A DNA stretch of 54,914 bases, counting the filler, from Asterionella formosa (lineage: Eukaryota): NCBI GenBank assembly GCA_002256025.1. It is 4 parts of 4 records of this genome, joined end to end, with 100 filler letters (N's around TTAATTAATTAA, not from the genome) between each part and the next. Parts side by side here need not be neighbours in the genome. Positions count along the whole stretch, not along the records: positions 13,761 to 27,417 come from NKIB01006509.1; 3 more parts are not named here. The stretch is one strand, 5' to 3'. The notes beneath the pieces are model-generated. The model had not been told where the DNA came from. It ran no database searches and worked only from the letters and a program-made list of their open reading frames with translations. The position numbers were made by a program, and so were the translations under genes. Below are positions 1 to 54,914 of this stretch, in pieces. Position 1 is the first letter of the stretch, and each line of letters begins with the position of its first letter.

Positions 1-352
1 ATCTAGCAGGAAGGCTAGAAGCAGAGACAAGAGAGAAAGTGAGTGGTACTAGGTAGTACTACGATCACGTAAGAGTCTACGTGAAGAGAGACCCAACCCG
101 CGGGAAGGAGTACGGACCATTTCAACACGGTAGTACATACTAATAATATCCGTTTCGACTTCATCTTATTCTGACTTTTGCAAACAATCATCACCCAAGG
201 TTGTGATTGCATTGCTTACATCGATACAACGCGTATTTATGCATTCTTGGCCCAGTAATTGCATAGTTCCCAGCACTATACTCATGCATCATTCACAGGT
301 CCGGTAAACGATATTCGGAATTGTTATATACCGGTACTCCATATCACATATC

Positions 353-2353
353 ATGATGGGGCAAGCAACGACTCTTCCACGGATCGGATGGCATCATCTC
401 ATGAGTAATAGTAGGATTTTATTGTGTGTTGAGTCAAGAACATCATCATCATCATGTCGTCTTGATGGCAGTGCTCGGTATCATTCGTCAAATACAACAA
501 CAACAACAACAACAACCTCCTACAATAAATCCATCAAAATGGATTGGAAGAAAGAAACTGACGCGTTATTAAAGGCGGAAAGTTGGAGCAACAACAAGTG
601 GATTTTGGCACGAGAGGGAGTACGACATTGGAGCCAGCAAATGCGGGGATTTGAGCACACTTGGAAGTTGTTGGATTGTGCTCTCACTCATGCCCGAATT
701 CATTTTAGTCGACGACCTGAGCATGTGCAAGTCATGTTGATGGATTTACTACAAGACTATGAGAGTACGAAAGATACTGACTTGATACCAAGTGGACAAT
801 ACTTTCGTACGTTGATTCATTTATCGATACAACTATTCTACTCAAGTCAACTACTAGAGGAACGTAACAGCGCACTCAATAGAGCGGATAATCTACTTGC
901 CACAATGCTCAAATATTCAAAAGTCAATGAAGGTTTGATACCTGACGTTGGCACCCTGGAGGCTGTCGTGGGTGCATGGGAACAATCCATGGATCCAAAT
1001 GCTTGCCATAGAGTGATGAAAACCCTAAATACCATCATGACTTGCGCCAACGACAACAAGGGGCTCAAATTAAATATTGGAATGTTCGCTCCAGTTTTGC
1101 AATTGTTGTCGCAATCTCAAGATACGACACCTGCGGCAACTGCTGCTGTTGAGACTTTGAGGATGATGCAAGAGAATCACGTCACCCCTAACACTTCATG
1201 TTACAATTGTGTTTTACGATGTTTGTCAAGGTGTGAGGAACCAACTGCGGCCGATGTATCTGAGGAGCTGTTGCGAGAGATGTTGGAAGAAAATATCAAG
1301 CCAGATTCATATTCCTTCAACTCGATCATGACAACGTATACCAGAATCAAACCAATGGATGTCCTCAGTCGCGCTGAGGCCACAATGAAGCAGATGCAGA
1401 TGCTTTATGATGCAGGCATTTCGGACCATTCTGATTTAACAACACAACGTAATGGAGCCCTTCACTGCTATAACAAATTGATTCAAATGTACGCTGATTT
1501 CCGCGAGCCAACCAAGGCAGACACGTTGGTACATACACTCTGCTCGGACAGTATGATTATCCCTGGAAATAATTGCACTCAAGCACGAATAGCTTTCTCA
1601 ACAGCCATCTTCGCTTGGTCAAGAGTGCCCAAACTTCCTGGGGCTGCCGTGAAAGCCGAAGAACTCTTCTTTAAAATGAAGGATCTGGGAGTCTCTCCAG
1701 GTCCAGTGACCTATACTTCCTTAATAACAGCGCTCGCTTCTAGCGGAAACCAAGAAAAGGCTGAATTTTATTTGGAGGAGATTATGAGGGTTTACGAGGC
1801 AGGTGAGAAATCTTGTATGCCTTATGAAACGACATACACAAGCATTATCAATGGATGGACCCGTAGTAATAACCCTAACGCTGTTATCTATGCTGGAAAG
1901 AGATTCGAGGAAATGAAACAGTACTGCAGACCGAGCAATACTGGGTATTCTGCTCTCATCAGGTGCATTGCGAAAAGTGCCTTCCGTGATAAAGTAGAAC
2001 GGGCATGTCAGGTACTCGCTGAAATGGAACAGGACTCAATTCGACCCGATGGAATCACACTAAATGCCGTACTGATGGCTTGTGCCTTTTCCAACCACTT
2101 GGATGTCCCTGCTCGGGAAAATGCCTTCAAGGTCGCTCGTGACGTCTTTCAGCGAAGTTGCAACGAGACATCTCCTTCCCAGGAGACGTTCACTTTTTTC
2201 TTTAAAGCAGCTGCTGGGATGAAAGGCTACGATAGGGAATTGGAGAATGCGCATCGTTTGTGCTGTCAGTTGGGTTTTGATAACATGCCTTTTGTCAGGA
2301 GAGCTATCACAGCTGCAATACCTCATCTTGTCGCAACAAAGCAGAAAAATTGA
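353..2353 (+). CDS. Pentatricopeptide-repeat (PPR) protein, probably organelle-targeted
   Basis: 666-aa uninterrupted ORF with several ~35-aa PPR motifs: PNTSCYNCVLRCLSR, PDSYSFNSIMTTY, PGPVTYTSLITALA, PYETTYTSIINGW, PDGITLNAVLMACA. The Arg/Ser/Thr-rich N-terminus resembles a mitochondrial presequence. Confidence 0.9.
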   Translation: MMGQATTLPRIGWHHLMSNSRILLCVESRTSSSSCRLDGSARYHSSNTTTTTTTTSYNKSIKMDWKKETDALLKAESWSNNKWILAREGVRHWSQQMRGFEHTWKLLDCALTHARIHFSRRPEHVQVMLMDLLQDYESTKDTDLIPSGQYFRTLIHLSIQLFYSSQLLEERNSALNRADNLLATMLKYSKVNEGLIPDVGTLEAVVGAWEQSMDPNACHRVMKTLNTIMTCANDNKGLKLNIGMFAPVLQLLSQSQDTTPAATAAVETLRMMQENHVTPNTSCYNCVLRCLSRCEEPTAADVSEELLREMLEENIKPDSYSFNSIMTTYTRIKPMDVLSRAEATMKQMQMLYDAGISDHSDLTTQRNGALHCYNKLIQMYADFREPTKADTLVHTLCSDSMIIPGNNCTQARIAFSTAIFAWSRVPKLPGAAVKAEELFFKMKDLGVSPGPVTYTSLITALASSGNQEKAEFYLEEIMRVYEAGEKSCMPYETTYTSIINGWTRSNNPNAVIYAGKRFEEMKQYCRPSNTGYSALIRCIAKSAFRDKVERACQVLAEMEQDSIRPDGITLNAVLMACAFSNHLDVPARENAFKVARDVFQRSCNETSPSQETFTFFFKAAAGMKGYDRELENAHRLCCQLGFDNMPFVRRAITAAIPHLVATKQKN

Positions 2354-2925
2354 GGCTGGCCTTCATGTCCATTAATACCAGCTGATTGAGAATTTTAGGC
2401 ATCAAACGGTTTTGCAACGAAAGTTCACAACAGTACCGAAACTTTTGGATGCGAGGTGCGGAATGGTCGAAGTGCCTTGTGTCGATTGCAAAGGTTTTGA
2501 AAAGAGGCGGGCATTCCTGGGGATACTGTTTCAATGCGTACACCCTACGCCCAAGTAGCTTGCGGCGAAATCTCCATCTGTAAACTCCTGAAGGAGTCGG
2601 AATATGAGTTTCTTTTTCAATTTTTTTATTTCCATAAGGCATTCAGCAAGGTACAGCATTCTAGTATTTACAATATTAAATTTCTTTTAAACTCTTTCAT
2701 TGAGTTTCAATGAAGGCGGCATCTACCTTGTTTTAGCTTGGCAACATGATCAAATCTCCTGTCTTCATAGCCTGAAAATTCTCCGAGAGCGACGTGGCCT
2801 CTACAGCAACCCATCATAGCAGTGTGCAACCAGTGATCCACTTAAATATATCCATACGAGTTATTGAATACATCGCTATCATAAAGCTGAGTCTATGTCT
2901 ACGAAACCATTTTCGAGTGAAATCA

Positions 2926-3669
2926 TCACCTCTTCGCTGCTTTGGAATTAAAGTTGCCAACATAGCGAAACTGTGCCAAGATCCCAGCGCCAGAAAAAGC
3001 TCCCCAAAACCCACCTGGTGGCCTTACGTCCTTCTTTACTGTGATTGTTCCATCATTAATTGAAATGATTCCGGAGGAGCTTGTGTCAATTCTTGCTTGC
3101 CAATAATAGCGCATCTCTTGGTTTGGAGCAAATTTATCGTCCGCAGGCAGCTTGACACTTGTAGAAAACAAAATGAACACTAGATCATCTTCGTTCGACA
3201 ATTCCCTATCCCATCCCCAAACCTTGTCAAGAACAATTGAAGACACCCCGGAGGGTTCCTGTGATATCAAATTGGTATATCCGTCGGCCAAGAACGTTAC
3301 AGTAAATTTTCCAGAATAGAACGATATCTGCTTGTCCTCCTCTTTCTCGTTTCTTGGATCGCTACTAAGTCGATAGGTACATGTCCACGTTGATTCGGCA
3401 AGATTTGTGTAGGTTGGGTCTACTGGGATGATCATGGGTGGCGAACTACGTCGCTTGTTGCCCAAGCCATCCTCCAAGTCCTTGGCCTCCTTCCTCAAAC
3501 GTTCAGCGGATTCCCGGAGCTTGTCGATATTATCATTGGAAGATAGGTCGATCATCGGGAGGAGAGAGGATCTATGAGGGCCCGTCAGGGGAACAAAGGC
3601 GCTCGAAGGACAAGATCGCAACAGAGACAGCGATAGGATCAGAAGGAACGGAAGATCCATGCGGCGCAT
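2926..3669 (-). CDS. Hypothetical protein with a bipartite plastid-targeting presequence
   Basis: The ORF track starts at a TTG (3696); the first ATGs are at 3669 and 3660. Hydrophobic signal peptide (LPFLLILSLSLL) followed by an ASAFAP-like site SSA-FVP and a short coiled coil (KLRESAERLRKEAKDLE). Confidence 0.8.
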   Translation of the reverse strand: MRRMDLPFLLILSLSLLRSCPSSAFVPLTGPHRSSLLPMIDLSSNDNIDKLRESAERLRKEAKDLEDGLGNKRRSSPPMIIPVDPTYTNLAESTWTCTYRLSSDPRNEKEEDKQISFYSGKFTVTFLADGYTNLISQEPSGVSSIVLDKVWGWDRELSNEDDLVFILFSTSVKLPADDKFAPNQEMRYYWQARIDTSSSGIISINDGTITVKKDVRPPGGFWGAFSGAGILAQFRYVGNFNSKAAKR

Positions 3670-4119
3670 TGTCTGATGGACCGTTATTGTATCCAACAGT
3701 ATGATGCAATCATATGCCTGTTAGTCGATATGTCTACCGGTATATCATGAGATGATTAAATGGTTTGCCCGGATTGCCCCAAAAGAATAAAAGTTGCTGC
3801 ATTATTTTAGGGTCGTTCTTATCATTTTCGATTTGGTATCATATTTTTTGAAAAAGTATCATGCAACGGCTACTCGATTTAAAAGGAAAAATCCATTCTC
3901 CACAAAAATAAAAATGAAATTGTATCACCAAAAAGTATCACGAAAATTCAACGGTTACGGCCTGGCTACAATCAATGTGCATATCCCTCCAGGCTTCCCT
4001 CCAGACTATTTCGATTTTAGGAAAACTACGCGGATTATGTACCAGTGTAGAATATATAGCTAATATAACTGCTAAATTCTTGATTTGCCATGAGTCAACA
4101 CAGACATGCAAGATCGTCT

Positions 4120-4538
4120 TTACACTTCTGCTTGCGATTAGGATAGCGATGGCATTTGGTTTGTTACAGACAAAATGGGCTGTTCTAAAAAGAAACTTAG
4201 CATCTTGCTTGGAATCAACTGCAAAAGCGCTTGAGGTATGTGCACGTTTGCACAATTATGTCATAGACAAAAATAAAGTTGATAAGGATATTTCTGGGTT
4301 ATCTGGAAGTGATGAGGCAGATGACATCCATGAGATTTTAGCTGAAATCACCCCAGTCTACAATTCTCCACTTGGTTGGGGATATTTGCCAGTGGTTGAG
4401 AAATTGGATGTAATGCCTGGTAGTAGTTCTGTCATTCGAGATGTTATTCTTGAAAGAATTGCTAACATGGGTTTGCAAAGACTTCCAGCTAATATTGAAA
4501 GAAAAAGGTTGGAATTACATGAATTAAATCAAATGTAG
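4120..4538 (+). pseudogene. PIF/Harbinger (DDE_Tnp_4-like) transposase, C-terminal remnant
   Basis: RIAMAFGLLQTKWAVLK...VCARLHNYVI matches the Harbinger C-terminal pattern RxxIExAFGxLxxKWxIL...CxxLHN. The catalytic Glu position reads Ala, and the N-terminal part is missing. Confidence 0.7.
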
Positions 4539-4641
4539 ATTATAATTGGTTGTTGAAAACAAATTATTCATTTTCATGTGTCGCCTTGCTGAGCCAAGAG
4601 GTTGAAGATCTGATCACGCTTTCTTTTACACAATGCAATTT

Positions 4642-6868
4642 CTAAACAAGCATGGACAATGTCAGAACTTGAAGAGTCATAATCTTTATTTTCGAATTCT
4701 TCCAGCAGCTTGTTTCAATATCCATTATCATACACAGTGTTCCCCGAATTTCTTTAGTGTCATCTTGCATGGTTTGTACTGGTGTATCTACCAGGTTTGT
4801 CTGAGTTGTATGGTATTCTTGTATCTTTGCTTGCATTTGAAGCAATTCAGTGCGCATTGATGACATTTTGCTGTGCACCTCACTCCGGATCACCAAGGTT
4901 GTGTCAGATTGGGTGATTTCGGATACATCTTCCATTAGACGCCAGGCTGAATTGGACTGCTTCAGTACCGCCCTTGAATTTGGTATTGTCAAAGCAGTAT
5001 TATTTTCTTGTGTTGCTACCAAAGTCACTACCTTTTTCTTGTTTGTTCGTAAGCGGCTCTTCCTTGTGCTCAAACTGTCATCACTGCTGCTGCTCAAATC
5101 ACTTTTGCTCTGCGGTTCCTGGATACTCATTCTCGCTTTTTTCTGAATGCGTTTATTTCGAGGTCTTGTATTGTTGCCTTTGAGCGCATCAAAGTAGGAT
5201 CTCTCTTTGCAATCATCTTCATTGGTAACCACGCTCTGGTGACCTTGGGTCCCAATCTGCTGTGATGGTGATGGTTTGATTGTAAGTGTTGGGAAGACTA
5301 AATCCAATTCAGCAAATATGTCATCCAAGTGAGTCGAACCGTCCTTTGTATGCATAACCTTGGTCTCGTCATAATTCTTATCAATTACATTGTCGCTGAT
5401 CACCGTCAAGAAAAGCTCAGAATGGTTAATGCCTGGAAAAGGGTCTTGAACTAAGGAAAGTAAGTGATATTTTGATTTATGCATGATTCCTGCATTCCTT
5501 TATAGACTTGCCAAGATAATTGCATTTGGTCTTGTCCCATGCGGAACCACAGCATCGAATACACGCCATCATGATCCGTTATATTTAAGAGAATCTCTCC
5601 AACTGTTGTATTAAAGCTTGCTTCTTCATCACTTTGGCAAATCACCACTTCCTGTAGGTTTCGTAAATTTCGGGGAATTACCAGTAAGAGTTGCCGTTCA
5701 AGTGCTAATTGTCTTGAAATGAATTTATCATTAGCTGACGCAGAACTTTTTGACATACTCATTGGGAAAAATTGGAGTAATGGCCAAGTCAAATCTTTAT
5801 TTGCTGCATCTGTGCCATAAAGCTTAAAGAGAGTTTCACATACCTCTGGATAGTCCTCCTTTTTACATAGGAGAGTTGTAGCATAGGCGGATTTGTAGGA
5901 TTCCGGGGACCCATGTATCTTCGACCAACTAGCTTGGACTTGGATTAGTTTCCCCTGTAGATGATTTGCCATTTTTGATGTGATGTGATCCGCCAACATA
6001 TTCCGGTTTCCTTGTGCCATTGTACCATATAGAACTCCTGCCATGACCACTTGAGAAACCCCGAATGGTGCTATGTTCAACTGAAGAAACTTGTGCATAT
6101 CATGTAATTTTTAATCTTTGTGGGAGTAAGGAGATCCATCGATATGAGCTTTTCGATACTGAGGATACCATGAAATGCTTCTTTTGTCATTATACCCTTA
6201 TGGATATACTGTCTGATCAATTTGGTTTCTTCAGCAGCCGGGATACATCCATTCTTCCTTGTGATCATTGGTGTTTGATTCTGAATTTTTGGAGCGATGA
6301 TATGGATATCTCTTTCTGTTTTGAGGATTGCTTTTATAGTAGCTTGCACGATCGTCATAATAGATGCGTCACTGGCACTTTCATCTGATCGAGATAGTTT
6401 AAATGACACAAAAGTTTTATGACTTCCGCTATTTGCCATTCCCTGTTTACTGTGATTTCCTCTTTTCAATGTTCCATAAGAATTTGGTGAGCCTTGTTCT
6501 TCACCATTGTCTGCGGCTGTCAGTGTATCCTGACCTGTTGACTTTTTCGTTTTTACTAAGCTGGTGTTGTCATTTAGTACCGTAGTTTCTTTGTCAATCG
6601 AAATGATTTTCCTTGTTCTTTCTTCTCAAAGACTGGAGCTGTAATGACTTCCCGAATCTGTGAAGGTTGATTAGAGATGTGGAATGAGCTTGCACCACCG
6701 TCTTTTTCCTTCGAAGGTTGAAATCTCTGCCCCCCCCCCCCCCAAGGGTTTATTAGGCTCACTGTTCTTATTTAATTTAAGTAGTATAGTCTTTGACAAT
6801 ATATCGGGAGTGCGTCTTAGACTTACTTGAGTCTGACAGATCGTTGTGAGGCCTCCACCCCTTCCCAA
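4642..6868 (-). pseudogene. Frameshifted long ORF, probably TE-derived (family not recognised)
   Basis: A chain of overlapping same-strand ORFs (6868-6671, 6762-6574, 6469-6077, 6098-5451, 5484-4642) in AT-rich, CpG-poor DNA. One shift lies near a poly-C run at about 6730-6743. Confidence 0.4.
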
Positions 6869-7734
6869 GGATGGTACTGGAGGTCTAGCTAATCAGTGTG
6901 GTTTAATAGAATGTTGATGACTAGATATCATGACAGCCATGAAAATGTTCGTTTGATTATGTAGTCGTCTGATTTATTCTGTTTACCATCCATGCCTAGT
7001 ATAAAGTCATACTTCTTCGTTTTTTTTGTCAATTCAATCCCAATTGATTGCCAGCTATCATCGATTAACCACCCTGTTCTTTTTGCTAGAAAATCCCCTT
7101 TGAATGTGTTTGTCAATTAATTACCAAATTCAACTTTTTAAACTCTGGCGCATTTTTGATTGTTGAATTGAATCAAGCTTTCTGTATTCTCTATCACCAT
7201 GCATGTCATGCAAATTTGTCACTGAGGGTCCACCATTTGTTGCAAGCTGATGATAAAACAGGTCGGGTTGTTAAAAAAATTCACACAAATAACATGATTC
7301 TTTGATAGATTTAGGAGATGATTGAACCCGCTACATAAGCCTATCATTGAGGCTTCATGAGCGATGCAAGGAGTGCATGAAGCTAAACTCACAATGTGCA
7401 AGATTATTCAAACTTGTTGCTAGCAGCAGTATGGATGAATCTATAACTAAAGACTGCAATTTTAACATCGAAACTCTGATTTTGGGAATTTTTGATGCTA
7501 ATGAATTGCTACTAGTAGTTATTGAAATGAACAAGGGAATAAATTTGGTTCAAGCAGTTATCTGCTCCACCCTGCAACGTATTATCAGTACATTCTGTAT
7601 TAGGTATGGATGGGTGTGGTCCGCCCGAGGTAGAAGTCATTCTTGTGTGTACATTTTGTACCGGCCACTTTTTAGGTGTCGGTTTGACCTAAAATTCAGG
7701 GTGTGAATAAGAAGTTTCAGTTGCTGCCACTGCT

Positions 7735-7957
7735 GCTATGGAATGATAAAGCGTTGAGAATTCTAAAATCGGGAATATACCGGTAGACGGTCAAGGTCGT
7801 GGTAATTGTGGTACAGTACCTGGTCTGATAAAAACGAAGACAGCTCAATAATTCTTTATGCAATATCCATTTTCATTACACGGTACCACAATTACCACGA
7901 ACTTGACCGTCTATATACCCGATTTTAGAATTCTCAACTTTTTTATCATACAATAGC
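7735..7957. mobile_element. MITE-like foldback element with ~75-80 bp inverted arms
   Basis: 7735-7814 (gctatggaatgataaa...ggtaattgtggtac) is a near-perfect reverse complement of 7883-7957 (gtaccacaattacc...tatcatacaatagc), with a 68-bp spacer. No clean TSD on both sides. Confidence 0.75.
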
Positions 7958-8334
7958 CTTACCCAGGTCCTTTCGCACGAATGCTATCTTTTTTTGTCAG
8001 GAGGTTAGGAAGTGATCAATCACGATCGATTGTGTCCAAGGGAAATTCTCAATGCCCTCGTTTGCCAAATGTACGGCCAGTTAAATTTTTCACCAAGTAA
8101 AATGCCTGCGGGGCTGTGGTTACATGACATAGGGGTAAGATGACTGTTACTTGGGAGTTGCTCGATGATCTCGAATTATGCTGGCATTGTACACCCAAAA
8201 TATGTATGAAAACATATACATTTGACAAAAGTTGCATGCTATGATTTAGGAAAACAAAGTATCGGCGTACCGGTATCCCTGTATTCTTGTAACCTTCCAT
8301 CGCCTGGCCGACTGTAACAACGAAGAAGTGCTAT

Positions 8335-11300
8335 ATGGGCTCGACAAACATGGAAATGAGCGACGATACATCTGTCGGGGACATCTCCTTCAATCAAGCG
8401 ATCGACACTTCGAGGACGCAAGATTCCCCATGTACGGAAGACGACATGAAGCTGCAAGGGAAATCGAGACAGGTGTTTCGCCTGAAGATTGTTGTTCTCA
8501 TTGCCCTAGTTATTGCTGCAGTCTTCGCTGGGGTTGCTGCCTACATCCTTTCAAATAATCAGCAGCAGCAGCGCTTCGAAGTTTCGTTTCGAGGCGATGC
8601 TGAAAAGCTCGTGCATTCGTTTTCTCGGGCGACAGAAAATATATATTGGGCAGGTTTGAGTCTTAGTATCACCATCACAAGTTTTGCCATGACTAGCAAC
8701 AGTCAGTGGCCAAATGTTACGTTACCTGACTTCTCTTTGCAATCAAGGGGGGCATTGTCTCTAGCTCACGCAACTGGTATCAGATTTGGACCGGTGATTT
8801 ACAATGAAACACGCATTGCATTTGAACAATATGCTGTCAAGAGCCAGCATTTGTTGGACTCGTTTGGTACTGCTCGGCTATGGCCGATTGAGTCGGGCAT
8901 TTTTCAATTCAGCGAAAACAAAACAATGCCTATAAGCTCTCCATCCGCCGACATATATTTGCCAATTTGGCAAAGTTCAGGGCGAGGAAAATCAAAGTAT
9001 AGCGAGCAAAACTTAGTCATGGCGAATGCTCTTTCCGACCCCACCTTAGCTCAATCCTTTTCTAATATGCGCCGTAAAATTGGTCCAGAAGATTCTGAAA
9101 TCGAGATTATTAAGGATTTGTCAGGAGATATCTCTCCGCGAAGCACCATTTCTTTTCCAGTTCTCAGTAATACAACAGGGGACGATCAAATCTCCCTGGT
9201 TGCAATTGTCGCGATTATCTCCGACTTCACTGATTTCTTTGCCAATGCCTTGGAAAAGGATTCCATTGTCATAATTGTGACAACAAGCACTTGTGGGTCG
9301 GTCTTGTCCTTTGAAGTCGCAGGCAGTAATGTGACATTCTTAGGAGAAGGCGATCAACACGATGACAACTTTGATGATTTGGTGGTGATGTTAACAGCTC
9401 AAAAGTTGCGGCTTCAATTAGCAGGTGTCTTGAGCGAATGGAAGAACTATACTGGTGATTCCGCTAGCACCCCTGATAACACGGACAGCGACGGGAAGGT
9501 CTGCAGTACACATATCAGCATATATCCGACTTCTCGGTACGAGAGCCAGTTCAAGACTCAAGCTACTCTTGTCTTCCCTTTGGTTTGCGGTGCCTTATTC
9601 ATCGTCAATTTGGCCCTTTTCTTGGGCTACGATGTGCTCGTAAAGCGGCGACAGATAATTGTTGAAAAGACTGCCGAGAATTCCTACGCAATCGTCAACT
9701 CACTTTTCCCAGCTGTTGTTCGAGACAGGCTTATTCAGTCCCAGCACCACCAACGGATGGAAACCCCAAAAGACTTGGCGATCAATCCACATGGGATTCT
9801 TACCATGGCAGGAGCTCGAAGAATCCTAGCTGCTCCTCCAAGTGAGCAAACTAGCTTGATGGAACAGTTCGATCTTCCCATCGCGGAACTGTTTCAAGAT
9901 ACTACCGTCATGTTTGCTGACATTGCTGGCTTCACAGCATGGTCAAGCGAGCGAGAGCCTGCTCAAGTCTTTCAGCTCTTAGAGACTCTCTATCGCAACT
10001 TCGACATTTATGCGAAGCGTCTTGGAGTGTTCAAGGTGGAAACAATTGGAGATTGTTGTAAGTACCGAACATGATGTCGAAAATGTTGTTTCATTGTTTC
10101 ATTTCCATTCATATCTGTTATCGTGCGAACTTTCCACTTCGCCTGTAGATGTTTGCGTTACTGGATTACCTCTACCGAGTAAAGACCACGCAGTGGTGAT
10201 GGCACGATTCGCCCATGAATGTCGTTTTCAAATGAAGGAACTCACAAAGGAACTTGAAATAGTTCTCGGCCCCGGCACATCAGATCTCGCATTGCGGGTT
10301 GGGATGCATAGTGGATCTGTGATTGCTGGTGTACTACGGGGCGAAAAGTCAAGGTTCCAACTGTTTGGTGATACAATGAATGTCGCCTCTCGAATGGAAA
10401 GCAACGGCACAAGAGACTTAATCCAGGTCTCACAGGAAACAGCTGACTTGATTATCGCAGCAAAGAAGGAGCATTGGCTCACACCGAGAGATGATGTTAT
10501 CTATGCCAAGGGAAAAGGAGCACTCCAAACCTACTGGCTAAGACCCTGTCGTCGCCCTTCTAGGCAAGAAGTAGACAGCTCGCCATCGGAGGACGTTTCG
10601 GTTGCAACTATGCCGTTGAACTTTCACATCAAAGGAAACGACGAGGAGAGGCACAACGCGAATCAGTGGATGAATACGAGCACGTCTATACTTTGTTCCG
10701 ACGAAAGAACAACCAGATCAATGGACAATCGTCTCATTGATTGGAATGCTGACATTCTTTTAAGCTTTCTCACGAAGTTGGTTTTGTCAAGAGACTTTCA
10801 ATGCGTTAAGAAGTCCAAACGGAGGACCCAAGCTGGCCTAGCTGGCGATTCAAATTATGTTGGTCTGTTTTCACGACCAAAGTCAGAATTGAGGTTAGGA
10901 AAAATAAGCGGCGTGAGCGTAGAGGCTCAGCGACAGCTGCGTTTGTATGTTGGAAAGATTGCTTGTCTTTATCGAGCCAATCCGTTTCACAACTTTGAGC
11001 ATGCAAGCCATGTTGCACTCTCAGCCAAGAAGCTCCTAAAGCGAATCATCGCGCCAGACCATAAGACAGTTTCAGACGATGACACCTGTAGCGAGGGGCT
11101 AAGTCAATCTACATATGGAATCAGCTCTGATCCAATGCTTCAATTTGTCATAGTGCTTTCGGCGTTGGTACATGACGTCGACCACAGCGGTGTGCCAAAC
11201 GCTCAATTGATGAAAGAAAAGCCGGAATTCGCAGAACTTTATAATAATAAAAGCGTTGCTGAAAGTCATTCAGTCGAACTGGCTCTGTCGATATTGAAAG

Positions 11301-11878
11301 ACCCACGTTTCAGAGATCTGCAAAATTGTATTTATCCAACAATCAGTGACTTCACTCGATTCAAGGAGCTCTTGATTAACGCAGTGCTTGCGACTGATAT
11401 CGTTGACAAGGACCTGAAAGTGAATCGGCAAAAGCGGTGGACGGAGGCTTTCCATGGCGACAATCAGGCTGCTGCCACTCCAGTGGTTGATGCTGTCAAG
11501 GCAACAGTTGTTGTCGAACACATAATCCAAGCGTCCGATGTGGCCCATACGATGCAACATTGGCATGTTTTTTGCAAGTGGAATGAACTTTTGTATATTG
11601 AAATGTTGGAGGCTTATAGGTCTGGACGGTCCGAGACTGATCCATCTGATGGTTGGTATGAGTCGGAGATTGGCTTTTTTGACTTTTACATCATCCCACT
11701 AGCAAAAAAATTGGAGGAGTGCAGAGTTTTTGGTGTATCTTCTGGTGAATATCTCAATTATGCACTGCAGAATCGAATGGAATGGGAACTCAAGGGAAGG
11801 GAAGTAACAAAAGAAATGGTTGCAAAGTGGAAAAATGGCCGGCGATCATCAGTTTCAATGCTGCAGCAAATTGTATGA
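8335..11878 (+). CDS. Membrane receptor-type nucleotide cyclase fused to a class I cyclic-nucleotide phosphodiesterase (~1150 aa)
   Basis: Exons 8335-10057 and 10149-11878. The GTAAGT...TAG intron at 10058-10148 restores KVETIGDC-Y-VCVTG. Two TM helices flank an extracellular sensor region. Cyclase motifs: FADIAGFT, LFGDTMNVASRMES. PDE motifs: PFHNFEH, HDVDHSG, ATDI, ASDV. Confidence 0.92.
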
Positions 11879-12083
11879 GCCAGCTGACAAGAACCATAGC
11901 AATGCACCAAAATGTATAAATATATTTCACATAAATTTTTTTAAACATCAACTATGCTGCATTCATTACAAGCTGCCTTCTAAAATTGATGAACTGAGGG
12001 TAACACTATCGAAAGGAACCTGGTACTGCACACACTCTCAAGTAGCTTTTACTCGTCTGAATTTCATGAAGGCAATTAAAATT

Positions 12084-12824
12084 CTATTTTCCTCTAGTAT
12101 TCCGCTCTGTATCTCGAACCTTCTTTTCAACTTCGAACCTTCGAGCATCCACACGTTGCAGAAAATCCTTCTTCTGTAAAAATGCATTCTTGCCTTGTGC
12201 TTGCTTTGTGAGATCTTCCTCTAGCCCTTCGCTTGTTTTAAATTGGTCCCAATCAGCACTGGTCTTGGCAACAGTAGAAAGTTTTGAAGGACCGTCGAGT
12301 TCTTGCAGCAAAGTATCGAGGCCACTGTTAGATTTGTTTGCAGCGGTTGTTGAGGCAACAGCAGACTTGTCACTCGTCACCGCAAGCTTGCGTTGGACAA
12401 CAATTGATTGACCAGCATAGTGCTTTACTTCAGTGATAGTTTCCATTTGTGTGGCTGGGAGTGGTAGCCGTTTAATGGGTCGAATTTGTGACGAGGAAGA
12501 CAACAAGATTTGTGCTGCTCCAGTTGGTCCAAAAATGGCTTCCAGAATCTCAAGTTGCTTATCGTCAGGGTGATTCTTCCGTCTAAATTTCCGTTTCGGA
12601 CGAAAGGAAGTTCCAAACTTGTAACCGAATAGCTGTTCAAATGCATCATCAACAGCCTTTCGCTTTGCCTGGGACAATGATGAAGCATAACATCCTTCGA
12701 GTATTGGGGACGGTTCCGTGTCTGCTTGCAATGGTTCGTCGTCGTCGTCCATGTCATCCTTGTCTTGACCAGGCACATAGTCTTCGTCTTCCTCTTCTTC
12801 CTCGTCTATCAATGGTTCCTTCAT
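12084..12824 (-). CDS. BCNT-domain protein (CFDP1/Swc5-like, SWR1 complex)
   Basis: Acidic N-terminus (EEEEEDEDYVP) and C-terminal BCNT pattern KLSTVAKTSADWDQFK...LEEDL...FLQKKDFLQRVDARRFEVEK. Confidence 0.88.
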   Translation of the reverse strand: MKEPLIDEEEEEDEDYVPGQDKDDMDDDDEPLQADTEPSPILEGCYASSLSQAKRKAVDDAFEQLFGYKFGTSFRPKRKFRRKNHPDDKQLEILEAIFGPTGAAQILLSSSSQIRPIKRLPLPATQMETITEVKHYAGQSIVVQRKLAVTSDKSAVASTTAANKSNSGLDTLLQELDGPSKLSTVAKTSADWDQFKTSEGLEEDLTKQAQGKNAFLQKKDFLQRVDARRFEVEKKVRDTERNTRGK

Positions 12825-13660
12825 GTTGGCACTTATTCTGGTTTGAAGAACAATGATGAGGGTGATTCAAAGGTTGTTTGTTTTTGTCAAGTACTGCATA
12901 CCGGTACTCAACAACAGCTATACTATCGTGTTATACCACCATGACTTATGAATTGTATGTCCCATGTATGGACAAGTGCTAAAGGCAAGGCAAGCCCGAG
13001 GTCGTGGTCTCCTGCCTGCGAGTACCTGGTACCAGGTACACATGTTTACGAAGGCAGGCAATTACACAGTGACCCTACCGGTAGCCGTATACCGGGAACG
13101 TAGTCGTAAAAAATTAAACTCCCAGTTAAACCCGTAGTGGAAGCTAGCACTTGTAGTTCACTCGTACTCCAGTACTGTGTACAAAGCTAGCGACAATACC
13201 GGTTCTGGTACCAGGTACTCCCTAGTACCAGGTACCATTTGCTCCTATCGACTGGTTACCAGGTTACCAGGGTACGTGTTTGCGGGAATAGACCATTGTA
13301 TGTATTTAGAGTACCAGGTACCAGGTACCTGGAGTACTTAATATGGAGTCATCACGAGTACATATACCATAGCACTATATTACAGTAAATAGAGGACCAA
13401 GTCTATTACTGGTAGGTATGTATATGTATAATATACAGAATAAGAAAATTTTAAAGTACGCTTTTATTGAAACTCAAATCTAATGGAGCTCGTGGAGTCG
13501 CACTAGGGCCCAAATGGGCCCCAAAGGAATGACGAGTGAGGGTGAGTCATTGAGGGACTCTTAGCTAGGGGTTGCAGACTAGGAAACAACCGTAGAGATG
13601 GCAAGCAAGGTCAAGGAGACCACATATGGCTCTTAGAGTGTGTATATCCCACCCAGTATA

Positions 13661-13760
13661 NNNNNNNNNNNNNNNNNNNNNNNNNNNNNNNNNNNNNNNN
13701 NNNNTTAATTAATTAANNNNNNNNNNNNNNNNNNNNNNNNNNNNNNNNNNNNNNNNNNNN
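13661..13760. other. Scaffolding linker: N run with TTAATTAATTAA at its centre (also 27418-27517 and 41171-41270)
   Basis: An identical 100-bp construct occurs three times, so true gap sizes are unknown. Plain N gaps occur at 51004-51878 and 53217-53614. Confidence 0.97.
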
Positions 13761-14033
13761 AACAACAACAACAACAACACCATGGCTTTCTTGTAATGAT
13801 CAAAGAACAATGCACATGCAGGTTTCTCTAAGAATAAACATTTTGCGCTTATTAAATACAAGTATTAACACATGTATTATTAACACATCAGGAGCAAAAG
13901 AGTACTGGAGCACCACCAGTAATATTACTTACTGAGTCAGTCTACCGGTATAGGCAGAGAACGCACGGCGAAAACCTCCCCTCATGCATCACCATATGAC
14001 ACTCAAATCCCTACAAAATAAAATCAATCCACC

Positions 14034-15481
14034 ATGACACGCATTATCCGCCTTGTGCTTGTTGTCGCTGCTGCCGATGCTTTTGGTGTTCTCTCTTACC
14101 ACCGCCGCTATGCCACCTCTCTTACCCGCGGCAAAATTTTCTTAAGCGAAGGATCTTCTTCAGAATCTGGAGATCTACCAAAGCTAAATAAAGAACAGAT
14201 GGAACAGAAGGTTGGCAATCTTGTGGCTGACGATGAATGGATGGGCTTGACTATGGAGCTGACTGAACTTGTTAGATGCGCTATTATCGAAGACGTGAAG
14301 AAAAATGCCAGAGAATTTACCGGGAAGGAAGAGTACAAGGTTGGTAAGTTCATGTTGCGGTCACTTGAGGCTACTTGTACAGTATTTTGAGGTAGTGTAT
14401 GATTTCAGAAGAAACTTATTTTTTTAATATTTGTCTTTTGTATCATCTTCTCGCAGGTGATTTTTCTAAGGAACTTGATTCCCGGGTTAAGGAACAAGTC
14501 GCCATGTTGCGTGGTAAAGAAGAATGTAAGGTTGTTGAATGAGTCGCATCCTCTTTATTTACTGTATTGTGCTCACTTTGGCTGGGAATCAATTTTAGAT
14601 GAGCTTGGAGACTTGACTGTGGCTCTCGATACAATGAGTAAAGAATTCACCAAGCAGTTGACTGGAAAAGACGACTGTAAGTGTTTTGCGCAGCTAACTG
14701 CTCTTGTTGCTACTTGAACATAAGTTTACAATGATACTTTATTTCATTTCCACAGACGAACCTGGAGACCTTTCAAAGGAGATCGATAGCCGCGTCAAGG
14801 CTGCCGTTGTTGAATTTTGCGGGAAGACAGATGGAGAATGTAAGTGTGTTGGCGCTTTGAAAATAAGCAATGGGTTGTTATTACTGATGTGTTCGTCGTT
14901 TTAAACAGATGAGTTTGGTGACCTGAGCAAAGAAATCGATCGGCGCATCAAAGAGCGAGTTGCAGGATTTACTGGAAAGGGAGAATGTAAGTGTAATGTT
15001 GGCTTTTTTGTTTTTCAGTTTCTTATTGCTCAAATTATATCCATCAGACGAGTTCGGCGACATCACGAAGGCAATTGAAAACCAACGACGAGCCTGGATG
15101 AGTTCGTTTTTGGGAGAGGAAACAGCAGCAGCCTACCAATTTGGTATGTAGATATTGCAATAAAGGGTTCTTTGTTCTGCAATTTCTGATTTGTCTCAAC
15201 CAATGTACATTAAATTTTCTTATGCGGTCATAGGCGACGTGACAAAACAAGCCCTAAAGAATTTGACAGGGAAAGATGAATATGAATTTGGTAAGTTCAT
15301 CTGAAAGGCTACAGCTATTAAATATACAGCGATCCCATGTCGTTTTTCTCGGTTATCATATCTGAAGTCCACAAAGTGTCATCTAATTGTCATCTTCTAT
15401 TGTTGAATTCAACCAGGGGATGTCACCAAGAAAATCATGGGAAATTTGTTCGGAAAGAGAAAGAGAGGCGGAGACAACTAG
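14034..15481 (+). CDS. 8-exon gene for a plastid-targeted repeat protein (GKxxYEFGDxSK repeats), 278 aa, function unknown
   Basis: Exons 14034-14343, 14457-14525, 14599-14676, 14756-14839, 14909-14986, 15048-15143, 15234-15290, 15417-15481. All introns are GT..AG. The spliced frame is open to TAG (837 nt). The signal peptide ends ADA-F. Confidence 0.88.
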
Positions 15482-15579
15482 CTTTCGATATTGCAAGTTC
15501 GAATAAAATCAAACTTTTAATTGTATGATGCTACAGAATTGCCATAAGAAAATAGAATAGATTGGAATCCACAACAATT

Positions 15580-16704
15580 TCACAAATTCTCAGGTCTACT
15601 TTCAGAAAAAGCTCTCAAGTTGGCTCCTGCGAACCGTGTGGTCCTTAAACCATCGACGATGACTGCCCCAATCTTTTTGTAGAATGTTATGGCTGGAAAG
15701 TTCCAGTCCAAAGCTTGCCACACAAACCCAGTACAAGCCAATCGCTTACAGACACTTGCTAGCGCATACATGACCATCTCCCCCCCTCCGCGACCTCGAT
15801 GGGATACTTCAAAGAAGAGATCTTCCAAATATAAGAAGCGCCCTTTATCGAAATCATAACCAAAGTAGAAAAATCCCATTCCATGGTACGTCTTTGTTTC
15901 AGTATCTTGCAACAATAGGCAATGGAAAAGTGGGTGGTCAGTTTGGTAGCCATCTATACGATAGTGTTCCTTGTTGACATGCACCGACTCTGGTTCTTTT
16001 TCATACAATGCAAGGCCAGCTACTTGGACTTCTATTTCGTCGAGTTCTTCTTCAGTTGCTCGATGCAACTTGAGCCCCCTACTTTCCAATGAAGTGTTGG
16101 TCAATACCAAAAATTCGTCAATGGCTCTAACAGCTGCTTCTAGAGTGAAATCTTCGGAAGTCGATAACGTAGGAGCCAGGGTCTCTTTTGTGGCAAGGAA
16201 GGTATCAATTGCTTCTGCATCCATACGTAGTGTCATCCAACCTTCCAGAGTTTCAGCTTTCAATTCCTTGTAGTAGGGTGCCTTGTTATCATAATGCTGC
16301 CACACCAATCTGTGGCAATCTAGTTTGATCGCAACATCAGCTAAAGTATACATCAAGGATGTTTCGAGGGATGTGTCATCCACGTGGATGTGGTTGATGT
16401 AAATGTATCGAGAATCCCAGGTAGAATAGGCCAAATAGAAGATTGCTGCAGCGCATACATTCCCATCTTTTCCCTCGGACAAAATTCCATGGTAAAAGTC
16501 TTGGAAATCCCGCGACGTGTCTTGCAGCGAAACGTCGGTAGCTGAAAGGAAAGTTAAGAGACTCGGAAGGTCTCTCGTTTCCACTGGGCGAAGTGCCAGC
16601 CTTTCTTTATGCTCCCAGCGATTTGTTGTTGCTTGGCAGGCTGCGAGTGTGGATTCCTTGATTGTCTGGAGGCTGAGGACCTTTTCAGGTAGTGGGAGGA
16701 CCAT
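15580..16704 (-). CDS. Tandem-GNAT protein, diamine/spermidine-spermine N-acetyltransferase-like
   Basis: C-terminal GNAT: LALYEKEP...YLEDLFFEVSHRGRGGG...WQALDWNFPAITFYKKIGA. N-terminal degenerate copy: FYLAYSTWDSRYIYINHI...RLVWQ. The ORF track start is TTG; the first ATG is 16704, and an upstream exon is possible. Confidence 0.85.
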   Translation of the reverse strand: MVLPLPEKVLSLQTIKESTLAACQATTNRWEHKERLALRPVETRDLPSLLTFLSATDVSLQDTSRDFQDFYHGILSEGKDGNVCAAAIFYLAYSTWDSRYIYINHIHVDDTSLETSLMYTLADVAIKLDCHRLVWQHYDNKAPYYKELKAETLEGWMTLRMDAEAIDTFLATKETLAPTLSTSEDFTLEAAVRAIDEFLVLTNTSLESRGLKLHRATEEELDEIEVQVAGLALYEKEPESVHVNKEHYRIDGYQTDHPLFHCLLLQDTETKTYHGMGFFYFGYDFDKGRFLYLEDLFFEVSHRGRGGGEMVMYALASVCKRLACTGFVWQALDWNFPAITFYKKIGAVIVDGLRTTRFAGANLRAFSESRPENL

Positions 16705-17301
16705 TGTGTCTTCCAACTGAACCAACTAAAGCAGGCACAACCGATATCTCAGTGAATTTGGTGACAATACAAACACCGTGTACCCGGTATATTCTAAAGA
16801 TGATCTAGGCAAATTTAGGCCGATTTACGACAGTGACAGGTAGAGGCAGGAATAAAGTAGGAAGCACCAAGAACAAAATGTTCAGTCGACCGATTGAGAA
16901 TCTATCATATGATGTGTATAGGTGTGGTATGATACCACACCAATGGATTTGTGGTAAAGACGGTTTATGCTATAAGGAAAACACAGCTAAAATTCTCATT
17001 TACCGCAGCTTGCACAAATCTGTGGAGAGATTATTGTAATAATCATGGATAGAAAGATTTGTCGTAACTGGTACTGGTACCAGGTACCAGGTACCTGGCA
17101 TCCACTCCGACTACCGGTAATCTGTCTGCACAAGGAATTTCTTTGTGCTGACACTTGACCATCACTGAGCAACAACATCGGCATTCATTAGTACGGTATG
17201 CAGCCATAATTCCATAGCGATATCGAAAGGAAAGAATTGTTTGATTTTACCCTGCTCGCACTTCTTTTAAAAAGAAAATCTAATACAGAAGATATCTGGA
17301 A

Positions 17302-18228
17302 ATGGATGAACCAAACGAAGCAAAGAGAAAACGGCGGAAAAGAAAGAAATCGACAAGTGTTGACGCGGTGGAATTAAATCCTACTACAAGCATCAGAACC
17401 GGAACTCAATTACAAAATCCGGCAAAGCGAAGAAAGCAATCCGACAATTCGATTCCCTGGAATACAAAAGCCACTAGCGGAAAGCCTTCCCATCCATTCA
17501 AAGTCGACGACACTGACCACTGTGAAACACCCATAGGCGCGTATCAAGACATAATTGCCTTGATAGATCAGATTGCAATTAATCTTGGAAAGACTCGACA
17601 AGCCGTCTTAATCTATGATCCCTACTATTGCGATGGAGGTGTCAGGATGAAGCTTGCGTCACTTGGCTGTAAGAATGTCATCAATGAAAATCAGGATTTT
17701 TATGCAAACATTGCGAACAACAAGATCCCAGACTATGATCTGCTTATAACGAATCCTCCATACTCTGGTGAACACATGGAGAAGCTACTTAATTTTGCTG
17801 CTGGTTCACAGAAGCCTTATCTTTTGCTATTGCCTCACTTTGTTTACACTAAGGAATACTACCGGCGTTCCAACATACAGCAAGGGATTTTCTACTTGGT
17901 CCCTAAGTCACGTTATTCGTATCTACCTCCTCAGTGGGTTGCTGCCAATAGTGGCAGTGCTGCTTTGGCAAAGGGAAAGACACAGACAGCACCATTTCCC
18001 TCCTTTTGGTATTGCTATACAGGAGAGCAAGTGCCGCATGCATGGCTGGAATCTATATTTGGTAAGAGTGGTATTTACGATCGCAATCGTAAACTCCAAT
18101 ATGCTAGTTCCACGGCCCATATTCCACGTGAAAGCAAGGGTGAATTTGATCTTTCCAAGAAGCGACCAAACCCAAAAGCGCGGAAGCGAGCCATGGCTGC
18201 AAAGCAGCGGGGTCAAATGGCGACATGA
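17302..18228 (+). CDS. Putative amino-(N6-adenine)-methyltransferase-fold protein
   Basis: 308-aa ORF with DHCETP, a motif I-like IYDPYYCDGG, and motif IV LLITNPPYS. Basic NLS-like clusters occur at both ends. Confidence 0.7.
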   Translation: MDEPNEAKRKRRKRKKSTSVDAVELNPTTSIRTGTQLQNPAKRRKQSDNSIPWNTKATSGKPSHPFKVDDTDHCETPIGAYQDIIALIDQIAINLGKTRQAVLIYDPYYCDGGVRMKLASLGCKNVINENQDFYANIANNKIPDYDLLITNPPYSGEHMEKLLNFAAGSQKPYLLLLPHFVYTKEYYRRSNIQQGIFYLVPKSRYSYLPPQWVAANSGSAALAKGKTQTAPFPSFWYCYTGEQVPHAWLESIFGKSGIYDRNRKLQYASSTAHIPRESKGEFDLSKKRPNPKARKRAMAAKQRGQMAT

Positions 18229-18850
18229 ACAATAGATATTGGAATTATAATCTGTAAAATATATGCCGGTACTAGATTTGCGTTCATGTCCTTTCCAAGC
18301 TTGCTCGCCCAGGCATCCAAGTTGATTCTACCAGATAGGTACCTGGTACTCTCGCAAGAACCAACCAGGTGCTCCTGTGGTATATACAACAAATGAATCA
18401 CTGGGTAATAAAATGTTAAAGGAAAAAAGTTGTGTACAGAATGCATAGATAGTGTATAAAAATAGGAAACATACAACTACAAAATGTATCATTGGTAAAT
18501 ACCAAAATAAAAAACCTGCATCGCATTCAAACAAAACCATTTCATGCAGAATCAAATTCAATGGATTTAGTCAGTATATCACTTAATGATGTAGTGATAT
18601 ATATAAGAGCAATTGTGTCTTAAATGAAGGAAATAAAAAATAGATGAATGCCAGAAAGGTCCAGAAGATTACTACAAGATTCTAAGGAGCAAACAAAATG
18701 GAGAATGAACATGCGAGGTTATGGAGTTGCTCTTTTTATGTTTCAAAATCCTACTGCTGGGCTGTGTAGTTAAATAAAATCCAACTATAGTTATCCAGCA
18801 TGTCAAAGAAACTATAAGTTCAATACATATAGAACCATTAACAACCAGTG

Positions 18851-20527
18851 CTAATATATAGTACTGTTAAAAAAGATCATCCAGAAAAGTGCTAGCCAAC
18901 TCAATTGCTCCTTCCCCCCAGCTGCTAGCCTATCAGGTAAAATTCCCGCTCTTTCCAGAGCCGCCTTCCCAATGTGAGGTATATTATAATTGTTGTCGCC
19001 ATTAACCAAAATAATCTCTTCCAAGCAACCCTGTAATGTTAAGAAAGAACAATTTAATTTGGTTGGTTCAAAAAAATCGAATGCTGCCTGCACTGCCTCT
19101 ATCAAACCGTCGATGTTGTTGCGGGCTTCTGCCACAGAGACCCATTGACCTGACTGTAATGCCCTAAATAAGATAGATCGTTGATATTCAAATCCGGACT
19201 GTTCGCGGGTTGCTTAGTCAATCGAATATCCCATTCTTCATCTGTTGCAGCTGCTACAAAGGGAACAAAATCGGAACCAAAATGTGTTGAAGCATTGTCA
19301 TGCTGTAGATTTATTCTTTTGTTTCCATCAGGCCACTTCGCTTTTATCATAGGTAAAACATTATCAACAATCATGTCAGCATATGACGGTTTTGTCACTG
19401 GGAGTGACTTTGTTTCCATTGTCCCTGCCGGTCGATAAATTGAACTTTTTTGCGCTGCTACTTGGTGCACAAATAGCCAAATCCCAATTTTACCATCAAA
19501 CGTACACACTTTTTCGTCGTCAAAACGCGGATGTGTCACAGCAGAAAGGAACATGACCTTTTCGATATTCTCCTTATGTTTTGTCCGCCTTGTGGGAGCC
19601 TCTTCTCCATGAGCCAGATATATTTTCAACTTTCCTTCTAAAACAAAGAACCACTTTTCATCTATAGGAACCTGGTAGCCATCATAGTAACCAAACAGTC
19701 CCGGATCAAAATCAATATCAGGGGAAGGATGGTGTTCTTGATCTGGATGGTTCAATTGTAAATGATTCACACAATACATAAAACGACTTATCTTACCCTC
19801 CTCCGAAAGCATCGGCTTGACTGAACTTGTGTGCAGTCGTATTACATTCTCTCTGTTATCCTTTGCAATCCAAAGAACTGTTGACTTGGGAAGGGCAAGA
19901 GCAGCTGCTAATTTACGATATGCAGTACGCTTGCGATATGGAATACCTCTAATCGCTGCAATTATTTCTTACGTGGGTATTTGCAAGTATACCCAGTCAA
20001 TAATTTGCGGGAAAGCGATGCAAACACGTAAGTATCATCATTAGAATAGGATTCGAGCGCGCGGTTCCAAACACGTTGTATAGTTGTTTTATCAAATTTG
20101 AACCGACCTGCCAAAAATGTAACGGTTCCACGCACTAAAATGAGCCGACCATCCATTTCGTCCCCTCCATCAGGTCCTTTTTGGAGGTTCCGTAAACCAT
20201 AATCCAACACGAGTTGACACTCTTCTGGTGTTAGATCCTTTCTCATGTGCTTGTTGAGAAGAGGTGGTGGCAAGAAAAAAGGGGGGTCAGTCATCTGCAT
20301 TTCGCTCGAGATGAGCAAAAGTGGAAGTCAAAAAAGCCGAAAAACGTTCTTTTTTTCAGGCGTAGTTGCCAATTTTCATCTTTCTTTATATAATATATAT
20401 ATGGATCGGTAGCTTACTAGAGCAAGCTGCACCATAGGGCTATTGAGCCGGAGAAAATCGTAGGAGTCAAAATGGCCCGCCCGGATAAATTTGAATTATC
20501 GATGCAACTGTTACTAGACAGAGGGAG
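18851..20527 (-). mobile_element. Tc1/mariner DD39D (plant-mariner-like) transposon with a frameshifted transposase
   Basis: HTH region at 20318-19962. Catalytic IDEKWF, LQHDNA and QPANSPDLNIND, with 39 residues between the second and third Asp. C-terminal GDNNYNIPHIGK. Stowaway-type TIR CTCCCTCTGTCT ends at 20527, followed by TA. The opposite TIR was not found. Confidence 0.88.
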
Positions 20528-20591
20528 TACCAGGTACACAGCCTGGTACTGCTAAGCATCACTAAATTCCTGCTGGCAGCCGGTATGTAAA

Positions 20592-23500
20592 TTAGTAGTA
20601 CCTGGTAGTAAAGTGCTGCTCCAGCAGTATGGTGCTGCCGTCATTGAAAGGGCAGAAGCGATTTTGCGCTACTGTCGGTAATACACCGGCATTGCTCCTA
20701 GTAGCTACTAGTACACAAATGACCAGTATACTGACTCTCCCTCTCAGCCGAAGATACCAACTAAAAAAAGATTGAGGAGTGAATGAGACAAATATTATTG
20801 GTATCACAGGGGGAATGCATAGTAGGATAGTAAACACAACCACCCCATGACCAGCCAACTTCCGAATGGACTCGTCGAAAACAGTGCGCACAAGTCCTTT
20901 GGTGAAGATGTCTGCCTTTTGTTCGGTAGTGGCAATCTTGATGATTTTAATGTGTCCATTTGCAACATGGGAACGGAAGAAATGGTACTTGACAGCAATG
21001 TGTTTAGACCGGGGTGTCATGCAAGGTGAGGAGGCAAGAATGAGAGCCCCATTGTTATCCTCAAAAACCTTAGAATAGGTTCGAATTTCAAAAATTGGAC
21101 TATGTCCCATAGAAATTGCCATTTCCTGAACAAGGGCACGAATAGGAATAAGCTCACGCATGGAATGGGACAATGCAATGTACTCAGCTTCCAAAGTGGA
21201 CAAGGCAACTTCACTTTGAAGTTTTGAAGTCCAGGTAAGAGGACAGCCACCAATGGTGATAAGGTATCTGGTACGCGACTTGACACTAAGAGGGTTTTGG
21301 TCATCTTCATGTAGCCAAAGGCCAGCAAAATCCGCATCAACATAACAATCAACCCCAAGATCCCCAGATGGAGAAAGAATGAGACATTTGTGATGGGTGC
21401 GAATGAGGTATCGTCCAATGGCTTTAATTGCAAGTGCATGGGTTTGCTTGGGAGCATGAGAGAATCGAGCACACTGGTGAACCGCAAAGGCAATATCAGG
21501 GCAAGAGTTGTTACTCAAGTAAAGAAGCATACCTATGACAGATCGATCGATGCAAACAAATTTCAGAAATAATACCGGTACACGTAGTCGTGGAAAACAA
21601 TGGACATATAGTGCATTGAGTATTTTCGAATTATGTATATGCGAGTATGATCATCTCAACCATATCGATCATCAGACCCCAGCGATTCTTGTGTGGTAGG
21701 AGTCCATGTTGGGTTGGCAGAGTCGAGACCTAAGGTAGAGATAATGCGGTCAGTGAGACCAGTTTGCGTCAAGGTGAAGGTGTCATTTTTGCGAGAGACT
21801 TGGATGCCCAAGAAAGTGGCAAGTTCACTTTCTTCAGTGAGGTCTGTATCGACTTTAAGATCAGTCACAAGTGCATCAAGAACATTAGAGTCTGGTCCGG
21901 CCATTATAATGTCATCCACATAGCTAGCAAACAAGGACAGTAGTTTTGCAATAAAAAAGACATGGATCGAGGGAACTTTGAGTGAAACCGCGTGTTTCAC
22001 GTTTTGCTTTCAGATAGTCAAACCAGAGACGAGGGGCTTGCACTAGGCCATAGAGACTCTTGGTGAGCTTCAGACAGACATATTAGTCAGAATCACTCTG
22101 ATAGCCACGAGGGAGATGGACATAAATTGGTTCATCGAGGAGGGCAGCTTGAACAAAGGCATTGCTGAAATCAATACACCGAGTGTGGAGCTTGAAAAAC
22201 AAGGTGAAGTAAATCAGAAGATGTACAGTAGACCACATCACAACAGGAGCAAAGGTGTTTTCCATTGGTTCTTGGAGGTCACCACAAACACACCAACGAG
22301 CCTTTAGTGATTTGATACGTCCGTCTGGGTGATGTTTACGGCGAAGAGTCCAAGTGCCAGGAAAGGTTTTGGTTGTTGCTGAAGATTTTGAGACAATTTC
22401 CCAAGTTCCTTGTTTGATGAGCGAGTGAAGTGATTTCCTTGTGCATGGACTCCCTCCATTCAAGGGCGTCAACATCACGCATCATGGCTTCATCGTATCG
22501 AAGAGTGTCAGGGTCACTGGAGGAAGCAACAAAAGCGGCCAAAGCGACATCATTGAGGTGACCATCAGTGCAGGTGGCGAGCGGGTCTTCAATCAGCAAA
22601 CTTGGCAACGAGGTGGTTGAATTCAAGTTCATCGCCATATCGTGTGCCTGCAACACCTTTTGTACTTCGCTGAGAGTGACGAGGGCGTACGGAAGCAGGA
22701 GCAGGATTGGGTTGTTGGTTCTTTGGTGGAGGTGTCTCCCTCAGAGCCAGGGGAGGTAAACCTGAAGGCTCCTCCCTCAGAGATGTCAAGACCAAAGGTG
22801 GCTCCCTCAGAGCTGGGGTAAATGGAACATCAATAGAAAGATGACGCTCCCTCTGAGGCAATGGGGACAATGACTGATGGGACGGTGAAAGCGGAGGTCT
22901 GGGAGAAGTGGGTGGAATAGAGAGAGCAGAGACTGGGACTTGAGCATCCTGGGCACCTCTAATGAGTGAGTTTTGCCTGTTATGTTGCTCTTGAGCAATA
23001 AAATCTTCATTCCATTCATCACCCAACAGAGGAGGTTCATTGTCATCAAAGAAATATTGGAAATGACTGTGCCCAAAGAGGTTGTCCCAAATTGGACCAT
23101 TTAAGTCTGGAGCTCGATCAGGATCTGAAATGACAGTGGAGAACCAAGAGTCAAATACACAGTGGAACAACTGAGGGCTGATGTATCCAGTGTTCAGATT
23201 AAGCACCAGTGGGGCAGTGGAGGCGTGCTTCTTTGAGAGTCCCAAGAAAACTGCACGACGCGAACGAGGTTTCCTTCTAGGCAGTTTCTTTCCATCCTGC
23301 ATAGTAGAATCCAGGACATACACGGGACTTCCCCATACTTGGAGATCATTGCATTTGTGGGTGGGCCATTTAGTGCCTGAGAAAATCTCAAAAGGTGCCA
23401 GGCCATTTTTCCTGTTAGGGAGATGATGAATGTACACAGCATAGTCAACAGCCATAGGCCAGAGGGTACTATCAGCAGTGTCACACCAGCGGATGGCAGC

Positions 23501-26500
23501 ATGCAGCATCATAGTTCACGCCATAGACATAATGGTTTGAATATTCCGCTCTGCAACACCATTATGATGATGGGCACCTACTCCAGCAAAGTGACTAACT
23601 TGTTTGAAAGCTGCCAATTCTGCAACATATTCCTTATCAGTAAAAGCCTTTCCATTGTCTGAAAGGTAAGATTGAACAATAACTCCAGAGTCCCAAGCAG
23701 CAGCCTCAAATTTGTGTTTTGAAACAAAAGTTTCATGAGAGGTCAGAGAGACTTGATGTTCCACATGAACAAAACCGGAAGCATGGTCGACAAACAGACA
23801 TCCTCCTGAGTACATTTGCTCTTGAACTGTTTTTCCTTTTGAATCATAGTGTCGTCCCTTAGTGTGACAAACAAAGTGATCGACTGAGACTTGCTGCCCT
23901 GGTAGGAGGTCTCTTTTCTTAAGTGCACCACAGCTTGATGGAACGGGCGTTGAAACACTACTGGATGTTGGTCGACGTTTTGCCTTTCCAAATTGGTAGG
24001 AGGCACAGCGAGGTAGGACACAGTTGGATGCTGAACGGTGCAGATTCTTTTGCCCTTCACTTGTTGCAAGGGCTCCTGATCTCAACAGTAATTGTATTGA
24101 TTTAAAGTGTAGATGGCCAAGTCGAAAGTGCCAACGCATTAGTTCCTTCTGAGCTTCGGTTAGATTTTGATTGTTTGAATCGGTAACACAGAGGTTAAGC
24201 TCTTGAACACAGTGATTGACATCCACTTCATTGTATCCATAGCTGATAGGAAGGTTATTGTTGGTTGAGAAAGGGACAACAATGTCTGGTACTCCACCTC
24301 CACAGATACGAATATGGTCAGACTCAACTCGACCGTAGGCTGGAGTTTAGATCCAAAAAAACCTTGGATATAAGATTGCCAACTGAGGAGGCGTTGGTGA
24401 GCTCCAGGAGTATCTTCTTCAGAGAGCTCAAGAAAATGGAGAGTACCATCAACTGCTGGAACCATCCATCTGACCTTGCCTTGACCTTCAATTGATAATC
24501 CTGCTGCTAGTCCTTTCAGTGTGACAGGTGTGATCAAGGGGGTTATCCCATCAACAAAGTCCTGGATATTGTGACTGACTGTACTGGATGCTCCTGTGTC
24601 CCAAATAAAGGAGAACTGTGCTACTGAGGAGAGCCCAAGATTGGACTTTTAGTGGCACCAAGGCAACAGAATGGACTTGGTGGGACTGGATTACTGGCAG
24701 CAATTGTTGGTGTATAGAGAAGACTCCAAGCCTGACAATGTTTAACATTTGATCTGAATAGGTATTGTATACCTGCAATCTGGGATGAGTAAGGTATATG
24801 GGGAGGCTTGAGAACAATGGACTGTGGAACAGGGTCAGTGGTTGAGATAAACATGGGAGGCTCTCTGATACTGTCAGACCTGCATTGTCGAAGCTGAAGT
24901 GGATATGAGCGAGAGACAATTGACACGAGACTGAGAGGTTGCTGGAGTTACTTCTGATGTCGATAACAACGGCGATGTGTAGACAAGTGCAGCAGTTTCA
25001 CAGGAGGGTGGGCATGAGCATACTGCATGAAGTGAAGCCAGAGCACTTGAGAGAAGACAACCAACCAGAAGCACACACAAGGTCCCAGGGAAGCAAGGAC
25101 AACATGGTTGTGATTCAGAAGACTGATAAGAGGGAGGAACTCAAAGGAAAGGGTCAATCTCTGACAAAGTATCCAAAGAAGAAATGAAAGTGGATTGGGC
25201 CCCCCCCCTCCCCCCGACCCCCAAGTCAAAATTGAGTTGCACAAATTCCAAATCCATCATTGACACCAGCAAGGTTTGCACTTATAACAGGTGCTTCAAT
25301 GGCAGGAACAGGTGTGGGGGCAGCAGGAGAAGCAGGAACAACCGCATTTGGAGGTTTTCCATGAGTAGATCCAAGGTGCGTTGAGGTCCAGAGTCCCAGG
25401 CCTTTGCAACACTTGTTACAGAAGTTGAATGAATTATCACCAACAACTTTGACAGTTGGCTCTCCAGGCTTGGGTGCTACTTCACGCCAGTTGTGCTTCT
25501 TAGGATCTGTGGGCTTGGGAGGAGGAACACCAGGCGCATCTCCACCAGGTTTAGCAGCAATGGCTGCTTGAACAAGGGCATTGAATGATGCTTGGTCCAT
25601 TCCAGCATAAAAAAGGGAAGGGGCCTGTTGGATGGTGTCCTTTACAGTGCTGGCAGGGGGACCAATCACCATTGTCCAAGAGAGAGCGGTAGGCTTCTTC
25701 AGCAAGATCAAGGATAGCTGTGTAGTGAAAACCCTTTTTGATCATGAACTTCTTGGCTGAATCTTTGGATAGGTAGGCTGAGTCTGAGAGAGCAGAGTCA
25801 AGGTCAAGACGCTTGGGATGCCAAATGTCACGAAAACTCTCAACTGAAACCTGACAGAGTGCCTTAATGATTGCCAACACTAGCAACCATTCAAAATGAT
25901 GGGCATTTTTATGTTCACAGCAAATTCTGCGGATCTTGTTTGCATAGAGTGAGACGCTTTCACCAGCTTTCTTAATTGGAGACAGCTGCTTGAGTTCATC
26001 CTTCTTTCGGTTGAATCGCTCAACAGATCCACTGCTAATCAGACGAAGGATGCGCATTCAGGTAACAGCAGCAGAGTCACCTGGTTCCTGACTGAGGTCA
26101 AGTTCCTTGAGGAGTGAGGGGTCAAGTGTGAATTCAAGATACAAGCAAGCAGTTGTGTCATTGTCCTGGTCATAAGAATCAAATTTGTTCTTGTAGTAGT
26201 CAGATTCATCAAGGACATGGGAAAGGGTGACCTGCTCAAATTCCTTGATGACATGGACCATCTTGGTGTCATCACTGAGACTCTTGACATACATGATGGA
26301 TTCCATACCTGTGAGTTCAAGGTGTGCCAAAACATTAACACCAAAGGAGTATAGGTCTAGGTCCTTGCCATCCTTTTTAAACAGAATGAGAGGTGCAGCT
26401 GTGCGGTAGTTCCAGTTCCTGGACTGATCACTGGACTTAGTTGGACGAGAGCAGTTGGGAGAACGCTTGATTGCTTTGACATTGGTCAGTCCAGTGCAGT

Positions 26501-26630
26501 CAATGTAAGGTCGTTGAACTCCTCCAGTCCATGCAACGATTTCGGTTGGACAAATGGTGAGTCCTCCCATAATAGGTTTGTCAATGGTCATGGAAGAAGT
26601 GGGAGGATCAGGAAGAATATTGCCAGACAT
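20592..26630 (-). pseudogene. Copia gag-pol, multiply frameshifted
   Basis: Gag runs from ATG 26630 with a knuckle FCNKC..LWTSTH. Integrase: WHFRLGH, VSVDHF, SDNG, NGVAERNIQT. RT: FAPVV, IDFSNAFVQA, YVDD. RNase H: YVDADFAG, FEDNNGA, ADIFTKGL. Confidence 0.9.
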
Positions 26631-26914
26631 GAGGAAGGATTGTTATGAAGAAGATTTCCTTGAGTACTACAAAAGAAAAATGACTGATATGGGGTGATCT
26701 TGTTGTAGAGGTTGCTATTATTTCACAGAAAATAAGCGCAATTGGGCTTGATAACCAGTCAGTATATCACTTGATGATGTAGTGATATATATAAGAGCGA
26801 TTGTGTCTTAAATGAAGGAAATAAAAAAATGATGATTACTAGAAAGGTCCAGAAGATTACAGATTGTAGAAGAATCCAAGGTTGTGTAGAACTTAAGTGA
26901 CAAACTGTGTGGGA

Positions 26915-27040
26915 AGGTCAAGAAGGGTGGATCTTGCTTGTAGGGATCCAACAAGGTGGTGGATCTTGTAAGGATCCAAGCAAGGTGGTGGATCTTGTAA
27001 GATCCAAGCAAGGTGGTGGATCTTGTAGGGATCCAAGGTG
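26915..27040. repeat. ~29-bp tandem repeat (about 4 copies) inside the copia 5' LTR
   Basis: Repeating unit aaggtggtggatcttgta(a/g)ggatccaa(gc). Confidence 0.85.
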
Positions 27041-27517
27041 AAAGAAAGGAATGAATGTAAATTTGGTTGAAAAAACTGATGTTTTCAATTATATGAGCTT
27101 AATTTTAGTTGGCAAAATGAGGAAGGTGAGGAAGTGCCAGAAGCAACTAATGAAGTGCTGGCACCATGGACTGCTGAGTAGTGAATCTACAGACTCCTAA
27201 GGGAAAGGTAGTGAAATGCCAGTAGCAAGATCAGAGGTGCTGGCAGTAAGCTGTGTATGAATGTACAGCCTGCTCCCATAGACCTGCCTACTTAGGATCA
27301 GCAGAATTGTGCTGGTGCTGTTATACCAGCAGTGCTACTATGCATAAAACCTGGTACACAGTCTGGTAGCATCACTAAATAAATTCCCGCCGGAAGTTTC
27401 ATCATGGTACCTGCCTGNNNNNNNNNNNNNNNNNNNNNNNNNNNNNNNNNNNNNNNNNNNNTTAATTAATTAANNNNNNNNNNNNNNNNNNNNNNNNNNN
27501 NNNNNNNNNNNNNNNNN

Positions 27518-27688
27518 TGTATATAGGGTTAGTGTTATATCATATATGTATAAGAACTCAATAATGAGAGAACTCGACTAACCCTCATTGTATACTTTGG
27601 TGTCGACTTGGAGAACGAGTTACACACAAGGATTAACAAATAAGCTCATATATTCAATAAATACTACTACTTCTAGTTAGATACTTCA
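27518..27688 (+). repeat. Possible 3' part of an unrelated (solo) LTR, truncated by the gap
   Basis: AATAAA followed about 25 bp later by an LTR-like end ...TTAGATACTTCA. No second copy in the window. Confidence 0.25.
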
Positions 27689-28335
27689 CCTGGTACCAGG
27701 TACCAGGCAACATCAGGTGCTCGCAGTACCTGGTACCTGCAAGTTGCGGTCATTTTGCTTGAACTGACATTTTAATCTGGGATAAAGATAGCTAATTCTT
27801 TAGTTTCAGCAAAATTACCGCAACTTGCTGGTACTGCAGGTTGGTTTCAGTAATTTTGGTGATTCATGTTAGCGGCTGATGGGCAGACACAGGAATTCAA
27901 AAAGAAATAAGATATGCTGGAGCATTCACGGTTAACATAAGGCTGCGGCCCCAGCTTAACCCTAGGTAGTTTGGAGAAAATATCGCTAGGGTTGTACAAA
28001 CGGTGTGGAACAGGGAGTTTCCTACTATGAATTCCATGATTCGAGTGTCCATTTGAATATTTGAAATAAATAGGAATCGGCGCCAGATTGATAGAGTTCC
28101 ATTTGAAGCAAACAAAAATGATATTTAAACGTTAATACTATATCTTTATTGCTGTATGTAGACATGATTTTGCTCTACGCCAAAACTCATATATAAATCA
28201 GGAATATGCCAACATGTATGCTCATGGCTCGTGTTTATACATTATATTGAATCTACGCTGCTGTATGTTGATTCAATAAAGATCAGCATGGTACCAGGTA
28301 CCGAAGTACCAGAGTACCAGTGTACTGATGATACA

Positions 28336-31300
28336 TGTTAATATCTGCATATGCTGCTCCATACATGCGCCGTACAAACCATACTGGCGCAGCCACCAGA
28401 TTAGGTACATGCATGAGTGCTAACAATGATGTACTCGAAGCAGCAATAGAATAGTCATAATATTGTAGTTCACCTTTATTCACAACAAGGTTCCCCTCAA
28501 CAGAACTACAATATCTGTTCTCTCTCCCTCGTCCGCACCTGTGATGTTGCGGCTCTTGTTGGCGGTGCAAACCAGCACTGTTTTCGACATGCAACTGTGC
28601 AACACCGATTGGATTGCCGTTCGCTTTCCCTGTCTTTCGGGCCTTCTTCCACCATGGCGACTCCACTCGTTTCCTCTTTTTTCCCATTCCCTCATCCGCT
28701 CTTGATGCCAATCGAGGGCAAACCTACAGCCCTCACTGTAACCCGCCTTCGCAAGGAAATCTTCACCAACGCTCACTCTGTCCACTGCTGTACTAGTGGT
28801 GGTGGTGCCAATGGTTTCCTAGTTATTGTCATGGCTGCTTCTCCTTATCTCTTACGTGCTGGTGAACCATTTTTACCGCCCGAACATCCTGGCACCCAGC
28901 CGCCACACAGTGCTACTGCCACACAGTCCCAAATCACCGCTGCCAACCGTCTCTTTGACACTTCCCTCGACGCATTCCGCCATTACTCCCAAATCCATGA
29001 AATTCTCCAGCAACAACTTCTAACAGCCAATGACCCTACTTACTACAACGTTCTGGAAGATGCTACATTTGGATATGCTGACATCACTGTTATGACCTTG
29101 CTTGCTCACTTAGAATCTACATATGCAACTTTGAGTGCGGATGATTTAGAACTTAATCGCATGCGCTTGGCTGATGCTTGGACACCAGAGGAACCTATTG
29201 AACATTTATGGATCCGCATCAAGCATCTTTGTGCCATTTCCGATGCTGGTGGGGAGCCTTTATCTGACAGTACTGTCATGCGGTTGACTCTTTCTGCTTT
29301 AGAACAGGCTGGTGTATATTCTCATAGTATTCAAACTTGGCGTGATCGCGCTGAGATGGACCGTAGTACATGGGTTAATTTTTGCCCTCATTTCATGCAT
29401 GCCGATAAGGAAAGATTGCGCCTTGCCACTGCCACCACCGCTGGTTATCATGGTGCCCATGCTACCATTCAAACCAGTGGCCCTCCCCCACTGCCAGGGA
29501 TTGCTGCAGCTGCTTGTGCTGTCCCTTTTGGATACATTTGCAACAATGTCCAATTAGGCTATTGTTGGACTCATGGTCTCACCAAAACCCCTGATCATAC
29601 CAGTGCCACTTGCAATCATCCATCTTCTGGCCATCAAATCACTGCCACCCTTGATCGACATATGGGTGGCAGTGTCCGAATTTTCAGTGATGGTATGGAG
29701 GGGAGCAAATTGCTGTAGATAATACTATTAACAGAAACTTATCTCCCATCACTTGTCCCCCCATCACACTCATTGCTGGTTCTGCTAGTTCTGGCAACTA
29801 CGCCACTGTTGATTTAACTGTCATCAACAAACGACCTACCACCAACCCTATCACCATTCAACTTCCTAACGGCAACCATGTTCAATCTACACATGAGGCC
29901 AAATTAGCTTTACCTATGCTATTACCCGCTGCTTGTCATGTACACATTGTCCTTGGTCTGCACAATTGCTCTTTATTGAGCATTGTACAACTATGTGACT
30001 CCAGCTACGAGGTACTATTCACCAAACTGCACATGTCTGTCTTATCTAATGGTCATTGTATCCTTCAGCGCCATCGCTCCACCACCACTCGATTATGGCG
30101 TGTCACCACCACCACTATTGATCCACCACTGCCTACCCCTAAACACTACGCTGCTACCGCCATTGGCAGTCCCAATGCACCAGCCCTTGTTGCCTTTGCC
30201 TATGCAGCCCTCTTTTCTCCTGCTATCTCTACTTTGAAAAAAGCATTACTCCATGATGGGTATCTTGTCAATTTTCCAGGTCTAACTTTAGCTACACTAC
30301 GCAAACATCCCCCACATTCCATCGCAACCATCAAAGGCCACCTCGATCAAACACGTCAAAACTTATGGTCCACACGTGTGCCCCCAACTATCATTGAGCC
30401 TGAACTTTCGTCCATTCCTACCAATATGCTGCTGGGTGATGCTGATTTGCACCCTGAGGGTCTTGCAACCCCTACCCATATGTGTTTTGCGTCCATTATT
30501 GCACCCACAGGCCAAATTTACACTGATCAAACCGGAAAATTCATCCTCCCCTCCAGCACTGGAAACAACTGCATTATGGTTTTTATGATTATGACAGCAA
30601 CTACATTTTCGTTCAGCCTTTTCATAACCAAACCGCTTCCTGCCTCCTTGCAGCATATAAAAAATTACACCAACGCTTGTGCAAAGCTGGCCTACGTCCC
30701 AAACTTCAATGCCTTGACAACGAGTGTTCTACAATCCTCAAAGAGTTCTTGGATGCCAAAGCTATTGACTTTCAGTTGGTCCCGCCGGCTGTCCATTGTT
30801 GCAATGCCGCTGAACGTGCAATTTGCACCTTTCAAAACCATTTCATTGCCGGTCTATGCGGTGTCGACAAAGATTTTCCTCTCCACTTGTGGGACCAACT
30901 CTTAGATCAAGCTGAACTTACTCTTAATCTCCTCCGTGGCTCATGCATCAACCCCAAACTGTCTGCTTGCTTGGTCACAGGTCAATGGAACATATGATTA
31001 CAACCATGTCCCCGGCCCTGGCTCCACCTGGCTGTCAGGTCCTTGTTCATGCCAAGCCCCTGCTGCCGATTCCTATCGCTGGTACCGCATCTGGATATGG
31101 GACACAGCCATGTTCCATCAGAATCTGCAATACTTTCTCGTTGTTTCCAACCAAAGTCCACCTACCCCGTAATTCCTCCAATGACCTCATCACAACCAGT
31201 TTGCAGGACATTGCCTATGCCTTGTTACATCCCACCACTTGGTCTCCCATTGCCCCACTCACTGCAACCCACAAAGCTGCTCTCCAGCAGCTCCTTGAAA

Positions 31301-33666
31301 TTCTCTCACTGCCTGATCTCACCCAACTACCCATCACTCCCCTCATGTATAGCCCCATTCCATCACTGAGGGTGCCCGGTACACCAACAGCATCCATCAT
31401 CCACCTTATCCCTGATCCTGATGCCTGTACACCTCTCCCGGTCTCTCCAGCCATCGATGGCACTGCCCAACCACTGAGGGTGCTTAACCCTAACCCTAAC
31501 CCCTGTTGTTAACCCTACCCCTAACCCTAATCCTCGCTGGCAACCCTAACCCTAAACCTACTCCTAGGTCCCCTCCTGCCAGTAGCTGCAAGCTCATTCC
31601 AGCACCCCCTCGCACCTATTGTGATGCTATTGTGCTGCCCAGTCCCCTGCCACCTTCCCCTCCGGTCACTCACGAAACTACCACTGCACTCAAGAGCCGT
31701 TGTCGCCATAAAAACACACCACATGGCTGCTGCACCACATGCCAGCCGTCCCCACACCCATTCTTTGCTTGCCAACTGTGCTCTCTCTGCCCCTCCTCAA
31801 ACCACCAGTGCTACTCCCCTGGACACTAATTTTTGTTTCCATGGCACCACTATCGACCCTGACAATGGCAAAATTGCTGGATATAAAGAATTATTGACTT
31901 GCAGCACTGGTCCCCTGTGGGCCACCACCAATGGATTAGAAATTGGCCGGTTATTTCAGGGCTTGGGACCCCATTCTGACATGCCCACGGGTACTAATTG
32001 CTGTTTTTTCATTCATAAGCATGAGATGCCCTCACACAAACACGCCTCTTACATCCGCATTGTGTGTGCCGATCGCCCTGAAAAAACCATTCCCCAACGC
32101 ATTAGTTGGACCGCTGGGGGTGATTGTGTAATTTACACCGGCAATGCCAGCACCAAGACTGCTGATCTCACTACTGCAAAATGTTTGTTTAACAGAACCA
32201 TCAGTACCCCCAACGGCTGCTTCATAACTCTGGATGTATCTGATTTTTATCTGGAAAGTCATCTTGCACCTGCCAATTATGAATACGTGCACCTCCCTAT
32301 ATGGATTATCCCCCCACAAATCCAAATCCTCTACAACCTAGCTCCCAAAATCATTGCTGGGCACATTTACGCCGAAATCCGCCACGGCATGTTTGGGCTG
32401 CCTCAGGCTGGTAAACTTGCCAATGATCAACTTGCCCAGTTCTTGCTCCCACATCATTACCTCCCCTGCCCAGTCACCCCTGGCCTATGGATGGATACCA
32501 CCAGTGATCTCATGTTTACGCTTGTTGTTGATGACTTTGGTATACGTTACACCAAATGTAGTGACGTGGAATGTCTCCTCACCACTTTACGCACCAAATA
32601 CCATCTCACAACTGATTGGACTGGCTCCCGTTACATTGGCCTTACGCTGATGTGGGACTACGAACACTGCACCGTTGACCTCACTATGCCTGGTTACATT
32701 GTTTGTGCTCTACAACGATTCACGCACTCCACCCCAACACACCCACAACATGCCCCCCATGCCTGGACTGCACCTTGTCATGGCGCTCGCCAGCAATTTG
32801 TTGTTCCTGATGTCACTCCTGTCCTTGACCTCCATGATATAACACGTGTGCAGGAGATTCTTGGTGCCTTATTGTATTATGCCCGTGCTATTGACTGTAC
32901 CATGTTGCCTGCCCTTGGTACATTGGCTACACAACAAGCAACCCCTACTGTGGCCACCTTGAATGCTATTACTCACCTTCTCAATTATTGTGCCATTCAT
33001 CCTGAAGCCACACTTCGCTTTACTGCCAGTGACATGGTCCTACATGTTGAAAGCGAGGATGCCTCCTATCTATCGGAAACGCGTGGTCGCTCCCGCGCTG
33101 CCGGCATTCACTTTCTCAGCTGTAAACCCCTGTCTCCAACTTGCCTCACTACGTCCATCCCTCCTCTCAACGGTGCTATTTCCGTACACTGTCAAATTCT
33201 TAAGGAGGTTTTATCAAGTGCTGCTGAGGCCGAATTAGCTGCCTTGTTCCACAATGGCAAAGAGGCATATACTATTCGCAACATTCTTGCTGAGCTTGGT
33301 CATCCCCAACCTTCTACCCGTATTGTCACCGATAATAGCACTGCCAGTGGCATCGGCAATGATACAGTCCGACAAAAACGCTCAAAAGCTATGGATATGC
33401 GTTATTACTGGGTACGCAATTGGGTTTGCCAAGGCCAATTTCTTGTATACTGGGAAAAAGGTAGTTTGAATTGTACCAATTATTTCACTAAACATCATTC
33501 CGCTTCCCATCATAAGTTGATGCGCCCGCACTATCTTTATTGCCCTCCATCCCTCCCTTTTCCTCCTAACTACTATGCTTGCTTGGATTCTGATGCTGCT
33601 ATCATCTCCACCCCGGTTCCTGCTCTTCTGCCTGAATCTGCTGGTGAGGGTGTGTTAATATGCTGA
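28336..33666 (+). mobile_element. Second degenerate Ty1/copia element of a different CoDi-like lineage
   Basis: Candidate 5' LTR TGTTAATAT...CACAACA at 28336-28487. Gag about 28654-29718 with YCWTHG. Protease remnant LIAGSASSGNY (catalytic D lost). Integrase IYTDQTGKF, LDNECS, NAAERAI. RT LVVDDFG. RNase H DASYLSE, TDNSTA. PPT GGTGAGGGTG is followed by TGTTAATAT at 33653. Confidence 0.9.
31485..31560 (+). repeat. Interstitial degenerate (CCCTAA)n telomere-type repeats in the copia integrase-RT linker
   Basis: taaccctaaccctaacccc...taaccctacccctaaccctaatcc...caaccctaaccctaaaccta. Confidence 0.75.
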
Positions 33667-33942
33667 CATTTTCACATGGATGTCATTTCCATTGTCACCG
33701 ATAAAAGAACCGAAAATACGCCTGCAAGGCACTAATTTTAATGGCTTATATTCCTTCTATTTTATGCTGGCTGTGTACATCCAAACAACACCATTTATAG
33801 AATTATGCGGCACCAGACAGAAACTAATCTTGGTGACTTGCCATTTACTTATATTGGCCATCTTATAACTGCCAAGTGTTTTTTGTGTTTTCGTTACGAC
33901 AGATCAGCCACTGGATTCTCCCTAATGATGCAAGCAAGGCAA

Positions 33943-34879
33943 ATGGAAACGCATTTGGAGACAATCACACAAATGCAGACGACGACTATTGATTTGGAGA
34001 CCACTGTCCACCAAGATTAACCCACCACCCGCAACAAAACAATGCAGTCTTTTGCTACAGATACTTAAGTCGATCGATTTTTTGACTCCCTCATACTTCC
34101 TGATGACTTTGTGCTTGATAGTGAAAGTACACAGGTGATTACCATTCAAGGTGTTGCAATGAAGCAGATCTCAGTCAAGATTCTCCGAAAAATTTGCGTC
34201 AGATACAAAGTTTCTGGATACAAAAATGCGAAGAAGGCTTTCACTGTTGGTTTGATTGTTCGACTTTTGAAGAGAGACAGCTTATCACAGGGGATATACC
34301 CTAGATCTTTTAATGTCAATGAATCAGACATTGAATTGGATAGTGATAATGATAATCACAAACATGGTTGAAATAATGATGAGGAGTTCACAGTTGATGA
34401 AGATTGCAAAGATGATGGTGATGAAAGGAATGACAAGGCTCAAGGAAACAAGGTGCAGCCACATGAGTCTTCGGTCAATCCTCAGTGTGAACAAGAGGAA
34501 GTGAACCCTCCTGTAAAAAGCGAAAAAGAAGAAGGCACAGGCAAATGCAACCCCGCCAGATGCTGCAACCTGCAGCAACACATACTCCCATGTCATTAAT
34601 GTCTACATGTGCAACAAGCATCGCAGTGATGTTTTGCGTCTAGGTCTGCCACCAGCTCTTGCTGAACTTGATGCAAGAAGATTTTGAAACAAGCTCATTT
34701 TCGATTGACTTGTTGTCACATATGTTGATAATGAGGATGACAACTGCACCATCATTCTAGCAATTCTCGAAGATGAATACTGGGACCAAGTTGGAATTGA
34801 TGCTGACTATGCAAAAACATATGATGTCCTCACTTGCAAAGACTTTTCGTTGGTAATGGGGTACATTAACCATGATTAT
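33943..34879 (+). pseudogene. Stop-interrupted ORF of probable TE origin
   Basis: Protein-like reading (VKILRKICVRYKVSGYKNAKK, then an acidic tract) broken by TGA/TAA stops and cut off by the 190-bp repeat array. Confidence 0.4.
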
Positions 34880-35920
34880 GTCGCCATAAGGACTCAAAAC
34901 TGAGATTTACCGCAATGGCTTTCTCCTTTTCAGAGCGGCTACAAATAGCCTACAGCGATAACTCTAGCAAGTACAATATGGAAAAAGAAGCAAAGGATGA
35001 GGAGCTGTCAATGATTAAATTTGTAAATTTCTATAGAAACAGCTGTTGCATATTTTTGTGTTCATCACATGTCGCCATAGTGACTCAAAACTGTGATTTG
35101 CCACAATGGCCTTCTCCTTTTCGGAACGGCTACAAATAGTCTACAGCAATAACTCTAGCAAGTACAATATGAAAAAAGAAGCAATGGATGAGGAGCTGTC
35201 AACGATCGAATTTGTAAATTTCTATAGAAAGCTGATGCATATTTTTTGTGTTCATCACTTGTCACCATAGTAACTCGAATGGAGATGTGCCACGATGGCC
35301 ATCTACTTTTCGGAGCCAGTACAAGTTGTCTACAATGATTAAAATAATAATAATAATAATTATTATAATTATAATAATTGTCAATCAAATCTTATAGTTC
35401 GTTAAAGCTATCCAATAATCGCAATTGTGCCCAAATAAATAGACACAATTAGTACCGGTTTTATTCGTTTGTACAGTACAACGGGATCTGTCTCCTTGTC
35501 AGCCACAAACCCCGGAACCCTAGGGACTACATAAAAGAACGACAGGTAGAGAATGCAGGAATCGAACCCGCCACCTCCTGAGGTATACTAACCGCTAAGC
35601 CATTTCCTAAGTCATCTACAATGATAACTCTAGTAAGTAGGATAAACTGAATGCAGCAAGTGATGAGAAGCTGTAAACGATCGAATGTACAAATTTCTAT
35701 AGAAACAGCGGTTGCACATTTTTCTGTTGATCGCATCTTGCTGTAGTGACTCGAATTGAGATTTGGTGCCACAAAGGCCTTCAACTTTTCGGAGCCAGTA
35801 CAAGTTGTCTACAATGATAACTCTTGTAAATAGGATGTATTAAACTCAACAGGTGACAAGGAGCTGTCAACAAACAAATTTATAAATTTCGATAGAAACA
35901 GCTGTTATATATATTTGTGC
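34880..35920. repeat. Diverged ~190-bp tandem repeat, about 4 units, with unit 3 interrupted
   Basis: Units start at 34880, 35071, 35261 and about 35737. Shared blocks include ctacaatgataactctag, gaggagctgtcaa and aaatttctatagaaacagc. Confidence 0.9.
35340..35608 (-). mobile_element. Putative tRNA-derived SINE
   Basis: Pol III A box TGGCTTAGCGGT (35602-35591) and B box GGTTCGATTCC (35568-35558) within a T-arm-like stem. (TTA)n-like tail at 35378-35340. Flanking direct repeat AAGT(TG/CA)TCTACAATGAT at 35323-35339 and 35609-35625. Confidence 0.6.
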
Positions 35921-36429
35921 GTAAATCTTTTTCTTTGCCACCTTGTGTTTCCTCTTGCCCTTTGCTGCAACCTCCTCGAAATTCCTAAAGTACTAGCTCT
36001 CATCACTCATCATCACTTCTTTAATTTCATATCCAAACAGTTCTGGGGTTCAATGTTCTGATCTATACAAGCCTTGTAGATCTCACTCTTTTGCTTCCTC
36101 AGAAGCTCCATATACATCTTCGTCTGCATCTCTTAACGGTACCAATCCATGGCTCCCTTGACTTGGTATGGGGGATAATCCTGTTTGAACTCTTTGCACT
36201 CTTAGTAATACTAGTTGTCACTGCTGTAGTTCTTCCTGAAATAACTTGTGGAGTCAATCCATTAATGGAAGATGCCGAAGTTGTGCTTAGTGAAAGGGTA
36301 ATGGGAACTAGATCATTACAAGATCTAATGGCAGGCATGCTGTTGTTCCCTGCCATAACTACAATGAAGATGAGCAACAGTTAGTCAATTTTCATGTAAC
36401 TCAGTTCAACAATGCCACCATCTATTCGC

Positions 36430-37590
36430 CAAATTGACATACCTTGAGTAACTACAACCAGCCGGATCAAGAAGAGTCGACTTGAAGCTGATATCCAACT
36501 GTCTGCTCACGGCAGTTGCCCTTTGATGAACCACTAGCTCATGTAGACTCTTGTACCCAGCATTTCCCTTTGCTTCCCAGCCCCCATATCTCTATCCCTG
36601 TCTTCCAGCACCTTTATAAACATATTTTGGTGCAGGAGTATCATTGTCATGACCCTTCGTCATTGCCTTAGTATGCAACCACATATATCAACAATTCTCG
36701 AAGACTAACAAGGAAAAGATGTCGTCAGAAACACTTACGATGTCACTGACATGCTTCTTAGCACTTTGACATTTCCAAGACAACTTTCGCCCAACTTTGG
36801 AATAGAAGTACTCAACTAGAAGGAAGAAAGGATGATTTTTGGCTCCTTCTCTATCAGCTGTCTCCTGAGTAGAAACAGAATGGATGTTGGAGATTGTATG
36901 CTTATTCAGATGAATGTGCATACCATCATGAAATGGTCCTGAAGACTTTTGGATTGGAATGGGATGATTTGTTAGAAACCAAGTAGTATGTTGAACAAGT
37001 CAAGAATACATCAGGCATACCAAATCATGTTGTTGACTTACTTGCAAAGGCATGTTTGAGAGTGGTAACAATGGTGTTTTTCTTTTTATCCATAACTTAA
37101 TTGATATCATTCTTATATGTCTGTCAAATTGCCTCAAAGTCCTTGTCAGTTCCCATTAACAGGCTTGGGAAGTTAGCACAAAATGAGAGTGCCAGACTAA
37201 CTGGTCCCCTTTCACCTAGGTCAATATTACCAGTGATAAACTTGACTTTAGGAAAAAACTCAAGCTTGACCCATTGACAGACATTTTGGGTCCAATGCTT
37301 TTATCTTCCAATGCAATGGCCACCAGAAAGTTGAAGTCTTTGCTTCTCAGTAACTTTGTGAAGCTCTTCAATCTCCTTTCTACTTTTCTCCAACTCAGAT
37401 TTTCAATTCTCTTGTTGTTAGAAATAGTCAAAATTTTACTCTTACCATCAGTTGATAAAATGAGACTTTCATCATCATCACTAAGAGAATTGCTGTTCTC
37501 CGCTCCAGGAATATAGACTCCATTGTTGCTTTCACTGTCAGATGCAGAGGAAGCCTCAGCCTGAGACAGCTCCAGCAAATGTTTTGACAT
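36430..37590 (-). pseudogene. Decayed ORF, probably a DNA-transposon accessory protein
   Basis: Reading through stops gives VSVSDDIFSLLVFENC*YMW...PKYV...YGGWEAKG..YKSLHELVVHQR. This resembles an SDEAFxLLxxEN...W...GWxxxG motif recalled from TE-associated hypothetical proteins. CpG-poor. Confidence 0.35.
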
Positions 37591-37759
37591 TATCTCCGAA
37601 ATAGCTTGCCAGTGCTACAAGAAGCTACATGTACCATGCAATTGGACTAAAACAATCTGAGTCGTAATTGCATAGGGTAAAATATGAATGACTTAGTATA
37701 AGGTAGTTCTATTTTACAAAATATGTAATATTTATGATGAAATTAAATGCTCATGATTC

Positions 37760-40700
37760 TCAAGGGGATTCCTCGCTATTTTCATTGATTGGTATTGACT
37801 GAGATTTTGAGGAACCGATTGCAGCATCTTCTTCATCGACAACATTTTCACGTTCAATGGACATGTAATCGCCATCCGCAATGTTGATAACGTCTTGCTC
37901 GTCCCCTATTTCCTCGTTTTGAATGTCATCTATATCATTGAGTTTTTTGATTCGCGAGCGTTCATCTGCGCCATAGGCTTTCAATGACCTATTCGAACGT
38001 GGATTGTAAATGACCTTGAGCCCAAAATCATGTTCTCCCGATTCGTCAATAGTAGAAGGACACTTTTTTAATTTCATTGACTTGCGAATTTCAGCGACAC
38101 CAGAAAAGAGGGATGAGCGAATCGAACGTCGACCTGTAGATTCTTTCGCATTGGGAGATTCCTCTGAATTGATTTCGTCGCCGAGATCCTCACTATCCTT
38201 GCATTCGCCTTTCGGGATTACTGCTACCGCGGCAGAGGTGGTAGCTGTAGCGACATCATCGCCGCTTGGAGTCGAATTCTCCGAGATTACTCCGTGCGTC
38301 AGTGTGTCCGTGTGGGATTTGTCCATAGGGAGAGCAGAGTTACTGGCATTGTTGACATATGCGAATGTGGCTTGACGCGAACGAGCTTGGAACAAGTTGT
38401 AAGCTTGTCGCTTGCTATCTTCAGAAACTTTTAGACGGTCCGCACGAATGGATAACATCTTGGGAATGAAAATCAAGAGCAAAACTGCAAGTGCCGTGAT
38501 GAAGATAATGCCAGCTTCGACAAAGAACTTGGCCTGAGGATTTTCCCAAACAACAATCAAGATAGGGATACCCATACACCACGCCTGTAACACAGATGCC
38601 ATACTGATGGCTATATATCGTGATTCATGGTACTCCGTTTCAATATTTCGAGCTTGATAGGCCCACCAATTGGCTACAAGAAGGGCCGAGATGTTGAAAA
38701 TTAAGATCGCAATTACAAACGGCAAGGAGTCTCCATTGCTGCAAATCCCATACGACTCAATGGGACGGTCGAAGATGTCCGTCGACGATGCAGGCACTCG
38801 ATTCCATTCCAATGGAGCGATTAAAGTCCAAGGTATCATCACAGCAAGGTTGAGACCAAAGAGAATGGTGAAAGACACAAAAAAATCAAGAGAGGTCATG
38901 TGAATGAAATCAAGCTCGGGGTTCGTGAAAGCCTGCAAAATTGAGAATGAAGAAAGGTCAGATATGCAAATAATCAATTCCCAGAGCAAGGCTCAAAAGT
39001 ACACTTACCTGGTGGACACCACGAGTTTTTGCCATCAAAGCTGAAAAAGCCAAAATAGCACCAGATAAGTAAAGCCACGGAGCTGCCATACAGGCTGCAT
39101 CCAGTCCTGCAAGTCCTGTCACTGTCTCGTCGAAGGAAAGCGGGATAATGGACGATGCCATAACAAAGGTTCCCATGCAAATCATGAACAAGAAGAGTGG
39201 TTGTGATGATCGCACAATGCGCTCTGAACTGAACCATAGCAACCAACCCAATGCCATCAAGCACGCAAACATGACAATTCCCATCAAAGTATAACCAACT
39301 GCCAGCCCAGTAGGTCCAATGTAATTTTCATTAACAACTGCGTCAGGAAGGCTCTGAGGGACTGTTGTCCCACCACCGGCATATACAAACGACCGGTTCT
39401 CAATCGTTGACCAGATGCCGTCGGTGTAAGAATTTGTAGGAACAATGTCGAACAAAGTCGTATTAGAGTCGCTTGCTTTGGAGGGTCGAATGTTCAGGAC
39501 TTGAAAAGTCAATGTATTATAATCACGAGTACCCGTCACAGGATCAATTTTCAGGCGACCGGAAGCTCCATCCTGATCTAGATTGCGGAAAAATTCAAAC
39601 GCAGATGAGCCTGTGAAATTGTCAGTGTGATTGTACTGAGCCAAAGCACGGCAATAACTCAAGGCCAAACCAGTGACAGCGTCATACGCCAACGAACCAT
39701 GGCTTGTGGGTTCTTGGGAAAATTTCCAATTTAGGTCATAACCAGCGATGGAGCTCAGAGATGCATCAACCTTGCCGTTGGCATATTTTAAAAAGTCTTT
39801 GTTCATCATGGCATCTCTCCACGCTGTTCGAAAGCGCTGAAAACTAGAAGTAGGATTCTTTTGGACAGGTGGAACGTCATCCTTGTGAGGATAAATAATT
39901 TCAGGACGAATTCCACCGCTCACCTCAATCAAACCAATACCAGCGGAAGCCTTCGCAAGGCTCGAGTCTGGGTGAAAGAAAGGGAGTCAATCAAACTTCA
40001 TGTCCAAACTGACAAATCAGAAAAAGGAATACCCTGTCTATGGAAGTGCCTTACCTGCTTTGAACTTGAGTTTGCTACGAAAGGTGGGAAGATCAAATCC
40101 ATCGAAAATCCACAATTTTCCGTCACCAACTAATCCCTGATCATACGCGGCTTGCATGATGGCCTCATAATGAGACTCAAATGCAATAACGTAAAACAAA
40201 TTAAATTGTTTGCTTTTCAAAGATGCGACCGCGTTGGGAATCTCAAGACCATTGAAATCTGCAGCGTAGGAAAATGCAACCGAATCTGTGATAATTCCGA
40301 CTTGAGTAGCAGCGTCCTGAAATGCTTTTTGTAATGACGATCCAAACGAGTCAGTCACAAACAAAATCCCAACATGAGTGGCTTTGAGGATTTTGCTGAA
40401 ATACTCCACTGGAACCTGAGCTTCGCCAATACTTCCCATAATAGTGCGCCCAAAGATAGGATACTGTTCCTTTACATCGAAGTCGTTCGCAGTCGAAGCG
40501 TAAGAGACTTGAGGAATATCGTTCACTCCAGTGAGAATAGCAATGGGAGAGGTGACTGCCGAACGGTATGCTCCGATGACTCCAGCAGGAAGCGGACTTT
40601 CTAAGGAATGATTGCGTTGAAGAACACGAGTAAATACTCTGGTAGCATTGATCGGAGAATTCTGCGAGTCCAAAAGTTCCAAAGTGACCTTGATGTTGCA

Positions 40701-41024
40701 ATGAGAGAGTTCCTCGGCATCGAGAAACGGCGACAGTCCAAAATTATTGAAATGGTAAATGGCCAATAGCGCTGCACCGGCGTCGTTCCTGTTGCCCTCT
40801 CTAAAGCCAGAACTATCTGTAAAGGGCAACAAAGCAGTAAAACTCGCTAAACGATAGACCTCTCCTTCAGAGTCAGTAACCGAGAAGAGATTGTTCAATG
40901 AACTGTTCGCAACAGATGTTGACAGCGAGCGATTTCTTCTTAACATGTCGAAGTAATCGATTGGTGTTTCTGCTGTTGCACTCAACAGCATAAACCATGA
41001 GCCTATTAAGAAGCTCGTCAGCAT
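37760..41024 (-). CDS. Class C (GABA-B/metabotropic glutamate-like) G-protein-coupled receptor, ~1033 aa
   Basis: Exons 41024-40055, 39967-39009 and 38932-37760, with GT-AG introns at 40054-39968 and 39008-38933. Signal peptide; Venus-flytrap domain (VIGAYRSAVT, IPQVSYAST, AYDAV); 7tm_3 motifs (IVRSSQPLFL, LMAKT, AYQARNIETEYHESRYI, LIFIPK). Confidence 0.92.
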
Positions 41025-41277
41025 GGTCCTCTTATTGTGATTGGGCGATGCAAAGGGAACTAGGCTACTAATAGACAGAAGGATGATGATCCCATTAGGA
41101 TGTTGGCGGCGACTGCGAGGACTATCATGGGGAAGATGACTGCCGGTAAATACCGGGACACGCGTAGAATNNNNNNNNNNNNNNNNNNNNNNNNNNNNNN
41201 NNNNNNNNNNNNNNTTAATTAATTAANNNNNNNNNNNNNNNNNNNNNNNNNNNNNNNNNNNNNNNNNNNNCCGCGGG

Positions 41278-42849
41278 ATGACAAGACTATCGTTTGGTGT
41301 AGGCGATCGCGGGTACTCTGATTTTACACAATTGGTCCACAATGACGAGCTCCTTAGAGACGATTCCGACAATTCAACGCTTTGCGAATTGAGACCAGAA
41401 TCGCAAGCGCACATCGGCTCCTCACAGCGCAACTTCAGCTTTGCCAGAGAATCCAAGATGCTCCTGAAGATCGCCATCCCAGCGGTGGCCGTTCAACTCA
41501 GTGCCTTCTTCATCTTCCCGCAGACGGCGAGTTCTGTTGGAAGGACTTTGGGCACAGACGCGCTTGCCGGGTTTTCATTGGCGTCATTAACTGGTAACCT
41601 CACAATCTTATCTGTTATGGTCGGGGCTCTCACAGCCGCGGATACACTAATGCCTCGAGCCTATGGAGAAGGACAATACTCAGAAGTCGGGCACCTTGCC
41701 ATTCGCGGATTTGTCGTTTGTTTCTTCCTGTTAATTCCTCCATTGATTCCGCTCTGCTTTTACATGGATTGGGTATACGATATGCTCGGACAAAATAAAC
41801 TGGCAAGTCAGCTTGCTAGTGAGTGGATTCGAGTTCATCTTTTAGGAGTTCCAGCCATGCTGCTCTTTCGAGTTCTGCAATCATTCTTGAATGCCCAACA
41901 TTCAGTTATGCCCATGGCATGGGCTGCCATGATTTCGTCGTTTATCATTCATCCTATTGTGCTACATATCATGGTCAAGCACTTTGGATTCTTTGGGTCT
42001 GGCTTCGCGGTGAGCATTACACAAACGTGCATGGGGCTAATCCTTGTATTGATTCTTAAATTCAAACCGTCGTACTACTTGCCCGAAACATGGCCCGTCG
42101 TCTCCATCGCCTCTGTAAACGACGCGCTTGCCATGCGACCCATTCAAAAGTTTCTCGCCCTCAGTTTGGGTGGGGTCTTGAGTTTATCAGATTGTTGGTT
42201 CTGGGAGACCGTTTGTTTCATGGTTGGGACCTTTGGAATTGTTCCTCTATGTGTTCATACGATCGCATACAACCTTGTTCCGCTCTCATTTATGATTCCT
42301 CTTGGAATAGCCATAGGATTGACAGTACGAATGGGAAACATATTGGCCAAGGATGTCCAACGTGCCAAGCAAATGGCCATGTGGTGCATGGCGTTCACCG
42401 TTGCATTGGCGTCTATTATTAGTGGCCTTATGTTATTCCTTCGAATAGCCATTGTGCAACTCTTTTCAAGCGACCCACAAGTCCTACAGGGATGTGAAGA
42501 GATATGGCCCAAGCTTTGTTATTTTATTTGGATCCTTTACATTTTTGGCATTCAATCTGCTATTCTGCGAGCATTGGGGATGCAGTGGGAATTGGCCAAA
42601 ATTATCTTCATTTGCCTCTGGTGTGGAGCACTTCCAGTGATTTGGTACTACTCTGTGCGCGAGAATGTCGGAATCGACGCTGTGTGGTCAATCCTACCTG
42701 TGATGTACACCCTGATGCAGGTCCTACTTTTCCTGAGTTATGCTAATGCAGATTGGCACAACATTTCAATAACTATCAGGGAAAATTCTAGATTATCTAT
42801 GAAACAAAGGGAGCTTGTGACAGAAACGACATCACTGCTTGTATCATGA
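41278..42849 (+). CDS. MATE-family efflux transporter
   Basis: 523 aa with about 12 TM segments. Motifs LKIAIP, GTDALAGFSLA, DTLMPRAYG, IPLGIAIGLTVRMGNILA, ILRALG. The start lies 7 bp after a gap, so the N-terminus may be incomplete. Confidence 0.92.
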   Translation: MTRLSFGVGDRGYSDFTQLVHNDELLRDDSDNSTLCELRPESQAHIGSSQRNFSFARESKMLLKIAIPAVAVQLSAFFIFPQTASSVGRTLGTDALAGFSLASLTGNLTILSVMVGALTAADTLMPRAYGEGQYSEVGHLAIRGFVVCFFLLIPPLIPLCFYMDWVYDMLGQNKLASQLASEWIRVHLLGVPAMLLFRVLQSFLNAQHSVMPMAWAAMISSFIIHPIVLHIMVKHFGFFGSGFAVSITQTCMGLILVLILKFKPSYYLPETWPVVSIASVNDALAMRPIQKFLALSLGGVLSLSDCWFWETVCFMVGTFGIVPLCVHTIAYNLVPLSFMIPLGIAIGLTVRMGNILAKDVQRAKQMAMWCMAFTVALASIISGLMLFLRIAIVQLFSSDPQVLQGCEEIWPKLCYFIWILYIFGIQSAILRALGMQWELAKIIFICLWCGALPVIWYYSVRENVGIDAVWSILPVMYTLMQVLLFLSYANADWHNISITIRENSRLSMKQRELVTETTSLLVS

Positions 42850-42890
42850 CAGTGTTTCTACATATCAATACAGGGATTGCATTTCAAAAT

Positions 42891-45611
42891 TCACAAACCG
42901 ATGCTATCCAGTTTCGTCTGTGCATTCATTTGTCGATTGATTAGGTTTGAGTAGGCCCCATCAGGATTTTGAACCAAAGTGTCATGGTTTCCTGTCTCAA
43001 TGACTTTTCCATCTTCGACAACAAAGATAATGTCAGCATTTCGCACAGTTGACAAACGATGAGCGACAATGAGGACAGTCATTCCAGGTCCTTTATCTGA
43101 TGTTCCTCGACCACGTGCTAACATATCATCAATTGCTTCTTGAACGAGTGCCTCACTCTCTGCATCGAGTGCCGAAGTTGCTTCGTCAAGGAGTAGAATT
43201 CGAGGTTTTCGTACCAAGGCACGAGCGATTGCAACTCGCTGCTTCTGCCCTCCACTCAGCTGTACTCCTCGCTCACCAACATCAGTTTCGTATCCAAAAG
43301 GAAGTTTTTCTATGAAACTGGCCGCATTTGCTAATCTAGCTGCCTCATGAATTTCGTCGTCTGATGGTTCGTACTCTGTTCCTTCCAACCCATACATGAT
43401 ATTTCGTCGAATTGACCGGGCAAACAAAGTCGGTTCCTGCGAGACAACAGATACGTTTCGACTCAGCCATTGAGGACTCAAATTGTGGACGAGCCTGCCA
43501 TCAATCTTGATTTCCCCGGAAGAAGGTTCATACAGATGCTGAACTAATGACATGACTGAACTCTTACCTGACCCGCTTGGACCCACCAAGGCAACGACTG
43601 ATCCGGGAGGCACACGCAAGGTCATGTCGTGAAGGACTCTTCGCTGAGGTCGAGCAGGATAGAATAGCTCTACCTTATCGAGAGTCAATTCCCCTTCACA
43701 TGAATCTGGGTTGATACCTCTGTACCGTTGTTGAAAGGTCTTTTTGGCTTCAATTCCCATAATCCCACGAGCAGATGCACAATTCACCTGAGGATTAGAG
43801 TTTATAGAGGGAGCGGTCAAGCGGGGCTTTCGGTTCATGAGCTCAAATACTTTATCTGCGGCTCCGACTGCTTGTGTCAAGGAGCTGAAAATGTAGCCAA
43901 TGGCACCAAAGGCCTCTGAGAGCGATTGGAGATAGAGAAGGAAGCTTACAAGTTGTCCACTGGTCATGTCGCCATTTCGTACCAGCAATCCACCGTAAAA
44001 CAAGACAACTGCGGTCACCAAGTTAGGTAGACACGTCACGCAAGTACAGTAACCTAGGTACGCGATTGCGGATCTCAAATTGAGATCCAGGTATTCCTGC
44101 ATTTTGTTTTCGAATTCTTTCAACTCGGATGCGGCAGCATCAAACGCCCTCACAGTTGCCATCGAGCCAATTGCAGCTTCGCTGACTGAATTTCCGTCCG
44201 CTAGCTTCTTTTGCATCAATTTTGTGAGGGAGCGCACAAATCCACCATACCACTTGGAAAGTACGGTGATCACTGGTACCGAGATGAAGGCCAGCAAAGT
44301 GAGCTGCCAGCTAATGACTGACATGAAAAGTAGGACCCCAATTACTTGGACCACAGAACGAAGAAAAACGTTGACGTTGAGCGTCACTTGATCACCAACG
44401 AGAGTGGTGTCTGACGATAGGCGCGAAGTGATATCGCCAGTCTTTGTAACATCAAAGAAACCAATATCTTGGGATAACAAGGAATCCATAAGCTTCACTC
44501 GGAGTCGTACATTCACATTAGCTCCTACGATGGTGAATATAGATCCACGGAATCCGCTGAACACTCCACAAGCAACGCTAGCCACGACCAACATCTCGAC
44601 ATTCCGAATAAACCCAGGCACTTCAAAAATACTCTTGGTATCCTTGTCCATGGCACTGAGAGCATCCAAAATATTCCCCGTAAATCTGGGCACGTAAATT
44701 TGCGCTGTGGCAGCCAGCAACAAGAAAACGAAGGCAGCAGCGATGTAAGGAAGGTCTGGGTAACAAAGGCCTAGTAAGTCTGTCCATTTGGCATGGTACG
44801 AGGGATCACCAGTGATATCCGATACTCCACGAACGTCAACAGGGCACTCGGGTACTTCTACATCATTTCCCTCCTGGTCACCATCTTGATTTCTATTCTC
44901 GGGCGAGTCTCCAGAGAGCAGCGGGATGCTGAGGCTGGATCCAATCCTTCGAATCCACGCATTCGAAACACCCACGCGTGACCGCCTGCTGGCTCGTCCA
45001 CACTCGCCAGCAAGTAAAGAAACAGAGTGAAGGAAGGTTGATTCATAGGTAGATAGGGAAGAGGAAACTAATAGAGCCATCCAGAAAATGGGATGCATCG
45101 GTTTAGTATCTTGAAATACACCAAGTTCAACATTCAGGCGAGCGAGACATTTGACAACCGAAAGAAGTCCCGTGACCAAGCAAACAAGTTCGCACAAAAA
45201 CGAAGATCTGGAGACGAAGCGCTTGAAGCAGGGCCAGATTGGTTCTTCAAGCGCTTCGTGTTCGAGTTCCTCTCTCGTTTTCTTATCCCCGTTTCTGTGG
45301 TACAACTCAAATGGAGATTCCACAGGAACGGAATCGGACCAATAGTTCTGCAACATGGAAACGACTGCAGCAATCATACGTAGAGCTGCCAAGACTGCAA
45401 GGTCCCAAAGAGATCCATAGATAGTGTAATGTGACAGTTTCTCGCCCTCATATTTCCTAGCAACGGGAAGAATGGGAGTCAAGAGCAGGATAGCGGCGAT
45501 TGCGTCAATGAGGAGAACAGCGACAAAGACCCAGAGAGTCCAGCTCGATTTGTTCGTTTCCGGTACGTTTTCACTATTTCTTCTCTGCCCAGTAACTTCT
45601 TGCTGACACAT
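42891..45611 (-). CDS. ABC transporter subfamily B half-transporter (TAP/ABCB9-like) with an extra N-terminal TM domain
   Basis: Walker A GPSGSGKS, Q-loop VSQEP, signature LSGGQKQR, Walker B LLLDEATSALD, H-loop IVAHRLST, and TMD motif FFDVTKTGDITSRL. First ATG at 45611 (the ORF track start is TTG). Confidence 0.95.
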   Translation of the reverse strand: MCQQEVTGQRRNSENVPETNKSSWTLWVFVAVLLIDAIAAILLLTPILPVARKYEGEKLSHYTIYGSLWDLAVLAALRMIAAVVSMLQNYWSDSVPVESPFELYHRNGDKKTREELEHEALEEPIWPCFKRFVSRSSFLCELVCLVTGLLSVVKCLARLNVELGVFQDTKPMHPIFWMALLVSSSLSTYESTFLHSVSLLAGECGRASRRSRVGVSNAWIRRIGSSLSIPLLSGDSPENRNQDGDQEGNDVEVPECPVDVRGVSDITGDPSYHAKWTDLLGLCYPDLPYIAAAFVFLLLAATAQIYVPRFTGNILDALSAMDKDTKSIFEVPGFIRNVEMLVVASVACGVFSGFRGSIFTIVGANVNVRLRVKLMDSLLSQDIGFFDVTKTGDITSRLSSDTTLVGDQVTLNVNVFLRSVVQVIGVLLFMSVISWQLTLLAFISVPVITVLSKWYGGFVRSLTKLMQKKLADGNSVSEAAIGSMATVRAFDAAASELKEFENKMQEYLDLNLRSAIAYLGYCTCVTCLPNLVTAVVLFYGGLLVRNGDMTSGQLVSFLLYLQSLSEAFGAIGYIFSSLTQAVGAADKVFELMNRKPRLTAPSINSNPQVNCASARGIMGIEAKKTFQQRYRGINPDSCEGELTLDKVELFYPARPQRRVLHDMTLRVPPGSVVALVGPSGSGKSSVMSLVQHLYEPSSGEIKIDGRLVHNLSPQWLSRNVSVVSQEPTLFARSIRRNIMYGLEGTEYEPSDDEIHEAARLANAASFIEKLPFGYETDVGERGVQLSGGQKQRVAIARALVRKPRILLLDEATSALDAESEALVQEAIDDMLARGRGTSDKGPGMTVLIVAHRLSTVRNADIIFVVEDGKVIETGNHDTLVQNPDGAYSNLINRQMNAQTKLDSIGL

Positions 45612-46064
45612 GCTGAATGACAAGGGGAACAAGGCAGAATACGTCTGAAATCAAAGTAGCGGCAGAGTGGATTCTTCTTTCTCCCGCTATTAGTTATTTA
45701 TGGTTGTATGCCTCTTTCGCATCGTTGTTGTGGTTGCAAATATGCATCTGTGCGTTCTTTCGCAGAAAATCGATTCCATACCATATTCATTTTTTATATA
45801 GCGGTATATATAGACACACGTATTCCGGTGCCAGTATTTAGGTAGTCTATAAATACAGTATATGTAATTATTATTTTTGGAATAACTTACCCGGTAACTT
45901 GCCAATTTCGTATCCCTTTACCGGGTGCTTAAATTGTCAGAATGAGTAAAAAGGATACCGGTACATGCGGTGAGACTAAAAAGCTTGACAATCTGCCTTG
46001 GGATGTCTTGTATGTTAAAGATATATCATTCGAATCATTTGACTCGTTTGACTCCGAGTCATAA

Positions 46065-46350
46065 CTACGTACCGGTAGATGAGCTCACTTTAACACTATC
46101 CTTGTTCCAACAATCCATCATCCTTTTTTGGATCGCGTATCCGTGTATGTTCATAATCTTGTCCGCGACATTTTTAGTTAGGACATCTGCAGGATCCTTT
46201 CCCGTATTGACGTAGTCAAAATTAATCGTTCCATTTTCGACTTGTTCTTGTACATATTGATATCCTCCGTCGATGTATATTGTATGTGCCACGACCTGAT
46301 GATTTTTCGTTAAATAAATCGCACCGTTATTAATGCTAAGTTTTCTACAC
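46065..46350 (-). pseudogene. Copia RNase H C-terminal remnant with PPT/LTR start
   Basis: NNGAIYLTKN...YVQEQVENGTINFDYVNTGKDPADVLTKNV, followed by a purine tract GGAACAAGGATAG and TGTTAA. Confidence 0.75.
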
Positions 46351-46559
46351 AATTGTATATGTGTATTCCTGGGAGATGCTGGCTCAATGGTATAGTAATA
46401 TTATTTTCGCCCACTTCGGCCGTTGCTAAAGGTGGACCAAAACGCAAGCCAAACAGTGTTTTGGTTTCGGTAACCCTAATAAACGATGCTATCAGGAGTG
46501 AAAAACCCAATGCAAACGCATTACGTGTAGGGGATTCCATGCCCATATCCCAATATGTT

Positions 46560-47170
46560 ACCCAAACGCATTACAAACTGGTACATACTATACATTTCCA
46601 GACCAGCAGTTGAATCATCGTCATTTCAAAAAATTCCGCCGCAGATTTCGACTAACACACAACCAGCCAGTTCCTCCAATTTGTTGTTGATGCTAGAAAT
46701 TCAAATTGATTTCCTCGCTGGACTCAACCTGATGCAACAGGAAGGGCATCATGACCCCTTGAACTTATGGTTTGAGGAGTATTCAGGTACCTTGTGAGAG
46801 GATGGACTTTTGATGACATCGAGGAGAATACTGGTATCAGTCAAGAGACCCACAGGCAATTCTTCCATGCCTTTATTGAAGTTGGAAGTACCATCCTTTA
46901 CAAAAAATATGTTAGAACTCCAACAAACCCATTGGAATCAGAGCATCACATGTTTGAAATGACACAGGCAGGTTTCCCTGGATGTCTTGCTGGGTCCACA
47001 GATGCTACACATGTGTCAATAGAGCGATGCTTCAATCGGCTTTGGAACCAGGATATATCATCAAAACTTCCTTGTACAGCCAGGACTTATAATGCTACTG
47101 TGAATCATTGCTGGAGGATCCTGTCAAGTACGACAGGGCATCCTTGTCGATAGAATGATAAAACATTAGC
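46560..47170 (+). pseudogene. Harbinger-superfamily ('plant transposon protein'-like) transposase fragment
   Basis: RYLVRGWTFDDIEENTGISQETHRQFF, AGFPGCLAGSTDATH, RTYNATVNH, RILSSTTGHP.R*NDKT. Contains stops and is truncated. Confidence 0.75.
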
Positions 47171-48625
47171 TGGTTCGCTGTAGCTCATTCGACCCTTCAG
47201 ATATCGAACCATATGGTTTAATACATGGTTGTCATAGTCTTCAACATTGTTCCCAGAAGGCAAAGTCCCATCAGGGAGGAGTAATAATTGCGACCCAAAT
47301 GCTAAGGCCTTCTTCCAATTCAGCAGGGAATGCTGAGCCATCTTCAACAGAGTTCGACCAGTAATAAAAGTGGACATATTTTTATTCCAGCCAGTGCCTG
47401 CAAGAGATCTTGTAGTGAATTTGGAGCCAACAACATATCTTCTTTGTCAATCACGGGAATAGCAATCTTTTTAAGACCAAATCAAAGGCAGAAACGCGAT
47501 CTGCATTTCTTCCTGGGAGGTTGGTATTCAGCTGCTCTTTACTCCAAAGGTCTTCGAACTGACCCCTTCCCCTCAGCAGAGACTCCAAATATCCAATGAA
47601 TCCTTTCACGGATGGATCGCCATGTTCAACTAGATATATTTTATTCTGAAGATTTTTGATCGTTATTGTTGGCCCTCCTGATACCTTGTCCAGAACAGAA
47701 ACAGCAACAGTTTGTTGCAACTCCTTTTGCCATGCAGAGGGAGAAAGAGCTCTCTTGGCTGGAAGGGGTGCTGGTGCCATGATCGAGGATGCTGAATGGC
47801 GATCGACAGATGTTGTTATGTTCTTGTTGTTGTTGTGTACCTGGTAATCTGTACTTGGAGTATATATTTACGACACTATATTACATGTACATACTGGTGT
47901 GTAGTTGGATGACAAGACAGCAGCATCGCTCAAATTGCGGGAAAAACTAACTAATTCCCAAATAGGAATCATAATATTTCACTTATAAAAGTAGTCTAAT
48001 AGAAATATTTTACTTTATTAATAATGGTTTTGTCATCCTACCTCACAGTAGATGGGTAGTTGACAACTTTTAGGATTTCCCAAAAACCGATAGCATTGTT
48101 TTTGCGTCAGTCCGTTGACCAAAACCAATCCAAAAAAAAGTTTTTGGGTTTTGGTTTGGGTCAATGGTTAGCAATGGCCTTAGCCGATTGCCACTTTCCG
48201 ACCCATTCATCTGATTATATCCAAAACACAAGACTTAATTGACAACAAGATTTGTTGTATCTGACACAACATCAGAAACAACTTTGTCATACTAAAAACA
48301 GGCACAACTGGAAAATTAGAAAAAAATAGGTGGAAACCCAGTGTATATTATCCAGTGATGGCTCAAAGCCATTTTCAACTGGTATACGGTATCAGTATCT
48401 ACCAAGAGAAAATGCAGAAAATTGTTTTCCCACATACCGGTATGTATGTTTGTATGTAAAACTGTATATAACTACCCGGTATTGGATTCAATTACGGTAC
48501 CAGGTACCAGGTATCACCAGGTATTTACCTGTATATACACTTGAACCAAGATTTTTCACCTGGCTCAGAATTCGACACGATTCATTCTTACCACGTCCAT
48601 GGTGACGAACGAAAAAAACGTTTCA

Positions 48626-49147
48626 CTACAACTCAATCAATTCAATGTATGCAACAAGCGAAGCAGTGTTCCTTGTGCTTTCCACGTAATCAAGAGAATT
48701 ACGAATAAACATTTCTCGCTCTTGGGTCAGCATTCGAAGCGCTTCAAGGAGAAAGTCGACATCAACCATGGCAGCCTCGTCGTCTCCAACCAATCCCAGA
48801 GGACAGCTGGTATTTAACGTCATGGCAATGTCCTTGGCAAAAGATCCTCTCACACAAACGATTCGTTCTTGCTCGGTTTCGACATTCCAGTCTTTCCCTG
48901 GTTTGAAGATTGGGACATCGTGCAGATAGATGGACTCGCAGAATGTTGTTGTGATGGAACTTAAGTCACTCTGCCCAGATCGGCTTTGAGCAATGCTAAA
49001 TGGTTGTTCGCGATGATGGGAAGCCAATGTAGAAATTGTTCCTTTGGAGCGCTCGGAATACTCAATAATTTCATTGAGCTCGTCATCAACCCGTTTCATG
49101 TTTCTCTGAAAATCAGCAAATATGACGTCAACGTCGGATAATGACAT
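48626..49147 (-). CDS. Hypothetical protein (~173 aa)
   Basis: Open frame from ATG 49147 (MSLSDVDV...) with gene-like composition. A pyrimidine tract plus CAG just upstream suggests a 5' intron. Confidence 0.55.
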   Translation of the reverse strand: MSLSDVDVIFADFQRNMKRVDDELNEIIEYSERSKGTISTLASHHREQPFSIAQSRSGQSDLSSITTTFCESIYLHDVPIFKPGKDWNVETEQERIVCVRGSFAKDIAMTLNTSCPLGLVGDDEAAMVDVDFLLEALRMLTQEREMFIRNSLDYVESTRNTASLVAYIELIEL

Positions 49148-49571
49148 GGTAATTTCGTCAGGTTGTTTGGTCAAAATACTGAGATGAGGGAGACAAATAG
49201 AGAGTGAATGGGAATCAGCAAGTGGTTCTATTTGCACGCGCGTTGATTCTCTGTCACTTTAATTATTATCAAAAGTACCAGTCAGGCGGGACAATGCGAA
49301 AGTATTGTCCATCATGGTGATTTATTAACTGGTCAGGAAAAACGGAACGTGCGACGGGAACCTGCGTTGGATGCTTCTGTTTGCCGGTACTTGGATGGCG
49401 TCTTCTGATGATGGCAAGTAGCAACAAACATAACGGGAAAATAGCTGGCGATTGGAAATGTGTCGTCTTTTGAGCTTCATCCCCGGTCTCCAAACAGCTC
49501 TTTCTGAGATGAGCATGTTAGGTTGCAGTCCTTTAATTTGGAGATGAATCATACGCAAGGATTTCTCCAAT

Positions 49572-50654
49572 TTATGAACTTTGATGTTTTGATGAATTCC
49601 TTATTCTACTCTTTTTGGCGACTATAAGTTTTTCGTTTGCAATCATTTCAACTACCCTTGACGCCGCCACAAATCCATACGTGCCAGTGACAAAACATGC
49701 TGTCCCTAGTACCCCATCACATCGTCGCAGTGCGGACGAGGAGTCACTAGAACCTTCTGGAAGCCCTTTTTGTTCCTCAATAGAAAATACTGCCTCAATA
49801 CCCCATTTCTTCGGCTTTGTTCCCTTGAGCTGTGACATGACTTCCCCCTCAGAAAAGCCATACAATTGCCGCAAATTCTTCCGGCAGGCGCTTAGGAGCT
49901 TATCTCCAGTAGCTCTGGTCAAGTCTTCACATACAATCTTGGTGGGGTCCATTCTTCCAGCTGATCCTCCGCACGTGACAACAGGAATATTATTCTCAAC
50001 GCATCCTGCAATTAGTGCAGTCTTGGAGCTTTGGCCATCAATCGCGTCCACACATGCCGTCAGTTCAGGTAAAAGACCATTAAGGATATCATTGACATTC
50101 TCAGTGGATACAAAGTCATGAATGTTAGTTATCTTACATTCCGGGTTGATGTCAAGAAGCCGTCGCCTCATTTCGTCAATCTTCATACGTCCAATGGTAC
50201 TAGATGTGGCATGCAGTTGCCTATTGGTATTGGAGATACAGATATCATCCAGGTCGACAAGAACGATATTTCCAATACCACTTCGACAAAGTGCTTCCGC
50301 AGCCCAAGAGCCGACGCCACCAAGCCCAATCACTGCTACTGTCGCGTGAGTCAATCGTTCAAGAATTTGCAGATGAGGAGCGAGATCCCCCGTTGCAGCA
50401 GCGATTCCGTCAAAGGTTTCATAGAGTCGACCAACTCCTTGAAATCGAAGTTGTCTTTGAGTGGCAGCTATTGTTTCATTCATAAACACATCGGATTCCA
50501 TATTATGATTAGTCGACTGGCGTAGATGTATGTTGGCATTCAATATCAGCTGGCGTCGTAGTGGTGATGGTGAATGCCAAAACGTCGGCATTATTGTAAA
50601 GGAGCCTGAACATACCACAACCACTGCTGCAAGTAGCAATTGCAGATAAACCAT
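49572..50654 (-). CDS. tcdA: tRNA threonylcarbamoyladenosine dehydratase (TcdA/CsdL, ThiF family), probably plastid-targeted
   Basis: VIGLGGVGSWAAEALCRSGIG, DLDDICISNTNRQ, DAID..SKTALI, GGSAGRMDPT, VFSIE, GTACFVTGTYGF. N-terminal signal peptide ends SGS-F. Confidence 0.9.
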   Translation of the reverse strand: MVYLQLLLAAVVVVCSGSFTIMPTFWHSPSPLRRQLILNANIHLRQSTNHNMESDVFMNETIAATQRQLRFQGVGRLYETFDGIAAATGDLAPHLQILERLTHATVAVIGLGGVGSWAAEALCRSGIGNIVLVDLDDICISNTNRQLHATSSTIGRMKIDEMRRRLLDINPECKITNIHDFVSTENVNDILNGLLPELTACVDAIDGQSSKTALIAGCVENNIPVVTCGGSAGRMDPTKIVCEDLTRATGDKLLSACRKNLRQLYGFSEGEVMSQLKGTKPKKWGIEAVFSIEEQKGLPEGSSDSSSALRRCDGVLGTACFVTGTYGFVAASRVVEMIANEKLIVAKKSRIRNSSKHQSS

Positions 50655-52369
50655 CGTCAATCGTCGTCAAGTTTGCATATTAGCAAGATAAATAAGCAAG
50701 CACGAGCAAAGCATAATGAAGGCCACTCGAGATTCTGCCTGTGGCTAATCGCAATTACTAGTCTGAGTACCGGTAGGTAGGGACCAGGGTACTGATGTAT
50801 AATGTATGTAGGATCATGATTGCCAGTCCATCACAATGTACCGGTAATTGTTCCCTCCGTATACCGATGTAAGAATGTGTCTGTTAGGCTGTTGATGTCG
50901 ACAGGTGTCCGAAGGCTAGATGTAGTCTGGCTGAGGAATGTCTAAATGGAGATAGACAATATTTAGTATGTAGCATCATATATGCAAACGAGTGGCGAGA
51001 GGANNNNNNNNNNNNNNNNNNNNNNNNNNNNNNNNNNNNNNNNNNNNNNNNNNNNNNNNNNNNNNNNNNNNNNNNNNNNNNNNNNNNNNNNNNNNNNNNN
51101 NNNNNNNNNNNNNNNNNNNNNNNNNNNNNNNNNNNNNNNNNNNNNNNNNNNNNNNNNNNNNNNNNNNNNNNNNNNNNNNNNNNNNNNNNNNNNNNNNNNN
51201 NNNNNNNNNNNNNNNNNNNNNNNNNNNNNNNNNNNNNNNNNNNNNNNNNNNNNNNNNNNNNNNNNNNNNNNNNNNNNNNNNNNNNNNNNNNNNNNNNNNN
51301 NNNNNNNNNNNNNNNNNNNNNNNNNNNNNNNNNNNNNNNNNNNNNNNNNNNNNNNNNNNNNNNNNNNNNNNNNNNNNNNNNNNNNNNNNNNNNNNNNNNN
51401 NNNNNNNNNNNNNNNNNNNNNNNNNNNNNNNNNNNNNNNNNNNNNNNNNNNNNNNNNNNNNNNNNNNNNNNNNNNNNNNNNNNNNNNNNNNNNNNNNNNN
51501 NNNNNNNNNNNNNNNNNNNNNNNNNNNNNNNNNNNNNNNNNNNNNNNNNNNNNNNNNNNNNNNNNNNNNNNNNNNNNNNNNNNNNNNNNNNNNNNNNNNN
51601 NNNNNNNNNNNNNNNNNNNNNNNNNNNNNNNNNNNNNNNNNNNNNNNNNNNNNNNNNNNNNNNNNNNNNNNNNNNNNNNNNNNNNNNNNNNNNNNNNNNN
51701 NNNNNNNNNNNNNNNNNNNNNNNNNNNNNNNNNNNNNNNNNNNNNNNNNNNNNNNNNNNNNNNNNNNNNNNNNNNNNNNNNNNNNNNNNNNNNNNNNNNN
51801 NNNNNNNNNNNNNNNNNNNNNNNNNNNNNNNNNNNNNNNNNNNNNNNNNNNNNNNNNNNNNNNNNNNNNNNNNNNNNNGAATCAATATCGAAAATTTTAT
51901 GCTCATCATCGTATATCATTTAATGCGGAGACTTCTAAACTTACCCTAATCCATGATCTTTCTTGGTTTTTTGGTCGATTGACCATTTCAGGCAATCTAT
52001 CAAGATGAACAAATTGCTCCAAATCTCAAACCAATTACATAGCTGACTAGCTAGCCTATATGCTCGGGAAGGAGCCAGAACTCTCAGAATTTACTTTTAC
52101 GTAGCTAAGGCTGATAGAAAAACGTGTTATTCTGCGTTCCATGGCTGGTGGGTCAGAGCATTACAAAAATATTCTTAATGGGTCATGGCAGTTTTTTACT
52201 TGTACCTGTAGACACGATATGTGCTTCCCTAGTTTTGTTAGCATAGGTGAGTCACCAACCACCTTTCATGAAAGGTGATCATCTGAGCCACAGCATTCGA
52301 GGAAACTCCGACTGTATAGGAAGGCTGCAAAAGCTGCTTGTGGGGGGGGAGCAAGACCGTGCAGGATGG

Positions 52370-52485
52370 TGTAAGGAGTGTGGGAGTCGAACCCAACAAA
52401 ATTGCTTCTCAAAAAATTGTGGGAATCGAACCTTACAACCTCAGATCAAAGGTATCGTGCTAAACTAATAAGCCATTCCCTCCTC
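52370..52485 (-). other. tRNA-like/SINE-head remnant with a duplicated B box
   Basis: GAATGGCTTATTAG...GAGGTTGTAAGGTTCGATTCCC, plus a second GGGTTCGACTCCC about 38 bp downstream. No intact cloverleaf. Confidence 0.45.
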
Positions 52486-53802
52486 AAAGCTATATACTTA
52501 GCTACAGCTGGTTGCATCGAAATAATATAATAGTAGCCCACGTAGTTCTGGTAAAAAATATTATCCTTATCCCTATAGGTGTACTAAAAACATCACTCCA
52601 TTTTGTTTGTTTCAATTGCCTCACCATGTTGCTCAAGATCTCCGTCGTGTCTTGCGCAAAAGTGAATCCCCAAAGGCTTTTAGAACTTTTCGTTATATCA
52701 TTAGTGGAATTTTTTTGGGGAATCACTTTTCACCATATGTTCAAAAATTATAGCAATAGCAGTTATGGCCACCATCAGTGACTCTGCCATACATGGTGCT
52801 TGGTTGTCGGTTGCTCAATTCAGGGAATATCTTCATGAAAACTACACTCATGGCTTTGACATAAAATTCATTACAAATAGATTGATAAGTTAGTTAAATT
52901 ACTAGGTGTTTCCAAACCAATCTTTGGAACCAATCGAGGTCAAGATTTATAGAGGTAAGAATGTAATGGTATTCCAACCTGAGTATCAAGAGAAGGGCAA
53001 CAGTTGACAAAGATTATATCTATGTTACAAGAAATTCAGTATTAGTGGTTACTAAGCTCCTTATTTATGTGAATTCATTTGAATGGGAGGAGAAATGTGT
53101 TCCATTGAAGAAGCAGCTGAGAAGTGGATTTGTGATGATCAAAATTTTCGTCATTGTTACATGGCTGTGACATCACCTTGTAGTACTTGAACTTGATTAG
53201 ATAACGAAGTTGCTATNNNNNNNNNNNNNNNNNNNNNNNNNNNNNNNNNNNNNNNNNNNNNNNNNNNNNNNNNNNNNNNNNNNNNNNNNNNNNNNNNNNN
53301 NNNNNNNNNNNNNNNNNNNNNNNNNNNNNNNNNNNNNNNNNNNNNNNNNNNNNNNNNNNNNNNNNNNNNNNNNNNNNNNNNNNNNNNNNNNNNNNNNNNN
53401 NNNNNNNNNNNNNNNNNNNNNNNNNNNNNNNNNNNNNNNNNNNNNNNNNNNNNNNNNNNNNNNNNNNNNNNNNNNNNNNNNNNNNNNNNNNNNNNNNNNN
53501 NNNNNNNNNNNNNNNNNNNNNNNNNNNNNNNNNNNNNNNNNNNNNNNNNNNNNNNNNNNNNNNNNNNNNNNNNNNNNNNNNNNNNNNNNNNNNNNNNNNN
53601 NNNNNNNNNNNNNNGCTGTCCCTCCTGAGACCACCCATACCTATAGCAACAGCAACATCCAGCAACAAGCAAAAACATATTTGGACTCTCCTGAAGCCAA
53701 GAAACTGCGCATCCCCTCCCCATTTGAATTTAGATAATCAAATTGAAATCCTCAAGCAAATAGTATGACATACTGGTTACAAAAAATCAGACAAGTTTGA
53801 TG

Positions 53803-54666
53803 TCAAGCAAAATTTATCATTTTTGATGTATTTACAAGATCCTCTAAAGTTGTTTCTCCATTCCTTCTAACTGATTCTGCAAACACTATCAGCTCTTCAT
53901 GTGTCAAATAGAGAAAGTGTTTGCCATTATCAACAAACACCCCAGTTATCCTGCAATCCTTGACCAATGCTCGGATTTTAGCAGTGATAGTAGAACATGG
54001 AATTCGAAACTGTTCAGAGAGATCGTCGATGTTAATGTACTTGTTTGATTTCAAGTACTCTGACAGGTCCACAACACTCATCGAGTCGTCCCCAGAGGAC
54101 AGAAAGATCTTCCAGGCTTCGTACTCATTCTGCTCTTGCAATTCTTTTGCCTCCATTCGTAGCTTCCGCCTCTCTTCAATTCTCTTTGCTTCTAGTTTAT
54201 CTCGCTCTTTCTTTTCTAACTGCGCTATTTGTTGCGCTTGGCGTTGTTGGTCGCGCCGTTGGTCCTCACACAGCTTGCGCTCTTGTCGTTCTGTTGCCTT
54301 TGCAGCCTTGTCGCGTTCTTTTCTCGACAAACGCCGCATCTCGCCAGGGACGTTATTCTCATTTTGGTCCACACCTGGCTCGTCGCCGCCAATCCTACGT
54401 TGACGCTTCATAACATTTTTGGCTCTTGCCCTCCGCTGCGCACGGTTGAGAGTGGCGATATCGGCGTGGTCCAATTTAGCATCATAGTCCATCTCATCGT
54501 TTCCTCGCGTTTCGAATTCCTCGCGAGTCTGAAGTCGGCGCACAATGATAGTGTACATTATGATTGTCAACATGCCAAAGCCCAGGATGGAGGCAGCGAG
54601 AAGCGCCTCGTCAGAGAAGCCAACTCCAATGTCAGCAGCATTCCCGAAGCGACCATTTGATTTCAT
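53803..54666 (-). CDS. DDRGK1: DDRGK domain-containing protein 1 (UFBP1)-like
   Basis: N-terminal TM anchor, a long E/R/K helix ending EYEAWK..F, and a winged-helix region with ITGVFVDNGKHFLYLTHEEL (canonical LTGVxDDRGKFIYI). First ATG at 54666. Confidence 0.82.
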   Translation of the reverse strand: MKSNGRFGNAADIGVGFSDEALLAASILGFGMLTIIMYTIIVRRLQTREEFETRGNDEMDYDAKLDHADIATLNRAQRRARAKNVMKRQRRIGGDEPGVDQNENNVPGEMRRLSRKERDKAAKATERQERKLCEDQRRDQQRQAQQIAQLEKKERDKLEAKRIEERRKLRMEAKELQEQNEYEAWKIFLSSGDDSMSVVDLSEYLKSNKYINIDDLSEQFRIPCSTITAKIRALVKDCRITGVFVDNGKHFLYLTHEELIVFAESVRRNGETTLEDLVNTSKMINFA

Positions 54667-54914
54667 GATCACAAATAGCTTCTTATAATAATACCTGCTG
54701 ATGGAGAAGAAATGAAGTATATAATTAATTATACGAACGTTAATTATTCAAAATCTAGCAGGAGACGTGTCTGTTAGCTGTTAATGGAATCCGCAACATA
54801 TGTAATGCAACCAATTGGATATCATTGTCGTATTCAACTCTTGCAGCTTCGCTAAAAACGATGTTTGCAGATGACTTCGCTCATCAGCCATGGGAATTCC
54901 TTTCGTCGTGAAAG

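Follow-up and report, generated by a model that had tools for sequence, protein, structure and literature searches.

Over-represented palindromic words in the intergenic DNA of a diatom as possible scars of cut-and-paste transposition

In this study, we analyzed two short palindromic words, the 8-mer TACCGGTA and the 11-mer GTACCWGGTAC, in a window of 54,914 nucleotides from the freshwater diatom Asterionella formosa (GCA_002256025.1). The best single explanation, which we favor tentatively and without full conviction, is that these words are products of insertional mutation of the cut-and-paste transposon type and not of point substitution. The original prediction had read them more specifically as excision footprints; the enrichment, a paralogous pair of sites and a MITE with CC...GG ends agree with that reading, whereas the transposase search in the window, the TA flanks of the MITE and the gene bias of the 8-mer do not. 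All three checks proposed alongside that prediction were informative, and none settled the matter.

Results

Abundance and distribution of the words

The window comprises four separate pieces of one diatom genome (1-13660, 13761-27417, 27518-41170, and 41271-54914), joined by spacers of the form N44-TTAATTAATTAA-N44. Because the pieces are unlinked, the word excess is genome-wide, and the span 329-50846, originally taken as a single stretch, is not one locus. Exact search returned the 14 copies of TACCGGTA at all 14 predicted coordinates (Table 1). The expectation of about one copy proved too generous, since 100 dinucleotide-preserving shuffles gave a mean of 0.12 and a maximum of 1, and under an order-2 Markov model TACCGGTA was the top over-represented 8-mer (28 vs. 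0.6 expected on both strands); the enrichment over background is massive by either measure. The variants predicted to share the form TA+C..G+TA are also real, with TACCAGGTA counted 12 times, TACCTGGTA 5 times, TACCCGGTA 3 times, and TACTGGTA 3 times. GTAC-N3-GTAC occurred 15 times against 0.58 expected, with the spacers CAG (11), CTG (3), and TGT (1). It is hardly credible that this excess arose by chance, from base composition or as an artefact of assembly: no shuffle of the 100 reached 2 copies of TACCGGTA, the sites are distributed over four unlinked pieces, and the same sites are present in independent runs of other studies. Support for such an origin was looked for, and none was found.

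The words reach a density of about 1 per 0.6 kb of non-coding DNA in the window. In agreement with their predicted absence from host exons, none of the 14 8-mers and none of the 14 11-mers fell inside the coding mask, a crude one made of ORFs of at least 150 aa that covers 30456 of the 53377 non-N bases. Their predicted intergenic location holds for most sites, except for those at 21573, 20527, and 20599, which lie in a degenerate Copia retroelement. TE bodies contain 1 of 14 8-mers and 1 of 14 11-mers although they make up 51% of the non-coding DNA of the window (P = 7e-4), a scarcity that speaks against the insertional reading.

The single motif family originally proposed resolves into two classes. 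The 9-mers are preceded by G in 17 of 17 cases and followed by C in 14 of 17, and with such constant flanks they are really 11-mers, GTACCWGGTAC. The 8-mers have no fixed flanks (G before in 4/14, C after in 4/14; Fisher P = 6e-7 for the difference). The 11-mers form GTAC-CWG arrays with a 7-bp period and are situated farther from genes than the 8-mers. Since the 8-mers lack the G/C flanks and lie nearer genes, one element with one target preference does not explain both classes.

Table 1. Words, arrays and related features, with positions counted from the first letter of the window.
Feature	Position	Context
TACCGGTA	329..336	17-24 nt before first ATG (353) of PPR gene
TACCGGTA	3735..3742	66 nt upstream of ATG 3669 (- strand ORF, 247 aa); left edge of high-copy Harbinger-like repeat
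Long inverted repeat (hairpin)	7735..7950	arms ~7735-7817 and 7880-7950
TACCGGTA	7778..7785	left hairpin arm; filled site of paralogous pair
Single TA	7912..7913	right hairpin arm; empty site matching 7778-7785
TACCGGTA	8268..8275	67 nt upstream of guanylate cyclase/phosphodiesterase gene ATG (8335)
TACCGGTA	12899..12906	75 nt upstream of BCNT gene ATG (12824, - strand)
GTACCTGGTACCAGGTAC, two overlapping 11-mers (18-mer)	13022..13039	
TACCGGTA	13076..13083	252 nt upstream of BCNT ATG
Two 11-mers GTACCAGGTAC	13208..13235	at 13208-13218 and 13225-13235
Array GTAC-CAG-GTAC-CAG-GTAC-CTGG	13311..13332	
TACCGGTA	13943..13950	90 nt before 118-aa ORF; no confident gene nearby
TACCCGGTA	16781..16789	77 nt upstream of GNAT ATG (16704, - strand)
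Array GTAC-TG-GTAC-CAG-GTAC-CAG-GTAC-CTGG	17071..17098	between two divergent genes
TACCGGTA	17112..17119	190 nt upstream of ATG 17302 (+); 408 nt from ATG 16704 (-)
Isolated 11-mer GTACCTGGTAC	18339..18349	downstream of ORF 17302-18228
11-mer	20527..20537	in decayed Copia element
TACCTGGTA	20599..20607	in decayed Copia element, past conserved end of pol
TACCGGTA	21573..21580	in decayed Copia element, between RT and RNase H parts
GTACCAGGTACCAGG, 23-nt gap, GTACCTGGTAC	27693..27736	abuts MITE
96-bp MITE	27736..27831	begins CCTGCAAGTTGCGG, ends CCGCAACTTGCTGG; TIR ~30 nt
Array GTAC-CAG-GTAC-CGAA-GTAC-CAGA-GTAC-CAGT-GTAC	28291..28330	
TACCCGGTA	45888..45896	277 nt upstream of ABC transporter ATG (45611, - strand)
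TACCGGTA	45956..45963	345 nt upstream of ABC transporter ATG
TACCGGTA	46070..46077	459 nt upstream of ABC transporter ATG
TACCTGGTA	47838..47846	G before, A after
Cluster	48435..48533	TACCGGTA 48435, TACCCGGTA 48473, GTACCAGGTACCAGGTA 48497, TACCTGTA 48526
TACCGGTA	50768..50775	114 nt upstream of ThiF/TcdA-like gene ATG (50654, - strand)
TACCGGTA	50839..50846	185 nt upstream of ThiF/TcdA-like gene ATG (50654)

Paralogous sites and a MITE with matching ends

An insertional origin is suggested by the hairpin at 7735-7950, the arms of which are collinear and contain CCGGTA as the only internal multi-base indel. Alignment of the arms opened one 6-column gap, exactly CCGGTA, setting TACCGGTA in one arm against TA in the other; a further alignment gave 96.4% identity over 56 nt with no gaps. 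Among 58 empty-site queries, this arm was the one paralogous partner found (TA vs. TACCGGTA), and the other 57 were without a paralogue. The TA-versus-word indels that had been predicted are therefore seen between the paralogous arms. Contigs of run X2 span the sites at 3735, 7778, 8268, 12899, and 13076 with 0 gaps and carry all 5 unchanged. No indel at a site was present among 12 of the 111 indel rows of run contigs against the window, and no orthologue of the window loci was found among the metagenome contigs. Run X9 is ~2% divergent. The lack of polymorphism at sites in the X2 contigs and in a near-identical metagenome contig pair (L029 and L039), which has the same array, may speak against the insertional reading.

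A TIR family with CC...GG ends, as predicted, does exist. It is a 96-bp MITE that begins with CCTGCAAG and ends with CTTGCWGG (termini CCTGCAAG...CTTGCTGG, or CCTG...CWGG), known from three copies, in the window and in metagenome contigs L013 and L069; the two others are 94.7% identical, and similarity stops at the termini. The window copy (DNA fold z = -7.8) directly adjoins GTACCTG and is bordered by TA at 27734-35 and at 27832-33, in both cases inside GTAC. The expected clean TA flanks are lacking in the other two copies (TA/GA in L013, GA/TT in L069), leaving TA on 3 of 6 sides. When 2+2 or 3+2 terminal bases of the MITE are joined between two TAs, exactly TACCGGTA and TACCTGGTA result. 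A Pfam scan of 85 window ORF translations returned no Tc1/mariner transposase domain.

The same MITE can be read in another way, which we regard as improbable: GTACCWGGTAC would be the palindrome preferred as target by a PIF/Harbinger-superfamily element of the NuwaI type, which duplicates the central CWG; the MITE would be such an element, and the words would be targets and not scars. The window copy is readable as CAAGTTGCGG...CCGCAACTTG between CTG direct repeats inside GTAC...GTAC, its removal restores GTAC-CTG-GTAC, and NuwaI PHIS elements are described as making 5'-CWG-3' duplications (PMC4482050). Moreover, the high-copy repeat at 3918-4538 carries at its end the C-terminus of a Harbinger-type transposase (DDE_Tnp_4, E = 0.011), the only DNA-transposase trace in the window, although this match is below the Pfam threshold. 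However, the fit extends to one of three copies, the others being flanked by TTG/CTG (L013) and CTG/CAG (L069), in the latter of which CWG acts as part of the inverted repeat; target status explains neither 14 11-mers in 53 kb nor the arrays, and NuwaI is reported mainly from animals. Only in the window is the MITE flanked by a 3-bp CWG direct repeat (CTG/CTG).

Proximity to genes

Five of the 14 8-mers lie at most 120 nt upstream of a host ATG, a zone of 3.9% of the non-coding DNA (5/12 clusters, P = 5.5e-5), 8 at most 300 nt, and 11 at most 600 nt (zone 13.2%, P = 1.8e-6). Of the nine host genes for which 300 nt or more of upstream DNA are visible, eight have a family site and seven the exact 8-mer, the nearest family sites to host ATGs standing at 17-24, 66, 67, 75, 77, 114, 190, and 277 nt. 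The 11-mers are absent from the 120 nt next to host ATGs (0/14); 8 of 14 lie within 600 nt upstream, but these represent only 3 of 8 clusters (P = 0.08). Insertions so near start codons should be selected against, an argument against the insertional reading.

This distribution could reflect selection that keeps the word in front of most genes: TACCGGTA would then be a promoter-proximal cis-regulatory palindrome, bound by a dimeric transcription factor or by a general promoter factor that stramenopiles share, and the 11-mer arrays an unrelated look-alike repeat class. We consider this a strong competing explanation, albeit a somewhat less probable one. In addition to the upstream bias, it is consistent with the unlike flanks of the two classes, with the excess of TACCGGTA (14) over TACTAGTA (2) and TACCAGTA + TACTGGTA (4), and with the spacers inside the arrays of other diatoms, where CG (14) is no commoner than TA (15), CA (13), or TG (13). 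The identical word is reported as a promoter motif in oomycetes: it is the "high-confidence" motif M94 of Phytophthora infestans (Roy et al., 2013; PMC3597505), streme-5 of Plasmopara (PMC10031896) and motif-9, which 1,284 Phytophthora genes carry upstream (Seidl et al., 2012; PMC3520976). In Phytophthora spp., the motif correlates with expression during infection. For the sister word TACATGTA, Seidl et al. (2012) explicitly rejected an origin as a footprint. The main text of the P. infestans binding-array paper contains no CCGG string.

Several observations argue against a factor site. The skew toward the ATG inside the 600-nt zones is weak (5/11 under 120 nt, P = 0.05), and the bias did not recur in contigs of other diatoms, where all 24 8-mers lie more than 120 nt from any ORF start (Fisher P = 0.004 vs. 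the window), in loci that were chosen for arrays and with crude gene starts. Fourteen exact copies against an excess of ~10 one-mismatch variants (18 seen, ~7.6 expected) is unusually sharp for such a site. A host promoter site is also unexpected in a dead Copia element, which holds the sites at 21573, 20527, and 20599; one of these is an exact 8-mer, against ~0.04 predicted by chance over 17.5 kb. Finally, what separates the two hairpin arms at the site is an exact 6-bp TA-duplicating indel and not a set of substitutions.

Arrays in the window and in other diatoms

In the window arrays, spacers vary (TG, CGAA, CAGA, and CAGT) between intact GTACs, and Tandem Repeats Finder detected arrays of period 7 and 8 at 17076-17095 and 28291-28325. 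GTAC-CWG arrays also fill contigs of other diatoms in public metagenomes. The 18-mer GTACCTGGTACCAGGTAC occurs in at least 127 metagenome contigs, those of 40-47% GC being packed with arrays; one of these contigs (L026) encodes an endonuclease V with named relatives that are all diatoms. In each run, 20-30 contigs share the 18-mer and then diverge at its edge, so word clusters must occur at many other loci of the diatom genome. Homology between contigs L022 and L059 stops before the arrays.

Run lengths of the arrays in these loci fall geometrically (93, 66, 17, 3), and this, together with the period-7 and period-8 calls, would fit a microsatellite with a 7-bp unit, (GGTACCW)n, lengthened by replication slippage, with single 11-mers and 8-mers as decayed remnants. 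We consider such an origin very unlikely. Slippage copies units faithfully, whereas W agrees between neighbors in only 63 of 109 pairs; GTAC remains intact despite variable spacer length, only intact neighbors being counted; the isolated 8-mers (10/14 without G before, 10/14 without C after) and the TA versus TACCGGTA hairpin pair are left unexplained. In loci of 40-47% GC, neighboring units are not the near-identical copies expected of a microsatellite, W being shared in 63 pairs and differing in 46 (P = 0.125 vs. 50:50); loci of other GC content gave 58:22. The near independence of W between array neighbors suggests the insertional reading, since slippage would copy W.

Discussion

Under the insertional reading that we favor, an element would land in TA, for the longer word the TA of GTAC, and duplicate this target; on excision, the duplicated target and the outermost bases of both ends would remain. 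Ends of the form CC...GG would give TA-CC/GG-TA, and CCT...TGG ends joined over shared bases would give TA-CCWGG-TA, which in a GTAC target becomes GTAC-CWG-GTAC with a gain of 7 bp. Target duplications of TA, GTAC, or CWG are indistinguishable because the junction is palindromic. Each scar would constitute a new target copy, and repeated visits could build GTAC-CWG arrays of 7-bp period. Scars may gather in unique gene-flanking DNA if the element prefers open promoters, or if some are kept as promoter elements. Excision as origin, an autonomous element and the cause of the 5' bias are parts of this scheme that we infer. According to PMC4561436, mariner/Stowaway excision leaves a small duplication with short end sequences, and Seidl et al. 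(2012) give taCATGta as a Tc1 excision footprint in C. elegans. In rice, clean footprints were reported for only 8 of 94 excisions (PMC4423477), and 14 identical scars would thus need unusually stereotyped repair.

A wider proposal, possible but doubtful, is that transposon scars became the top over-represented intergenic words of diatoms and grow into GTAC-CWG arrays by recreating their target, and that the oomycete motifs TACCGGTA and TACATGTA are scars of this kind as well, their enrichment near effector genes being due to the transposon-rich DNA in which such genes lie; some may have been co-opted as promoter elements. If the words are scars, transposition would rank among the major sources of sequence in diatom gene-flanking DNA, and as a directional one; its record would be countable and datable in any genome, and stramenopile "promoter motifs" derived from word statistics would need re-examination. 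If, instead, the 8-mer is a factor site, it would be a near-universal promoter element of the diatom that oomycetes have as well, and could be of use in promoter design for diatom engineering. We found no paper on either word in diatoms, and the 11-mer and 18-mer strings had no match in the literature searched.

Compared with Tc1/mariner footprints, the 8-mer likewise has a duplicated TA enclosing two bases per element end, and the window contains both a TA versus TACCGGTA paralogous pair and a small CC...GG TIR element. Different here are the very high density, the uniform copies, the bias of the 8-mer to gene 5' ends, the longer word's need for GTAC context and its arrays, the MITE with TA on half of its flanks, and the absence of a Tc1/mariner transposase from 85 window ORF translations. 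NuwaI elements (PHIS: PIF/Harbinger-ISL2EU-Spy) resemble the present case in a central CWG within a longer palindrome, in a MITE placed between two CTGs in the window and in a Harbinger-like transposase remnant there; they differ in that 2 of 3 MITE copies have no CWG direct repeat, in their hosts, which are reported to be mainly animals (PMC4482050), and in that target preference alone does not make thousands of target copies.

The oomycete motifs M94, motif-9, and streme-5 have an identical palindromic core, are abundant upstream of genes and, like the diatom word, belong to stramenopiles. In contrast, transposons were masked in the oomycete studies and the word was taken for a factor site with no factor known, whereas here the host is a diatom, the word is known from sequence alone and there is direct evidence of a 6-bp indel by which one copy was gained or lost. 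Like HIP1 of cyanobacteria, with which the original prediction compared it, the diatom word is a short palindrome and the most over-represented word of its genome. HIP1 occurs within genes as well, whereas the diatom words are excluded from long ORFs (0/14 and 0/14) and form arrays.

Word counts and word classes

The original prediction had counted 14 copies of the 8-mer TACCGGTA, and all are present where it placed them, against a mean of 0.12 and a maximum of 1 in shuffled sequences. Enrichment over an order-2 Markov background was likewise confirmed, since TACCGGTA tops all over-represented 8-mers and the next few are all fragments of TACCWGGTAC. With at most one mismatch, 32 matches were found versus 7.7 expected (one-mismatch variants, 18 versus about 7.6). 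The predicted absence from exons also holds: none of the 14 copies lies in the long ORFs, which span 57% of bases. The interval 329..50846 does not represent a single locus; the sites are distributed over four unlinked pieces of about 13.7 kb each, and the excess is therefore a property of the genome.

Nor do the sites form one motif family, because the 8-mer and an 11-mer are two entities. The 9-mer TACCWGGTA (W, A or T) is preceded by G at 17 of 17 sites and followed by C at 14 of 17, which makes GTACCWGGTAC (14 exact copies) the actual word, whereas the 8-mer is preceded by G at 4 of 14 sites and followed by C at 4 of 14 (difference from the 9-mer, P = 6e-7). Overlaps between 11-mers are frequent, at an offset of 7 bp. 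The window has 15 occurrences of GTAC-N3-GTAC versus 0.58 expected, with spacers CAG (11), CTG (3) and TGT (1), and in some arrays the spacer length varies while the GTACs stay intact, for example GTAC-CAG-GTAC-CGAA-GTAC-CAGA-GTAC-CAGT-GTAC at 28291. By base-composition arithmetic, GTAC overall is not in excess (196 versus about 200 expected).

The 10-mer ACGTAGTCGT is found at two unlinked places, at most 15 nt after a family word each time: it follows TACCGGGA (13090) at 13098-13107 and abuts TACCGGTA (21573) at 21582-21591. This sharing could be chance or a piece of a common element end.

Features of the window and their positions
Feature	Position	Remarks
Very deep contig region	1-127	Depth up to 23552 (run X4, position 65); includes GGTACTAGGTAGTAC, a relative of the array word; probably another very abundant short repeat
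High-copy repeat	3649-5016; 6841-7752	30-130x single-copy depth in all four runs
Harbinger-like repeat with insert	~3743-7750	Transposon body
Transposase-like ORF of the high-copy repeat	3918-4538	PIF/Harbinger transposase-like end (DDE_Tnp_4, E = 0.011)
Hairpin	7735-7950	Long inverted repeat
Guanylate cyclase/phosphodiesterase fusion gene	8293-11878	Fusion of a guanylate cyclase catalytic domain with a 3'5'-cyclic nucleotide phosphodiesterase; spread over two ORFs that overlap and probably belong to one gene interrupted by a short intron or frameshift
Joining spacers	13661-13760; 27418-27517; 41171-41270	44 N + TTAATTAATTAA + 44 N; recur in even steps, ~13.75 kb apart
Copia 1	18569-26881	Transposon body; - strand, degenerate; gag-pre-integrase, RVT_2, RNase H region; numerous stops and frameshifts from 21650 to 22010; pol without its stop, ~85 extra codons
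Direct repeats bounding Copia 1	18569-18687; 26757-26881	125 bp, 87% identical
MITE	27736-27831	TIRs ~30 nt
Copia 2	28450-33666	Transposon body; group of Copia-like ORFs, very diverged; RVT_2 matched weakly (E = 8e-4)
Interstitial telomere-like array	31485-31560	Short (TAACCC)n between two ORFs of Copia 2
~191-bp tandem repeat	34878-35900	2.3 copies at 87%, weaker copies as far as 35900, then (AAT)n; within 3.5 kb without long ORFs or any palindromic word
Low-G+C region	50001-54914	G+C 0.25-0.31 versus 0.39-0.50 elsewhere; contains both long N runs and the DDRGK gene
Additional N runs	51004-51878; 53217-53614	
DDRGK gene	within 50001-54914	
PPR protein gene	in window	
BCNT gene	in window	
GNAT acetyltransferase gene	in window	
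Family-3 GPCR gene	in window	
MatE gene	in window	
ABC transporter gene	in window	
ThiF/TcdA-like enzyme gene	in window	

Position relative to genes

The genes of the window are compact and eukaryotic, and Rfam and tRNA scans across it gave no match. Location was tested on 12 host genes, with first ORF ATGs (not transcript-based) as gene starts and the three transposon bodies counted as background.

Family words in zones upstream of host ATGs
Zone	Share of non-coding DNA	8-mers	8-mer cluster P	11-mers
120 nt	3.9%	5/14	5.5e-5	0/14
300 nt	9.1%	8/14	2.6e-5	4/14
600 nt	13.2%	11/14	1.8e-6	8/14 sites; 3/8 clusters, P = 0.08

For nine genes, 300 nt or more of upstream DNA is visible; eight of them have a family site upstream, the nearest lying at 24, 66, 67, 75, 77, 114, 190 and 277 nt. 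Although 51% of the non-coding DNA is transposon body, just 1 of 14 8-mers and 1 of 14 11-mers fall there (P = 7e-4). The location of the 8-mer, together with precedent from oomycetes, favors a transcription-factor site for the 8-mer with the arrays unrelated, which is also the commoner explanation of promoter palindromes; we regard this reading as a strong rival of an insertional origin, though somewhat less likely. A purely regulatory account must treat both the hairpin indel and the copy inside a Copia element, described below, as coincidences. Inside the 600-nt zones the 8-mers are skewed only weakly toward the ATG, with 5 of 11 less than 120 nt away (P = 0.05), and inspection by eye revealed no promoter element common to the regions downstream of the proximal 8-mers.

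Filled and empty sites

The left arm of the hairpin reads ...GGGAATA-TACCGGTA-GACGG..., whereas the right arm, as reverse complement, reads ...GGGTATA-TA-GACGG..., and CCGGTA is the sole internal multi-base indel between the arms. This paralogous pair shows the TA versus TACCGGTA difference that a transposon footprint predicts. When 58 empty sites constructed in silico served as queries, they returned the hairpin partner and no second pair, and the hairpin is therefore the single test possible with these data. At the word sites in 1-13660, no indel appeared among the indels listed, which are a minority of all. The 8-mers at 3735 and 7778 have a 14-nt inverted repeat in common, but a 4-kb element delimited by them was rejected because the right arm of the hairpin is collinear across the 7778 site.

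Transposable elements

A scan for TA-flanked inverted repeats beginning with C and ending with G yielded one real element, the MITE (fold z = -7.8 versus shuffles). Two further copies, 94.7% identical, occur in metagenome contigs L013 and L069, and the three cease to be similar beyond CCTGCAAG at the left edge and CTTGCWGG at the right. A pair of TAs enclosing two bases of each terminus reads TACCGGTA; with three bases of one terminus and two of the other, or with the termini joined across their common CTG, it reads TACCTGGTA. In the window, the MITE has TA/TA flanks inside GTAC/GTAC and stands immediately after GTACCTG, a placement that would arise if an element had re-entered a target copy left by an earlier scar. 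The flanks in L013 and L069, however, are TA/GA and GA/TT. Alternatively, the junction is compatible with GTAC as the duplicated target and CWG as the element ends, or with CWG as the target, duplicated as by Harbinger/NuwaI elements, such target duplication being described for the NuwaI type of Harbinger kin (PMC4482050); the CWG duplication fits the window copy alone among the three. Beyond this one MITE family, no other TIR element adjoined arrays in the window and the loci searched.

RVT_2 matches 21659-22481 (- strand), and ORF 20595-21650 aligns to Copia polyproteins from RSVIG on; therefore, the 8-mer at 21573 lies inside a decayed Copia element, and the same is true of the 11-mer (20527) and the 9-mer (20599). 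A 2-residue insertion was sought at the 21573 word, and the alignment of pol relatives (best 83% identity) begins only at RSVIG, 10 codons downstream of it. Elsewhere, other copies of the high-copy repeat carry 1048 additional letters at 4134 and continue differently at 4705 and 6905, so the window copy looks internally deleted and interrupted.

Arrays at other loci and in other diatoms

Public runs containing the window come from 17 studies, labeled mostly freshwater metagenome; taken with the relatives of the ThiF-like protein given below, this points to a freshwater diatom as the source. Contigs of four runs cover most genes of 1-13660 at single-copy depth, and at 13022, 13039 and 13311, 20-30 contigs per run have the 18-mer GTACCWGGTACCWGGTAC in common and then diverge, which places such clusters at numerous further loci in the genome. 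Many such joints show unrelated letters between two arrays.

The 18-mer was present in at least 127 metagenome contigs. Loci of 40-47% GC (165 kb) are dense in GTAC-spacer arrays; their CAG/CTG spacers are ascertained, the loci having been chosen via the 18-mer. Other spacers numbered 71 of one base, 71 of two bases (TA 15, CG 14, CA 13, TG 13) and 60 of four bases, over a background of 25-39 for each gap of 6 to 11 bases and of 15 for a gap of 12. Neighboring units had the same W in 63 cases and a different W in 46, near independence, which argues that the diatom arrays were not built by faithful slippage; in loci of other GC content the ratio was 58:22. Among 38 copies of TACCGGTA displayable with full flanks, 14 were GTACCGGTAC. 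Neither 8-mers (0/24) nor 11-mers (0/163) fell inside ORFs of at least 150 aa. No 8-mer (0/24) lay within 120 nt of an ORF start in these array-selected loci with crude gene starts, and the bias in the window was not reproduced.

The array-rich L026 codes for an endonuclease V, and its named relatives come exclusively from diatoms (Seminavis 54%); every named relative of the ThiF-like protein is a diatom as well (54-61% identity). Other loci encode typical eukaryotic proteins; a few are bacterial and carry just the two ascertained words. BCNT orthologues were sought in metagenome contigs (263 pattern matches, 0 confirmed), 30 proteins of the window compared by tblastn with the 127 loci gave one weak ABC match only, and the viral contigs searched gave two matches, both unrelated. 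L109, 86% identical to window 47968-48182 over 232 nt, was rejected as an orthologous locus since the match is a repeat shared by both. Homology of the genes in L022 and L059 stops ahead of the arrays. The near-identical L029 and L039 are distinguished by a single repeat unit of a 54-bp minisatellite, the array being unaffected; this minisatellite (L029:2600-2900, L039:2120-2480) is rich in CCTCA. In the metagenome diatom contigs L016, L033, L035, L052 and L086, the intergenic DNA around the GTAC arrays abounds in (TAC)n/(GTA)n and CTAGTAG runs, often as inverted pairs, and a footprint does not obviously explain this broader low-complexity GTA/TAC composition.

Weighing of the readings

We place an insertional origin for the word family only a little short of an even chance. 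First, the exact TA-duplicating indel and the copy in a dead retroelement favor an insertional process. Second, the element with CC...GG ends favors it as well, and so do the 7-bp arrays with their independent variation and the spacers of variable length. An account by scars alone has to assume that one or two elements strongly prefer the 5' regions of genes, that repair is very stereotyped and that the 8-mer and the 11-mer follow differing target rules. Scars and a factor site are compatible, because promoter scars could have been co-opted; a Harbinger-type target, slippage and chance divide the remaining probability.

Comparison with known systems

Our literature search on either word in diatoms found nothing. 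In Phytophthora infestans, TACCGGTA is motif M94, and the neighboring motif M93, TACATGTA, has 4150 promoter occurrences (Roy et al., 2013; PMC3597505). The main text of a P. infestans binding-array paper does not contain the CCGG string (PMC11267843), and therefore no factor is assigned to the 8-mer. In Plasmopara, ATACCGGTAT was found and equated with GTACCGGTA (PMC10031896). In rice, clean excisions accounted for only 8 of 94 (PMC4423477). As the inverted repeat motif-9, TACCGGTA lies upstream of 1,284 Phytophthora genes, with 3-fold enrichment for RXLR effectors and a correlation with expression during infection; the same authors, who masked transposons ahead of the motif search, noted that TACATGTA is a Tc1 footprint in C. 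elegans and rejected a footprint reading of it, citing conservation and abundance (Seidl et al., 2012; PMC3520976).

Follow-up and report, generated by a model that had tools for sequence, protein, structure and literature searches.

How does a small algal gene come to carry exactly one intron in each of its seven repeats, always in the same phase and always within the same short motif? Because diatoms are intron-poor, the seven introns which interrupt the 837 coding bases of this gene from Asterionella formosa are unusual. The gene was studied within a window of 54,914 nucleotides (the whole stretch of DNA that was analysed, filler included), where it occupies positions 14034–15481 on the plus strand, from the start codon ATG at 14034 to the stop codon TAG at 15479–15481. 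It has eight exons and seven introns and encodes a precursor of 278 amino acids. Its features are as follows, with helices and loops as predicted:

14034–14343, plus strand: exon 1, 310 nt; signal peptide, transit-peptide-like stretch, long N-terminal helix (VGNLVADDEW...) and loop motif 1, ending at the first base of Gly104
14344–14456, plus strand: intron 1, 113 nt, GTAAGT..CAG, phase 1, in Gly104 (G|GT); RNA joint in X1, X2 and X8; read-through fragments P0001 and P0037 indicate the same site
14457–14525, plus strand: exon 2, 69 nt; helix 2 and loop 2, to the first base of Tyr127
14526–14598, plus strand: intron 2, 73 nt, GTAAGG..TAG, phase 1, in Tyr127 (T|AT); RNA joint; retained in fragment P0151 (97.7% identical)
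14599–14676, plus strand: exon 3, 78 nt; helix 3 and loop 3, to the first base of Tyr153
14677–14755, plus strand: intron 3, 79 nt, GTAAGT..CAG, phase 1, in Tyr153 (T|AC); RNA joint; site and phase common to haptophyte-clade loci L069, L073 and L074
14756–14839, plus strand: exon 4, 84 nt; helix 4 and loop 4, to the first base of Tyr181
14840–14908, plus strand: intron 4, 69 nt, GTAAGT..CAG, phase 1, in Tyr181 (T|AT); RNA joint
14909–14986, plus strand: exon 5, 78 nt; helix 5 and loop 5, to the first base of Tyr207
14987–15047, plus strand: intron 5, 61 nt, GTAAGT..CAG, phase 1, in Tyr207 (T|AC); RNA joint, also on the short X4 contig
15048–15143, plus strand: exon 6, 96 nt; helix 6 and the longer loop 6, to the first base of Gly239
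15144–15233, plus strand: intron 6, 90 nt, GTATGT..TAG, phase 1, in Gly239 (G|GC); RNA joint
15234–15290, plus strand: exon 7, 57 nt; short helix 7 and loop 7, to the first base of Gly258
15291–15416, plus strand: intron 7, 126 nt, GTAAGT..CAG, phase 1, in Gly258 (G|GG); RNA joint; fragment P0108 indicates the same site
15417–15481, plus strand: coding part of exon 8, 65 nt with the stop codon TAG counted in; final helix and basic tail KRKRGG

We found that all seven introns are of the GT–AG type and in phase 1. A first-pass annotation, made from the sequence alone, had placed four of them in the Tyr codon and three in the Gly codon of the repeat, and both the sequence and the RNA joints agree with this. 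It had also described the six internal exons (69, 78, 84, 78, 96 and 57 nt) as multiples of three, which they are, each being symmetric with phase 1 at both ends. The motif GKxxYxxGD occurs seven times and each copy contains exactly one intron, which falls in either of two codons; the whole protein has exactly seven YxxG motifs. Since there is one intron for each of these motifs, and since phase 1 in seven out of seven introns has a probability of P = 0.0005 under equal chances for all three phases, chance is excluded as the cause of the coincidence between introns and motifs.

Transcripts confirmed this gene model. In three runs belonging to two studies (X1 and X2 in study P1, X8 in study P5), single RNA contigs join all eight exons, skipping 113, 73, 79, 69, 61, 90 and 126 nt, and their junctions are identical to those predicted. 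X4 (study P2) gave the fifth joint only, on a 60-nt contig, plus one unspliced contig. An independent spliced alignment guided by the transcript-derived orthologue P0007 recovered the same seven introns to the base, and when the spliced protein was aligned to 11 orthologues there was no indel at any split codon. This is thus a real, expressed nuclear diatom gene whose introns are all removed in the transcripts seen. The open reading frame track displays the gene only in part, as had been remarked, with one fragment of 118 amino acids at 14034–14390. The remark that its neighbours have few introns held in a loose check, the flanking genes being long uninterrupted open reading frames. One of these encodes a GNAT of 381 amino acids (15580–16725, minus strand) and another is an open reading frame of 308 amino acids (17302–18228).

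We compared the gene to its relatives to establish the age of its repeats and of its introns. Exon 1 had 57 relatives, and at E ≤ 0.001 the family comprised 946 cluster representatives; it occurs in diatoms and haptophytes, the named members being from diatoms, Emiliania huxleyi and Thalassiosirales; diatom and haptophyte members are approximately 50–58% identical. In the alignment with 11 orthologues each repeat has a single orthologous counterpart in every diatom order compared, and each is individually conserved. None of the 80 related loci has lost or gained six or more residues in the aligned part, and repeat number is constant across them except for one extra repeat in a haptophyte clade. 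As the repeats can be matched one-to-one across species, their number is fixed among the diatoms sampled, and the seven repeats are old, being common to diatom orders and haptophytes.

The introns vary far more and are not of one uniformly great age. When intron positions were compared in orthologues, as had been proposed, intron content was found to range from none to six, at sites other than those of the window gene. Four genomic lineages are intronless (L015, L020, L026/L030 and L036/L037), with uninterrupted open reading frames flanked by other open reading frames on both strands, and other lineages contain 1–6 introns. In total we mapped 37 distinct intron sites in the family, with up to six within 13 nt: at junction 2 these are E126/0, E126/1, Y127/1, L129/0, L129/1 and G130/1 (residue/phase), which cannot all have been ancestral. 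Because of this number and crowding, most of the 37 sites must be gains or shifts. Sites before model residue 60 were excluded from this map, as the spliced aligner gives false introns in the divergent presequence region, and haptophyte loci were realigned with their own cDNA-derived protein, the aligner having given false introns across the extra repeat (L054, L056/57 and L072). Short cDNA-like contigs (~1–1.4 kb) were left out as evidence of intron absence; poly-A tails, which were sought to tell cDNA from DNA contigs, were present at no locus.

Only one of the seven window sites was found exactly at the DNA level elsewhere, namely Tyr153 in the three haptophyte loci listed above, and the same site and phase are probably also present in the diatom fragment P0019. 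Fragments additionally indicate phase 1 introns at G104, Y127 and G258 in other lineages. Taken with the sharing of Tyr153, this means that some window introns could be old. Close relatives which have the window gene's presequence motif are not alike: in P0001 the reading continues through introns 1 and 2 at the window positions, P0005 is uninterrupted across both sites, and P0002, P0003 and P0006 are full-length proteins on contigs of 77, 11 and 25 kb. The way in which P0001 and P0005 were called suggests that the full-length 'ena' proteins are encoded by intronless genes. The gene tree, with 25 of 51 inner branches open, was too poorly resolved to serve for the reconstruction of ancestral introns. 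L015 and L026, both intronless, group with the window gene (SH-aLRT 89).

Across the family, introns were found significantly more often in the loops. These make up 31% of the region and hold 24 of the 37 sites (P = 2.4e−5), but the bias weakened under stricter tests: after removal of the sites found only in the window gene it stood at 18 of 31 (P = 0.0017 against a uniform spread). It should be noted that AG|G sites are 1.65 times denser in loops than in helices, so that loops hold 42% of them, and that measured against this share the bias reached only P = 0.052. Read-through fragments also break mostly in loops (74 of 115), a count which is perhaps too high, conserved loop residues being where local alignments tend to stop.

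The window introns themselves have no sign of recent origin in tests of similarity, coding repeats and direct repeats. Among the 21 pairs of window introns, 20 had z ≤ 2.2 and one had z = 3.8, and near-identical copies of the kind that mark introners were not found among these seven. The lengths of the introns (61–126 nt) are close to those of the internal exons (57–96 nt), which was the motive for comparing the introns with the coding repeats; there was no similarity (z −1.4 to 1.6), and we rejected the idea that the introns are intronised leftovers of duplicated repeat units. Direct repeats or target-site duplications were present at the ends of none of the seven window introns and of 2 of the 48 introns scanned, both in L075. 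A TA-type target-site duplication at the Tyr codon was rejected by eye, as G rather than A follows the T of the exon. The proto-splice context (A/C)AG|G was found at none of the seven: the upstream exons end in TG (n = 3), AT (n = 3) and CT (n = 1), whereas elsewhere in the family AG closes the upstream exon in 29 of 41 cases. Introns of the Tyr class have nearly identical spliced junctions (GAAT|ATGAG twice, GAAT|ACGAG and GACT|ACGAA), and the Tyr and Gly classes lie 9 nt apart.

Freshly copied introns are found in two other lineages. In L075, the second and fourth introns are homologues of each other (z = 26.7), accompanied by direct repeats of 6 and 11 nt, the repeat supplying the 3' AG. 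In L072, introns 1 and 2 are ~85% alike by eye but lie at different motif offsets (Tyr101 and Leu129). Reuse of one position between repeats also occurs, with Phe phase 0 occupied in three repeats of L072 and in two of L071.

The first-pass annotation had offered two origins, either exon duplication or repeated intron gain at a proto-splice site. Our results favour later gain over exon duplication, and the canonical proto-splice site is not what was used, with no upstream exon ending in AG. We lean towards the view that the introns entered repeats which already existed, by lineage-specific gain or by spread between repeats, and are not a relic of exon-plus-intron duplication. The seven repeats would already have been in place before the present distribution of introns arose, and in the lineage of the window gene each loop would then have acquired one phase 1 intron, in its Tyr or its Gly codon. 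The direction of change would accordingly have to be gain and not loss, which the intronless relatives do not prove by themselves, because intron loss is cheap and one cDNA recombination can erase all introns together. Such loss also speaks for the rival explanation of ancestral exon duplication. Under that explanation the gene grew from tandem exon-plus-intron units, its introns are as old as its repeats, and the window gene keeps the original state which others lost or shifted. One repeat per exon, the symmetric internal exons and introns at equivalent repeat positions are what such a history would leave, and the sharing of Tyr153 with haptophytes and the fragments pointing to G104, Y127 and G258 are consistent with it. 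We nevertheless consider it unlikely. A single homologous intron position per unit, common to orthologues, was not what we found: there are two position classes 9 nt apart, and neither introns nor exons have DNA similarity beyond what the protein requires. The 37 sites include clusters only 1–4 nt apart which could not all have coexisted in one ancestor, four genomic lineages are intronless, with two of their loci grouping with the window gene, and P0005 lacks introns 1 and 2 despite having the window gene's presequence motif.

Gain could have taken the special form of spread within the gene, whereby a founder intron of the Tyr or Gly class was copied to equivalent repeats, either by ectopic gene conversion from one conserved loop-coding segment to another or by reverse splicing into similar junctions of the gene's own transcript. 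The almost identical Tyr-class junctions would fit, as would the reuse of one motif position in L072 and L071 and the pair of similar introns in L072; that pair, however, sits at different motif offsets, which simple conversion would not lead one to expect, and the window introns have no mutual similarity, so this form is somewhat doubtful. It is improbable that the introns were selected for in a highly transcribed gene, raising expression or mRNA export, with the loops merely tolerating them. The spliced contigs do have a word depth of 376–727 and the loops are enriched in AG|G sites, but the depth of a contig says little about expression, cDNA-like contigs are also numerous for intronless orthologues, and no window intron uses an AG|G site. 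Returning to later gain, the window gene may represent the extreme case of a tendency, found throughout the family, for introns to lie in the segment coding for the loop. Quite possibly, although we would stop short of calling it the likelier case, the G-K-x-x-Y-x-F-G-D loop segment is a true hot spot at which diatoms and haptophytes have gained spliceosomal introns. Insertion would have taken place there repeatedly, at almost every codon boundary and phase and by several routes, including introners with target-site duplications (L075) and copying within the gene (L072), and in the window lineage all seven loops would have been filled at non-canonical T|A and G|G sites.

The symmetric exons raise a further explanation, that they exist for regulated skipping of helix-loop units to give shorter isoforms. 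The earlier statement that any internal exon could be skipped in frame is correct, as all are multiples of three with phase 1 on both sides, and skipping exon 3, 4, 5 or 7, each of which is flanked by two introns of one class, would recreate a perfect motif; loss of exon 2 or 6 would leave a hybrid loop. The modular splicing suggested on this basis was not borne out. Each of the three RNA contigs that span the full length, which stem from two studies, contains all exons, and no exon-skipped transcript was found in the assembled RNA contigs, which drop rare isoforms. The only variants were of intron retention (P0151) and the unspliced X4 contig. With repeats that are individually conserved, matched one-to-one and constant in number in the 80 related loci bar the one extra haptophyte-clade repeat, we regard modular splicing as very improbable.

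In animal extracellular proteins, exon-shuffling modules are encoded one module per exon with symmetric 1-1 phases. The window gene resembles these in having one structural unit per exon, flanking introns in phase 1 and the possibility of adding or removing units in frame. It differs in that each unit is a single helix and all units belong to one compact repeat protein of a unicellular alga, its repeats predate the present intron distribution, its orthologues range from intronless to six introns, and there is no sign of shuffling.

The review PMC3488318 deals with introns gained in parallel, with intron sliding and with proto-splice sites. In line with it, separate lineages of the family have introns at identical or almost identical positions, and 29 of 41 introns in other members follow AG; the window introns instead follow TG, AT or CT, and clusters such as six sites in 13 nt are denser than is usual in reports of sliding. 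Introners, i.e. introns made by transposons, are described in PMC9860276 and PMC12130899. The copied introns of L075 and L072 resemble introners, whereas those of the window are short, mutually dissimilar and without direct repeats. That the same ancient repeats occur with zero, few or seven introns makes this family a compact system in which to test models of intron origin, among them insertion at favoured sites, sliding, copying through conversion or reverse splicing, introners and the cDNA-mediated loss of all introns. If the hot-spot reading is true, one small gene offers a natural series on what decides the sites of new introns and their spread from repeat to repeat.

We also examined the protein. 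Its N-terminus is hydrophobic, with a signal peptide of approximately residues 1–16 which ends in ADA before Phe17 (cleavage site read by eye), and all 12 sequences of the alignment have Phe after the predicted cleavage site. This signal peptide followed by Phe is the bipartite arrangement of diatom plastid-targeted pre-proteins, whose ASAFAP-type presequence motif is set out in the abstract of PMC4329603, and the earlier plastid assignment fits accordingly; the protein would be located in the stroma. From these features and a model, the precursor would consist of a signal peptide, a Phe-initiated transit peptide for import into the plastid, and a long helix with seven more amphipathic helices after it (μH 0.35–0.56), five of ~18 residues and two of ~11. 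The AlphaFold2 model, made for an orthologue, has eight helices and seven motif-bearing loops of 5–9 residues (mean pLDDT 76.7, pTM 0.47, pLDDT ~90 over residues 120–240). The loop consensus is G-K-(D/E)-x-Y-x-(F/L)-G, with Asp opening the next helix. An EF-hand-like loop was rejected, as only 4 key positions fit by eye and there was no Pfam match.

The family is uncharacterised, without an annotation, solved fold or paper found. The seven exon peptides had no Pfam match at E ≤ 1, and five full-length orthologues had only sub-threshold matches, the best being DUF2291 (21.4 bits against a cut-off of 22.5), with no EF-hand family. In the PDB sequence search the sole match was a designed protein (E = 0.055), which was rejected. 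Foldseek gave nothing at E ≤ 0.001 against known folds, with designed helical repeats and apoA-IV only at E > 1; the best VIA-align hit (Z = 5.3) was to the single long helix (residues 60–110) and barely covered the repeat part. The protein atlas gave no lead (best feature score 0.75, an unnamed cluster), and literature searches with motif strings and accessions of named members found no paper on any family member. The protein is like alpha-helical repeat and apolipoprotein- or LEA-like arrays in its amphipathic helices, short conserved turns and acidic, hydrophilic character (pI 4.9, GRAVY −0.78), but has no significant fold or sequence match to them, and its loop motif is not in Pfam.

This predicted plastid protein family is strongly conserved and probably abundant, and its members would be worth localising and knocking out in model diatoms. 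Pyrenoid Rubisco linkers such as EPYC1 and PYCO1 are disordered and fast-evolving. Compared from this general description, they are likewise algal plastid repeat proteins with multiple equivalent units, as the scaffold or linker idea of the first-pass annotation implies. The present protein differs in its conservation between diatoms and haptophytes, and its predicted helicity in the best-modelled part would speak against a linker of this type. Our best guess is that it acts as a soluble, acidic, stromal helical-repeat scaffold.

The repeat gene of the window (plus strand, ATG at 14034, TAG at 15479-15481) comprises eight exons which join into an 837-nt reading frame of 278 codons, with internal exons of 69, 78, 84, 78, 96 and 57 nt. 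Its seven introns are all GT..AG and all phase 1:

Introns of the repeat gene
14344-14456, plus strand, intron 1, 113 nt, splits Gly104 (G|GT)
14526-14598, plus strand, intron 2, 73 nt, splits Tyr127 (T|AT)
14677-14755, plus strand, intron 3, 79 nt, splits Tyr153 (T|AC)
14840-14908, plus strand, intron 4, 69 nt, splits Tyr181 (T|AT)
14987-15047, plus strand, intron 5, 61 nt, splits Tyr207 (T|AC)
15144-15233, plus strand, intron 6, 90 nt, splits Gly239 (G|GC)
15291-15416, plus strand, intron 7, 126 nt, splits Gly258 (G|GG)

As the protein contains exactly seven YxxG motifs, there is one intron per motif. The first-pass annotation had listed seven phase-1 introns in the Tyr or Gly codons of these motifs, together with the internal exon lengths, and every item agrees with the sequence: the seven-intron repeat gene is real and was correctly described. 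A protein-guided spliced aligner written for this analysis, using the transcript-derived orthologue P0007 as guide, returned the identical seven introns, base-exact, and the spliced protein showed zero indels at the split codons against 11 orthologues.

Part of the stretch was found in 13 sequencing runs, 12 of them recorded as RNA (including lake and other freshwater metatranscriptomes), and four runs were aligned. Single contigs joined all eight exons in each of X1 and X2 (study P1) and X8 (study P5), skipping 113, 73, 79, 69, 61, 90 and 126 nt, and in X4 (study P2) a 60-nt contig spanned joint 5. The RNA library X4 also yielded an unspliced contig that covers 13975-14986 and carries 15 differences along with an 8-base deletion inside intron 1. 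In a database fragment which was 97.7% identical (P0151) intron 1 was spliced out, and the reading frame continued through intron 2. Together these suggest that a second strain is present, along with either pre-mRNA or carried-over DNA. The suggestion that any exon could be skipped in frame holds arithmetically, cleanly for exons 3, 4, 5 and 7 only, but no exon-skipped contig was seen in the four runs aligned, in whose assembled contigs rare forms would be invisible.

A search of longer proteins gave 57 relatives of exon 1, and there were 946 cluster representatives at E ≤ 0.001 (181 of these at E ≤ 1e-30). A family profile search found 619 proteins at E ≤ 1e-5; among the 120 matches listed, the organism names were exclusively those of diatoms, including Proboscia, Ditylum, Helicotheca, Cylindrotheca, Eucampia, Epithemia, Craspedostauros, Amphora, Nitzschia and Pseudo-nitzschia. 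The two Epithemia members (P0245 and P0249) have adjacent locus tags on one 238.6-kb contig, and therefore represent a tandem duplicate. Searching with a GC-rich divergent member added Emiliania huxleyi (58% identity) and Thalassiosirales. In the gene tree Emiliania grouped with the metagenome loci L054, L056 and L069 (SH-aLRT 99), a group we named the haptophyte clade, which has one additional short repeat. Pfam gave nothing above cut-off for the exon peptides and five full-length orthologues, a PDB sequence search gave a single match (E = 0.055), the protein atlas gave no lead, and we found no paper containing the motif strings or the five accession numbers of named members.

In each of the 12 sequences aligned, the N-terminus is hydrophobic and an aligned Phe directly follows it, which fits the ASAFAP-type plastid signal as outlined in PMC4329603. 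Judging from sequence, the family proteins would be imported into the plastid and reside in the stroma rather than the lumen. In an AlphaFold2 model of P0007 built with 43 aligned sequences (mean pLDDT 76.7, pTM 0.47), residues 1-58 were disordered and a helix at 66-108 was followed by seven helices of 11-19 residues. The loops, of 5-9 residues, are the G-K-x-x-Y-x-F-G segments, with Asp starting the next helix, so that every intron lies in a loop and each internal exon supplies a single helix and the greater part of a loop. Foldseek and VIA-align gave no informative match to this model. The mature protein has an acidic, hydrophilic composition (pI 4.9, GRAVY -0.78), with helices of moderate amphipathicity (muH 0.35-0.56). 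Our best guess, a tentative one, is a putative soluble stromal helical-repeat scaffold specific to diatom-/haptophyte-type plastids; a membrane- or lipid-surface coat or a pyrenoid role would be less likely.

Across the aligned species the repeats correspond one to one, and 0 of 80 related metagenome loci had lost or gained at least 6 residues in the aligned part; the repeats thus arose before the diatom orders diverged, and haptophytes share them. A long relative, P0101 (676 aa), has a signal-peptide-like start, at least 10 tandem helix-loop units, two of them identical stretches of ~44 residues, and a hydrophobic C-terminal part, so repeat number does vary in a paralogous branch.

We mapped introns in the 80 loci, excluding calls before model residue 60, where the spliced aligner gives false introns, and using a cDNA-derived protein of the haptophyte clade itself to remap the haptophyte loci. 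L015 (16.9-kb contig), L020, L026/L030 and L036/L037 carry uninterrupted ORFs, with neighbouring ORFs on both strands, and are intronless genomic copies. Other lineages have one to six introns each:

Intron sites in related metagenome loci (residue/phase, window numbering)
L061/62: D66/1, V103/0
L063: M74/2
L064: E116/0
L065: E116/0, R221/2
L066/67: E116/0, P155/1, E206/0
L070: V103/0, E116/0, P155/1
L068: I84/1, F209/0
L071: I85/1, E126/0, F238/0, F257/0
L072: Y101/1, L129/1, F183/0, F238/0, F257/0
L069, L073, L074: Y153/1
L075: V103/0, A135/0, I190/0, E231/0
L076/77: L129/0, R165/2
L078: Q117/1, E126/1, F257/0
L079/80: V103/0, G130/1, G149/1, V170/1, V198/1, L246/0
L031: D211/1
L051: D259/1

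Including those of the window there are 37 distinct sites (21 phase 1, 13 phase 0 and 3 phase 2), and only Tyr153 phase 1 overlaps a window site exactly at the DNA level. At junction 2, six sites fall inside 13 nt; no single ancestor could have carried them all at such spacing, and numerous intron gains or shifts have therefore certainly occurred in the family, whatever the ancestral state.

Further sites came from database fragments whose ORFs run from exon into intron, so that the first read-through residues reveal where the intron lies and in which phase (T|GT, for instance, gives Cys where Tyr is expected). Judged by eye, these indicated G104/1 in P0037, Y127/1 in P0153, P0183 and P0185, Y153/1 in P0019, P0144, P0148 and P0167, and G258/1 in P0108. 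By the same reading P0001, 66% identical over exon 1 and with the same presequence motif, has introns 1 and 2 at the window positions and an exon 2 also of 69 nt; at least these two introns are old enough to be shared with its species. P0005 has the presequence motif of the window protein, yet is uninterrupted across junctions 1 and 2, and the genes of the full-length proteins P0002, P0003 and P0006 (contigs of 77, 11 and 25 kb, from the source that also yielded read-through ORFs) are probably intronless.

Introns are likely biased toward loops: taking loops as G..G plus Asp (68 of 219 residues), they contain 24 of the 37 sites (P = 2.4e-5). Across 24 uninterrupted coding sequences AG|G density was 0.0354 in loops vs 0.0214 in helices (1.65 times), giving loops 42% of AG|G sites, against which the excess gave P = 0.0042; with the six window-only sites removed, 18 of 31 remained in loops (P = 0.0017 vs uniform, P = 0.052 vs the AG|G share). 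We conclude that ordinary splice-context availability accounts for part of the bias. Among the 115 fragments whose non-homologous tails span 4 residues or more, the break falls inside a loop in 74 (P = 1.8e-11 vs 34%, P = 1.1e-6 vs 42%), a count perhaps inflated because local alignments tend to end at conserved residues.

Among the window introns one of 21 pairs reached z = 3.8 (others z ≤ 2.2), none of the seven resembled the coding repeats or had flanking direct repeats, and the preceding exons end in TG (three), AT (three) or CT (one), never AG, vs 29 of 41 introns after AG in other family members. They are therefore not recent copies, recognisable introners or canonical proto-splice insertions. 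Fresh gains were found in relatives. In L072, of the haptophyte clade, whose spliced form is confirmed by its cDNA-like counterpart L056 (1018 of 1050 aligned columns identical), introns 1 (2114-2182, 69 nt) and 2 (2267-2337, 71 nt) are ~85% alike by eye and sit at different loop-motif offsets, inside Tyr101 and Leu129, which suggests that an intron was copied within the gene. Introns 2 (2063-2165) and 4 (2680-2767) of L075 share a homologous core (z = 26.7), and the 6 or 11 bases in front of each donor site recur at the end of that intron; this is an introner-like signature with target-site duplication, as described for transposon-made introns in PMC9860276 and PMC12130899.

The direction of intron change is something we infer. 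The first-pass annotation had proposed either exon duplication or gain at a proto-splice site (the latter, with sliding and parallel gain, being treated in PMC3488318). On balance we lean towards gain into pre-existing repeats, including spread within the gene, because the window introns fall into two position classes (Tyr and Gly), close relatives are intronless or differently interrupted, the site clusters are impossible as an ancestral state and ongoing gain is demonstrated in the family. The same points make an ancestral duplication of exon plus intron appear unlikely, and canonical proto-splice sites drop out of the original proposal, whose evolutionary reading proves half right. Counting against gain, a single cDNA-mediated loss could clear a whole gene of introns, Tyr153 phase 1 is common to the window gene and haptophytes, and the gene tree is too poorly resolved to reconstruct ancestral states. 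Genes with one repeat per exon and repeated gain of introns are both known; here they occur in an unannotated, conserved plastid protein family.

Spacers at 13661-13760, 27418-27517 and 41171-41270 (each a 12-base motif with stops in every frame, flanked by 44 N on either side) split the window into four chunks of ~13.7 kb. The repeat gene lies in the second; contiguity with it is established only for 13761-27417, so genes on the remaining chunks need not be its neighbours. Two features accompany it:

15580-16725, minus strand, GNAT-type acetyltransferase ORF (381 aa, Pfam PF00583, E = 1.1e-11), convergent with the repeat gene
about 21656-26630, minus strand, row of ORFs, one (23516-24226) with a GAG-pre-integrase domain (PF13976, E = 3.5e-8), probably a decayed LTR retrotransposon

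The GNAT ORF ends ~100 nt from the repeat gene stop codon, and RNA contigs of 2.0-2.6 kb which extend beyond 15600 may bridge both genes. Elsewhere, GC is 0.25-0.31 at 50001-54000 vs 0.39-0.50 across the remaining window, and this low-GC stretch contains two long N runs (51004-51878 and 53217-53614).
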